A DNA stretch of 64,000 nucleotides from the NCBI RefSeq assembly GCF_028641065.1, contig NC_073382.1, forward strand, positions 68,758,001-68,822,000, written 5' to 3'. This stretch comes from Leucoraja erinacea (Eukaryota). The position numbers and the translations under genes are program-made. Numbering within the stretch: position 1 is the first letter of the stretch; every line of letters starts with the position of its first letter. The notes beneath the pieces were generated by a model. That model had not been told where the DNA came from, did not search any database, and saw only the letters and a program-made list of their open reading frames with translations. Shown here one piece after another: positions 1 through 64,000 of the stretch.

Positions 1-31
1 AGTTGAAAGGAGGATGTATGTCCTCAGATAA

Positions 32-235
32 AACTCAGACAGCATCTCTGGAGAAAGGTTTTGCGTAAGGTTTCGGGTTAAGACCCTTCTTCAGAATGAG
101 AGTCGGGGAAAGGAAAACGAGAGATATAGACAGTAATATAGAGAGATATAGAACAAATGAATTAAATAAATACAAAAAAGTAATGGTGATCAAGGAAACA
201 GTCCATTGTTGGCTGTGGGCCAGGTGATATCTCAA
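32..235 (-). mobile_element. Penelope-like element 3' end fragment
   Basis: Same terminal sequence as the GIY-YIG-bearing copies (8355-8814, 35306-35640); degenerate hammerhead core CTGAAGAAGGGTCTTAACCCGAAAC on the minus strand. Confidence 0.6.
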
Positions 236-623
236 GGCACTTGAAAGATGCTATCTCTACCCAATTTTCCAAATTTGTTTGAAAGACAAGTGAATCAATA
301 CACGGCCTCTCCCATGGCAATGTCTCCAACATTGAGAACCAAATTTCACTCAATCAGCTCCAATGAATAAACTACATTGTTCATTTGCCTGTCACCAGAC
401 TCTCGAACCAGATACCCTATTCCAAGTTCTATCGTGGAAAAATATTATCTGGTGTCGGAGGAAGAGATTCAAGGGTATGCTCAAAGGCTCTTTGAAAAAA
501 TTCCCATTGCTTCTTGAGAATTCTTAGTCCATGACCATCTGCAGTGTTCTTGGATGTGTTGTGAACATAACAATTATCCAGTATTCTCTGTGTTTTGTTT
601 CGAACACCATGTGTGTGTGTGTA

Positions 624-1430
624 GGTCGGTGGGGGCGCTGCAAGCCGGCAGCCCTGCTAGCAGCGTGTCAGTTTTTTCAACTTTTTAAATTTTTTTTAGT
701 GTGTTTAAATGTATGTTTTTAATGTTTCTTTGTGTGTCTTATGTGGGGTGTTGTGTGGGGGAAACCGTTTTGGTCGCCTCCTCCACGGAGAGGCGACTTT
801 TTCCATGTCGCCTCACCCGTGGCCTAACAACGAGGAAACGAGGATCGGGCGGCCTTTCCCTGTGAAGCGCCCGGGGCGCGGACTCTCGGCTCTCGGCGTG
901 GAGCGGGTGAGCCCCCGCTGGGGCTCGCCGGAGGGGAGTGCTCCGTCCAGTGTCCTGCGGCAGCCTGGGGCCGCGGTCTGCAGAGCTCCAGCCAGCGCGA
1001 TGTCTGCAGCCTGGGATCCCTCGCTGGGGACCTGGGAGAGGAAGAAGCTTCCACCCCGACTGCCGGCCCTGCAGTCTGCGGTGCTTCTGGCTGCGACGCG
1101 AACTTTAAATCACTGACCGCCGGCCTGCGGCCTACACCAACCTGAAGCCGCGGTCTCCGGTGGGGGAGGCACCGATTCAGGACTTACCTGGACTTTCATT
1201 CATCTGGACGCCTGCGGAGGGTTGAGGTCCCGACCACGGGGGGAAATGGAGGAGGACTGGCCAAATTTTGTGCCTTCCACCACAGTGATGAATGCTGTGG
1301 TGGATGTTTGTGTTAAATTTTTATTGTGTTTTTGTGTGTTCTTTCTCATTGTACCACTGCTGACAAATTCATTTCACTTGCACTTTATGTGCAATGTGAC
1401 GAATAAAACCGTATTGTATTGTATTGTATT
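624..1430 (+). mobile_element. GC-rich non-autonomous retroelement with Rex/Babar-like 3' tail
   Basis: Starts at a GGGGGCGCTG head and ends GTGACGAATAAA + (GTATT)n; same architecture as 46001-46755 (-) and 60177-61093 (+); no meaningful ORF. Confidence 0.55.
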
Positions 1431-1676
1431 TGTGCCAGACTGAGTGCCCTGTAGTTGATCTGTTTATCCATCGATCCTTTTTACGACCCTTGCAACTCTC
1501 CAGCAATACAAAGTCCCAACCACTCCCAAAACCAAGGAGAGAGAGATTGCAGCCAGAGACTCCCTTGTTTTCACCTTCCCTCCTTCAGTAATCTGAGATA
1601 CATTTAAGTTGTAATGATTTCAACATCGTGCATTGAAGCTATTTATAGAAACTTTCTTTTAAAATAAAATAGGTGT

Positions 1677-2520
1677 TTAGGCCATTTTCCACCATATTCA
1701 ATACATCATGGCTGATCAATCAATTACCTGCCTCTCTCCATTCCCCCTGATGCACAAGGGTCTAACTCCCCTCTTAAATATAGCCAATGAACTGGCCTCA
1801 ACTACCCTCTGTGGCAGAGAGTTCTGAATTCATATTCTGTGTGAAAAAGTTCTTCTCATCTCGGTTTTAAAGGATTGCCCCCTTATCCTTAAGCTGTGAC
1901 CCCTTGACCTGGACTTCCCCAACATCGGGAACAATGTTCCTGCATCTAGCCTGTCCAACCCCTTAAGAATTTTGTAAGTTTCTATAAGATCCCCTCTCAA
2001 TCTTCTAAATTCTAGAGAGTATAAACCAAGTCTATCCAGTCTTTCTTCAGTACACCCAATTGTCTGGTGAAGTGCAAGCTATTATGGCAATAATGTCCTT
2101 CCTGTTTGGAACCAATGATAGAAAAGGTTAGTAAAAAGAAACTGCAGATGCCAGTTCCTATACCAAAGATAGACTACAAATTTGCTTTCTTTACTGCTGC
2201 TGCACCTGCAGCCTACCTTCAAATGACGGTGTACGGGACAGCCAGGTCTCGCTCATCTCCCCCTTTCCCAAACCAAAGATATAGTCTGGCGTTTTTGCCA
2301 CCAAAATGGACCTTTTCTTCACATCTGCATCTGTCAAAACATTTGCCCACTCCAGCCTAGTCATTGCAGCTCTAGCACCTCCTCACACTAAGTTGCCCCC
2401 CAGCTTAGTGTCAAAACTTGGAGAATTTCTTAATTGGAGATCATTAATTTGTTGTAAATACCCCAGCACTGAGCCTTGCGGTACCCCACTAATCACTTGC
2501 CTTTGTGAAAAGTTTCAGTT
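1677..2520 (-). mobile_element. CR1 (HER1-like) LINE 3' fragment, scrambled in its right-hand part
   Basis: 1755-2045 is near-identical to the reverse complement of part of the CR1 at 11517-12435; beyond 2045 the CR1 pieces are interleaved with unique sequence. Confidence 0.8.
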
Positions 2521-2671
2521 TATTCCTACCAAACTGAACTGAAAATAATATACCTCTTCCACTATTCTACATACATTTCAATTTTACTCATATGATTTTA
2601 CTACATGATACCTTATGTCTGAACATATTTGGCATATAGTTACCTAACATTTGTTTTTTGTTAATTTATAG

Positions 2672-2744
2672 GGTGCAAGTAAATGAAACGACCACGTCCT
2701 TTATACAGGCTTTGAGGCATAACATTGAGCCCAGTACACAATTG
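2672..2744 (+). CDS. PIWIL4: PIWI-like protein (PIWIL4/MIWI2-like), internal exon, MID domain
   Basis: tatag|G acceptor and TTG|gtaagt donor; 73 nt encoding VQVNETTTSFIQALRHNIEPSTQL, resembling the PIWIL4 segment [23 protein letters not shown]; phase 0 joins the next exon. Upstream exons were not found in the window. Confidence 0.8.
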
Positions 2745-3817
2745 GTAAGTATGCAAGCTATTGCTGGATTTATTTACTGTTTAAAAGATGATAGAAAAAG
2801 TTAGTAAAAGGAAACTGCAGATGCCGGTTTATACCAAAGATAGACACAAAATGCTGAAGTAACTCAGCGGATCGGGCAGCATCTCTTGAAAAAATGTGTA
2901 GGTGACGTTTCAGGTCTGGACTTTAGGCCTGAATCTGCCATTTTCTTCGAGCCTGCACCGCCATTCAATATGCTTAATGGAATATTTTTGAAATACCATC
3001 CAACACCCAAGTTTGTATCCAGTACCTGCCAAACTTCCTCTCCATTCCCCCTGATTCCATTTTACACAAGGGCCACAGCTCAAGGCACTCCCTCCCTAAA
3101 ATACCAATAAAAAAGGCAGTAAATAAAGGGATGCTTATCGCAGGCAATAGGACATATGTCAACTTTGTTGTGATTGAAAGTATTATGACACTGACATATA
3201 ACAGAATTATCTCTTATCAAAACCAGATTTTGTATTTTCTATGACTGTATAAGGTAAACTATTTCCACATTAGTTTCATAGTCATAGAGACGTACAGCTC
3301 AGAAATAGGCTCTTAATTGAACTCCATGCTGACCCAATGCCCCATTTAAGGTATTATAATTTGCTCGCCTTTGGCTCCTATTCCTCTAAACCATTCATCT
3401 CATGATTTTATACACTTCTACCAATCACCCTTCAGTCTCCTACGCCTCAAGGAAAAAAGTCCTAATCTTCCCACCCATTCCCAATATCTCTGACCCTCGT
3501 GACTTCTTTCCTATAGCAAAGTAACCAAAACACACAAATACTCTCAACTGTGGATTGAACAATGTCTTGAATAACTGTAACATAATATCCCAACTTCTAT
3601 ACCTGGTTCACTGATTGATGAAGGCCAGCATATCAACAATTTAGGACACCATTTTCAGGGGACTATGTTCTTGATCAGTTTCAAATTTCAACCATACTTT
3701 TGCAACAACTCTCCTTACTAGCCTTCCTTATTGAACTGCGCTGGTCTGATTCCAATCTCTTTGGTGAAGTTGTAATCAGATAATCTTCCGAAATGCCTTC
3801 TTTTCCTACTTCACTAC

Positions 3818-6800
3818 TGTAGGAGCCATTTATTTTAAGGCTAGTTAATCTTGGCATATTATATTATTTTGTCTAGATATTTTGGACACTTGGGGGTGGT
3901 AATTTGATGATAGAGGGGCGTAAAATATGGGCTTAGGGGACAGGGAGTGATTCAGACCAGGCATAGGAGGTGGAGAGTACACAGTTCTCACCAAATGGGA
4001 GAGACCAGGAAGTTACTGCTTGGGTGAGAATAAGGAGAACCTGGTACGTTCATCTATTTGTTTGTACAACTACTTCAATAAAGAATCAATTAAACTGGAA
4101 ATAACGACTGGACAATCTGTTCTTTTTAATCTGTGTAAAATCACTCCTACTTACCTGTGTAAAAATGGCAACGGTAAGTTGGACATTGGTAAAGAAAGAA
4201 ATTGCCATTACAATTAAGTGAGAACTAGCTCTGTGAGTGAAACTGGAGCTTGTGAATCATTCAAATGGAACAAAGGATTGTTTCATTTCACAAGTCTGAC
4301 ATCCTCATTCTAATTAACTGGACAAGATCGCCACCTGCACCAATCTGAATAATGAAGATTGGAAACTCCGAAAGTCAACGTGCAGGTAGAGTGAGTACAT
4401 ACAGTATTAAGGTTTATTGGAGAAGCTATATATAATGTTGTATTGGAAAACGGCTGCTGAAATGGAGAATTTTGAAGTGACCTTGAGGATCTGAGCGCTA
4501 TAAGTTGTTTTGAAATACTACCCGCAGGCTTACGGCTTTACGGCAACACGTCTCAAAGGGATAGTGAGCCAGTACGTCTAAAGCTCAGTCACAAGAGGAC
4601 GATATTGGGCAGGATTCAGGAAAGGAAAGAAGAATCATTAGGCACACGGATAAAGACTGGGAATTGTTTATGAAAAGTGTCAGGTCAAGAAACTCAATAA
4701 GTAAACAAGCTAGCAAGTTAATGGAAAAGCTGAAAGACCCCATGAAATCAGATGAAAATGTGAATGAAGTATAATTTAACCTGGTTCAATTAATCAAGCT
4801 CTGTAATGAAGTAAGAGAAAAGCACGAGCTGTTGATGAAAGAACCACTGCCTGAAAAGGAACTTGAACGGCAAAATCAGTGGTTTCAACAAAGAATGGAA
4901 TCTTTTAATGGTTTTATACAAGATGTAGAGAGGTTGTTATGATGTTGGACAGCAAATTGCTGAAAGTGCTATACTGCAGAGTGTTGTAAACTCAGAAGAA
5001 ATTGGACCTGATGACAGTGTTTCAAATGTCAAAACCAAAATTAAGCCACAAATCTAATTCTTCACGTGCATCTTCAACGACCTCTGCTTGCTTAAAAGCT
5101 CAGGCAGAAAAGGCTGCTCTTTTGGAACGGGCTGCTGCCATGGACAAAAGGCACAAGCTTGAGGCACAAGAAGAACAGTTGTATAGAGAAAAGGAGCAGT
5201 TGAAAAGAGAGTGACGCAAAAGAAGAACAGTTGAATAGACAAAAACAGCAGTTGAAAAGAGAGAAGGAACAACTGGAACTGGAGACTGAGCTGGCAGCAG
5301 CTAATATACCTTAAGGCCAAGAGATCAAGAAGAAGTGGGCACATATTGGGGTGATGTCTACAGATCAAGAAGAAAGGACACATGAGCAAAGACTGCAAAG
5401 TTGTTTGACTTGTGATGTGTGCAACCACAATCATCCTGAAATACTTCACATTGAACAGAAGAACAAGAAGAAGAAGCCAGAGCATGCAGAACAGAACGGG
5501 AAGCCAATTGTGAGTAATGCTGTTTCCTCATCTCATAGGTGTGGGCATTTTGGAGCCGGTGAAGAAACCTGCATCTTCTCCATTGTACCAGTACAGGTAA
5601 AGAGCCACAAGGGGGACACAGTGTTGCAAACATGTGCATTTTTGGATCATAGAAGTTCAACTACCTTTTGCACAGAAAGCTTGATGAGAAGGCTGAACAT
5701 TACAGGACGAAAGACTAGTATTCTCTTGCGTACCATGAATCAAGAGAAGCCTGTGATCAGTCATCATATCTCAGGTTTGGAAATATCTAGCCTGGACAAA
5801 GACGATTTATACAACTATCTGATGTGTTCACACATAAGACCAGGCCTGTTTCTCAGCTAAACACACCCAGACAGGAAGACCTGATAAAATGGCATCGACC
5901 TACTCATCAGAACAAATGCTTCAAAGTTATTGAAACCTTGGGAGCTGTTCAACAGCCAAGGGAATGGACCATTCGCCATGGGGACCCTACTGTGGTGGGT
6001 CATTTATGCTCTCCTGAGAAGAGACAACAAAAGCAGGGATGTAAATGGCTTCCCTGCTGCTGCTGTCAATCGAATATCCATTGTAAACCTAGAGGAGCTA
6101 CTGGTCAAGTAATATAATCACCACTTCAGTGAAAGAACCTGCAAGGAAATAGAAGAAATATCTAGGGAAGAGGTCAAATTCTTGGATATTATGAATTGTT
6201 CAGCAAAGATGATAGGTGCGCACTATTACCTTTCAAAGAAGAAAGTGTCACCATGCCAAATAACCGTTGCGTTGTGGAGCAGCTCATCCAGAGCCTGAAA
6301 TGCAGGTTTAGGAAGAATAAGAAATGTCATGATTAATATACATCCTTCCTCACTGAGATGATTGACAATGGTTATGCTGAAATGGTACCAGTGCAGCAGT
6401 TGAATGGAGGTGATGGAGAGCTCTGGTACATCCCACACCACAGGTGTATCACTCACAGAAAGGGACCTTGAAGGTGGTCTTTGACTGTGGTGCAGTCTTT
6501 AAAGGAACATCACCTAACTGCCAACTGCAGCAGGGTCCAGACCTTACCAACTCATTCATTGGAGCTCTCATCAGATTCAGACAAGAAGTGGTTGCTTTGA
6601 TGGCTGATATCAAAGCAACGTTTCGTCGGGTCAAGGTATCAGAACTGCATATTGACTATCTGCGATTCCTGTGGTGGCCCGAGGGTGATGTGCAGCAAGA
6701 TCTTGATGAAGGTGCATCGTTTTGGCGCAGTGTCGTCACCATGTTGTGCAAAATTTGCATTTAGGAAGACCGCTGAAGACAACAAAGCTCACTTTCTAGC

Positions 6801-8011
6801 AGAGGTGACAAACACAGTAAAGAACAACTTCTATGTAGATGATTGTTTAAATCCCATGCCTTCGGAACAGGAAGCAGTTCAATTGGCAAGAGACCTGACT
6901 TCCCTCTGCCAAATGGGAGGATTCATGCTGTCAAAGTGGATCAGCAACAGTCGTGTATGTATTGGCATCTATTCCACAAGAAAACGAAGCCAAGGAGACC
7001 ATGGAGTTGGATTTGGACAAAGACAATCTGCCTATGGAAAGGGCACTGGGATTGCACTGGTACGTTGAAACAGATGTGTTCAAGTTCAGGATTGCGACAC
7101 AGGAACGACCATACACAAGACGGGGGCATCTTGTCCGTGGTTGGCTCTACCTTTAGGATTTCTAGCACCGTTTACTCAGCCAGCCAAGCTGATTATGCAG
7201 GAGCTCCGTAAGGAAAAACTCGAATGGGATGAAAACATACCCCAATCCTTCTGTCAGCGATGGACAGGATGGTTAGCAGATCTTGTAATGTCTTCTGTAA
7301 GACCTTGTTGTGACTAGCACAATGAATACACATCCAACATCTTGTAAGAAGGATTTAATCTGCACCACCAGGAAACTTCTAGAAGGTCACCTGACCTCAG
7401 TCACGAGGCACAGGCACGTTTACCAGCTTCTGCTTTTGGCCTCAAGGGGCACTGGCATTTATATTACACATTCATCACATCCGCTGGCATAGCTCTAGGG
7501 GTCACGGAGACTCACAAGCTCCCCGACCACGACTAGGTTGCAATCCAACAGGGAGCTTTTAATGTTTATTGGTAATTGTTTTGCTATATGCATTAGAACA
7601 ATTAGTGGGCGGTGTGTAGGAGCCATTTATGTTTAAGCTAGTTACTGTTGGCAATTTATATTATTTTGTCTAGATATTTTGGACACTTGGGGGCGTTCAT
7701 TTGATGCATAGAGGGGCGTAACATAAGGGCTTAGGGGACAGGGAATGATGCAGACCAGGCATAGGAGGTGGAGTGTGCACAGTTCTCAGCAGATGGGAGA
7801 GAACAGAAAGTTACAGCGTGTGTGAGAATAAGGAGAACCTGGTATGTTCATCTCTTTGTTTCTACAACTACTTCAATAAAGAATCAATTAAACTGGAATT
7901 AATGACTGGATGATCTGTTCTTTTTAATCTGCGTAAAATCAACCCTACTTACCTGTGTGTTAATGGCAACGGAAAGTTGGACATTGGTAAAGAAAGAGAA
8001 TTGCCATTACT
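3818..8011 (+). mobile_element. BEL/Pao LTR retrotransposon, internally deleted
   Basis: LTRs at 3818-4212 (TGT...ACA) and 7615-8011; 5-bp TSD ACTAC at 3813-3817 and 8012-8016. Degenerate gag knuckle (CDVCNHNHPEILH), protease (AFLDHRSSTTFC), RT (KVVFDC, GPDLTN, MADI, NFYVDD) and the start of RNase H (ERALGLHW). No integrase seen. Confidence 0.93.
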
Positions 8012-8354
8012 ACTACCATTAGCTCTAGTTTTACCTGGGATCTGGGAATGGGAATAGTTATACAAATAAAGTAGATATGCAACAGTTTAGTAACAGAAAA
8101 TAATCATTTCGCTTTTTTTAACCAAAGAAAACTAGGATGGCTGGGTTCAGTTAGTAGGTATGTTACAAAAGCTGTAATTCTGCCACTGGCCGTGTGCGCG
8201 ATTTTGGCACGTTTGAGAGGGGGGTGGGGTTAAAACGGGGTTTTTTCCTGACCTGGTCCTGAATTATATTTGTTGGAGTGCAAGATTTTGCTAAAGAATC
8301 GTTCCTACGGCCGTTGTGTGTTTTTTTAAAAAAAATTCACCCGACAAGTTAATC

Positions 8355-8814
8355 AATGGTACACGAAATTGCTGGAGAAACTCAGCGGGTGCAGCAGCAT
8401 CTATGGAGCGAAAAAATAGGCGACGTTTCGGGCCGAAACCCTTCCTCAGACTGATGGGGAGTGGGAGGGGAGAAGGAAGGAAAAAGGGGAGGAGGAGCCC
8501 GAGGGCGGGGGGATGGGAGGAGACAGCTCGAGGGTTAAGGAAGGGGAGGAGACAGCAAGGGCTAGCAAAATTGGGAGAATTCAACATTCATGCCATCAGG
8601 ATGCAAGCTGCCCAGGCGGAATATGAGGTGCTGTTCCTCCAATTTCCGGTGTTGCTCACTCTGGCAATGGAGGAGACCCAGGACAGAGAGGTCGGATTGG
8701 GAATGGGATGGGGAGTTGAAGTGCTGAGCCACCGGGAGTTCAGGCAGGTTATTGCGGACTGAGCGGAGGTGTTCGGCGAAACGATCGCCCAACCGTCGCT
8801 TAGTCTCCCCGATT
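8355..8814 (-). mobile_element. Penelope-like element 3' fragment (GIY-YIG endonuclease C-terminus plus terminal repeat)
   Basis: ORF 8562-8792 (RFAEHLRSV...PVAQHFNSPSH...EEQHLIFRLGSLHPDGMNVEFS) is typical of PLE GIY-YIG domains; TSD AGTTAATC at 8347-8354 and 8815-8822. Confidence 0.88.
8422..8449 (-). ncRNA. Hammerhead ribozyme core (PLE-type, minimal)
   Basis: Minus strand reads CUGAGGA-A-GGG(UUUCGG)CCC-GAA-ACGU-C: CUGANGA box, stem II, GAAA, palindromic stem III and a GUC site. Stem I is only about 2 bp. Confidence 0.65.
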
Positions 8815-9375
8815 AGTTAATCGCTGGAATGATTTTAAAAGCAGCTTCTGAAGCCGCCAATGCCGACAACTGGGACGGATTTTATGGAGGACCAGGTAAA
8901 AGAAAGTAGTTTATTTTTATGTATAAAAGTGTTTCTTAAGATGTAGTTAATTCACATTTAAAGTTGCGAAACGATGATTTAGTCCCCCCCCCCCCCCCCC
9001 CCCCGAAAAACCGGCAGTGTATTTGCTGCAGATATGGGGGTATAAATTCACCGCAACCTCAACGTTCTAAATGGTCCCATTCCAGAAAATCCCACTCGCA
9101 AGCTGATTTAAATGGCCATTAATTTACAGGTATTAAACATTAAATTCCTTCCATTTGGCCTACAAACCCATGACAATGAGATTTAAAAATTATGTTATAT
9201 TCTGAATTCTTGTGTGAATGTTATTTGGACACTTAGGCTATTTAAAAATGTTAATCTATTCTTAAGAAATGGATAGATGTTTAGATCTAGTAATTGAATT
9301 TTGTAATTAGCTACAATTAGGTAACTAACTAATTATATGCTTTAATTTCAAGTCATCTAAGTAAGATTGTTTCAT

Positions 9376-9491
9376 GGGTTACACAGAAAAGCTGGAGAAA
9401 CTCAGCGGGTGCAGCAGCATCTATGGAGCGAAGGAAATAGGCAACGTTTCGGGCCGAAACCCTTCTTCATCTGCAGTTCCCTCTTAAACAC
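9376..9491. mobile_element. Short Penelope-derived insertion with an inverted end
   Basis: 14-bp TSD TAAGATTGTTTCAT at 9362-9375 and 9492-9505; the orientation switches at the 5' edge of the ribozyme core. Confidence 0.8.
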
Positions 9492-10029
9492 TAAGATTGT
9501 TTCATATTTGTTTCAGAATGCTTCAATCGATAATAACTGAAAATTTATTTCAGTTCTCTTCAATTTTAAGAAAGTTATCGGCCTTTAAATGTTCTCCATC
9601 ACAGCTTTTGTGTTAAGTCAATGAAAAAGCAATAGGGAACAAGATGCCAATTTCCGAGTATGAAAATGGCCATAACCTTTTTAATACTGAAGATTTGAAA
9701 GTGAATTAGGTGTCAAATTAAACTTCTTTTTATGCTTTATCTGATGGGATAAATTAAAAACTTGATTTTTAAAATCTCAAAATTTTGTAACATTGCTACA
9801 GTTAGCAATTATTTTGGATCGTTCTTGGCTTATGAAGAGATTTTTGAAATCTGTTCACATTTAATAAAAATCATTCATTTGTTTTTGATGGAAGAATATA
9901 TCCTTCTAAAACTTTGGCCAGAGATAATGGTGGAGTAACCTTCCTGGTTTTGCATACTGTCAGTAGCAGCCCCCTGCTGCTGCTTTGTAGGTGGTCCCCT
10001 CATTCTTACTCTTGAATTCTCGGTTCCTC

Positions 10030-10196
10030 ACTCCCCTCCATTGAGTCTGTCCAAGGCAAGCGATGTCTGCGAAGGGCGCTCGGCATCATCAAAGACTGCT
10101 CTCTCCCTCTCTCCCCCTCCTACCATCCGGACTGCGCTTACTCCTCCTACCCATCCGGGAGGCGCTACAGGCGGCTATTTTCAGGTTCAACACCTT

Positions 10197-10234
<38 letters not shown>

Positions 10235-10420
10235 ACCCTCCGGACACTCCTTCCACCAGGAAAAAAAAAAATAATTGCACTACTATGACTGTATGCACGT
10301 AAATATATTTATTTATTGCTCATATTCTATGTCGCTCTTCTAGGGAGATGCTAACTGCATTTCGTTGTCTCTGTACTATACACTGCACAATGACAATAAA
10401 GTTTGAATCTGAATCTGAAT
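10030..10420 (+). mobile_element. Rex1/Babar-type LINE 3' end
   Basis: Remnant of RCLRRA..IIKD and LLPSGRRYR motifs; ends TGACAATAAA + (TGAATC)n. Confidence 0.65.
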
Positions 10421-11033
10421 GGAGTACAGATGATTACAGAAAGTTCAGTTATAAAACATTATCTTTGTTCCACATCTCTCTTCTGCCCAGTTGGATGGTA
10501 TTGCACTCGCTTTATTCATTTCTATGGAACGTGGTCCTACCATGCGTGCTGAGGTTTCTTTTTTGAACTCCTCCAGTAAGGTTCATGCCTCTTCCACGGC
10601 ATCCAAGTAGCCTTAATCAAAGTCTCTATTGACCTTTCTTGTAAATGTGGTAAAGTCTGCATTTTTATTATCATTGACAGTTTACATCTATTGGTGACCA
10701 CCTTCTGCAGCACCTCTCCTCAGCTCAAGAGTCAAGAGTGTTTAATTGCCATATGAACCCAAAACAGAATGATATTCTTACTTGCAGCAGCATAACAGGC
10801 TGTACAGCTGAGTGGGTTTGTTCTTAGTTAGTGTTATTCCTATTGGTTTAATCAGAGTCAGAGAATTAGTATGATGACTTCTCTTCCTATCCCTGCATAT
10901 CTGAGGATTTATTCTTGGCCTCTTTTTACATTTGGGAACATAATGACATGGAAAAACATATGAGATGAGCAATTTGAAAAGATTCCTTCTACATGATTTG
11001 AAGCCCCTAATTTATGCATCAAAGGAACCTACC

Positions 11034-11167
11034 AGTTTGAAGAAGGTACTCGAACCGAAACGTCACCCATTCCTTCTCTCCAGAGATGCTGCCTGGCCCG
11101 TTGAGTTACTCCAGCATTTTGTGTCTATCTTCAGTGTAAACCAGCATCTGCAGTTCCTTCTGACACA
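11034..11167 (+). mobile_element. Penelope-derived short repeat with hammerhead core, sense to PIWIL4
   Basis: TTGAAGAAGGTACTCGAACCGAAACGTC at 11037-11064, followed by the shared PLE tail ...CCAGCATCTGCAGTTCCTTC. Confidence 0.75.
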
Positions 11168-11291
11168 CTATCAATTAGCTTGATGTATATGTGATCTAAT
11201 ATTTGCATGCACGTTATTCCCAAGAAGTGACCTTCATGCATACTAATCTCTATGCCAATTTGTTATTCACCTATTTTTTCTTGACTCGTAG

Positions 11292-11489
11292 GTATTGTAC
11301 ATCCTATCCTCAAGTCAGAAGGATAAATATGATTCTGTAAAGAAATTCTTGTGCGTGGAAAAACCAACTTCCAGTCAATGTGTGGTGGCCAATACACTGA
11401 ACAGAGCAAATATTATGAGTATTGTCACTAAAATTGCTCTGCAGATGGCCTGCAAAATAGGGGGAGAATTGTGGATGGTGGAAATTCCT
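11292..11489 (+). CDS. PIWIL4: PIWIL4-like exon (MID/PIWI)
   Basis: cgtag|GTA...CCT|gtgagt; 198 nt encoding [66 protein letters not shown], with the 5'-phosphate-pocket motifs YxxxK, SQC and KIALQMxCK. Confidence 0.93.
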
Positions 11490-11516
11490 GTGAGTACTTA
11501 CTACCAGATCGTCATC

Positions 11517-12435
11517 AAAGCTGGGGGACAGTGTTAGCTGTGAGGTGGATGCTAGGAGACTGCTAGGTGACTTGGATAGGCTGGGTGAGTGGGCAAATGT
11601 TTGGCAGATGCCGTATAATGTGGATAAATGTGAGGTTATCCATTTTGGTGGCAAAAACGGGAAAGCAGACTATTATCTAAATGGTGGCCGATTGGGAAAG
11701 GGGGGGATGCAGCGAGACCTGGGTGTCATGGTACACCAGTCATTGAAGGTAGGCATGCAGGTGCAGCAGGCAGTAAAGAAAGCGAATGGTATGTTAGCTT
11801 TCATTGCAAAAGGATTTGAATATAGGAGCAGGGAGGTTCTACTGCAGTTGTACAGGGTCTTGGTGAGACCACACCTGGAGTATTGCGTACAGTTTTGGTC
11901 TCCAAATCTGAGGAAGGACATTATTGCCATAGAGGGAGTGCAGAGACGGTTCACCAGACTGATTCCTGGGATGTCAGGACTGTCTTATGAAGAAAGACTG
12001 GATAGACTTGGTTTATACTCTCTAGAATTTAGGAGATTGAGAGGGGATCTTATAGAAACTTACAAAATTCTTAAGGGGTTGGACAGGCTAGATGCAGGAA
12101 GATTGTTCCCGATGTTAGGGAAGTCCAGGACAAGGGGTCACAGCTTAAGGATAAGGGGGAAATCCTTTAAAACCGAGATGAGAAGAACATTTTTCACACA
12201 GAGAGTGGTGAATCTCTGGAACTATCTGCCACAGAGGGTAGTTGAGGCCAGTTCATTGGCTATATTTAAGAGGGAGTTAGATGTGGCCCTTGTGGCTAAA
12301 GGGATCGGGGGGTATGGAGAGAAGGCAGGTACGGGATACTGAGTTGGATGATCAGCCATGATCATATTGAATGGCGGTGCAGGCTCGAAGGGCCGAATGG
12401 CCTACTCCTGCACCTAATTTCTATGTTTCTATGTT
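11517..12435 (+). mobile_element. Young 5'-truncated CR1 LINE (RT C-terminus)
   Basis: Uninterrupted 265-aa ORF 11545-12342 (WQMPYNVDKCEVIHFG, RPHLEYCVQFWSP, FFTQRVVNLWN); 3' tail (TTTCTATG)n. Confidence 0.95.
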
Positions 12436-13274
12436 CATTCTTTTCTTTCAAATTGCATTAATATTGAAGTTTTAAGTGTTTATTTACAATTTCTGGCCAT
12501 CTGTAAATGCATGATTGTTCTCTTGACTAATCCTGATGCTGGTTAGATTTTCCACTGTGGAATTGACCAATCCTAAATTATTTTCCACTTGAATAAGTTT
12601 TATCATTTGCATCCATGCTGCACTGCCATTCTGTCTTTTATTTCAGCCTGCATTTTGATTTCTACATTTAGTGAGTTTTCAGAATTTATCAGATATAGGC
12701 GCAGGACTGTACCATACAGACTCCCATACAATACAGAACACCTATTATTCAGTGTCATGCTTCATCTGAACTTTGGCCACTTTCCTGGGTGATCTGTAAT
12801 TCTTAATTCTCATACAGCTCAAAAGTCTAACTCGACCTTAAACATGCTTAATGACAGCATTCTGAGTTGTTCCACATATTCAGCATTGCAGCTTTCTGGG
12901 GTAGAGAGTCCCACTGATGCACAAACAAATGAGAGAAAAAGTACCTCCTCGTCTCAGGGGTCGATCCTTATACTGAAATTCTCTCCTTCAGTTCTAGACT
13001 TCCCCACAAGGGGAGAAAACTTCACATCATCTGCCTTGTCAATTCCCCTTGGACGTCTAAATGTTACAATAAGATTGCCTCTCATTCTTCTAACTTTTCT
13101 CACCAGGACAACTCCGAGAAATCAAACTGGTGAAGCTTTCTTAAATAAAGGCCTAGACCGTGGCAGCATTCCGAGTGTAGTCTCAGTGTGATTCCTTGTA
13201 GCAAAACATTTTCACTTTATCCTCTTTGCAATAAAGTCCTCCTAAGTTACTTGCTGTACTGGCATGTTCACTTA

Positions 13275-13500
13275 TGCCCCTGTCCCACTTAGGAAACCTG
13301 AACGGAAACCTCTGTAGACTTTGCGCCCCACCCAAGGTTTCCGTGCAGTTCCCAGAGATTGCAGGTGGTTGCCAGAGGTTGCAGGTAGTGGAAACAGGTA
13401 GGGAGACTGGCAAAAACCTCCGGGAACCGCACGAAAACCTTGGGTGGGGCACAAAGTCTCCAGAGGTTTCCGTTCAGTTTTCCTAAGTGGGACAGGGGCA
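13275..13500. mobile_element. PIF/Harbinger-type MITE
   Basis: Long terminal inverted repeats TGCCCCTGTCCCACTTAGGAAA...TTTCCTAAGTGGGACAGGGGCA; 3-bp TSD TTA. Confidence 0.88.
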
Positions 13501-13942
13501 TTACTGAGCTTTTTGTACAAAGAGATCTCTCTGATGGTTCATCTGACCTATGTGCTATTACGCAGTGTAAGTTATAACAGTGAGGTTTATTCTTGACAAG
13601 TAAGGGTGTCAGGGGTTATGGGGAGAAGGCAGGAGGATGAGGTTAGGAGGGAGAGATTGATCAGCCATGATTGAATGGTGTAGAGTTGATGGGCTGAATT
13701 GCCTAATTCTTCTCCTATCACTTATGACATGACTTTATTATTATTTGTGTAGGTGGATATTTTCCTTTATATATGTTCAACCCATATTAGTATATATTTT
13801 GGTTTGGAAGATGCTAAAATAACCAGAATGTTTTCAGCATTCATACACGGAGGAAATAGAATAACTATATAGTTTATACCATGATTACATTTGGAAATAA
13901 ACAACAGAATTAAAATTTTAAAGATGAAACTGTATTCTGCAG

Positions 13943-14043
13943 TTAAAATCCCTGATGGTGATTGGTATTGACATGAACCGGGATGCACTTAGAAAAGGAA
14001 CGTTTGTTGGATTTGTGGCAAGCATCAACTTCACGGTCACAAA
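13943..14043 (+). CDS. PIWIL4: PIWIL4-like exon containing the first catalytic Asp
   Basis: ctgcag|TTA...AA|gtaagt; LKSLMVIGIDMNRDALRKGTFVGFVASINFTVT(K); GID Asp at 13970-13972. LKSLMV and DAL are PIWIL4-type residues. Confidence 0.92.
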
Positions 14044-14684
14044 GTAAGTTCAGTTTAGTTTTATTTTAATAACTTCCAACTCTTCAAGCATTAAACTTAT
14101 ATTATACTTTCAGAATACAAGTGTTTATTGAATGCTTTCCACGAAAATATTTTAGAAGATGACTGTCTTGGGACCCAGCTATAATGCTGTTGGTCTTCTA
14201 CTGAGGCCACTATTCATATGTTGACTGGAGAGGGCTTGTTAATCTGGGAGTTCCTCAGTCCTTACATTTTCAGAAGCTTGATGTATTTTGTGTAAATGAT
14301 ATTCTGAGAAGGAAAATAATTTGTGGCCTATTGATCAGTAAAAATGGGATCCACTATGGGGATCTGCCATTGCTGTGGCCTACTCTAGATAATTCAAGGG
14401 GTAAGATTTTATTTTATAACCATATAACAATTACAGCACGGAAACAGGCCATCTCGGCCCTACAAGTCCATGCCGAACAATTTTTTTTCCCCTTCAGGGA
14501 AGGGTGCAGAGTGTTATGGTGGAAGGTTGATTTTGTTCTGATTAGTTTCGTTTTGAAGAAGTCAGGAATCAGAAATGTTCTTCTCTCTGGAAGAGGCAGT
14601 GCCTGGGTGAAGCTAACAAACAATGCCAACCAAATGTCAGTGGTTGCGCTCATTAGTTTATGCTCACTACTACTGGTTGAGGAA

Positions 14685-14735
<51 letters not shown>

Positions 14736-15108
14736 GAAAATTAACCCTGTGGCATCCCTGCACTACAGATGTCCTTTAAGCAGATGGAGCAGTGATGGAA
14801 AAATGGCAATATTTTTGCAGTGAATGACTGTTCATCTAATGGAAGGCTTGTCTGACAGTAATACACGTCTGCATTTCCTGCACATCTTATTCCTGTGAGA
14901 AGGGATATTTAATCTCAATGTGAGACATTTAAACCCTCCAAAAAAGTGTTTTCATTTGGATGCTTTTGGGCAAAGAAAGATTATTTCCCATTTCACCTGT
15001 GTGGCACAAGAAAAATGATACAAAGTTCAAATGTTCAAAATATTTTTTGAGCCAATCTTATGATTTATGTAATAATCAGAATGCTTCAATGGATGGATTT
15101 CTCTGCAG

Positions 15109-15179
15109 ATGGTTTTCACGCTGCATCTTCCAGCCTCATGGTGCAGAAGCAGCTGATTGCTTGAAAGTTTGCATGAAAG
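15109..15179 (+). CDS. PIWIL4: PIWIL4-like exon containing the glutamate finger
   Basis: ctgcag|A...G|gtactg; 71 nt encoding WFSRCIFQPHGAEAADCLKVCMK; Glu at 15146-15148. ADCLKV is PIWIL4-like. Confidence 0.92.
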
Positions 15180-15224
15180 GTACTGATATCTACTCCCTCT
15201 TTAATCTGGTTTGTCAAGCACTGT

Positions 15225-16480
15225 AAACCTTTGTTGATAAACTCCTAGCTTGCAGAAACTCCCCCTATAGCTCAGGCTCTCAAGGCCTGTCAACATCCTT
15301 GTGAATCTTCTCTGCACTCTTTCCGTCTTAATAGTATCTTTTGTATCGGAAGGTGACCAAAGTTGAGCACAATACTTCAAGTGCAGCCACACCAATGTTT
15401 TATGTGCCTTGACTAGTGCCCTAATATATGTGATAGTCAAGTTACTGGTAAAGATTTTGAGGGATAAGATGTATATGATTTTGGATAGACAGGTTGATTA
15501 GGGATAATCAGCATGGGTTTGCATCAGGGAGATCATGTCTTTCGAATTCTGATTGAGTTTTTTGAAGAAGTAACCAAAATGTTTAATGAGGGCAAAGCTG
15601 TAAATGTTGTCTCTATGGACAACAGCAAGGCATTTGACAAGGTTCCGCATAGTAGGCTGCTCTGGAAGGTTATAACACAGGGGAGATTTGGCTTCAGGGA
15701 AGGATGCAGAGTGTTATGGTGGAAGGTTGCTTTTTGGATTGGAGGCCTGTGACTAGTGGTGTGCCTCGGGGATCGGTGTTGGAGCCATTGCTGTTTGTGC
15801 TTTATATCAACAATTTAGATGAGAATGTACAAGGCCTGTTTAGCAAGTTTGCAGATGACACTTAAGTGGGTGATGTCACAGAGAACGAAGATCGTTATCG
15901 AAAATTACAGGATCAGTTGAGCAAATGGATTGACGAATCGTTAATGGAGTTTAATGCAGATAAGTGCAAGATTTTGAAATCTGGAAGTCAAATCAGGGCA
16001 GAACCTTCACAGTGAATGGGAAATCCCAGAGATCTAGGAGAGCGGGTACACAGTTCCCTGAAAGTGTCATCACAGGTAGATAGGATGATCAAGAGGTTTT
16101 TGATACGAAGGTAGACAAAAGTGCTGGAGAGGCGGGTGAGGCAGCGTCTATGGAGCGAAGGAAATGGGTAATGTTTCGGGCCGAAACCCGTCTTCAGACT
16201 GTTCAATCAAGATATTGAGTATAGAAGTTGGGTTGTTATGTTGCATTTGTACAAGACATTGGTGAGCCTTCATTTGGAATATTGTTCAATTTTGTTCATC
16301 CTGCTATAGGAAGGATGTCAGTAAACTGGAAAGAGTACAGAGAAGATTTATGGGGATTTTGCCAGGACTTGAGGACCTGATCTGACATATGGGCCAAACG
16401 CGGGCAGGTGGGACTAGTCTAGACTCTGCATGGGAGTGGACTGGAGTGACTGTCTCCAATCTAATGGCTCTATGACTCTA
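15225..16480. mobile_element. CR1 LINE fragments (- at ~15225-15400, + at ~15410-16480) with a PLE short repeat nested at ~16104-16200
   Basis: KAFDKVPH, LIEFFEEVT and HLKYCAQLWSP motifs; hammerhead core on the minus strand at 16170-16197. Confidence 0.8.
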
Positions 16481-16553
16481 TAACTAGAACATAATGACCT
16501 AACTTACTGTATATATTCAATTCCCTGTCTGATGAGGCCCAGTGTGTCATAAG

Positions 16554-18266
16554 TAGAGCCAGGATTTTGCTATACATGCCATGTGCCTTTTCATGCCTTT
16601 TTTTGATGATTTCAGGAAGATAATGACTTTTTCATGATCGAATGCCTAAATCAGCCTTTTTTGTCGTTTTAACGTCACTTACAAGAAAATTTACACCACC
16701 AGGGCAAAACCTAGCTGTAAGTGGATGTTAAGTGGTGATTGAAGAGAGGTGCGTGGGAAAGGGTCCAGTCTTTGCAAACAGGAGTCATGCTTTAAGTAGG
16801 TGTGAAGTGGTGATTGGGGAGGAGTAGGTGGGGAAGGGTCCAGTCTTTTCAAACTGGAGTCAAGCTGTGAGTAGGAGTGAAGTGTTGGTTGGAGTTACCA
16901 GGGTTAAGCTTCTGTTTATCGAAACTGCAGTAGAACTCGTTCAGTTCGTTGGTCAGCTGACGATTGTCCAAGGAGCAAGGGGTTTTCCTCTTGTAGCTTG
17001 TGATTTCTTGCAAGCCCTTCCACACTGAAGAAGAGTCATTTGCTGAGAACTTGCTCCTCAACATCTCAGAATACCTTTCTTTGGCAGCTCTGATTCCTCT
17101 TCTTAGCTTGTACTTGGCATGCCTGTAGAGGTCTGCATCCCCGTTCCTGTAGGATCTACCTTTGCAAGCATCAAAAATGCCTAAAGTCAAGTCAACACCC
17201 TGTAAAAAACTGAACGATTTGGTGTGAGTATACGGGAGTGATATATTCTCTACAGACAACTGTGTGCTGTTTTGCAATGTATGTGAGAAAACAGTGAATC
17301 ATGAGAAAAAATATTTCATCTCCACGCATGTATAATAGACAGCTAAACACAAGTTGGTGACAGAGAAACAGAAGGTAGGAAATACACAAGGTTGTCTCCT
17401 CACAACATTTATTGCTGGCTCCAATCGCATATCTGAGTTTTCGAGTGATCTGTGCAACGCATTCATTGATGCTGGAATTCCACTATAGAAATTGGAAAAC
17501 AAATCTCTGAGGTTTTTTAGGGAGTCATCATTACGGAAAAATTATGTTGACAGCAACTTCAACATTGTTGTGCAGAAAATTAGAAATGAAGTTGCATGCA
17601 ACAAAATATGGATCTCAATAGACGAGATAACTGATGCTGTGGGGAGATTTGTTGCCAATATGGTAATTGGTATACTGGAGGCAGGTCAACCATCAAAGGA
17701 GTATTTCTTGACATCGGAAGTATTGGAGAAGTTAAAGAACTGAACTATTGCTCAGTTGTTTAAATCTTCACTTGCTGTACTTTGTACTTAAAGTTCCTTG
17801 TGATGTAGGTGAAGACATACAAGGAAAATGTGAGAGTGTGATTTTAGCTAACAAAGATCTTGAAGAAATACAAAACCTAGTTAAAGTTCTCAAAGGTAGT
17901 TGTAATGCACAAGATACCGAATGGAATGTAGAGTTTGTAGCTTGTTTCAGGTATGCACCAGTGACCTCAGCTGGGGTAGAAAGAAGTTTTTCACAACTGT
18001 AGCATATTCTGTCGGACAGACGGCATAGTTCAACACCAGATAATTTGAAAAAATGCTGGTAGTTATGTGCAACCATGCAACTTTGGTCATTTTATGTAGT
18101 ATACCTTTATAATTATCATTTTTAACCATATTTTGGTGGTGGAAATAAATGCCTTTTTATGCCTTTTTTGTCTATAAATGCCTTTTTTGTGCCTTTTTTG
18201 TAATTTTATTATGCCTTTTTGCCTGCCTATTTCAGAGATTTTTAGCGCCTAAACATCCCGGCTCTA
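16554..18266 (+). mobile_element. hAT DNA transposon with degenerate CGGBP1-like transposase
   Basis: Termini TAGAGCCAGGAT and ATCCCGGCTCTA; 8-bp TSD GTCATAAG at 16546-16553 and 18267-18274. From ATG 17177: a Zn finger (LFCNVCEK...H...KH), KIWISIDEITDAVGRFVANMVIG, and YAPVTSAGVERSFS. Stops and a large internal deletion are present. Confidence 0.88.
16690..17155 (-). mobile_element. Rex1/Babar LINE fragment nested in the hAT element
   Basis: ORF 16849-17277 contains GDADLYRHAKYKLRRGIRAAKERY...SSVWKGLQEITSYK...LTNELNEFYCSF. Confidence 0.75.
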
Positions 18267-18284
18267 GTCATAAGCCTTCTTCAC

Positions 18285-18600
18285 CACCCTATATACCTGT
18301 GACACAATTTTCCGGGAACTATGTATTTGTACAACTAAATTCATGCACTCGCCGCCTACTCCCTTTCCTGGTGACCCATCTACTTACTACCTGTGCCTTA
18401 GGTGTAACCACCTCACTATCGCTCCTTTCTATAATGCTCCCATTCTCCTGGTGAATCCTAACATCATCCAACTGTAGTCTAAGCTCCTGCACATGGTAAG
18501 TCACCTGGACTTACTGGTGTAGTCCTCAGAGGCATTGGGAGTTTTCTCTAATTTCCCACAATCTGCAGGACAAGCATACCAACCAGTGCCCTAACTGTTA
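18285..18600 (-). mobile_element. CR1 ORF1 fragment
   Basis: VQELRLQLDDVRIHQE...SDSEVVTPK...WVTRKG resembles the CR1 ORF1 coiled-coil region. Confidence 0.55.
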
Positions 18601-19401
18601 TCCCCAATGCTCTAAGACCAAAGAAGAGTTTCAAAACAAAAAACCTTGCCTTAACCATCAGCCTCTGTTCAGCCTCCTAGCAGAAGAATCTTGAACCCAA
18701 ACTTCAGCCCTTACCCCCACACACTGCCCTTTGCCTCTACACAGCCATTCCCAAAATGGCTGCCGCCAAAAGACCACTCTGCTGTGCCTTTCTTCCTTTT
18801 ACACAACACCAGCAGCAGTCACTCTGGTTCATTAACGGTTGCATTTAAAATCTCCCTTGCTGCTCCTCCTCTCAGCTGCTCTCAGTAAAATGATATGAGA
18901 GGATAAAAAGTTGCTTCCCTTTGTCCCTTGACTTCAGTAATAATTTATAAGACACTGTCTGATTGATGCCATGAGTTATAATTTTGTTGAGGACAGTAAC
19001 TGAGCTTCGATAGTGAGCTGTGCACTCCGCTATAGGATCTTTGGTGCTGGACACCTCCATGCCAGAAGCCCTTCTACGAGGCAGAAGAGGCTGCATGAAG
19101 CAACCATCTGTCAGAAGCAGAATGTGAGACCCCACTGCCAGGTTTGCCCAGGCAGCCTGTGATAACTCGTTAAAGTGAAAGGTTCTAAATGTCTTTGTTA
19201 TTCAAACATGAGTTTACATATAAGGCACTGGGTGTGAAGCTAGATTAAACAGCACTGTATATTAAGTTATTCAGCCGTCTCTCTTGGCAGTGCCTGATTC
19301 TGATACTGGATTTCCAGTCAATGTATAGCAAGCAAAAATATTCTATTCACCAGAATAATAACCATCAACTTTAATCTTATTGATGACGTGATGTTGCATA
19401 G

Positions 19402-19555
19402 GTGCGTTACGTAAATGGCTTGAGTTAAATCATGATTTGCCGGGCCGCATTGTGGTTTATCGTGATGGTGTGGGAGATGGGCAACTAATGACACTGGTGG
19501 ACTATGAAGTGCCCCAAATACTTGACAGCTTCAAGGAAGTTAACTCAGATTATAG
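19402..19555 (+). CDS. PIWIL4: PIWIL4-like exon containing the second catalytic Asp
   Basis: catag|GT...AG|gtaagg; 154 nt encoding [50 protein letters not shown]; YRDG Asp at 19464-19466. Confidence 0.93.
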
Positions 19556-19659
19556 GTAAGGCTGCATTACTGCATCTACTGCAACTACTGTATTACTTGA
19601 ACAATGAACTCACTAATTAACACGTCAGCCACTGAAAGCAAATGTCCAGGTTCATAAGC

Positions 19660-20555
19660 AGTAATAAAGGCAGATGGTATGTTGCCCGTCATAACAATGG
19701 AACTAGAGTAAAGGAGCTAGAATGTGTTGCAAAGACCACACCTGGGGTATTTTGTGACCCTTTGGGCTTGTCCAAGGACAAACTTGGCAGGTAACTGAAT
19801 CATCCTACCACACCCAGAGACCAGTGCTGAACTACTATCTACCTCTTTGAAGACCCTCGGACTATCCTTGATTGAACTTGCTAGCTGTACCTTGCACTAA
19901 ACGTTATTCCCTTATCAATGTATCTATACACTGTAAAAGGATCGATTGTAATCATATGTTGCCTTTCACGCAACAAAAAGCTTTTCACTGTACCTCGGTA
20001 CAGGTGACAATAAAATAAACTCTACCGAACTGAGAAGGAGTGTAGCAGAGGCTCGTCCAATGGGTTTCTTATCATGACAGAACTTCTATATAAGTAAACA
20101 TTAGGTCGATTAGGTTTGTACTCACTGGAGTTAAGAAAAATGAGTGAGGCTCTAATTGAAGCTTCCAAAAGACTGGATGTGGGGAGAGTGTTCTGCTTGG
20201 GGCCCACAGACTACAGGGCAAGAGACTTATGACTGAGATGTGGAAAAATTTCTTAATTCAGAGACTGTGAATCTGATTTTTTTCAATTGCAAAGGCCAAG
20301 TGACTAAATCTCTTTAAGAACGAGATAGATACATTTCAGATGCCAAAAGTATTAAGGAGAGGAGAGCGTGGGAATATTGTGAGGCTTCTCCGCCATGATT
20401 AGTTTTTTAGTGTTATTATGTGTGAAATGTTTTAAATTTCATGTGCGATGCTCCGCTATTCACTGGGAAACGTCTTTTCATTTTGCACTGTACAACTGTT
20501 GCTTGCAAGATGACAATAAAGGTTGATTGATTGATTGATTGATTGATTGATTATA
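19660..20555 (+). mobile_element. Old CR1 3' fragment interrupted by Rex/L2-type 3' ends
   Basis: Degenerate CR1 RT C-terminal sequence; inserts end GTGACAATAAA (~20005) and TGACAATAAA + (TTGA)n (20511-20552). Confidence 0.55.
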
Positions 20556-20808
20556 CTGAATGACAGAAGGTCCTAACGGCCCAATGCTCCCATTTTTTTT
20601 AACCTGGGTTTATGCACACGTAACATATCATAAGCTCAGTGCACAATTGAGTGGTGAACATTTTTAATTTCCAATGAAATAATAATTTGTCACTCTCTGT
20701 TCATGCTATTTGATTTCTCAGTATTTCCAGCATCCTGTGTTTTGATTTCATATTTCCAACATCTGCAGTATTTTGGGTGTGTTTTAATGGAAGTCTTGAT
20801 CTTTTTAG

Positions 20809-20934
20809 CCCCAAAGTTACCATAATTGTAGTTCGGAAGAAAGGGACCTGTCGATTCTTCGCTGACACGAATGGAATGCTTCAAAATCCACCAGTCGGAA
20901 CCCTGATTGACAGTGAAGTGACTCGTCCTGAATG
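20809..20934 (+). CDS. PIWIL4: PIWIL4-like exon
   Basis: tttttag|C...TG|gtttgt; 126 nt encoding PKVTIIVVRKKGTCRFFADTNGMLQNPPVGTLIDSEVTRPE(W). Confidence 0.92.
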
Positions 20935-21454
20935 GTTTGTGAGAGTATAAATGAGCGGAGTAATTTCCACATCACATTGGCATTCATTGAAAAGCGCTGG
21001 AGGCAATCACCCTGGCTGAGTCACTACAGTCTGACTAGGCTGCAGTTTTTGAGAGGTTTGGTTGGAAGCACAGGCCAGCCGGGGCTCAGTGCTCTGCAGA
21101 TACAAGTCCATACAGGCCTGCAGCTGTAGTTTGGGGGACTTCAACAAAGTGTAATACCCAGTTCCCTCTCCCTGAGCAACTAATCTGCTTCATCCCTTGC
21201 TCTATAATTTACAACCTTGCCCCTTTGTGCTGCCAGCCTCTAATAATGGTCATCCCGAGTGACTGAACCAGATTTTTTTACCATATGCAGATGGAAATCT
21301 CTTTGCTGTCATGACCTTGTCAGAGGCCAATGGAAGCTTTGGCCCTTTTACTCAGAATGTTACCTCTAAAGCCAATAAGGTGTCCTCGTATATTAATAGC
21401 CGACTGATCACAATATAATGAGATTGACTTTATTTTGTTGTGTGATATTCATAG

Positions 21455-21602
21455 GTATGACTTTTTCCTAATCAGTCAGTGTGCACGTCAAGGTACAGTT
21501 TCGCCCACACACTACAATGTCGTTTACGATAACAGTTGCATGAAGCCAGATCACACACAACGGTTGACCTACAAGTTGTGTCACCTTTATTACAATTGGC
21601 CT
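21455..21602 (+). CDS. PIWIL4: PIWIL4-like exon
   Basis: catag|G...CCT|gtaagt; 148 nt encoding [49 protein letters not shown]. Confidence 0.94.
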
Positions 21603-22381
21603 GTAAGTCAACATTTTCATCACAATGATTTTTAGTTTAGAGCTGGTTTTGTCATCACTTCAACATCAATAAAATAATTCAATTATTGTTTTGTGTTAAA
21701 CTTAGCATTGTCTCGATTTTCAGAGGTGGAATCAGCTGGCCGGTGTAAATGAATGGGCTGTGATGCACTCTTCATGAAAATAAGCTAATCTTTATGTTTA
21801 GTAGAGAGTAGAGTGTTTAATCTAATTTGTTCATGATATATGTATTTTTATTTCTATTTACTTGTTGTTATATGTACTGCACACTGAATGGACACTGGTT
21901 GAGCAACGTTTTTTTGTTTCCTCTGGGTATGTGAGTACTCAGGAAATGACAATAAAGATATACTGATACTGATAATCAAAAGAGGCCTTGATGCTGGAGT
22001 TGAACTTAAAATAAAAAGCAGTATTTGAATTTGAATTTCTAAACATTTTACTATCTACAACTGTTCATTTAACTAAATGTGAATTAAGGGAATTAAGCTT
22101 TATGTTGTGTTGTGCCAGTTTAATATAATTTAGACTTTGAGGGTGCAGATTCACTTGCTTCCTCAGAAGAAATTTATTTTTTATAAATATAGTGAAAAAT
22201 TCAAGTAATATTAAAATGTTGTTGTCCGTTTTAATCTAGATGCTCCATTGTTGAATATACTTCCATAATTCATTAATATTACAACATTTGGTAACCATGT
22301 TCCATTTTTCCTTGATAAATAATTTGATAGTTTATCAATTCATACATTTAGAAGCTGTTTCCAACAATTCTTTATATGGAG

Positions 22382-22510
22382 GTGCATCAGCGAGCCCTTC
22401 TTCACCAGTAGCTGCACCATCCTGTTGATGCGGCTGTTGTTGTGGCTCTCATTGTAGCCCCTGACCCACAGTGCTTTCTTCATCGACAGCTCGTGCTCGG
22501 TCACCGTGGC
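22382..22510 (-). pseudogene. Histone H1-derived fragment (globular domain remnant)
   Basis: TVTEHELSMKKALWVRGYNESHNNSRINRMVQLLVKKGSLMH aligns by eye to H1 KKALAAxGYDVEKNNSRIKxxxKSLVxKGxLxQ; truncated and internally deleted. Confidence 0.55.
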
Positions 22511-22617
22511 ACTCCCTCTACTCTCACCAGCAGCTACTTCTTCCTGTCGGCCACTCCTGTCTGCTACCCCCCTCCACTGGCACCTCCTCCCCTCACTTTG
22601 TCCACTCCACCGCACCC

Positions 22618-22656
<39 letters not shown>

Positions 22657-23349
22657 TCACTGCCTCCTCCTCCTTCTCCCATGACTCGCTGCTATCTTCC
22701 ACACTGCAGTTCTTTGTTCCCACCTAGTTTTCAAATGATCCTGACTTCCGTACAATCTGACTTGCGCAAGGGTTTACTGAATGTAACCTTTATGTAAGTT
22801 GGGGAGTCTCTGTATTTTCTTCTGTAAAACGCCACAGTGAGAAAGAATTTCTGTAGAATTAGTCTTATTTCTAGCAATGTGTAATAAGCACTTTTTGGTT
22901 AATAACAGAAATCATCTATGACATTGAAAACTAAAACAGATGGGATTTTATTTTATATAGCAGGTTTCATATAAGCTTAAGATTTTCCTATGTAGTGCCT
23001 GTCAAACTTTTCTTCCTTACATCCACTTAAAAAATGTCATCCCATTTAATTTCATGAAAAGTAGGATCTTGTGACGTGCATGTGTTGCAACTATCTTTCT
23101 TCAATATTGAATAGAATGTCCCTTCTGTGCCTTGGTAGAAAACTCCATCTGCTAGTTGTGCAGTTGCTACCATCTTGTGACCCTTATAATGAAACTATCT
23201 TGAACCAGTACATGATTACCATGAAGTCATCAAGTGCTCAACTCACTTCTTACTAAAATTAATGTAATTGACAATTTATGTTCTCGGTGGATCATTTGGG
23301 AAATACATTGATATTCAGGAATACCTACATTTGTTTTGCATTGTTGCAG

Positions 23350-23466
23350 GGTGTGATACGTGTTCCTGCTCCATGTCAATATGCGTGCAAGCTGACAAGA
23401 TTGGTGGCCGAAAACATTCACAGAGAACCCGACCTCGAGTTGGCCGATCGCCTTTTCTTCCTGTGA
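23350..23466 (+). CDS. PIWIL4: PIWIL4-like terminal coding exon
   Basis: ttgcag|GGT; [38 protein letters not shown] followed by TGA. This is a canonical PIWI C-terminus, but with Cys in place of His in CQYAHK. Confidence 0.94.
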
Positions 23467-24073
23467 ATCCAGGAACCAGGCAATTGGTGACCTTTCTTTC
23501 TGAAAAAAACAAAAATGTTATGCGTGTTCAGTTGTTTTTGACATCCACAATAATCTCTGCTTTAGGAAGTCTCCAAGTAAACTATATTGGAGATTTTAGA
23601 TTTGCTCTAAAAGCATAATTTACATTTACATGAAACAATATTCCTGTTACACGTTTGTTGGTCTTTCTATACATCTTTGAGAATAGAATGTTATATTTCT
23701 TAGTGTGGCAATGGTCAGCCTTAAACATTGCCTAAAAGATAGTAAATAAGCACACAAGAAAGTGTTGTATTTGCGTTGGATTTTTTATTAAGGTTGAATA
23801 TTTTTAATACTTTGTATTGTTGCTTTGGAGTACCTTAATCTAAAATTATAATCTTTGATAATTATGTTATAATCAGTAAACTAATTGTAAGGCTGGTGAA
23901 GGTACAGGACTCGCGTTAGAGTATTAATCTGTTACAGTAGATTATTCCTTAGTCCTTTCATTTCTAAACTGTTTAGTTAACTTGATTTGTACTTTTTGAT
24001 GGGTTTTTCATATTGCATATTTTACAATTACTCCTCAAAAATTATATTTCATATCTGTCCACTTTTTAAAGGT

Positions 24074-24104
24074 ATTAAAAAGCTGATACATTATGTTAAT
24101 TAAA
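24074..24104 (+). terminator. Candidate polyadenylation signals for PIWIL4 (ATTAAA x2)
   Basis: ATTAAA at 24074 and 24099 after an AT-rich ~0.6 kb putative 3' UTR, followed by a GT/T-rich tract. Confidence 0.4.
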
Positions 24105-25017
24105 GGATTCCTTTACAAGTATGTGCATTTTTGGTGATGGGTCATTTTTTCCATAAACTAGATCCTACTGTAATTCAGTGTTATGTTGACTGAATTGTCG
24201 TGCTCCTTGAGGCAAGATGTTGAGCTCTGTACTACCAAAACCTCTAAACAAATGGCAGTATCAGGTAGGATTTCACCTATCAAAGCAGCTACACAAAAAG
24301 GGGACTGTATGGGGATCACTGGTTGGCACAGACTAGGTGGACCAAAGGGCCTGTTTCCACGATTTCAAAAACATGAGGATTGCAGTATGTGAGAGAGACA
24401 TTTGAAACACAGTTCCCAAAATTAGAACTGGGTTTGGTTTGACCAGTGTGGGAAGTCAAAGACAGAAATGTCAAAGTGGGAATGTGAGGGGGAGTTTGAC
24501 TAATGGATTGCAGGAAGGTCAGAATCTTTTTTACGGGCAGGATGCAAATACTTGGCAAAGACATCAACTGATAAACTTTCCCCAGTTAAAGGAGCCTACA
24601 ATGTGAGAGGTGAAGATATTGGTTATGGATGCTTGCAAGGAATATACTCAAATCATTTCCACATACTTAATTACTTAATTATGATGACATTGAGACAAAG
24701 CATATGGCCCATCGCCTTCTTTCAGTCCCATTCTCTCTATTTCCCTGCAGCTTGCAACCTATTCTCTCCCACACACCATTCAACCACCCTTTGAGCCTTT
24801 TGTCACTTCCTTAAGGGCCTGTCCTACGCTATTTTTAGAACTCTTCATAATAGGAATGTTTTTATAGCTGCCCATCCCCTTGCTCCTTCACTGTTTCCCC
24901 GGTCCTGCTTTCCTGTTGAACTCCAAGCTGGGCATTTTTTAGCGGACAAGCGGTAGAGGAGACACTACTCTGAGGTTCCCACTGACAACCTCAGAGAGAT
25001 AGACGCCATGCTTTCTT

Positions 25018-25270
25018 GGGACAGCATGATGGTGCAGCGGTTAGTGCTGCTGCCCCACATCTCCTGGAACCCGGGTTCAATCCTGACCTCAGGAGCCATC
25101 CGCACACAATTTTCACCATCATTTCATGACAAATGTGTTTTCTTCCAGATACTCCCAAAATGTGTTTGGAGGTAAACTGGTTACTAAACATTCCCCTTTT
25201 GTGTAGGGAGGTGGCAAAAAGAATTAAAGATGGAGTTGATGGACATATGGGTGAGAACAGGTCACTTAGA
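25018..25270 (+). mobile_element. Old tRNA-derived V-SINE (HE1-like), interrupted by an L2
   Basis: A/B-box-like head (GGTGCAGCGGTTAG...GGGTTCAATCC); the body appears to resume near 26820. Confidence 0.55.
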
Positions 25271-25271
25271 T

Positions 25272-26812
25272 ATAATAATAATAACTTTTATTTATGGGCG
25301 CCTTTCAAGAGTCTCAAGGACACCTTACAAAAATTTAGCAAGTAGAGGAAAAACATGTAACGGGAATTAAATAAATAGTAGAGACATGACTAGTTCACAA
25401 ATTAAAGACAGAATTCAATTCAAAACACAATATGAGGCAATTCAAGCACAGATGAAAAGGGAGGGGGACGTGGGGCTAAGGATAGGCAGAGGTGAAGAGA
25501 TGGGTCTTGAGGCGGGACTGGAAGATGGTGAGGGACACAGAATTGCGGATCAGTTGGGGGAGGGAGTTCCAGAGCCTGGGAGCTGCCCTGGAGAAGGCTC
25601 TGTCCCCAAAACTGCAGCGGTTGGACTTGTGGATGGAGAGGAGACCGGCTGATGTGGATCTGAGGGACCGTGAGGGTTGGTAGGGGGAGAGGAGGTCAGT
25701 GAGATATGGGGGGGGGGCAGATGGTGGAGGGCTTTGTAGGTGAGGACCAGGATTTTGTAGGTGATCCGGTGGGAGATGGGAAGCCAGTGAAGTTGTTTGG
25801 GGACTGGAGTGATGTGATGCCAGGATTTGGTGTGGGTGATGAGTCGGGCGGCTGCGTTCTAGACCAGTTGGAGTCAGTTGATGTAGGTGGAGCTGATGCC
25901 AAGGAGAAGTGAGTTGCAGTAGTCCAGTCGGGAGGAGATGAAGGCATGGATGAGTCTTTCAGCAGCGGGCAGTGTGAGAGAGGGTCTGAGTTTGGCGATG
26001 TTGCGGAGATGAAAGAAGGAGGTTTTAATGACATGGTGGATGTGAGGCTCAAGGGAGAGGGTGGAATCAAAGATCACGCCAAGGTTGCGGGCCTGGGGAG
26101 ATGGGGAGACAGTGGTGCCGTCGATGGTGAGAGTGGGGTTATTGATTTTGCTGAGTGTAGATTTGGAGCCTATGAGGAGGAATTCTGTTTTATCGCTGTT
26201 GAGTTTGAGGAAGTTATGTTGCATCCAGGTTTTTTATAGCTGACAAACGGGAGTTGATATGAGAGAGGGGGGGGGGGGGGGCTTGTGGGGGGATTTGGTG
26301 CCGAGGTAGATCTGGGTGTCATCGGCGTAACGGTGGAAGTCCAGGTTGAAGTGGCGGAGTATCTGACCAAGAGGGAGGATGTAGATGATGAAGAGGAGGG
26401 GGCCGAGTACGGAGCCTTGGGGATCGCCTTGAGTGACTGTGGCTGTAGCAGAGGTGTGGTTGTGGAGAGAGATGAAGTGGGATCTGTTGGAAAGGTAGGA
26501 ACAAAGGTCTTTGAGTCTGGTGAGCAGGATGTTATGGTTCACTGTATCAAAGGCTGCGCTCAGGTCGATGAGGATGTTGAGGGAACCAGTGTCAGCAGAG
26601 GTGAGGAGGTCGTCGAGGACTTTGAGGAGAGCTGTTTCTGTGCTACGGAGGGGGCGAAAGCCAGATGGGAGGGTTCAAGTAGGTTATACGCAAGGAGGTG
26701 GGAATGAAGTTGCGACGCAACGATACGCTCCAGGGTTTTTGAAAGAAAGGGGAGGTTTGAGATTGGGTGGTAGTTAATGAGAGAGGAGGGATCAAGACCA
26801 GGTTTCTTTAAG
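25272..26812 (-). mobile_element. L2 (LINE2-clade) 5'-truncated element
   Basis: PQGSVLGPLLF, HRYADDTQIY, NFLKLNSDKTEFLLIG and SRLDYCNSLL motifs; L2-type 3' stem-loop end with (TAT)n tail. Confidence 0.9.
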
Positions 26813-27504
26813 ATTCTTTAATATAGGGGAGGGGGAAAGGACTGACGGTATTGCTCATGAGCCAGCATTAACTTGATGACTCCTCTTGTATCATTAAAAG
26901 AAGATGTTTCACATACAGTATAGGAGCAACGATGTCGGAAAAATAAAAAAGATTTCCTGTTTACCCATAAGTTAATTTTTCTCCTCCTTTCACATATCAA
27001 AGAAACATTTGAACGAACACATTTTACCAAAGATTTTCATAAATTATCTTTACTGGAATCAGAATGTTGGCTGAATGAATGGAACTCACTGACACTGAGG
27101 AAGGTGAAGCCATCTTTGCAGAATTCTTTGGACAAAAAGTGCCATTTTGAAGACTTTCAGTAATGCTTAGCTCTCTTTTAAATGATAAAATCATAAACCA
27201 TTATTTAATTATTTAAATCATAAACGTTTTCGCAATGCACGGTCTGGAATAGTGTGAAGCGCAGACCGCTGTTTCAACATTTTTAAACTATTATTGACTT
27301 CCTGCATCATATCAGAGTCAAAGGTGAAGCTTCAGGCTGTATGTAATTGTCATCATGAGGGCTGTGCAATTTTAATTCCCAAACTTTTGTATATGATGCC
27401 TCTTGCTCCTTTTGGGTGAAGAATCAAGATGTGACATATTTCTTCTCTGATCTTACTCCTGACTCAATCACTGAACCACATTTTGTTCTGCAGCAAGCTA
27501 ATGT

Positions 27505-27836
27505 TTAGTTTAGTTTTTTGTTTAGTTTAGAGATACAGCGTGGAAACAGGCCCTTCGGCCCACCGAGTCCGCACTGACCAGCGATCCGACACACACTAGG
27601 GACAATTTATATTTATACCAAGCCAATTAATCTAAAAACCTGTCAGTCTTTGGAATGTGGGAGGAAAACAAAGATCTCGGAGAAAACCCACCCGGTCACG
27701 GGGAGAATGTTCAAACTCCGTACAGAGTTTGTATGTACCTGTACATACCTGTACCTGTAGTCGGGATCGAACCCGGATCTCCGTTGCTGCAAGTGTTGTA
27801 TGGCTGCAACTCTACCGCTTCGCCACCATGCTGCCG
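27505..27836 (-). mobile_element. tRNA-derived V-SINE (HE1-like)
   Basis: The reverse complement has a tRNA head (GGTGGCGAAGCGGTAGAG...GGGTTCGATCC), a V-domain-like core and a CR1-like tail ending (CTAAA)n. Confidence 0.8.
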
Positions 27837-28319
27837 TGATGTGACAGTGAGTAACTGTGGGAAAGGCGAGTGGAATTGTGTGTGATTTGTGCATATGTAG
27901 TCTGTGCACTGGGAGGAAATGCAACAGGGAATATCATGAGAGAAGCTATAAATGTAAAGCCAAGTGTGTGAAATGTGAGATGGGAAGGAGTGCTAATGTG
28001 TTCACTAAAGTGTTAGGGTGAAGGAAAGACTTGAGGACAAGTGAAGAAAAGATGAATATGTTAGGAATGAGCATGAGAGGTGCCACCTTGTGATTGGTAA
28101 TGTAGAATGCGATAAAGGGAATTGTTCTGTGTGTGAAACAGGAAAAGATGTTATTTCGTGAGATGAAATGCTGTGCTCAACTATTGAGATTAAGGTCAAT
28201 AACCAATAGTGCTTGAGACCACTAAACAAATAATAAGCAACGGAACACACAAAATACATTTTAACATAAACATCCACCCCAGTGACTCCTCCGCATTCCT
28301 CACTGTGATGGAAGTCGAA

Positions 28320-28752
28320 AAATCTCTCTTAGAAGCCTGAGGACTATAGACCAGTGAGCATACTATCTGTGAAGACGATTTTGAGGGTTAAAATATATGT
28401 GCATTCGGATAGACGGGCTAATTAAGGATACCCAGCATGATTATGTATGCGGGAGATCATATCTTACGAATCTGATTGAGTTTATTTGAAGAAGTAACCA
28501 AAGAGGCTATGACAAACCCATAGATGTTGTCTGCATGGACATCAACAAGGCGTTTAATAGGTATCTGCATGGTAGGCTGCTCTGTAGGATTAGATCACAT
28601 GGGATCCAGGAAAGGAAGATGATCCGGAGAAAACACACGCTGTCACAGGGAGAACGTACAAAATCCGTACGGACAGCACCCGTAGTCAAGATCGAACCTG
28701 GGTCTCTGGCACTGTAAGGCAGTAACTCTACAGCTGCACCACTGTACCACCT
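28320..28752. mobile_element. CR1 fragment (+) followed by a V-SINE 5' half (-)
   Basis: YRPVS and MDINKAF remnants, then a reverse-strand tRNA head at ~28680-28752. Confidence 0.6.
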
Positions 28753-29145
28753 CACCTATTGTAGGTTGCCCACTTTACACATTTAATGGGGGTTTTTTTG
28801 CCAATACTTCCCTTAATCATTGTTTGCCTCTCACACTGAAATCACAGTACAAAAAGAGCAGATGGTAAATCTGTGGCTTGGGTCACTTTCTCCCAAATTT
28901 CATCCACCTAATTCTCCCACCTTGCCATCGGGGGGGGGTGGGGAGGGGGTTACTCTTTGACGTCAATGCCTATTTTGCAACTATATGGAGAATGCATAAA
29001 TTATTTCACAGCTTCTTTCTCTCCTTGTGAGTTTTTTTTCAGAAATGTTCATAATTTCAAGATAATTTGGTAGCTTGAAAGTGAACAGGCAAACGTAACA
29101 AGACAACGACAAATGCTCTGTTCTTCTTTGTGGAATTTGTATATT

Positions 29146-29472
29146 AGAAACATAGAAATTAGGTACAGGAGTCGGCCATTCAGCCCTTCGAGCCTGCACC
29201 GCCATTCAATATGATCATGGCTGATCATCCAACTCAGTATCCCGTACCTGCCTTCTCTCCATACCCCCTGATCCCCTTAGCCAGAAGGGCCACATCTAAC
29301 TCCCTCTTAAATATAGCCAATGAACTGGCCTCAACTACCCTCTGTGGCAGAGAGTTCCAGAGATTCACCACTCTCTGTGTGAAAAAAGTTCTTCTCATCT
29401 CGGTTTTAAAGGATTTCCCCCTTATCCTTAAACTGTGACCCCTTGTCCTGGACTTCCCCAACATCGGGAACA
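29146..29472 (-). mobile_element. Young CR1 3' end
   Basis: ORF 29234-29473 is almost identical to the C-terminus of ORF 11545-12342. Confidence 0.93.
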
Positions 29473-29729
29473 TATTGATTAATTTAATTGTTTATTGCCA
29501 GGCCTGGTTGGTCTTTTCTCGCTGCCAGCTCTTCACCACCAATCACTCTCCCCCCCAGCTGCACCCCCAAAGTCAAGTCAAGAGAGTTTATTGTCATGTG
29601 TCTCAGATAGGACATTGAAATTCTTGCTTGCTGCAGCACAACAGAATATTGTAGGCATAAATACAGATCAGATCAGTGTGTCCATATACCATAGAATATA
29701 TATATACACACATAAATAAACAGATAAAG

Positions 29730-31345
29730 GCGCGGGTGCAACCAAGACGACATTGGGAAGAAGAAGCCCAGCCCAGCCCAGCGCCGAAAAAGCATTGCAG
29801 CGGCCAGTGGTGTACAGCCGATGTTGTTGGTGCTACTACCATCATCGATACGGGCCCGAAGCCTGAAGATGTCGGAGCCCCTGCTCGTACCAGGGAAATG
29901 TCTCGGCCAATCGTCCATAAAGGCGAAGGCGATCGGCCCGAACCAACGCCTCTACGTCCATGATCGCCATTCCGGCCACCGTTTCCTGGTGGACTCTGGT
30001 GCCCATTGCCAGCAGCCTGCCTCCGAGCGCCCAAGATACCCCGCATCGGTAAGGTAGGACCTGTCCTCTCAGCTGTTAACGGGAGCGACATTCTCACCTA
30101 CGGTATGCAGACCCTGGACTTAAATTTCGACTACCGCCCGTACAGGTGGAAGTTTTCCGTTGCTGACGTTGTCCAACCAATCCTGGGGCCGATTTCTGCG
30201 CACGTTCTCCCTGTTAGTCGATGTGCGAGGCGGACGCATGGTCCCTGTGTCGGACCTGTGCCCTGCCAAGCCGCGTAATTCGTCCACGCCCCTACAGCAA
30301 CTCGACGAGGTAGCTGAGATCCAGCAACCTTTCTCAGCCCTAGCTCAACGATTTCCCAGGGTTGCTCACGCCCAGGTTTGACGGGGCCGCGCCCTGTCAT
30401 GGCGTGGTCCACCACATTCTCACTGAGGGCCCACCGGTTCACGCCTGCACGCGCCGCCTCCCGCCCGATAATCTGCTCATCGCACGAGACGAGTTCCAGC
30501 TTATGTAGTACATGGGGATAGTCTGGCAGTCGGATAGCCCTTGGGCTTCCCCGCTGCACATGGTACCCAAAGCGTCCGGGGGTTGGAGACCTTGCGGTGA
30601 TTACAGGTGTCTAAACACGGTAACCACAGCAGATCGGTACCCAGTCCCGAACATCCAGGATTTCTCTGCTCATCTAGAAGGCGCTACCTTCTTCTCGTAT
30701 GTCGACCTTATTCGTGGGTAAAATCAAATAAGATGGCCATAAACCCCCCTTTCGGCCTTTTCGAATGGCTCAGAATGCCTTTTGGCCCGAAGAACGCAGC
30801 TCAGGCGTTCCAAAGGTTAATGGATCAGGTCGGTCGGGGTTTGCCGTTCATATTCATCCACCTCGATGATATTCTGGTGGCCATCAGCTCGCAGGCAGAG
30901 CATGTCGGGCATCTCCGCCTGCTCTTGGAACGGCTGCGTAAGCACGGGTTGGTGATCAACCCCGCGGTGCCAGTTCGGATTGCGTTCCATTTCATTCTTG
31001 GGTCACAGCATTACCTGCCACGGCGTGCAGCCGCTGCCCGAGAAGGACAACGCTATCCGTCGCTTCCCGAGGCCCCGATCTTTCAAGGGCCTGCAGGAGT
31101 TTATCGAGATGGTTAATTTCTACCACCGATTCGTCCCGTCAGCAGCCGCCATCATGCGGCCGTTATTCCAATGCCTGGCCGGTAAGCCTAAGAACCTGGT
31201 CTGGTTCAAGGAGGCAGAGAAGGCGTTTGTGGGGGCTAAGACTGCATTGGCCAATGCACTATGCTGGAACACCCTATGGCGTCAGCCCAAACAGCCCTCA
31301 CCGTGGACACTTCCGACGTCACGATAGGCGCCACCCTCGAGCAAC
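29730..31345 (+). mobile_element. Gypsy LTR retrotransposon internal fragment (CsRN1-like)
   Basis: Gag end CYYHHRYGPEA*RCRSPC, protease RFLVDSGA, RT WASPLHMVPK...WRPCGDYRCLN, YPVPNIQDF, RMPFG.KNAAQAFQRLMD, HLDDIL and FYHRFVP. Frameshifted; no LTRs seen. Confidence 0.88.
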
Positions 31346-34109
31346 GAGTAGTTCCTTGGTTTTGCTGGTGTTGAGAGCCAGGTTATTCTGCTGGCACCAT
31401 TTGGTCAAGAAGGGTCTTTACCCCGAATCGTCACCTATCCTCTTTCTGTGGAGATGCTGCCTGACCCGATGAGTTACTCCATTACTTTGTGTCTATATTC
31501 CATGCCAATTTGAAAGGAAAACAATCCCCTTTTCTTCCAGGTTGCTGTGGCAATGTCATCTGAATTGAAAATTTGTATCTTATTGATAGGAAGGCAACTT
31601 AAATTCAAAATGATATAAGGCTGCATGCTACTAGGCAATGAGATATTAAAGGGAAGTCCTGAAGGTCCAATTACCACTTAAACCGATATTAGAATTAAAA
31701 ATGACAGATATAGATTTATAATTGCTAGTAAGTACTGTACTGCACTGACCTATGTAAATAAATCATTGGTTGTTGCTTCTAGTTTGAACCACCCATTTTA
31801 TCAGAATCACTCTACATGTTCAGACACATGCAAGTGAAGGGAGCTGTAGCTAATGACACCGTCATTTCAATTCAGACATCAAAAAAGCTGTTTTTATGCT
31901 CACATCTGTGCTTTTATTAAAATCACTACTTTGCATCAAATAACAGAAGAGCAAAGTATAGTTTTTGTTTTAAAAGACTGTTTTCAAAGTACGTTTTCAT
32001 ACTCGGCTTCATGCATCATACGATCCATTCATCACTTGAAAGAATGTGTTTAGCAATGTAATCATCTTGCTGTAACGCTTCCAGCTAAAGACAAGTTCCA
32101 CCAACACACCTGACAGACACAAGTCCAGACATAGCTGCATTCCTCTATCAGAAGAAATTGCTAACAGTTGCCTCATAATGTTCTCCAAGCTGTGAGTTCG
32201 TTGTTTCGAAATGATGTGGATTACTTAGCAAATGCTGCAAAACTCTTAGCACCAAAGGCTTTACATTTCTCTTTTACAAGGTAAGAAACTGAAAATGGAA
32301 CTTGTACTCAGATATACCAAACAATATTTGAATGTTTAATGATGATAAGAGTTCTTGTTGCTCCATGATTTGAGAACAAAGACAATTCTGAGCATGTGAA
32401 ACGTGACCACTGCTTGTAAAACAAGCACCATTGCCTTTATTTCCCAGAGAACATTATTGATTATGGTTCAAATGTTTGAGGAGTTAAGCGTGAGAGTTGG
32501 ATTATTTAAAACTTATTTCTTATGGAATGTGGTGTTACTAAACATACACTTTATGGGATCTGGTTCCCGGGTATGGAACTGCAGTGTGCAATTGCTTAGC
32601 ACTGTGTTGCAATCACTGTTCACGACTCATTTTTAACATGGCTGCTCCTGCAGGGGAATATAATAATAATAATAATAATAATGGTAATAATAATCAAAAG
32701 TCATCAATGCATGCTTGCATGTTTGAATATTTTTTTTGCGATCATTTTACAGAGTCCTTTTCATATAAAATTGGAATCCCATGTAAGCTTATTGAGTTAC
32801 AGTAATATGATCTACTTAATTGTCCAATATTCTGAAAGCATTCTATCAGCCTTGTGATACATATTGTACGTACAGTCTTATTGTTGATTAATCATAGCCT
32901 TTATTCCAACTGGGTATTGTGGGAATTCCATGGTTTGCTTATTTTGATTTAATAGTTTAACTTGGCTCTCAACAAAGCATTATACCTCAAATGCCTGTTC
33001 AATGCTTATATGGTAGACAATCCTTTTCATTTAAAAGCATGCAAAAAAATGTTTTTTTTAAAGTTGATTTCGCTAACATTGAGTTGAAAACTGGCCAGCT
33101 AATTGTGTTAGAGGCATTTAACAAACAGTTGGCTAGGGGGACGTGTGCGATTTGCTCAGTGGGGCTTAATAATTTTATTATCTGTTTAGTTTATAAATTT
33201 ACATTGTGTGAATCAGTCGGCTAGGAAGAAATCCGCCTGCATTTATTTTCTCTGCTTTAAGGTATCCCTGCAGTAAGCCCCATGTGCAATATGGTCTCCT
33301 GTGATGCTGACACAACCAACCAGACAAAACTTATCCCCTTAGTTGATGCATAAAGGGTAGATGTCCAAAAAAATAATTGTGGCATCAGTGGAAATGAATC
33401 GCACCCAATTCATTTAACTGTTGTTAAAGCTGTACATATAGCAACTCCAGGTAAAACTACATGAATGGGCCCCAATTTTATTATTAACCTTATTGTACTA
33501 GGAAAGTAAATTAAGTACAATATATTGGTAAGCAGGGAATTAGACTGGAGTTGTAGGTAAAACAACTCTTCCAACATGACACCCCCCCCCCCACTAAGGA
33601 CATGCACAAAGGTAACTTTGTGTATGACATGTGTCTGAAGTATTCAGGAATGCTCACTCAAATTCATAAGCATACTACTATTGCCAAGTGCAGTCTTTTC
33701 AGCAAACAAATTAAAGCTCAATCATAACTATGAAACAAAGCACCAACAGGACTCATATGGAATCATACTGAATGTCATGTAAGAAAAGAAAGACATAGGG
33801 CTGTATATGTATGTTATATTAAAGCCTTACAAAAAGAACAACAACATTCTGGTCTTGATCACGAGATATGGAATATAAAAGTCAATACAGGGCAAAGAAC
33901 TACATTAAGCTTTAAAAGTCCTCATGGTACTGAATATAACATTGGGCTGCAGTATTGGGATTTGGAAGTTTCATACCCTGCTTCATACAAACAGCAGACA
34001 GAAAAACAGTCATCAGCGACTCATTGCAAAGGTAGGGTATTTTTTCATTGATTATTACAGATTCCAAATCAGTGTGATAAAAGTGTTGCCCTCTAGTTTT
34101 AGATTCCGC

Positions 34110-34680
34110 TAGCCTGGGAAATAAAGAATGTGACCGTCCATCTTAACCATGCTGCTCATGATTTTATGAACCTCCACAAGGCTCAGCCTCATTCTCTCAT
34201 GGGAAAATAGTCCCTCCTTATTACAGTCCAGTCTATCCTTATTACCCAAGCCCTCCAGTTCCAGCAGCATCCATGTGAATCTGTTCAGCACCCTCCCTAG
34301 CTTAATCACATCCGTCCTAAAGAATGGTGACCACAACTGCACACAATATTCCAGGTGCGGTCTCACCATCGACTTGCAAACCTGTAAAATAATGTCCCGA
34401 CTTTAGTTGCCATTCGGAGATACAAGGAATTGCAGAAGCTGTATAACTCAGCAGATCAGGCACAGCTCTGCAGAACATGGATAGGTGATGTTTTGGATCA
34501 GGACCCATTTGCATACTTCAATCACACCTTATACCTGTGTCGCCACATTCAGGGAACTATGTGCTTTTCCCCCTGGGTCTCTCTTTTCTACGACACTCCC
34601 CAGGACCCCGTCATTTAGTGTGTATGTCTTGCCCGAGGTCATCTTCTCAAAATCCATCACTTCACACTCATATATAAATT
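34110..34680 (-). mobile_element. Old CR1 fragment
   Basis: ORF 34109-34369 begins VRPHLEYCVQLWSP. Confidence 0.75.
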
Positions 34681-35136
34681 CCAAAATCCCAAGGGTGCTA
34701 GGAAGGAAGGGCATAAGTACAGGAATAAGAACATAAAATGTAACCAGTATAATTGATTGACCTTATGATCTTCTGGATAATTGATCTCATTTATTGTTCT
34801 GTCCAATGCAGTATTTTTTTATATTTTTACTGTGTGAAAGTCCTTTTTTTGGGAAGGGTATATAGTTAAGCAGGTAAACTATTGCTTGAAGTTTGATACC
34901 TAATCTACTGGACAGATTTTGTTAAATTCTGAAAGATGCAGATAAATTGAGGCAAATAAATTATTTTGATACAATTATAAGTTCTGCAATCAGAGTTGTG
35001 GACTAAAAGTCAAATGTTAAATAGTGGAGCAGACAGTCTAGAGTTAACTATATTATACAAAGGAGATGCTGGAAATAGAAAATATTAGTAAATTTAAGAA
35101 GGAACCTGATAGGACTTTTTATTTTAAATAACCAAT

Positions 35137-36316
35137 GGGCGTCACAGTGGCGTTGCAGTAGAGTTGCTGCCTTACAGCGCCAGAGACCCGGGTTCGATCC
35201 CGACTGCGGGTGCCGTCTGAACGGCATTTGTACATTCTCCTTGTGACCACGTGGGGTTTCTCCAAGTGTTCCGGTTTCCCCCACACTCCAAAGACATACA
35301 GGTTTACCGCCTGAACCAACCTGATCTCCAGGTTGCTGGACACTTTAATTCTCCTTCCCATTCGGTCTCCGCCATTGTCAAATTGAGGCTAAACACAAAT
35401 TGGAGGAACAGCATCTCATATTTCACTTGGGCAGCTTACTGTATGAATTACTGGGTATGAATATTGATTTCTCTCACCAGGTAGCCCCGGCATTCCCTCT
35501 CTCTCTATCCCTCCCCCACCTAAGTCACACACGCTTCTCATTTTCACCCTACAAACAGCTTACAAAGGCCTGTTTCCTTTATCATCGTTTTTTTTTGCAT
35601 ATCTTTCATTCACTGTTTATCTCTCCACATCATCGTCTATATGAAGCAGAGATTCCGTCTCAAGATTCTGCATGACTTGGTTCTCTAACCATGTAAACCT
35701 AATTTAGCTGTTAGAAATGCAGTTGGAACCCATCCATACACACTTTTGTTGCAACAGGTACTATCACAATGTCGAAGAAACATTTAGACATTTAGAACGG
35801 AGATGAGGAAACACTTTTTCACACAGAGAGTTGTGAGTCTGTAGAATTCTCTGCCTCAGAGGGCGGTGGAGGCTGGCTCTCTGGATACTTTCAAGAGAGA
35901 GCTAGATAAGGCTCTTGAAGATAATGAAGTCAGGGGATATGTGGAGAAGGCAGGAATGGGGTACTGATTGTGGAGGATCAGCCATGATCACATTGAATGG
36001 CGGTGCTGGCTTGAAGGGCCGAGTGGCCTACTCCTGCACCTATTGTCTATTGTCATATCTCTCATTTCCCTTATCCCTACCCTAACCATTCTGAACCGAA
36101 ACATCACCCATTCCTTCTCTCCAGAGATGCTGCCTGTCCCACTGAGTTACTCCGGCTTTTTGTGTCTATCTTTGGTTTATAGGTTAGTTGGCTTCACTTA
36201 AAAAAAAATACATTTTCCCTACTGTGTAGGATAGTATTAGTGTACAGGGTGATTGTTGGTCGGCGTGGACTCGGCAGGCCGAGGGGGCTTGTTTCAATGC
36301 TGTCTAAAGTCTAAAG
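35137..36316 (+). mobile_element. Nested cluster: V-SINE > Penelope 3' fragment > CR1 3' end
   Basis: SINE head 35137-35305 resumes at ~36180; PLE GIY-YIG remnant (VAGHFNSPSH, EEQHLIFHLGSL) 35306-35640 resumes at ~36055; CR1 tail at ~35790-36050. Confidence 0.75.
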
Positions 36317-39080
36317 TGCAAGTGAAGAATTTTAAAAAATATAGAACATGGGCAAAGAGAAATATGTGTATGCTTATATCATCTTTGAGAAAAGATAATG
36401 AAAATACAAAAGGCGCCAAATGAGTCCGATTCCTATTTCCCACGGCTGCTCACTTGGAATTGCACAACTTTGGGAATCTTTGCCAGTGACGTCTGCACAT
36501 CAATAAAGCAATTAAGAAGAAAAAGATCCAGTCATAGAATGAGGCACTTGTAAAATATCTAAAGAGGCCTCAAACCTGTTTGCTGTGTATGAACAGGATA
36601 ATCTGAAGCAATACCAAAAATGCTGGAAACATTTCTGAAGAAGGGTATGGCCTATCCTTCACCAGAACTGTCTTTGACCCGAAATGTGAAACTCCGTTTC
36701 TCAACCCACGCTGCTGCTTGATCTGATGAGTGCTTTTTATTTCAGTTTTCCAGCATCTATGGAATTTTTGCTCCCATTAAATAGTCTGTTTCACTGGCAC
36801 TGAGTAGAGATACCAAAATCAAATATCTTGATCAAAGTCCAAAGCAATTGCCTGCCTTTTATACATTCTCACCATTAGATATGACAATGTAAAACTGACC
36901 ACTTATTTTCCAGCATTTTCATCAGTTCCGTTGAAACATTCCAGCTCAGTTTTCAATTTATTTAGCTCCTAAATGATAATTTGTTTTAATTTAATTTGAG
37001 ACAGAACTTTGTACCAAAGAATATAATTTAAAACATTGTAATCAAAAGTAAAAACTGGGCTGGTTACTGGTATTGGAAAATGCTTTGAGCGAGTTACTTT
37101 ATTACTACATTTGTTCTTGTTATGGCTGAATTGGAATCTTCTCCTCGACATTGATAGCGGGGGGGGGAGTACAGGAAAAGTTACAAAAGACTCCCAAATT
37201 AATGGGAAGGAAAGCTCGAGAAGGAATAAGAGAGTAAGGTCAGGGCCAATAGTGACGGGTGTTAGAAGGGAGGTGAATATCAAAGTTTAAGTGTTGTATA
37301 TGAATGCACGAAGTATAAGAAATAAAGTGGACGAGCTTGAGGCTCAGTTAGAAATTGGCAAGTATGATGTTGTGGGAATTACAGAGACATGGCTGCAAGA
37401 GGACCAGGGCTGGTAACTGAATATTCAAGGGTATACGTCCAATCGAAAAGACAGATAGCTGGGCAGAGGAGATGGTGTAGCCCTGTTGGTGAGGAATGAA
37501 ATTCAGTCCCTTGCAAGGGGTGACATAGAATCAGGAGATGTAGAGTCAGTATGGATAGAACTGAGGAATTGTAAGGGTAAAAAGACCCAAATGGGAGTTA
37601 TCTACAGACCCCCAAACTTTAGCCTGGATATAGGGTATAAGTTGAATAGATTTCAACATGCAGGTAGAATGGGGAAAATCAGGTTGGTACTGGACCCCTA
37701 GAAAGGGAGTTTGTGGAATGCCTCCGAGATGGATTCTTAGAGCAGCTTGTACTGGAGCCTACCAGGGAGAAGGCAATTCTGGATTTAGTGTTGTGTAATG
37801 AACCAGACTTTATAAGGGAACTCAAGGTAAAGGAGCCATTAGGAGGTAGTGACTTCCTATATGATAAGTTTTAATCTACAATTTGAGAGGGGAAAATCGG
37901 AAGTGTCAGTATTACAGTTGAGCAAAGGGGACTATGGAGGCATGAGGGAGGAGCTGGCCAAAGTTGACTGGAAAGAGACCCTAGCAGGGATGACAGTGGA
38001 ACAACAATGGCAGGGATATCTGGGAATAATACAGAAGGTGCAGGATCAGTTCATTCCAAAGAGGAAGAAAGATTCTAAGGGAAGTAAGAGGCGACCATGG
38101 CTGACAAGGGAAGTCAAGGACAGTGTAAAAATAAAAGAGAAGAAGTATAACATAGCAAAGATGAGCGGGAAGCCAGAGGATTGGGAACATTTTAGAGCTA
38201 CAGAAGATAACTAAAAAGGTAATATGGGGAGAATAGATGAGTACGAAGGTAAGCTAGCCAAGAATATAAAGCAGGATAGTAAAAGCTTCTTTAGATATGT
38301 GATGAGGAAAAAAATTAATTATGACAAATGTGGGTCCCTTGAAGACAGAAACAGGTGAATTTATTATGGGGAACAAGGAAATGGCAGACGAGTTGAACAG
38401 GTACTTTGGATGTGTCTTCACTAAGGAGGACACAAACAATCTCCCAGATGTAATAGGTGGCCAGAAGACCTAGGGTGACGGAGGAACTGAGGAAAATTCA
38501 CATTAGGCAGAAAATGGTGTTGGGTAGATTGATGGGACTGAAGGCTGATAAATCTCCAGGGCCTGATGGTCTGCATCCCAGGGTACTTTAGGAAGTGGAT
38601 CTAGAAATCGTGGACACATTGGTGATCATTTGTCAATGTTCTATAGATTCAGGATCGGTTCCTGTTGATTGGAGGGTAGCTAATGTTACCCCACTTTTTA
38701 AGAAAGGCGGGCGAGAGTAAACAGGGAATTATAGACCAGTTAGCCTGAAATCGGTGGTGGGGAAGATGCTGGAGTCAATTATAAAAGATGGAATAATGGA
38801 TTCATTTGGATAGCAGTAACAGGATCGGTCCGAGTCAGCATGGATTTACAAAGGGGAAATCATGCTTGACTAATCTTCTGGAATTTTTTGAGGATGCAAC
38901 TAGGAAAATAGACAAGGAAGAGCCAGTAGATGTAGTGTACCTGGACTTTCAGAAAGCATTTGATAAAGTCACACATAGGAGATTAGTAGGGAAAATTAGA
39001 GCACATGGTATTGGGGGTAGAGTGCTGACATGGAGAGAAAATTGGTTGGCAGACAGGAAACAAAGAGTAGGGATTAATGG

Positions 39081-39210
39081 TTCAAGTAGGAACTGCAGAT
39101 GCTGGAAAATCGAAGGTACACAAAAATGCTGGAGAAACTCAGAGGGTGCAGCAGCATCTATGGAGCGAAGGAAATAGGTAACGTTTCGGGCCGAAACCCT
39201 TCTTCAGACT
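39081..39210 (-). mobile_element. 130-bp Penelope-derived hammerhead-bearing insertion
   Basis: 13-bp TSD TAGG(G/T)ATTAATGG at 39068-39080 and 39211-39223 inside the CR1; core CTGAAGAAGGGTTTCGGCCCGAAACGTT at 39180-39207 (-). Confidence 0.88.
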
Positions 39211-39721
39211 TAGGTATTAATGGGTCCCTTTCAGAATGGCAGGCAGTGACTAGTGGGGTACCACAAGGCTCGGTGCTGGGGCCGCAGCTATTTACAATAT
39301 ACATTAATGATTTAGATGAAGGGATTCAAAGTAACATTAGCAAATTTGCAGATGACACAAAGCTGGGTGGCAGAGTGAAGTATGAGGCGGATGCTATGAG
39401 GATGCAGGGTGACTTGGACAGGTTAGATGAGTGGGCAGATGCATGGCAGATGCAGTTTAATGTGGATAAATGCGAGGTTATCCACTTTGGTGGCAAAAAC
39501 AGAAAGGCAGATTATTATCTGAATGGTGTCAAGTTGGGAAAAGGGGAAGTACAACGGGATGTGGGGGTCCTGTTCATCAGTCACTGAAAGTAAGCATGCA
39601 GGTACAGCAGGCAGTGAAGAAAGCAAATGGCATGTTGGTCTTTGTAACAAGAGGAGGTGAGTGTAGGAGTGAAGAGGCCCTTCTGCAGTTGTACAGGGGT
39701 CTAGTGAGACCACACCTGGAG

Positions 39722-40541
39722 CTTACCTGCCAACTAGTCCGATTTTATCTTATTTGTTCTGATTTTTAAGTTAAAAAGTGTGAAAAATCGGAACAGTATG
39801 ATTTTGAAATGAGGGGAAAAAATCGGGCATCAGTCGTTGTCTCTAAGGGGGTTGCATCCAATCATTGACCAGATTCCTATAAAATTCTCGTCCAATCAGC
39901 CGGGAGAGAGGGACAGGGAGCGAGAGAGGGGTAGAGAGAGGGGGAAGAGAGAGGGAGAGAGAGAAGAAGAATTAGAGAGGGAGAGAGAGAGAGGGAGGAG
40001 AGGGAGAGATAGAGAGAGAGGGGGATAGAGGGAGATAGAGNNNNNNNNNNNNNNNNNNNNNNNNNNNNNNNNNNNNNNNNNNNNNNNNNNNNNNNNNNNN
40101 NNNNNNNNNNNNNNNNNNNNNNNNNNNNNNNNNNNNNNNNNNNNNNNNNNNNNNNNNNNNNNNNNNNNNNNNNNNNNNNNNNNNNNNNNNNNNNNNNNNN
40201 NNNNNNNGACTGGCAAGAAAGCAGCTATGACATAAAGTTACGTATACATGTACTCTTACATGGGTATGACCACACACAAAAAAAACATTTCAGGAAAATG
40301 TCACAGCGTAAAAATACTGATTTCCTCAGCAAAATACTGATTTTCAGATACTAGAATGCTGAAATGCTCTGACAAAACTTGGCAGCTCTGAATATATCGC
40401 GATATTGGGAAACTATTTTAAAAAAACCCTTAAAATCCAGGAGCTAAGGCGGGCCCCTGGACCACACCGTAATGGCACTTGCACTCCATCAACCCGCGCA
40501 CTCAGAGTAAGATTTTTAATTTTTAAATGATGGCAGGTATG
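39722..40541. mobile_element. Non-autonomous DNA transposon (hAT-like, 6-bp TSD) spanning the assembly gap
   Basis: Termini CTTACCTGCCA and TGGCAGGTATG; TSD CTGGAG at 39716-39721 and 40542-40547; removing it restores the CR1 RPHLEYCVQFW frame. Confidence 0.78.
39903..40207. repeat. GA-rich simple repeat followed by an N-gap (40041-40207)
   Basis: Directly visible in the sequence. Confidence 0.97.
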
Positions 40542-41424
40542 CTGGAGTATTGTGTGCAGTTTTGGTATACTAATTTAAGGAAGGACATTCTTGCTATTGA
40601 AGGAGTGCTGCGTAGGTTCACAAGGTTACTTCCCGGGGTGGCGGGACTGTCATATGTTGATCGAATGGAGCGGCTGGGCTTATATACTCTGGAATATAGA
40701 AGGATGAGAGGAAATCTTATTGAAACAGAAAAGATTGTTAAGGGATTGGACACGCAAGAGGCTGGAAACATGTTACCGATTTTGGGGGAATCCAGTACCA
40801 GGGGTCACAGATTAAAAATTAGGAGTAGATGAATTTAGAACGGAGCTGAGGAAAATCTTTTTCACCCATAGGGTTATGAATCTGTGGAATTCTCTGCCTC
40901 AGAAGGCAGTGGAGGCCGATTCTCTGGATGCTTTCAAGGGAGAGTTAGATAGCTGAGTCAGGGGATATGGCGGGAAGGCAGGAACGGGGTACTGATTGTG
41001 GATGATCAGCCATGAATGATCATATTAAATGGCAGTGTTGGCTCAAAGGACCAAATGGCCTACTCCTGCACCTATTGTCTATTGATAAAGTGTTAAATAG
41101 GAATGATCAATTCCAATCTAATATTTCCACTTGTTTCCAGTCTCATTAATCTGTATTTCATGTTGGTTAATTCCACTATGCCATAGACAATAAAGTTAGA
41201 CAAAATAGTGCAGGAGGCAAAATAGCTCCCTTAAGAAAAGGAAAAAATATATAGAAATGTTTTACAGCTCTGCAATTGAAAATAATGGCAGAGACAGGCA
41301 AGCAATAAAGGGTAAAATGTTAACTTCCAAAATCGAATTGGTTTTGTTTGGATCTAAGGTGAAATTGTAATAAATCTCAAACTGACCCCAGAAGTTCTTG
41401 AACCCATTCCCTGATCTTATCAGA

Positions 41425-41605
41425 GTTTAGTTTAGTTTAGTTTAGAGATACAGCACAGAAACAGGCCCTTTGGCCCATTGATTCCACACCGACCAACAGT
41501 CCCCACACAATAACACTATCCAACACACACTAGGGGCAATTTACACTACCAAATCAATTATCCTACAAACCTGTATGTCTTTGGAGTGTGGAAGGATACT
41601 GAAGC
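41425..41605 (-). mobile_element. V-SINE 3' half
   Basis: (TTTAG)n + AGATACAGCACAGAAACAGGCCC tail shared with the other HE1-like copies. Confidence 0.7.
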
Positions 41606-41607
41606 AC

Positions 41608-42540
41608 TCCCCGCTACTAATCTAATTTAAACCCATCTGTGTAGCACTAGCAAACATGCCTGCCAGAATATTGGTTCCTTTCCAGTTCAGGTGCAATCTA
41701 TCCCTCTTGTACAGGTCACCTCTGCCCCAGAAGCGATCCCAATGGTCCAAAAATATGAGTCCCTGCCCCTTGCACCAACTCCTTGGCCATTCATTCATCT
41801 GTCCTATCTTCCTGTGGCACCAGGAGTCATTTCTCCATGGGGCACCAGGAGTGATCCAGAGGTCACTATTCGGGAACTTCTGCTTTGTAACCTTTTGCCT
41901 AACTCCCAATATTCATTTGCAGAACATCATCCCCTTTCCTACCCATGTCATTTGTGCCAACATGCACAATGTCTTCTGGTTGCTCATCCCCCTATTTGTG
42001 AATGTCTCCGATACATCCTGGACTATAGCATCAGGGAGGTGGCGCACCATCATGGAGTATGGATTGCTGCCACTGAACCTCCTGCCCGCCTCCTTAACTA
42101 TTGAGTCGCCTACCACTGTTGCTCTGCCTGACATTACCCTTCCCCACTGTGTCTCAAAGCCTGTCTCATTACCACAGACCCAACTGCTACTCTGCTTCTC
42201 AGCCCTGACGGGTCATCCCTTTCAAGACTATCTGAAAGGGTATACCTGTTTTTGAAGGAGAATGTCCAGATGGATCACCTGAACTCTCTGCCTTCTCCCT
42301 TTCCTCTGGGTCACCCACCTACTCTCTTCCTATACCTTAGATACGACCACGCTCTAACTTAGTTCCATGGAGCTCTCGTTCTCCTGGACAATCCTGAGGT
42401 CGTCCGGCCACAGCTCCTGTTCCCCAATAAAGAGCTACATGTGTACACAATCTCCACAAGTTTAGTCAACAGGAACACCAGCAGTCTCCCTAACTTCCCA
42501 CATCCTGCTGGAGGGACATTGCACCATTTTACCTGTCATC
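41608..42540 (-). mobile_element. CR1 ORF1 (SGNH esterase) fragment
   Basis: VVGDSIVK and FLDHWDRFWGRGDLYKRDRLHLNWKGTNILAG motifs. Confidence 0.8.
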
Positions 42541-42674
42541 TCTACTGCACTAAAACCAACAGGAAATAAAGGCCAGCAATCCTACACAAGAAATATAACA
42601 GCATTGAATACCTCCTGGTGCTTCAGTTTCTAATCATATCCTATAAGTGCAGTAGGTTAATTTGGTTTCTGTAG

Positions 42675-42950
42675 AATCATCGAGTCATACAGCATGGAAA
42701 CAGGCCATTCAGCCCATCTTGTCAATGCCGACCAAGGCGCCCGCCCCAACTACATTAGTCCCACCTGCCCATGTTTAACCCATATCTCTCTAAACCTTAG
42801 ATACACAAAAAGCCAGAGTAACTCAGCGGGACAGGCAGCATCTCTGGATTGAAGGAATGGATGATGTTTCGGGTCGAGACCCTTCTTCAGACTGCACACA
42901 TTATCTCTAAACCTTTCCTATCCATGTACCTGTTCAAATGTCTTTTAAAC
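42675..42950 (-). mobile_element. CR1/SINE 3' end with a nested PLE hammerhead repeat (~42799-42900)
   Basis: Core CTGAAGAAGGGTCTCGACCCGAAACATC at 42863-42890 (-); flanking duplication TCTCTAAACCTT. Confidence 0.7.
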
Positions 42951-43499
42951 CTCTGATAATCAAAGAAGGAATCAAGTATGCTTGATCATCAACCATTTTC
43001 CATGCTTGTGATGCCTTTGCATAAAATCCATTAGTTAATAAACAAATTATATGTTTTGAAATATAGAGAAAGGAGACGTTGTTTCTCAAGTTCATACCCT
43101 AGGCTTGCCTGATGCAGTTACTGCATGTTAAGAAAGAGTGACGTTTTTGACCATTCAATAATGCTGGTCATTGTACATAGCTTTCATAACAAATACATAA
43201 TGCCAACTCTGACCTATTTAGTTTCTCTACCCAGTGACATATATTTAACCTAACGAGAGGCTAGGAGTGGACAAAGGAAAATACTAAATCAGACGATCTT
43301 AGTGGAGAATTCATGTCGGAGCTTTGGGAGTCAGGGTTATGCCCAGTATGGCAGGTTCATCATAAGGGATGGTGATTGAGTGGGGAGGACTGAGATGGCA
43401 ACCAAGGGCTTATGAACAAGATCCACAGTACATTAGCATGACATTTTTTTTTGGTTTTGCTTAACTTCTGTGGCCATATAATTCAAAGAATCGTTGCAT

Positions 43500-43800
43500 G
43501 AGATACAGCACTTAATGACTAAAGGCATGGTGTCCTTAAACAATGGGTTGCACCCAGCTTCACTGCATCCCTCAGCCTTTAATCCCGGACCTAGGAACAT
43601 GCATATGAAAGACAGATGTTTCAGGCAGAACGAAGGGTGCCCTTCACTGAATTGATCATCTTCCAACGGCAGTTGTTCTTTGTCTCAGTCTTGTGGCCCT
43701 GGGGAAAACCCCATTGAGCAGAGAGTTCAGTCTCACCCAACTGTTCAGGATGATCCTCCACCAGAACCTGCTTGCACATCTCTTTGGCAAAGGTTTTTCT
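43500..43800 (-). mobile_element. Ancient L1/Tx1-like LINE C-terminal remnant
   Basis: Peptides FAKEMCKQ, GFPQGHKTET..NCRWKMINSVKGTLRSA and EGCSEA resemble the Tx1 C-terminal region. Confidence 0.35.
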
Positions 43801-43937
43801 TTCACTTACTATGTACCCAAAACTAAAACCAGTTTCCAGCATCATACCTCAGCTACTGGGAATGACACAGGCAGCTCTCTTTACGTTACACAATAGTAGC
43901 CCCACTGCCTTCAACCCGCTCCTTATAGCAAGTTATC

Positions 43938-44262
43938 AACGTAGAGCTACTGCCTTGTAGCGCCAGAGAACCAGGTTCAAGCATGTACTTGGGTGCTGCC
44001 TATGTGACGTGTGTGCACAGTCCCTGGTCCACACAGGCTTCCTCCCATGTTCCAAAGGTGTGTGGGCTGTTAGGTTAATTGGCCTAACTAAGTTACCCCT
44101 GGTGCGTGGGTGAGTGGTAGAATCTGGGGAAGAGCTGAAGAGAATGTGCGGAGAAGGAAAAAAATGAGTTAATGTAGGATTAATGTAAAATGGGTGCTTG
44201 ATGGTCGGTGTGAACTCAATGGCCCGAAGCACCCCACTGCCACCTTGTATTTCTCTATGACT
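43938..44262 (+). mobile_element. V-SINE (HE1-like)
   Basis: tRNA-like head GTAGAGCTACTGCCT...GGTTCAA, V-core GGTTAATTGGC and a CR1-like tail. Confidence 0.7.
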
Positions 44263-45500
44263 TCAAGCTGTGGTTTAGAATTGTGAAACCACCGCTAATG
44301 ACACACGGCTTGGGTTCTAGCTGTTCTGTACATAGTCCATCCCACCAAGAATGTGAGTGATCCAGTGAAGTTGCCCTAACAACAAGCCAGTTTTGTTATT
44401 TGTAATCACATGTATGGAAAAATGTACGTGGAGTGGTTCAGTTACCTTTCTTTAAAAATATTAGTAAACCACTTCTGTTTTTTAAATGACAAGTTCATTT
44501 ATTAAATTCATTTTCATGACTGCCTATGGTGGAGCAAAACCACCAGAGTTGTCTGTCCAATACGGTTTCCATCACTCTCATATCCTTGAAGTTCTGCCAT
44601 CATGCAATGCAACTATAATCTTGAAAATGCGCACCTACGGATGTCGAACCGGATGGCATTACCCCGCTGCAGCTGAGTTCTGCTTCCTCAAACGCAAGAA
44701 GAAGGAGAATCAATAGGAGAATTATTGATATTTCCAAGATTTCTCACGAGAAGCAGTAAGCTTTCCTAATCATGAATTTGGCAAGTCAGATCACTTTGTA
44801 AAGTAATTACATTTAGGGAAAGTAATCTTCAATGAGTCATCACTTTGGATATTGCTTTATGAAGTCTTTATATCTGAACATTACATTGATTATGATGTTA
44901 ACTATGATGAATGCCTCATTGTTTCTTAAATAGGATAAAATGCAGTGAGAGTATGGGGCTACATTATCATGCAGAGCTAATACTAATTTATCTTAAATTA
45001 CTATCTCAAGATGCTGGAATTATTCCCCAGATATGAGCAATCCAAGAGTGACACTTCAGCCATTCTGAAGTAGTAGCTCTTGTTCCTAAGGAATAATTCC
45101 CATCTAATTTAGTACTTATTAATGTAGTGTGGCAGCAATGAAGACCTGACCTTATGATCTCCACCTCTCAAAATAAATTGTCAGGACTTCATAAATTGCA
45201 TCTTTTATGTCTGCAGAGTTATAATTGGTGTCTACCACGTTGAGAGTTACAGGTTTGTGGATCTTTGCATTGAAGTTCACAACATTTTCTGAGTAACAGA
45301 AGTAATTCAGAAATTCAATAAGCATCCGTTATAACAAAGGAAACAATAGAAGAAGAATATAGTCCAATTTAAAAAAAAACACACTTGACGTATTATTTGC
45401 GGGAAAAATAAAAATAACATATATTAATTGACAAAGGAATACAGCCAGACCATTCAATCACAGAGTGTTATTGACAGTATGTATTAATATTGTGTTGCAG

Positions 45501-45617
45501 TGCGGGTTTAACTCTTTAACGGTATGGATCCCTGTGAAAACTGGGCTTCTGCAGCTTTGACCAACTGGCTAACACACATTGGAATCAATCACATTGCTGA
45601 TATGGTGAAAAGTGAAG
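45501..45617 (+). CDS. Candidate exon with start codon (ATG 45524) encoding MDPCENWASAALTNWLTHIGINHIADMVKSE
   Basis: tgttgcag acceptor, ggtATGG Kozak context and GAAG|gtaaat donor (phase 1), in non-repetitive DNA; the parent gene is not certain. Confidence 0.45.
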
Positions 45618-46000
45618 GTAAATAAATATTTAAATCATCAAGATTTCCAAATAAACATGATTTGTTATTTTAGTAAAGTTAATACAGTGCATGTAAAGAC
45701 TCGGTTGCAGTAGATTATTATTCATTCAATGGTTGTATATTTATTCAAAGCTTCAACAGGTTGCTGCTTTATTTAAATCAGAATCACTTAAAACAAACAG
45801 TTCATTGGTTATATTTTTATACATGTGTGTAAATTAGTAAACCCTATAATTGTAATTATCATCTATTACAATGTTGTTTAACGTCACTCCTAAACTAGAG
45901 TTACTTTTCCTAATTCTTGCATTGTTACAAAGCAACTATACTTTGACCTGCCCAATTGGCAAGTGCTCTATTTAGTAAGAATTATCCCATATACACATGA

Positions 46001-46755
46001 AAGTTCAAAAGTTTCAAAGGTCTTTTATTGTCACGTGTACCAATTAAGGTACAGTGATATGCGTATTACCATACAGCCACACGATAAAGAAAGCAACAAG
46101 ACACACAACTACATAAAAGTTAACATAAACATCCACCACAGCGGATTGCCCACATTCCTCACTGTGATGGAAGCCAATAAAGTCTAATCTTCTTCCATCA
46201 TTTTTTCTCCCGCGGTCGGGGCAGTCTTACTCTCCGCAGTCGGGGCAATCGACGCTCCTGCATCTGGGCGATCAAAGCCTGTCGCATCCGGGCGATTGAA
46301 GCTCCTGTATCGGTCCGGTCGAAACTCCTGCGCTTGGTGCTCCCGAAGTCGGTCTCTAACCAAGGCCCGCGAGCTCCACGATGTTAAAGTCCGCAGGCTC
46401 CCACGGTTGGAGCTCCGAGGTCGATCCCTGGCAAAGGGACCACGAGCTCCAACATGGTAAGTCCTGCAGGCTCCTGCCGTTGGAGCTCCCAAAGTCGGTC
46501 TCCAGCAAAGGCCGCCAAATCCTCGATGTTAGGCCGCAGTGCGGATGGAGATACGATATGGGGGGGGGGGGGATAAATAAATAAATAATCACATCTCCAT
46601 CGAGGTAAGATATTAAAAAGTCTCCCCCAATCCCCACATAAAATAAGCTAAAGAACACTGAAAACATCCATTTAACACATACTAAAAAGAGCAACAAAGA
46701 AGGAAGGGACAGACAGACTGTTGGCATGGCAGCCATTACTAGCGCCACATGGCGG
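46001..46755 (-). mobile_element. GC-rich non-autonomous retroelement (same architecture as 624-1430)
   Basis: The minus strand starts CCGCCATGTGGCGCT and ends GTGACAATAAA + short repeat. Confidence 0.55.
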
Positions 46756-47159
46756 TTATATTGCTTGATTCAACCAAGAATTTGTGTTGAGATTTTGTGG
46801 TAGAGGAGCGCTTTAACTGACTGTCCCAGTGTCCGCATCCTCATCAAATTACAAATAGCCAAAGACAGACAGTGATATGCATATATCCAAGCAGTTGAAA
46901 GTCACAACCAACGTTAAGAACACACTGCACTAATAATTTCACAAAAGTGTACAGTTTTGCTGTCCAATGACTATGGAATAATTATCATCTAATTCTGAAC
47001 TATTAAGCTTTTTATTATCATGTAGAATGCCAAAATGTATATATTCAAAGGAGGAAAATTGAAAATAAATTATATTTGAAGCAGGCATTTGACATTGCTC
47101 TCACAAGAAAGACAACAACAATCAAGCACAGGATTAACAACATTGCCCAGTAGTGTCAG

Positions 47160-47778
47160 ACCTTTAGCAAGGTGATGACGCAGCTCGATAGGGTTTTAAT
47201 TAGGCTGCATTTGGAGTACTGAGTGCAGTTCTGGGCACTCCAATAGGAGATGTGGAGGCTTTGGAGAGGGTGCAGAGAAGGACGACCAGAATGTTGCCTG
47301 GATTAGAGGGTTTCAGCTACAGGGAGAGGTTGGATAGACTTGGATTGTTTTCTCTGGAACGTCAGAGGTTGAAGGGATACTTTATAGAAGTATATGAAAT
47401 TATCAGAGGCATAGATAGGGTAGGCAGTCAGAACCTTTTACCCCAGGGTGGATATGCCCAACAACAGTGGGGACAGTTGTAATACGAGCTTTAAACTTTC
47501 AATTATGATTATTGATGGTTTAATGGAGATTTGCAGGGCAAGTTATGTTTTTATACAAAGAGTGGCGGGGGCTTGGAATACGTTGCCAAGATGGTGGTGG
47601 GGGCAGATACCAAAGTGGCATTTAAAAGACTTTTAGATAGGCACAGGAAGTGTAAGGAATAGGGTCATATGGATCGTGTATAGGCAGATGAGATCAGTTT
47701 AACTAAGCATTACGTTCGGCACAAACATTGTGGGCCAAACGACCCATTCTTGTGCTGTACTGTTCTATGTTCTATGTT
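47160..47778 (+). mobile_element. CR1 3' fragment
   Basis: ALERVQRRTTRMLPGLEGFSYRERLDRLGLFSLE; tail (TTCTATG)n. Confidence 0.85.
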
Positions 47779-48544
47779 AAAATGTGACTAACTCCATTGC
47801 ATATTCAGGAAAAGGGAATAACCAACAGGAGATGAAATGTTATCATTTGCGTCATGCTATTATATGCAGAAACAATCAGTTTGTTCACCATCAATTGTTT
47901 GCAATTTGCTTGACAGCAAGATTAAGTCCAAGATAATTCCAACCCACCAAGTAGTGTGGAGTCCATAATTTGTACATGAAGTAGGTAAAGAAGACATTGA
48001 CCTAGATAGATTATATAGGCTGCTCACACAAAGGCAGAATTCCACTGAACGTTTCCATACACCAAAAATCATTGAAGAGAGAATTTCTGTGGAGATTAAG
48101 ATGAACACCAGGGCTGTAGTAGCGGTGACATGTTGTGTCATGGGCCAGATCAAGCTCAATTAGGCATCTAGCTTCCATTTACGTAGGAAGGAACTGCAGA
48201 TGTTATCCACTGGAACGTTGCCTATTTCCTTCGCTCCATAGATGCTGCTGCACCCACTAAGTTTCTCCAGCATTTTTGTGTAAACTCAGAACACTGTGGG
48301 TTACTGTGGACTTTTTTTTTAGGGTAATACAACATTTTCAGAAAAAAACTTACAAGAAATATTTCTCTCACACAGAAAATGCCCAATCAGGACTGATACC
48401 TCCACCAGTGGATAGCAATCATATGGGTAAGATGTTATACGATCAGATAACACCACAAGTAGTAATGGTGATACTTTATTATGATGGATGAATTCTCAGA
48501 AATGAATGCATGTTTGCACTAATTCTAAACCAAATGTTAGATTT

Positions 48545-49225
48545 TCCTTTAGAGATAGTGTGCAAACAGGCCCTTCGGCCCACCGGGTCTGTGTCGACCA
48601 ACGATCATCCGATACACTAGGGTCAATTTACAATTTTACCAAAGCCAATTAACCTACAAACCTGCATATCTTTGGAGTGTGGGAGGAAATCGAAGCACCC
48701 TGAGAAAACACACGTGGTCACGGGGAGAATGTACAAACTCCGTACAGACAGCACCCATACTCAGGATCAAAACCAGGTCTCTGGCGCTGTAATGCCCCTG
48801 TCCCACTTAGGAAACCTGAACGGAAACCTCAGGAGACTTTGTGCCCCACCCAAGGTTTCCGTGTGGTTCCTGGAGGTTTTTGTCAGTCTCCCTAATGGTC
48901 GAAAGTAGTTTCCGCTTCTTCTATGTTCCGGCGATTATTTCAAAAAATTCAAAACTGGCCGCGACTTAAAAATAGATTGCCATTTTAAAAAGCGGTAATT
49001 TTTTAGTCGAAGCCGGTTGCTATGCTAGTTGAAGGTGGTTGCCGGAGGTTGCAGGTAGTGGAAGGTCTTACCTTCTAAACCAAAGGTCTTACCTTCCACT
49101 ACCTGCAACCTCCAGCAACCACCTGCAACCTCCGGCAACCTCTGGCAACCACCACCGACAGGGACAGGGCATAAGTGGGACAGGGGCATAAGGCAGCAGC
49201 TCTACTGCTGCGCCACTGCGCTGCT
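48545..49225 (-). mobile_element. V-SINE interrupted by a PIF/Harbinger MITE (48793-49188)
   Basis: MITE termini TGCCCCTGTCCCACTTA and TAAGTGGGACAGGGGCA with TAA TSD; the SINE continues on both sides. Confidence 0.85.
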
Positions 49226-49801
49226 TTTAGAAACCATTATTTTGCCAAATCATTCAAAATTGATAATAAGATGATTATTTCAAAGAAAGCGTTTAAATGG
49301 CAGAATTTGTGGATGTATACCACACAATGAGAACAAAGTACTGCACTTTCATCTAATACACTGGAGGATATAATGTTAGGATTTTCTGGCACTTGTCTCT
49401 TATGTTATACACATGAAACCTATCAAAAAAAGAAAATATGGAGGTGAGACAGAGGGGGTTGGGAGCAAAGAGAATAAATGAAGAGACATTGATGGAGAAG
49501 ATGGGAAAAGTCAAAAGGAAAGGAAGAGGGAACAATGTTCTGTGAGTTTGAAATTTAATTGCAAAGCTAATAAATAGAATGTGATGTATTCTCAAACAAT
49601 TTCTTGCACTTTATCAACATCAGATGCTCCTAATTTTGAAATGTTCACATTGTCCTGCTTCTCATTTAGTGTGGTTGGTTTTGTATCGCCTGCTTTTTGT
49701 TTGTTGGTTTCATTTTTACTCAGACACAGGTAATTTAGTCATGAATAAGAGCAGCCAGAAATGTAACATCACAGACTAAAGTGAACAGGATTGTAAACGG
49801 T

Positions 49802-50031
49802 GAAGGTAGACACAAACTGCTGGAGCAACTCAGCGGGACAGGCAGCATCTCTGGAGGGATGGAATGGGTGACGTTTCGTGTCGAGACCCTTCTTCAGATT
49901 TATGTCAGGGGAGTGGGCGGTACAGAGACAATATGTAGTCGCAGGCAGTAAGACTGGTGGGAGGACTGGGAAGGGGGAGGGGATGGAGATAGAGAGAGGG
50001 AAAGAACGGGCTACTTGAAGTTAGAGAAGTC
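49802..50031 (-). mobile_element. Penelope-like element 3' end
   Basis: End of the ORF (DFSNFK*), a pyrimidine-rich UTR, and a hammerhead core at 49870-49897. Confidence 0.8.
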
Positions 50032-50721
50032 TACGGTGTAAGTGGAAATGGTGAACGTGGTCATATGGAAGCATAAAATTACAAAGAGATTGTAATGACA
50101 ATTAAAGAGATTCCCAAGAGGACAAACAAGCATAACTGAGGTAAATAGATTTAAGTATAGGCAAAAGTGAGGTCATCGAAATCAGGGTGCAGCATAGAAT
50201 TAGAGGAATTGTACTCAAATATTTAATTTCAAGGAATGATTGCACCAACTTGTGCTGCATCTACTGGAATTTAGTTTCAGGGTAACTTGATCAATGTTTT
50301 CAAGAGATTACTAGAACTGCAAAGGTAGATATTTGCTATTTCTGTTGTTTTTGGACTGTAGGATAAAAGAGACGGCATAAAAGTTAGAGTTGTTTCCTGG
50401 CTGACTATCCGAGCAAAGGGTTGTCGAAGATGTGTACTTTCTTCCTCAATCGCTGTTGATGTCAAGTGTATGGTTAATTAGATTGACTCTGGGTTTTTTT
50501 TTTAATGTATAAACTGCAAATTATTTTTGTTTGCAATTTCTTGTGCTAAAGTCCTTTCTGTAATATATTTTCAGCAAAGAGTCACGTGTAAACCAGGACT
50601 AAAAAGAAAAAATAACTATTCCATAAAAATACTGAAAAAAATACTCCTTTCAGTGATAATATTATAAAGAATAAAACAAACCTCTTAAAAGTCAAATAAA
50701 TCTACCTGATCACTTTATAAT

Positions 50722-50735
50722 CCACTAGGGGGCAG
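50722..50735 (+). promoter_or_regulatory. CTCF-binding motif
   Basis: CCACTAGGGGGCAG matches the CTCF core consensus and sits in AT-rich unique intergenic DNA. Confidence 0.6.
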
Positions 50736-51591
50736 AGGATCCCACCTTTTTGTTCAATGCTTCCAGCTTCTCAATCATAATCCTAGTAATTTTATGACCA
50801 TTTTAATCACTCTACTTCATCCACAATATACTCTGGTATTCCATCTACAGACCACATAGTGAGACTAATTCCAGGATTGTGTTTGTGCCTTATGTGTCAT
50901 TTGACATATTGTGCATGTATCTGTGATCTTCCACTCTGGTCTTGTGGCCAATGTGGGAATCAAAGCGTTTCAGTGCATCGCTCAGCACATGTTTGTGCAC
51001 CTTGGAATGTGTTATTCAGTCAGCAGCATTTGCTCACAGACATCTCCATCTCATGACATAAGGTTTCAGGCCGACCAAAATCCATCTACTGCAGGTTGAT
51101 GATCTTCCTGCAGTAGTTGATGTCTGTCAGTCTCAGGGCTTTGTGTTTTCTTGACGAATGATCTTGAAACGCCCAACATCATCCCAAATGCTTCAACTCC
51201 ACCTTTAATGGAGTTAAATTCTGTGGGGATGTTACACCCCCCCCCCCCCCCCAAGGCTTTAAGAACATCCCCAATCACAATATTTTTCCCTACTTGACAG
51301 AGATCAGAACAGCCAATCTGTTTTGGTGTCAGACAGGCGAGCAACGTGGCCTGCTCAAAGGAACCAACTTAGCGCCAATTAATGCCATACGTTTAGGCCA
51401 ATTGTGTCGCTTTATTTTGAGGCTATAAAAGGAGAATTATTGGCACAACCAAAAAAGTAAGAATTTTAAAATGACTTATCCGAATGTGAAGCTAAGTGGA
51501 ACAGGGTTGCTTCCTTTCCCAAGAAGTCACTCCCAAGCCTATGTTTTGCTTTAGAGTCAAAGAGCATGAAAACAGACCCTTTAGTCCATCA

Positions 51592-51680
51592 GAAACCAAA
51601 TGCTGGAGTAACTCAGCGGGACAGGCAGCATCTTTGGAGAGGATGGGTGACGTTTCAGGTTGAGACCCTCCTTCCTGCAG
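51592..51680 (-). mobile_element. Short PLE-derived insertion
   Basis: 13-bp TSD CTTTAG(T/C)CCATCA at 51579-51591 and 51681-51693. Confidence 0.75.
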
Positions 51681-51958
51681 CTTTAGCCCATCATGTCAGC
51701 AATGACCATCAAGCACTCATATATGGAGTAATTTGATTATATTCTCTCCAAATTCCAATCAACATCTCCTAGATTCTGCTACTTTAATGGCCAATTAACA
51801 TCTTTGTGATGTGGGTGGTCATGTAAACACACAGACAGGGGCAGACATCAGATTGAACCCAAGTCACTAGGACAGTGAAACAGCACTAACTGCACTACTT
51901 TATGTGTGGTTTTAGTGGCAGGCACCCTTACCTCCGAGTAAAAGGCCATGGAATAGAG

Positions 51959-52178
51959 TAACAAAGAGCTGCAGAATTATCACCATTACTACCAAAGAGC
52001 CCTTTTATAACAAAGTGCTGGTAGTAACTCAGCGGGTCAGGCAGCATCTCTGGAGAAAATGGACGGGTGACGTTTTGGGTCGGGACCCTTCTTCAGACTT
52101 GACCCAAAGCATCACCCATCCTTTTTCTCCAGCGATGCTGCCCGACCCACTGAGTTACTCCGGGATTTTATGTCCATT
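51959..52178. mobile_element. Fold-back (inverted dimer) PLE-derived insertion
   Basis: Inverted arms ~52023-52081 and ~52101-52159; perfect 12-bp TSD CATGGAATAGAG at 51947-51958 and 52179-52190. Confidence 0.85.
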
Positions 52179-53290
52179 CATGGAATAGAGGCTTACTCCA
52201 GAGACTAGATTACGGAATCCTGGAGCATAGCAGTGTTAGGACGGTGGTTTACACATGAAGTGTTGGACTGAAACTATATTTTTCCTTTGGGGTGAACATA
52301 CTATTCTGAAGGACAGGATTGTCATCACAGTCAATAAGCAATTTTCTATTATCATCAGCCGAACAGATTTGCCTCACAACCCACTCAACCTGTAAGCACT
52401 AAACCTGAATTTCAGAGGCATAAAATATCACTGCTAGTTGATGTATTCAGTGCTGCAACAGGAGAGGAACTCAAGGCAATTTTTAAATATTTTTTTTGTG
52501 GAAGCTTGCATCAACTGTGATTTCTGTATTTTAATGTACACTAAATATATTTTAGGTTGTCCAGAGGTCATCAAAGTCACAATGGAAATGCAAGTCTTGC
52601 TTTATATCTCCTCTCCTAGTCCCATCCTTAATAGTTTATCTTCTATTGTAGCCACTGTATTTGTCCTGGTCTTTGCCACTCTCCTGGTCATCAACCTCCC
52701 TCCCATTTACTTCCTCGGTTTTGGTGATGGAACACCCAGAAGTGAGTGATCTTTACTGATGAACTCCCTGCACTAACCCAATACCCATGCAACGTATTGT
52801 TCCTGGATACATTATCAGAAATGCTTCTGGTCAGTCCACCTGCTCCAGCACAGACATCTGTAACTGTACAATCCACACTAACCATTCTTTCCCACATGTT
52901 TTATGACATCACTAGTATTAGGAGATTGGTAATGATCCCGTGAGACACATTTCCCATCAGAAATACTTGTGGGTTATAAAAGGAGCAACATAAGCATAAC
53001 CGAGAATGAGAATTACAGAATTTCCGATTCAAGGCAATATGAAAGCATTAGTGAATACAAATGATATTATGGAGCTAGAAATAGATGCACTTTGTTTTGA
53101 AGTGGCTATAGATTTGAAAGATTCCCTCTTGGGCAGCAATGGAAATGATGGTTAGATAATAGAGTATGTGCCATTTAAAAATAAAACTTTCCTTTGTTTA
53201 AATAGAAGAACATTTCTCCTGTGCAACCCTGGATGCTAAACAAACAACATAAATCAGTGAGAGGAATAAGCAAGATGATGTTGAGCTAAA

Positions 53291-53608
53291 TTTTAGTTTA
53301 GTTTAGAGATACAGCTTAGAAACATGTCCTTTGGCCCACTGAGTCCAAGCCGACCATTGTTATGACGGTGTTCACATTAGTTCTATGCTATCCACTCCCA
53401 TCCACTCCCTACACACTCGGGGCAATTTAGAGGCCAATTAACATACAAATCCATACGTCTTTAAATGTGGGAGGAAACCTGAGCATCCAGATGAAACCCA
53501 TGTGGTCACAGGGAGAACAAGCAAACTTCACACAGACAGCACCCAAGATCAGGATCGATCTCAGGTGTCTAGCGCTGTGAGGCAGTAGCTCCATCTGCTG
53601 CGCCATCC
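53291..53608 (-). mobile_element. V-SINE (HE1-like)
   Basis: Full reverse-strand copy with tRNA head and (CTAAA)n tail. Confidence 0.75.
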
Positions 53609-56318
53609 ATGTTTTTGTTTTCGGCCCACGGATCACATCACAGTGCAAACGCAGAGCTAAACTCAAGCTTGTCATCCACGAAAGTCATATATATATATAG
53701 CTAAAGTATACATATAGCTCTATAATTGCACATCAATCGATTCAAAAAATGATTTGGTGTTTAAAGTAAAATGCTGAATCAGTTATCAATTCTTGAAACT
53801 ACAGCTTGTATTGAATTAATTAATTTTTAATGAATGCCAAGAATTTGGAGCTTTCCCACTGCACTACTAAGACATTGGCAGAATTTTGCAGGGACACGAT
53901 TTACAGGTATCAGGTGAACAGTAATTTGCAACCGTTTATAATAACCTGTCATTTGCTGTCTTGTCGGGAAAATGCTGTCGTAATGATTAACAAGACCTTT
54001 CACCCAGATCACAACAGTACGCCCCTCAAATAGAGAAAGGTCTCAGTCACTCTTTCCCTTGGACATTGGTTTAAGCCTCAACTCTGGATTCCATTGCCTC
54101 TCGCCTCCCCATGTTCATCATCTCCGCACCGTACACCTCCCATCGTGCCAACCCACGTTATAAACCTTCCTTAAAAACTCCAACAATTGCTTGGAAACAC
54201 TTTCAACCAAGTAAAGCTTGAAATAAATCATGCCCGAGTGATCAGATCCTTTTAAGGTTTCTACAAAAGCACATCCTGTATGTACACTTGCTGCAGATCA
54301 ATGTAACAAACAGATGTTGAGAGGCCTGTCAATGCTTCAATGGCATAGGCTGCATGCATTTGGCACTCCAAGGCAGTGGTGTAGATTCAATCAAAATCAC
54401 AATTGGTTTTAAAACAAAATTAATCTATTATTAGAGGGAAAAGAGCAATGTGGTGATATATTTAGCACAATTGTTAATGTTAACCTCTCCCCTAAAATGT
54501 CACTTTAAATGCTTTGAATGGAGATCAGTAAATTACATTTCACTGCACCTCATTATGGTGCATGTGACAAATACATTTGAACTTGAACTTGAATAGAGAC
54601 CTACAGATGCACAGAGAAACAGCACTTTTCACACTGTCTTAATTTCAAAATGTATCATTGGACATTCAGCACTGTTGGGTGTCAATCTTAGAACTTCCTA
54701 ACCAACAGCACTTTGGGTGTATGATCACCAGAGGAACTACGACTCTTCAATAATGTGACACACCAGCTTTTTTCATGGACCATTAGACATGGGCAATACA
54801 TTCTGGCCTTACCAGTGACGTCTAGATCCCAGCAAATGAATAAATATAAAAGAACAGTTCAGATACAGCTTATGAATCAAGAACCACCGTACAACATTTA
54901 ACATAGTAGCAAAGGGTTTCCAATCAATTACAAGGACCCAATAATCATTATTTGTAAATATATAATTTTACATTAGAGACAAACTAAGCAGTGAGGGGGA
55001 ATTGGTGGGGAGAATCAAATACTTCTCCCACCCAGATTAACTATTAGTCTGTTGAAATACATATGAAAATAAATTGAAATAGGCCAGATTAATATTATTT
55101 TCATTAACATGCAAATGAAGAATAAACAAAAAAAGTCCAAGAAATATAAGCAGTTAGTATTTGTAAGTGACAAAACAGCAATTGTAGGAGTTTCATTTTT
55201 TCAAAGCTGCAGACAAACTAAAGAAAAGTAAAGACACTTGTGATTTTTCATGTGTAAAAGCTACAATCAGTATTTTCTGGTGTACTTTCCATTATTTTGA
55301 TGCACTATAACAATTTTCATTAAAAACAGGCTAAATGTTCACCTACACAAAATATGGATTCTGTTCATGATGCTTTAAGGCAAGATAAATTAATGTTATA
55401 ACAATCTTTCACATTAATAAACCATAGTGATTTATAAACAATAGGGTTGAATTTTGCTGATGGAGCACATTACATTTTTCCATTAATTTCTAAATAATGG
55501 ATATCATGCACATCCTATAAAGAAAGGTGTTACACCCTGATGGATTATTGCCCAGGGTGTGGAGGATGAACATGTACTCCCCTGAGGAGGGATGGTCTGG
55601 CTGTCACTGGCCCATAACCAAGCCCGTCTGTGAAATGTAGCATCATGCCACAGAATTGAACTTTTCCACTCGAGAAAGCTGCAGAATCTCTAATTTCCTG
55701 CATCAAGTTTAAAAATACATTAAAATTATGCAAAAGCGCAGACGCACGGATTCAAGAATAAAACTTTCAAAGTAGAATTACTGCTCAGCCTTACTTTTAC
55801 ACCTATTACTATTTACACCTATAGAGGTTTAACATTGCAATAGCAATCTGGTGAATGTGATGATGTCATGTGATGATGTCATGTAATGACACAGCTTCCC
55901 ATATTTCCTGCTTTTTGCACTTCTGTAAATGTAACCAGCATGTCGAATAACATTAAGATTCAAGTATTCATCACTGAATTTCCCTATTGAAGTAATTCAA
56001 AAACATGGTGGTGTGGGGAGGAGTGAAATTCTTACAGATTAAGAATCAGTCAAGAGCATTAATTATCATTTGTACCGGTATTGGAACAAATAAATCCTTA
56101 CTTGCTGCAGCTATGCAGGCCTTTTAATGCAATAGCACAACAAATAAAGAAATAACACAATAAATTAGTAATCGATAATACTGGGTAACCAGACCTTAAC
56201 AGTGCAAAACCGAAGTATGCTGTGCAACCAAAACAAAGTCCTTAATAGATTGTTGCTGAGATGGAGTTGTGGTTAATGTTGTGCAGTGTTCAAGAACCTG
56301 ACGGGTTCTTTATTCTAA

Positions 56319-56860
56319 TGCCCCTGTCCCACTTAGGCAATATTTTAGGCAACTGCAGGCGACTAGGCAGTCAACACGTGGTCGCCGGGGTGTGGCCTGT
56401 ATGGTCTCCTCAATCGCGCAAAGATTCGTACCTTTTTTCTGGTCGCCGCTGGATTTTGAAGTGTTCAAAACTTTTCGGCGACAGTTAGCGCCCGTGGGCT
56501 TGACACCAACGATCGTAGCCTGACGAAGCGCTGTCGCCAGGATGACGTAGGTTGTCGTCGATGTTGAGCGGTGAATTCCATTATCAACTACTTACGTCAA
56601 CCTACGTCAACCAGCGACAGGTACCGGTGACTGAATTGACATACCTTGTCGTAGCTTGTCACTGGTGGACGTAGGTTGTCGTAGGTGTGGTCGTAGGTGG
56701 ACGTCCTATGGGTCGCTGGTAGCTTGCCGTACATAGCTTGACGTCGACTAGGAGGTAGGTTGTTGTAGACATTGTCGTAAGGGGGTCCAGTCGCTGGTTT
56801 TTCAGCAAATGCTATGACTATGACAGTCACTGAAAAAATTGCTTAAGTGGGACAGGCTCA
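56319..56860. mobile_element. PIF/Harbinger-type MITE with internal GTCGTAGGT-like repeats
   Basis: Termini TGCCCCTGTCCCACTTA and TAAGTGGGACAGGCTCA; TAA/TTA flanks. Confidence 0.75.
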
Positions 56861-56945
56861 TTAGGGAGACACAAAATGGTGGAGTAACTCAACGGGTGAG
56901 GCAGCATCTCCAGAGAGAAGGTCACAGGCTCCTCTGCTGACAAGA

Positions 56946-59900
56946 TAATAGACAATAAACAATAGACAATAGGTGCAGCAGTAGGTCATTCGGCCCTTCG
57001 AGCCAGCACCGCCATTCAATGTGATCATGGCTGATCATCCCCAATCAGTACCCCGTTCCTGCCTTCTCCCCATATCCCCTGACTCCGCTATTTTTAAGAG
57101 CCCTATCTAGCTCTCTCTTGAAGGCATCCAGAGAACCTGCCTCCACCTGCCTCCACTGAGGCAGAGAATTCTACAGACTCACCACTCTCTGTGAGAAAAA
57201 GTGTTTCCTCGTCTCAGTTCTAAATGGCTTACTCCTTATTCTCAAACTGTGGCCCCAGTTCTGGACTCCCCCAACATCGGGAACATGTTTCCTGCCTGTA
57301 GCATGTCCAAACCCTTAACAATCTTATATGTTTAAATGAGATTCCCTCTCATCCTTCTAAACTCCAGAGTGTACAAGCCCAGCCGCTCCATTCTCTCAGC
57401 ATTTGACAGTCCCGCCATCCCGGGAATTAACCTTGTAAACCTATGGTGCACTCCCTCATTAGCAAGAATGTCCTTCCTCAAATTAGAGGACCAAATACTG
57501 CAGGTGTGGTCTCACTAGGGCTCTGTACAACTGTACACTAGGACCTCTTTGCTCCAATATTTGATTCCTTTTATTATAAAGGACAATATGACATTCGCTT
57601 TCTTCACTGCCTGCTGTACCTGCATGCTTACTTTCATAGACTGATGAACAAGGACCCCCCAGATCCCATTGTACTTCCCCTTTTCCCAACTTGATGCCAT
57701 TTAGATAGTAATCTGCCTTCCTGTTTTTGCTACCAAAGTGGATAACCTCACATTTATCCGCATTAAGCTTCATCTGCCATGCATCTTCTCACTCCCCCAA
57801 CCTGTCCAAGTCACCCTGCATTCTCATAGCATCCTCCTCAAAGTTCACACTGCCACCCAGCTTTGTGTCATCTGCAAATTTGCTAATGTTACTTTGAATC
57901 CCTTCATCCAAATTATTGATGTATACTGTAAATAGCTGCGGACCCAGCACCGAGCCTTGCGGTACCCCACTAGTCACTGCCTGCCATTCTGAAAGGGACC
58001 CGTTAATCCTTACTCTTTGTTTCCTGTCTGCCAACCACTTCTCTATCCATGTCAGCACCCTACCCCCAATACCATGTGCCCTAATTTTGCCCACTGAACT
58101 CCTATGTGGGACCTTATCAAATGCTTTCTGAAAGGCCAGGTACACTACATCCACTGGCTCTCCCTTGTCCATTTTCCTAGTTACATTTTCAAAAAATTCC
58201 AGAAGGATTTCCCCTTTGTAAATCCATGCTGACTCGGACCGATCCTGTTACTGCTATCCAAATGTTCGGCTATCTCATCTTTTATAATTGACTCCAGCAT
58301 CTTCCCCACCACCGATGTCAGGCTAACTGGTCTATAATTCCCTGTTTTCTCTCTCCCGCCTTTCTTAAAAAGTGGGATAACATTAGCTACCCTCCAATCC
58401 CCAGGAACCGATCCTGAGTCCATAGAACATTGGAAAATTATCACCAATGCATCCACGATTTCTAGAGCCACATCCTTAAGTACCCTGGGATGCAGACCAT
58501 CAGGCCCTGGGGATTTATCAGCCTTCAGTCCCATCAGTCTATCCAACACCATTTCCTGCCTAATGTGGATTTCCTTCAGTTCCTCTGACACCCCAGATCC
58601 TCTGGCCACTACTATATCGGGAAGATTGTTTGTGTCCTCATTACTGAATACAGATCCAAAGTACCTGTTCAACTCATCTGCCATTTCCTTGTTCCCCATA
58701 ATAAATTAACCTATTTCATTCTTCAAGGGTCCAACTTTGGTCTTAACTAATTGTTTCCTCTTCATATACCTAAAGAAGCTTTTACTATCCTGCTTTATAT
58801 TCTTGGCTAGCTTACCTTCGTACCTCATCTTTTCTCCCCATATTGTCTTTTTAGTTATCTTCTGTTGTACTTTAAACATTGCCGAATACTCTTGCTTCCC
58901 GCTCATCTTTGCTGCTTTGTACTTCTTCGCTTTAATTTTTATACTGTCCCTGACGTCCTTTGTCAGCCACGGCAACCCCTACTCCCCTTGGAATCTTTCT
59001 TCCTCCTCGGAATGAACTGATCCTGCACCTTCTATATTATTCCTAGAAACACCTGCCATTTTTGTTCCACTGTCATCCCTGCTAGTGTATCTTTCCAGTC
59101 AACTTTGGCCAGCTCCTCCCTCATGGCCCCATAGTCCCCTTTATTCAACTGCAACACTGACACCTCCGATCACTCTTCTCCATCTCAAATTGTAGATTAA
59201 ACCTGACCATGTTATGGTCACTGCCTCCTAATGGCTCATTAACCTCGAGGTCCTTTATCAAATCCGGTTCATTACATAATACTAAGTCCAGAATTGCCTT
59301 CTCCCTGGTAGGCTCCAATACAAGCTGTTCAAAGAATCCATCATGAAGGCACTCTATAAAGTCCCTTTCCTGGGGTCCAGTACCAACCTGATTTTCCCAG
59401 TCTACCTGCATGTTGAAATCTCCTATAACAACCACAGCATTACTTTTACTACATGCCAATTTTAACTCCTGATTCAACTAGTGCCGTATGTCCAGGCTAC
59501 TGTTTGGGGGCCTGTAGATTAGTCCCATTAGGGTCTTTTTACCCTTACAATTCCTTAGTTCTATCCATACTGACTCCACATCTCCTGTTTCAATGTCACC
59601 CCTTGCAAGGGACTGAATTTCATTCCTCACCAACAGGGCAACCCCAACCCCTCTGCCCACCTATCTGTCTTTTCCATAGGAGGTTTACCCTTGAATATTC
59701 AGTTCCCAGCCCTGGCCCTCTTGCAGCCATGTCTCAGTAATTCCCACATCATACTTGCCAGTTTCTAACTGAGCCTCAAGCTCATCCACTTTATTCCTTA
59801 TACTTCGCGCATTCATATGAAGCACTTTGACCTCTGTATTCATTTCCCCCCTCGCATCGCTCGAAATTGGCCCTGACCTCACTGTCGAACTTTCCTTCCC

Positions 59901-61172
59901 ATTAATTCAAGAATCTTTTGTAATTTTTCCTGTAGCCACTTCCCCTTCAACTCCATCTTTATACTCCCAATTTGACAATCCCTCCCCCCCCCCCACTATT
60001 TAGTTTAAGCCCACACATGTAACCCTAGCAAACCTGCCTGCCAGAATGTCTGTCCCCCTACAGTTAAGGTGTAACCCGTCCCTTTTGTACAGGACACCCT
60101 ACACCAGAAGAGATCCCAGTGGTCTATAAATCTAAATCCTTGCTCCTTGCTCCAGCCCCTCAGCCACACATTCAGACACTCTTGTACTTCCGGTGGCGCT
60201 GGTGCCAGCAGCCTCCACCTACAGCCCGGTATCTTTTTGTTTTTTTGTTTATTTTGTTATGTTAAAAGTGTATTTTTTTGTGTTTTTTGGTGTCTTTATG
60301 TGGGGGAAGAAGGCACGGTGCGGGGGATACCGTACTTCAGCCGCTTCCTGGTGAGGACGCGACTATTATTCGAGTCGCGTCCTCGCCCCCCCCCCCCCCC
60401 CACAGCGGCCTACCTACCTGGATTGGCGCGGCCTTTCCTGCCGGGATCGACCGGAGCTCCAGCAGCGGCGGGACAGCGCTGAAACATCGCGGGGCTGGTG
60501 ATGCCTTACCAGGGGTCGCCGTCTGGAGCCCGGAGTGCTGGAGCTGCTGCACCAACATCACGGAGCTGCGGTTTGCAGAGCTCCCAACGCGGGCGACGCT
60601 GACTACAACGCGGGGTCCTGTGACTCTGCCCGGCTCGACCTGCGGACTCGGGAGCTGCAGACTACGGCAGCGGGAGGTGGCTGATCGGGAGGTCCGGGCC
60701 GCTGAGGAGGAGGATGCTCACCGTCGGGGCTTGGCGTCAGCGTTCCACCAGTCCGGCGTGAGGGCCTGAACATCGGGCCACCCGGGGCGGCGACTGCGGG
60801 TGCTCGGAAGACCCCGACTACGGATGAACACGGAGGGGAGGCTGGCTGGACTATGGTGCCGTCCTCACCTGGGTGCCATTTATGTTATGTTGTGTTGTGG
60901 ACTTTTTGTGTTTGTGCTTTTGTTAAATTTTTAATTCAATTTCAATTTTATTTTTTAATATGTTTTATTATTTATTTATTATTTATTTTTATTATTTTTC
61001 TTGTGATTTTTTTTAACGATACTGCTGTACGGGAAATTCATTTCGTTGTCTCAAAGTGAGGCAACGACAATAAAATTTGAATACAAGAATACAAGATCCC
61101 CTATCTCCCTGTTCCTGTCCACACTAGCACGAGGTACTGGAAGCAATCCAGAGATAACCACCCTTGAAGTCC
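56946..61172 (-). mobile_element. CR1 LINE (ORF1 esterase end plus full ORF2), degenerate; same subfamily as 37150-41085
   Basis: Minus-strand ORFs 57483-59882 cover APE and RT; ORF1 DGLHLN remnant at ~60010-60176 resumes at 61094-61172 after an insertion. Confidence 0.93.
60177..61093 (+). mobile_element. GC-rich non-autonomous retroelement inserted in CR1 ORF1
   Basis: Head CCGGTGGCGCTG and tail CGACAATAAA + (GAATACAA)n; CR1 sequence is continuous across it. Confidence 0.65.
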
Positions 61173-61174
61173 GG

Positions 61175-61920
61175 CATTTTAGTCTTGATGAAAGCATATG
61201 CAGTGGTGTGGGTCTTTGATAGTATTAGTTGCCTTTTGAGGCAGCACCTCTTGTAGATCCCTTCGATGCAGGGAAGGTCAATATCCAAAATAAACCGGAC
61301 ACCGTCTATAACTTTCTGCAACTTCCATCGTTCCTGATCATTTGATTTACCGAATCAGGCTTTCTTGCAACCACTAAACTTGCTCTCTAATGCACACCTG
61401 TAAAAGTTCAATAGAATATTCAGCAACATACTGAATCTCATCTATTTTCTAAAGAGGTAGAGGTGCCGATGAGCATTCTTTGTGAATGCTCCAATGAGCT
61501 GGGCTTTGGGAAAAATTCTTCAGAGATTCAGACCCCAGGGACATTAAGCTGCCGATTCTCCACTCCTATCCTGTTGATGAAGACAGGTTCATGGATCCTC
61601 AGATTTCCCTTCTTTAAGTCAAAAATCAGCTCCTTGGTCTTGCTAGTGTTGAGAGCAAGATTGTTCCTCTGGCACCATTCAATCTTCTTTCAGTGCTCTG
61701 ACACATCATTATCCATTATTCGCTCAACAATTAATGCGTTCTGCGAATTTAAAGATGACATTGGATCTGTATCCAGCTGCACCATCATGGGTATAGCAGG
61801 GGATTGGGCATACGTCCTTGAGTTGATGGTCATCGAGGAAAAATCGTTGTCAATTCGTACCGACTGTTGTCTGCTGATGAGGAAGTCAAGGATCTAATTG
61901 CATAGGGATGAGCTGAGACC
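61175..61920 (-). mobile_element. Rex1/Babar LINE RT C-terminal fragment
   Basis: Reverse-strand remnants KTKELIFD and LPCIEGIYKRCCLKR. Confidence 0.65.
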
Positions 61921-61956
61921 CATTTACCAGAGTCTGATGACCATGTAAGCAAAATT

Positions 61957-62136
61957 AAACACAAAATGCTGGAGTAACTCAGTGGGACGGGCAGCATCTC
62001 TGGAGATAAGCTCGGAACTCTTCTTCATACAGGTCTCGACCCGAAACGTTACCCATTCCTTCTCCTCAGAGATATTGCCTGTCCTGCTGAGGTATTCCAG
62101 CATTTTGTGTCTATCTTCGGTGTAAACCAGCATCTG
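61957..62136. mobile_element. Inverted-dimer PLE-derived repeat
   Basis: ACACAAAATGCTGGAGTAACTCAG... followed by its reverse complement ...CTGAGGTATTCCAGCATTTTGTGT. Confidence 0.75.
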
Positions 62137-62315
62137 TACTAAACAATAATGTTGGTTACTCTGACTCCACCATGGCAGTCAAGGAAAGTCAGCACTGCTC
62201 ACCCTTAAATAAATGAAAACATAAGCTTGCACAATGTTTTCACCCAAACATTTCAAAGGCAGAAAATAATATTGGACACATAATTTAATGTTTTGAAAAT
62301 ATTACAATTTTGTTC

Positions 62316-62447
62316 TAAATTCTGAAGGAAGTTTTTGACCCGAAACATTGCCCATTTCCTTCGCTCCATAGATACTGCCGCACCCGCTGAGTTTCTCCAG
62401 CATTTTTGTCTACCTTCGATTTTCCAGCATCTGCAGTTCCTTCTTAA
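62316..62447 (+). mobile_element. PLE-derived ~130-bp insertion
   Basis: 12-bp TSD ACAATTTTGTTC at 62304-62315 and 62448-62459; starts a few nt before a degenerate CTGAAG core. Confidence 0.82.
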
Positions 62448-63169
62448 ACAATTTTGTTCCTGCTTACTTTCTGTAGGGTAGCATTTTCCGAGAGCAACGA
62501 AACACAATCTGGACAGAACATAGGTAAAATTGAAAGAATATTAAATAGAATCATATATTCTAAATAAATGCAAGAAGCACTGCATAAGCACATCAAAAAG
62601 AGTTGCTGTCTATAGAAAGCAACCCAGAGAAAGTGAAAGATGGGAATATTGTGATGAGACATAGATATAATAATAGTTAACAATATGATCATCAAAGCCA
62701 CCTATTATAAAGAACCAGAAATTCACCTGATTTGATAATGAAATCAATTCTTCCTAGTAATAGTGGAGTTTCCCCTTTAGCAGTGAAATTGTACGCCTTA
62801 TAACATTTATTTCTTAAACAAAACAGTCCTTCAAAGAGACCATATTGAAATCGTTGTCATTTACAAAGTGCTGGAGGAAGACCTCAGCGATTCTTTATCA
62901 GTCTAAGATAAGAATGGCCCCGGGACGTGGTCTGTCCTTTACGCTCCAGGGATGCCGCCTGACCCGCTGAGTTCCCCCAGCACCTTGTTTTATTTTATCC
63001 AAGCTTCCAGCATCTGCAGCCTCTGGTGTCGTCGTTGTAATTTACAGTGGGGGCGAGAGACTTGTGGAAACCCGCGTTAGTTCAATCTGTAGAAACGTCG
63101 CCCATTCCCTCTCTCCAGAGATGCTGCTGCCTGTCCCGCTGATTTACTCCAGCATTTTGTGTCTATCTT

Positions 63170-64000
63170 ACAACAGGTGAAGCCTTGCAGTCATCAGATG
63201 GCCCGGGACTGCAGCGATTGCACAGTGGCGCTCGCTAGGACCCAGAGGGCCGGGGCTGTGCTGCAGGAGGTGAAGCGCTGCCATTCCTCTCATTCCGCTG
63301 TGAATGGGGCTGATTGTTGTCGGCTGGCGAAGCTCTCCCTCCGGCTGAAGCCTTTCCCCCCCCCGCCCGCAGCAGCCGCTCGCCTCGGCTCCACTCGGTT
63401 CGTTGCTCTTTCTCTCTCGGTTGGCAATGGGTGGGGGCAGTGGCGTTGCAAGGATCGCTTCCAAATTGGCTGGTTCCTGCAAACTTTGGAGCAACTTTGC
63501 AAGAGGCAGCTGGAGGCGGGCACTTCGGCGAACAAAGTTATCTGCGGGCTGGACTCGAAGGTTTGAGGAAGGTTTGGGGTGGGGGGGGAGCTTTGCCTCG
63601 ATTGAGCGGGTACCGCTGTTGTCTTGGGGGCAACTGATGCTGGGGTGTGGAGGGGAGGGGACGGGGTTGAGCCGAGCTGCAGCCCGCCTGCGAGAGGGGG
63701 AGTCCCGGGAGCGGCTTGGCGCAGCTCGGCTCGGCTGGCGGCGGATGAATGGGGAAGCGGGCGTTGGGCTCTTGCTCCTCACCTGCCGGCCTCTCGGACC
63801 CGGCTCCTCACTGACTCTGTCCCCTGGCTGGCGAGGAGGGTTGCTCCCGCCCGGCCCCAGCCACTGACTGAGTACCGAGCGGGCCCGCTTTAAGGTACAA
63901 CAAAGGCGCAATTTCGCCGAGTTGGGGCTTCCACTTGTTGTAGATGTGGGACAGAGTGTGGAGCAGTCCGTTGCCCCACGTTTAGTTTCTCTGTACGGCG
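63170..64000. promoter_or_regulatory. CpG island / probable promoter and first exon of the next gene (possibly AMOTL1)
   Basis: Abrupt shift to GC- and CpG-rich non-repeat sequence; tandem CATTCC-3nt-CATTCC (TEAD) at 63282-63296. The AMOTL1 identity is inferred only from mammalian gene order. Confidence 0.55.

Follow-up and report, generated by a model that had tools for sequence, protein, structure and literature searches.

The 64-kb stretch of Leucoraja erinacea DNA analysed here (the window, on contig NC_073382.1) carries many dispersed repeats of about 130 bases with a hammerhead ribozyme motif. The question was whether these repeats form a discrete, non-autonomous, ribozyme-bearing family (retrozyme- or SINE-like), as the first-pass annotation had proposed, or are by-products of a larger element. 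A profile search found 23 copies in the window and none in reversed control DNA. About 20 copies had been claimed; every listed place was recovered, and 34420–34517 and two partner arms of inverted pairs were added. Extrapolation to the whole genome gave about 870,000 copies, consistent with the very high copy number proposed. Several subfamilies of Neptune-type Penelope-like elements (PLEs) have this repeat as their terminal repeat (pLTR), and in full-length copies it also serves as the 5′ UTR; the suspected PLE origin was thereby confirmed. It contains a minimal type I hammerhead and, downstream of it, two presumed reverse transcription (RT) start points with a spacing of about 35 nt, which make the known PLE "tail". 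Positions in the repeat are counted from the A that lies three bases upstream of the CUGA box (+1). The short repeats represent stubs of the PLE end repeat, and in most of them the ribozyme is broken. The family itself is of an already known kind, since solo and inverted hammerhead-bearing pLTRs were known before.

The parent element was characterized from full-length copies. In L306, which spans 3,882 nt, the order was repeat, ORF start, RT, endonuclease, UTR, and repeat. The repeats of full-length elements lie about 3.9 kb apart, one of them upstream of the ORF start, and a conserved ATG stands about 25 nt past the tail. A 727-aa frame in L021 comprised RT and then a C-terminal GIY-YIG endonuclease; its Pfam matches (RVT_1, E 2e-5; GIY-YIG, E 5e-4) were both below the curated cut-offs. 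A C-x4-C-x2-C linker was present upstream of the endonuclease in L021–L024 and L026–L027, and one Cys was changed in L025. A zinc-finger-like CX2-5CxxC linker between RT and endonuclease is described as a trait of Neptune and Nematis (PMC8557442). As the vertebrate PLEs reported in one survey were Neptune and Poseidon only (bioRxiv 10.64898/2026.07.22.740005), the elements were tentatively assigned to Neptune rather than Nematis. The pLTRs were arranged as direct partial tandems or inverted, with an optional 30–40-bp tail. A pyrimidine tract ending in (C/T)AG preceded the core directly in every subfamily.

Three window copies had been described as bearing GIY-YIG sequence. The description was correct for 8355–8814 (minus strand, 8-bp target-site duplication, TSD), a 5′-truncated young (family A) Neptune-type PLE with the GIY-YIG C-terminus at 8813–8565, a pyrimidine-rich 3′ UTR, and a terminal repeat with the short 3′ end. 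Its protein part was 97.6% identical to that of L021. An intact minimal type I hammerhead core lies inside it at 8422–8449 (minus), with CUGA-N-GA, a bulged A, a 4-bp stem II, GAAA, the palindrome ACGU, and GUC as the predicted cleavage triplet. The second, 35272–35642 (plus), was an older endonuclease fragment with 3′ UTR from a family-B-type element, and its 3′ end was displaced. A UTR end and a repeat without CUGA box at about 36060–36180 (plus) probably belong to this element, judging by UTR continuity across about 400 bp of other repeats. The third, 49801–50031 (minus), was a family-B copy holding only the last ORF codons, UTR, and repeat; its core nucleotides were intact and three of four stem II pairs were kept.

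The other window copies were shorter or decayed. Four started at +1. The best was 39082–39210 (minus), a family-A copy reaching the tail with an intact core and a 13-bp TSD (one mismatch) adjoining +1. The family-B copy at 42800–42893 (minus) had an intact core and a 12–14-bp TSD with about 8–10 nt of filler; that at 11034–11166 (plus) reached the tail with C3 changed to U and no convincing TSD. The copy at 16106–16200 (minus) kept its core nucleotides and had the short 3′ end and an unconvincing TSD. A family-A copy at 62321–62447 (plus) ran from +3 to the tail with A9 changed and a 12-bp TSD. Decayed short copies were located at 31407–31504 (plus, from about +7), 34420–34517 (minus), and 51590–51674 (minus, from about +6). 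At 9376–9491, a copy from +5 (9469–9376, minus, C3 lost) was joined head-to-head to a short inverted tail piece (9470–9491) within one 14-bp TSD. Head-to-head pairs were also found at 52010–52187 (two short copies in a single 12-bp TSD) and 61945–62138 (one tail arm and one short arm), and at 48187–48283 an inverted tail piece (48187–48202) was joined to a copy from about +26. The remaining copies were 35–219 (minus; family B, UTR and intact core, 3′ part gone), 2804–2922 (minus; tail, no CUGA box), 36635–36758 (plus; strongly diverged, E 5e-4, extra sequence past the CUGA box), 56860–56921 (minus; from about +39, ribozyme part absent), 62900–63030 (plus; old, diverged, with tail), and 63092–63172 (plus; from about +24, no CUGA box). 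TSDs of 12–14 bp had been claimed at seven copies. Five were verified (9470, 39210 with one mismatch, 42893, 52098, and 62316), and 11034 and 16200 had only 6–7-bp matches. The TSDs at 9470 and 52098 surround inverted two-part units, not single copies. PLE mobilization with TSDs was thus supported.

The integrity of the hammerhead was examined in the window and in 488 random genomic copies (499 matches minus 11 near locus edges). The motif CUGA(A/G)GA-A-stem II-GAAACGU(C/U) was as claimed, except that stem II has 4 bp rather than 3. Judged from sequence, the master-like copies have the anatomy of a minimal hammerhead, as had been proposed: CUGANGA, GAAA, NUH, a bulged base, and a G-C-closed stem II. 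All 11 core nucleotides were kept in only 6 of the 23 window copies (95, 8452, 16200, 39210, 42893, and 49899), and four of the nine cores listed before were damaged (9443 and 11037 lacked C3, 52069 lacked G12, and 62322 lacked A9). In the genomic sample, 88 of 488 copies (about 18%) had an intact core, so counting such motifs overstates functional ribozymes. Stem II of 22 rows pre-selected for intact cores was 97.7% paired (U-A 11, U-G 11), with no two-sided change and covariation not above shuffles. An Rfam search with E values up to 5 matched no hammerhead family. When five copies were folded by minimum energy, no full hammerhead resulted (z-scores −0.4 to 1.3); a 52–60/110–118 helix recurred in three family-A tail-bearing copies. 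The hammerhead is probably a passenger in the stubs and selected only in master elements.

The 5′ ends were then considered. Mapping breakpoints in the 488 copies by TSDs alone gave much noise over long distances (control 5% at 11 bp, 0.7% within 150 nt), and inverted pairs dominated the outcome. An unbiased sample of 70 young copies, drawn from the initial 8 Mb of a single contig, was therefore used; it includes the duplicated pair L254/L255 and the inverted-unit arms L274/L275. In this sample, 38 of 70 copies began at −2 to +10, a 13-nt zone around the CUGA edge. The density of ends was 0.072 per nt there, against 0.0043 downstream and 0.0014 upstream (p < 1e-21), an excess of 17-fold or greater. 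The non-random boundary noted earlier was therefore real: a uniform distribution of 5′ ends was decisively rejected. Ordinary random 5′ truncation was ruled out by this clustering and by that of 33,004 family-A cores genome-wide, of which 3,055 started at +4, 2,743 at +3, 5,538 at +2, 3,547 at +1, and, by difference, 4,260 at 0/−1, while 13,861 reached −2. Starts were most frequent at +2 rather than at the initiator-like A (+1), in a peak about 13 nt wide. The boundary is 30 nt upstream of the predicted cleavage site, and hence not at it. Among copies with an ORF start, 7 of 30 began at the same edge. The edge was read past in 17 of 55 3′ repeats and in 15 of 22 ORF-start repeats (p = 0.004). 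The base upstream was consistent with a cap-derived extra G in 42 of 100 copies at +1 and likewise at +2 (p = 0.09 and 0.025, trinucleotide background), a weak indication of such a G. The boundary sequence can also be read as a 3′ splice acceptor. TSDs often adjoined the junction directly, without a captured exon. Upstream sequence shared between copies was PLE UTR, an inverted partner, or unrelated repeats; short copies adjoined unique flanks.

The 3′ ends of the 70 young copies fell into two groups, 39 at +96 to +100 and 28 around +132 (+126 to +137), with 3 between. The conserved tail of about 100 nt noted before is thus present in part of the copies, and the full tail is not universal. Of the 488 genomic copies, 152 were arms of inverted pairs of variable build, with the tail at one end only for 97 of these arms, and 15 lay in direct tandems, 3 of them with an intact core; at least 11 copies in the "solo" class of this census are linked to endonuclease sequence. 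Intact cores on the same strand lay within 900 bp of each other in a single pair only. Four of the seven ORF-start copies beginning at the edge were repeat–partial ORF–repeat units inside one 9–14-bp direct repeat, and in three of these four both repeats started at nearly the same, element-specific place. L306 and L308, complete elements starting at the edge, had no TSD. Full-length L319 started exactly at the predicted cleavage site and had a 12-bp TSD.

Four raw RNA runs and one contig set, the runs possibly from other species, contained no pile-up of starts or ends, and none of read ends at the predicted cleavage site; ORF depth was near zero. Loose RNA ends at +1 and +2 numbered 209 and 194 reads in one comparison and 647 and 419 in another, opposite to the genomic ratio.

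Taken together, the short copies are stubs of the terminal repeat of autonomous Neptune-type PLEs, likely produced when RT begins at an internal site of the repeat and continues to the 5′ terminus of the RNA, where it runs off. The 3′ ends of the copies would correspond to the pair of internal RT start sites described for the anole element, and the 5′ boundary would be a cluster of transcription starts. The element RNA would be copied uncut, and the run-off cDNA would be joined to the target through short microhomology; it might otherwise meet a second cDNA, giving inverted pairs, or jump to another RNA end. It is likely that the fixed 5′ edge corresponds to the beginning of the element RNA and not to a ribozyme cut. 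An anole PLE is reported to initiate RT internally and on an uncleaved template (PMC11167929), and Penelope to have an internal promoter in its pLTR (PMC2377424). Counting against the transcription-start reading are the lack of an RNA start pile-up, the mode at +2 with a peak of about 13 nt, the weak cap-G signal, the splice-acceptor-like sequence, the absence of TSDs from L306 and L308, and the start of L319 at the cleavage site. In the D. virilis element, transcription is reported to start about 120 nt upstream of the ribozyme, contrary to the boundary of the run-off model (PMC2377424, PMC4209133). An extended scheme is possible but rather doubtful: RNA that is terminally redundant from the ribozyme edge, on which RT begun in the 5′ repeat makes a short cDNA resembling retroviral strong-stop DNA. 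Integration of this cDNA would account for hundreds of thousands of stubs; its jump to the 3′ repeat or to the end of another RNA would regenerate the pseudo-LTR. The four TSD-flanked repeat–partial ORF–repeat copies fit run-off followed by integration or a jump, and are the whole of the evidence for jumping.

A by-product origin would also hold if the RNA were longer and the boundary marked a point where RT stalls or the RNA is processed, for example if a protein or a structure blocked RT where the pyrimidine tract ends, or if the AG at +1/+2 served as splice acceptor. This version is unlikely, although the tract and (C/T)AG occur before the core in every subfamily, the peak is broad with its mode at +2, loose RNA ends favor +1 over +2, and a D. 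virilis intron is reported to end at the 5′ end of helix I (PMC4209133). Unequal pass rates of 5′ and 3′ repeats are not expected from a purely sequence-driven stall. TSDs adjoining the junction without an exon, and paired repeats of one element beginning at matching, element-specific places, also argue against it, and RT at +2 would presumably have unwound the hammerhead already. A self-amplifying SINE-like family using PLE protein was judged still less probable. One repeat would contain both promoter and RT start signal, short copies outnumber long ones (39 at −8 to +10 against 16 longer, of 70), rotifer pLTRs reportedly sufficed for mobilization in trans (PMC3846280), and the core of short copies was slightly less mutated than the flank (3/361 against 25/1053, p = 0.08). 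Against this, no variant private to short copies occurred at four tabulated sites in 70 copies, long copies linked to UTR and endonuclease fall in both main clusters, the ends are uneven, and inverted-pair arms of variable build account for 152 of 488 copies. No tRNA-, 5S-, or 7SL-derived promoter head common to the copies was found.

A retrozyme, defined by hammerhead cleavage and circularization and spread via circular RNA, is very improbable. In its favor are conservation of the core among subfamilies, the start of L319 precisely at the cleavage site, and the reported derivation of vertebrate retrozymes from pLTRs (bioRxiv 10.64898/2026.07.22.740005). However, only 1 of 64 copies started within +29 to +35, and a purine directly preceded +32 in 549 copies genome-wide, against 14,883 starting at +1 to +4; genomic ends do not lie at +32, as they would in a unit defined by cleavage. 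Copies contain sequence from both sides of the cut with no circular permutation, read ends did not accumulate at the site in the RNA runs (possibly of other species), and the copies are not organized as tandem units that each have a complete hammerhead: 15 of 488 copies were tandem, 3 intact, with one intact same-strand pair within 900 bp. The discrete ribozyme-bearing unit proposed at first was likewise not upheld. The core is intact in only 88 of 488 copies. Full-length elements have the same edge (7 of 30), the cleavage site is 30 nt further downstream, and the variants of short copies are also those of long ones. With a start at +4 to +10, many copies lack stem I or C3.

The repeats were compared with known systems. 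The metazoan PLE pLTRs of Cervera and de la Peña 2014 (PMC4209133) are described with the same type I minimal core, bulged base before stem II, G10.1-C11.1, palindromic 15.2–16.2, and weak helix I, with thousands of dispersed single motifs ascribed to truncated PLEs, and with opposite-strand pairs 100–700 bp apart. That study gives about 4,000–9,000 motifs for coelacanth and Xenopus, against about 157,000 intact cores implied in the skate (88/488 of about 870,000), by different search methods; unlike in the skate repeats, a fixed 5′ boundary is not described in its available text. EN+ PLE insertions (Craig et al. 2021, PMC8557442; Arkhipova et al. 2013, PMC3846280) are reported with the same head-to-head arms, inverted 5′-truncated pLTR, one-sided 30–40-bp tail, TSDs, 5′-joint microhomology, solo pLTRs, and CX2-5CxxC linker, whereas in the skate ORF-less forms are most copies and share a nucleotide-level 5′ boundary. 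Animal non-LTR retrozymes (bioRxiv 10.64898/2026.07.22.740005) are likewise described as pLTR-derived and non-coding, with a type I hammerhead and dispersed monomers included; they are defined there as tandems in which two or more consecutive units have complete hammerheads, whereas skate copies are scattered, usually occur singly or inverted, and are for the most part broken. As presumed for the skate element, D. virilis Penelope (Schostak et al. 2008, PMC2377424) has an internal promoter in the pLTR; its start is placed upstream of the intron preceding the ribozyme, whereas the presumed skate start is at the ribozyme edge, and regeneration of its pLTR is left unexplained in the available text. 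A fixed 5′ boundary or strong-stop-like product in PLEs was not found in the literature searched, which covered sources other than subscription papers and repeat databases. The Anolis carolinensis Poseidon PAc (Frangieh et al. 2024, PMC11167929) is likewise reported to have two internal RT starts that make an optional tail, an uncleaved RNA template, and no RNA ends at the cleavage site. PAc belongs to the Poseidon clade, and its ORF begins within stem II, whereas the skate ATG is past the tail. The available text of that paper makes no mention of a 5′ run-off product, and its supplementary coverage plots could show one. The skate repeats are a very large natural record of PLE reverse transcription, and the run-off-and-jump model, with start and stop points mapped in the skate, is directly testable in the 2024 in vitro system (PMC11167929).

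The ~130-base repeat was searched for in the window and in 1.2 Mb of the genome (120 evenly spaced 10-kb loci) with a profile built from the window copies. The profile matched 23 copies in the window; the genome sample contained 476, and reversed DNA, as control, gave 0 matches. Extrapolation of the 120-locus sample to 2.19 Gb gave ~870,000 copies, so the density of the repeat in the window is ordinary. A copy was present at every place listed in the first-pass annotation. The hammerhead cores reported there were often incomplete, with all 11 core nucleotides kept in only 6 of the 23 window copies, and the TSDs claimed for seven short copies held up in five and failed in two. The repeats are stubs of hammerhead pLTRs from Neptune-type Penelope-like elements (PLEs); solo and inverted forms occur, and the kind is already known. 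Added here are a genome-wide histogram of starts at nucleotide level, the contrast in pass rates and the copies with paired repeats. Two older, strongly diverged window copies (36635-36758 and 62900-63030), one with additional sequence 3' of the CUGA box, may belong to older PLE families with another stem II.

The reading frame at window 8813-8565 encoded a GIY-YIG C-terminus; a genome search at first look listed 97,825 candidates, and scores were computed for 150 of them. Longer copies encoded RT, a C-x4-C-x2-C linker and an endonuclease, which is the Neptune/Nematis layout set out in PMC8557442. Full-length copies carried the same repeat at their 5' end, with a conserved ATG ~25 nt past the tail; this makes the repeat the core of the pLTR, acting as 5' UTR and 3' end alike. 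In one such copy, L306, the repeat-to-repeat span was 3,882 nt. Multiple subfamilies were found, each with its specific pyrimidine-rich UTR, and the repeat was common to all. An AAG/GT resembling a splice donor overlapped the presumed start codon and was kept between families A and B (L110 2620-2610, minus strand; L113 512-525); no spliced reads were seen there at low read depth.

The repeat was numbered from the A three bases 5' of the CUGA box (+1). The 5' ends were mapped in 70 young family-A copies, taken in genome order and picked solely by 3' pattern, and 38 of them lay at -2 to +10. The density of ends per nt was 0.072 in this interval vs 0.0043 at +11 to +61 and 0.0014 at -3 to -200. 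Exact counts over 33,004 family-A cores genome-wide, which include point mutations (~1-2.5% per site) and chance flank matches, agreed with this sample: apparent starts numbered 3,055 at +4, 2,743 at +3, 5,538 at +2, 3,547 at +1 and 4,260 at 0/-1, and 13,861 cores reached -2. The non-random boundary proposed at first pass was thus borne out. Microhomology of 1-4 nt, or a short filler of a few bases, was seen at most 5' joints. The cleavage site (+31/+32) was not favoured, with starts within +29 to +35 in 1 of 64 copies; a purine stood immediately 5' of +32 in 549 copies genome-wide, a figure that includes mutants and omits pyrimidine-preceded cases. The full-length copy L319 (G000:C12, ~56,128,390, minus strand), which has a TSD of 12 bp and 6 filler nt, began exactly at the cleavage site and is possibly a rare product of cleaved RNA. 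The full-length copies L306 and L316 had both their 3' flank and private variants in common, with unlike 5' ends (a +2 start vs a long pLTR), and may be alleles, duplicates or a later insertion.

The 3' ends of the 70 copies fell at +96-100 (39 copies) and +126-137 (28 copies). These two ends represent the optional PLE tail, shown in PMC11167929 to be the interval between two internal RT start sites. Head-to-head pairs, a miniature of the canonical inverted PLE structure, supplied 152 of 488 random-sample copies as arms; a tail end was paired with a short end in 97 of these arms, and TSDs of 11-16 bp often enclosed the pairs. A conserved 8-9-bp helix (repeat 52-60/110-118; for example window 39159-39093, minus strand) surrounded the first RT start site, formed in tail-bearing RNA only, and is a candidate protein-binding signal.

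The boundary had been taken as the edge of an independent ribozyme-bearing unit, which is probably wrong. Variants at +31, +85, +103 and +127 were common to short and long family-A copies, long copies were present in both main clusters, and direct tandems amounted to 15 of 488, all of which argues against such a family; some re-amplification of short copies is conceivable. The definition of a retrozyme in a 2026 preprint (bioRxiv 10.64898/2026.07.22.740005), by tandem units with complete hammerheads, does not fit the copies. The preferred reading is that the boundary probably marks a transcription start. The boundary sequence matched the consensus of the human initiator, BBCA+1BW (PMC5287114), at 5-6 of 6 places, and the Penelope promoter is reported as internal to the pLTR (PMC2377424). 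The shortness of the motif, which is also readable as a splice acceptor, the modal start at +2 and the weak cap-G signal count against this reading. RNA reads also speak against it: they showed no pile-up of starts, with loose ends at +1/+2 only, as expected of passively transcribed copies.

The boundary was passed by 17 of 55 3' repeats vs 15 of 22 ORF-start repeats (p = 0.004). Thirty ORF-start copies comprised 7 boundary starts, 15 longer pLTRs and 8 downstream starts; full sequence was examined for 15, made up of every boundary starter, 7 copies with a long pLTR, and L319. Four boundary starters (L307, L309, L311 and L312; G000 C23, C26, C8 and C32) consisted of a 5' repeat and 594-2,351 nt of element including partial ORF, fused directly to a second short repeat and enclosed by direct repeats of 14, 9, 9 and 14 bp (≤1 mismatch), that of L309 lying 17 nt away from the start. 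No TSD was found in two complete boundary starters, which also counts against a transcription start. Within-element 5' starts matched in three of the four: both repeats started at -3 with an identical G in L309, read +1/+2 and then an identical 3-nt gap in L311, and reached -6 to -10 in L307; in L312 the two starts differed. ORF-start sequence was joined to a repeat at +1 in two of the 488 random copies as well. The four copies are a possible record of RT template jumping. A heterogeneous physical RNA 5' end would be copied twice and an end-to-end jump would occur, which the paired repeats fit. End-to-end jumps of this kind are known for R2 RT.

The predicted hammerhead had a 4-bp stem II with a U-A/U-G exchange; its ACGU was palindromic, and stem I had 2+2 bp flanking an internal loop. 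This anatomy fits the minimal type I form as presented in PMC4209133. Stem pairing, in pre-selected rows, was not above shuffles. Within mixed clusters, core vs tail variation for short and for long copies was 1.0% vs 5.3% and 0.8% vs 5.6%, and 2.9% vs 7.6% and 3.3% vs 8.2%, a comparison biased by ascertainment towards good cores; the lower core variation in short and long copies alike points to selection in master elements. Within family A alone, the difference did not reach significance for short (p = 0.08) or long copies (p = 1). The core was intact in only 88 of 488 copies, and intact same-strand neighbours were seldom near enough for cis dimers, with a single pair within <900 bp.

Other retroelements were represented by broken reading frames at window 6414-7211, 25476-26674, 30601-31472, 11494-12342, 37843-39587 and 57483-59477; we take them to be BEL/Pao-like, L2-like, Gypsy-like and CR1-like, and the copy at 39082-39210 lay within a presumably CR1-like frame. 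A near-perfect 88-bp palindrome with sub-repeats on its flanks (window 49035-49122) gave weak Rfam microRNA matches, under gathering scores, and probably belongs to another repeat.
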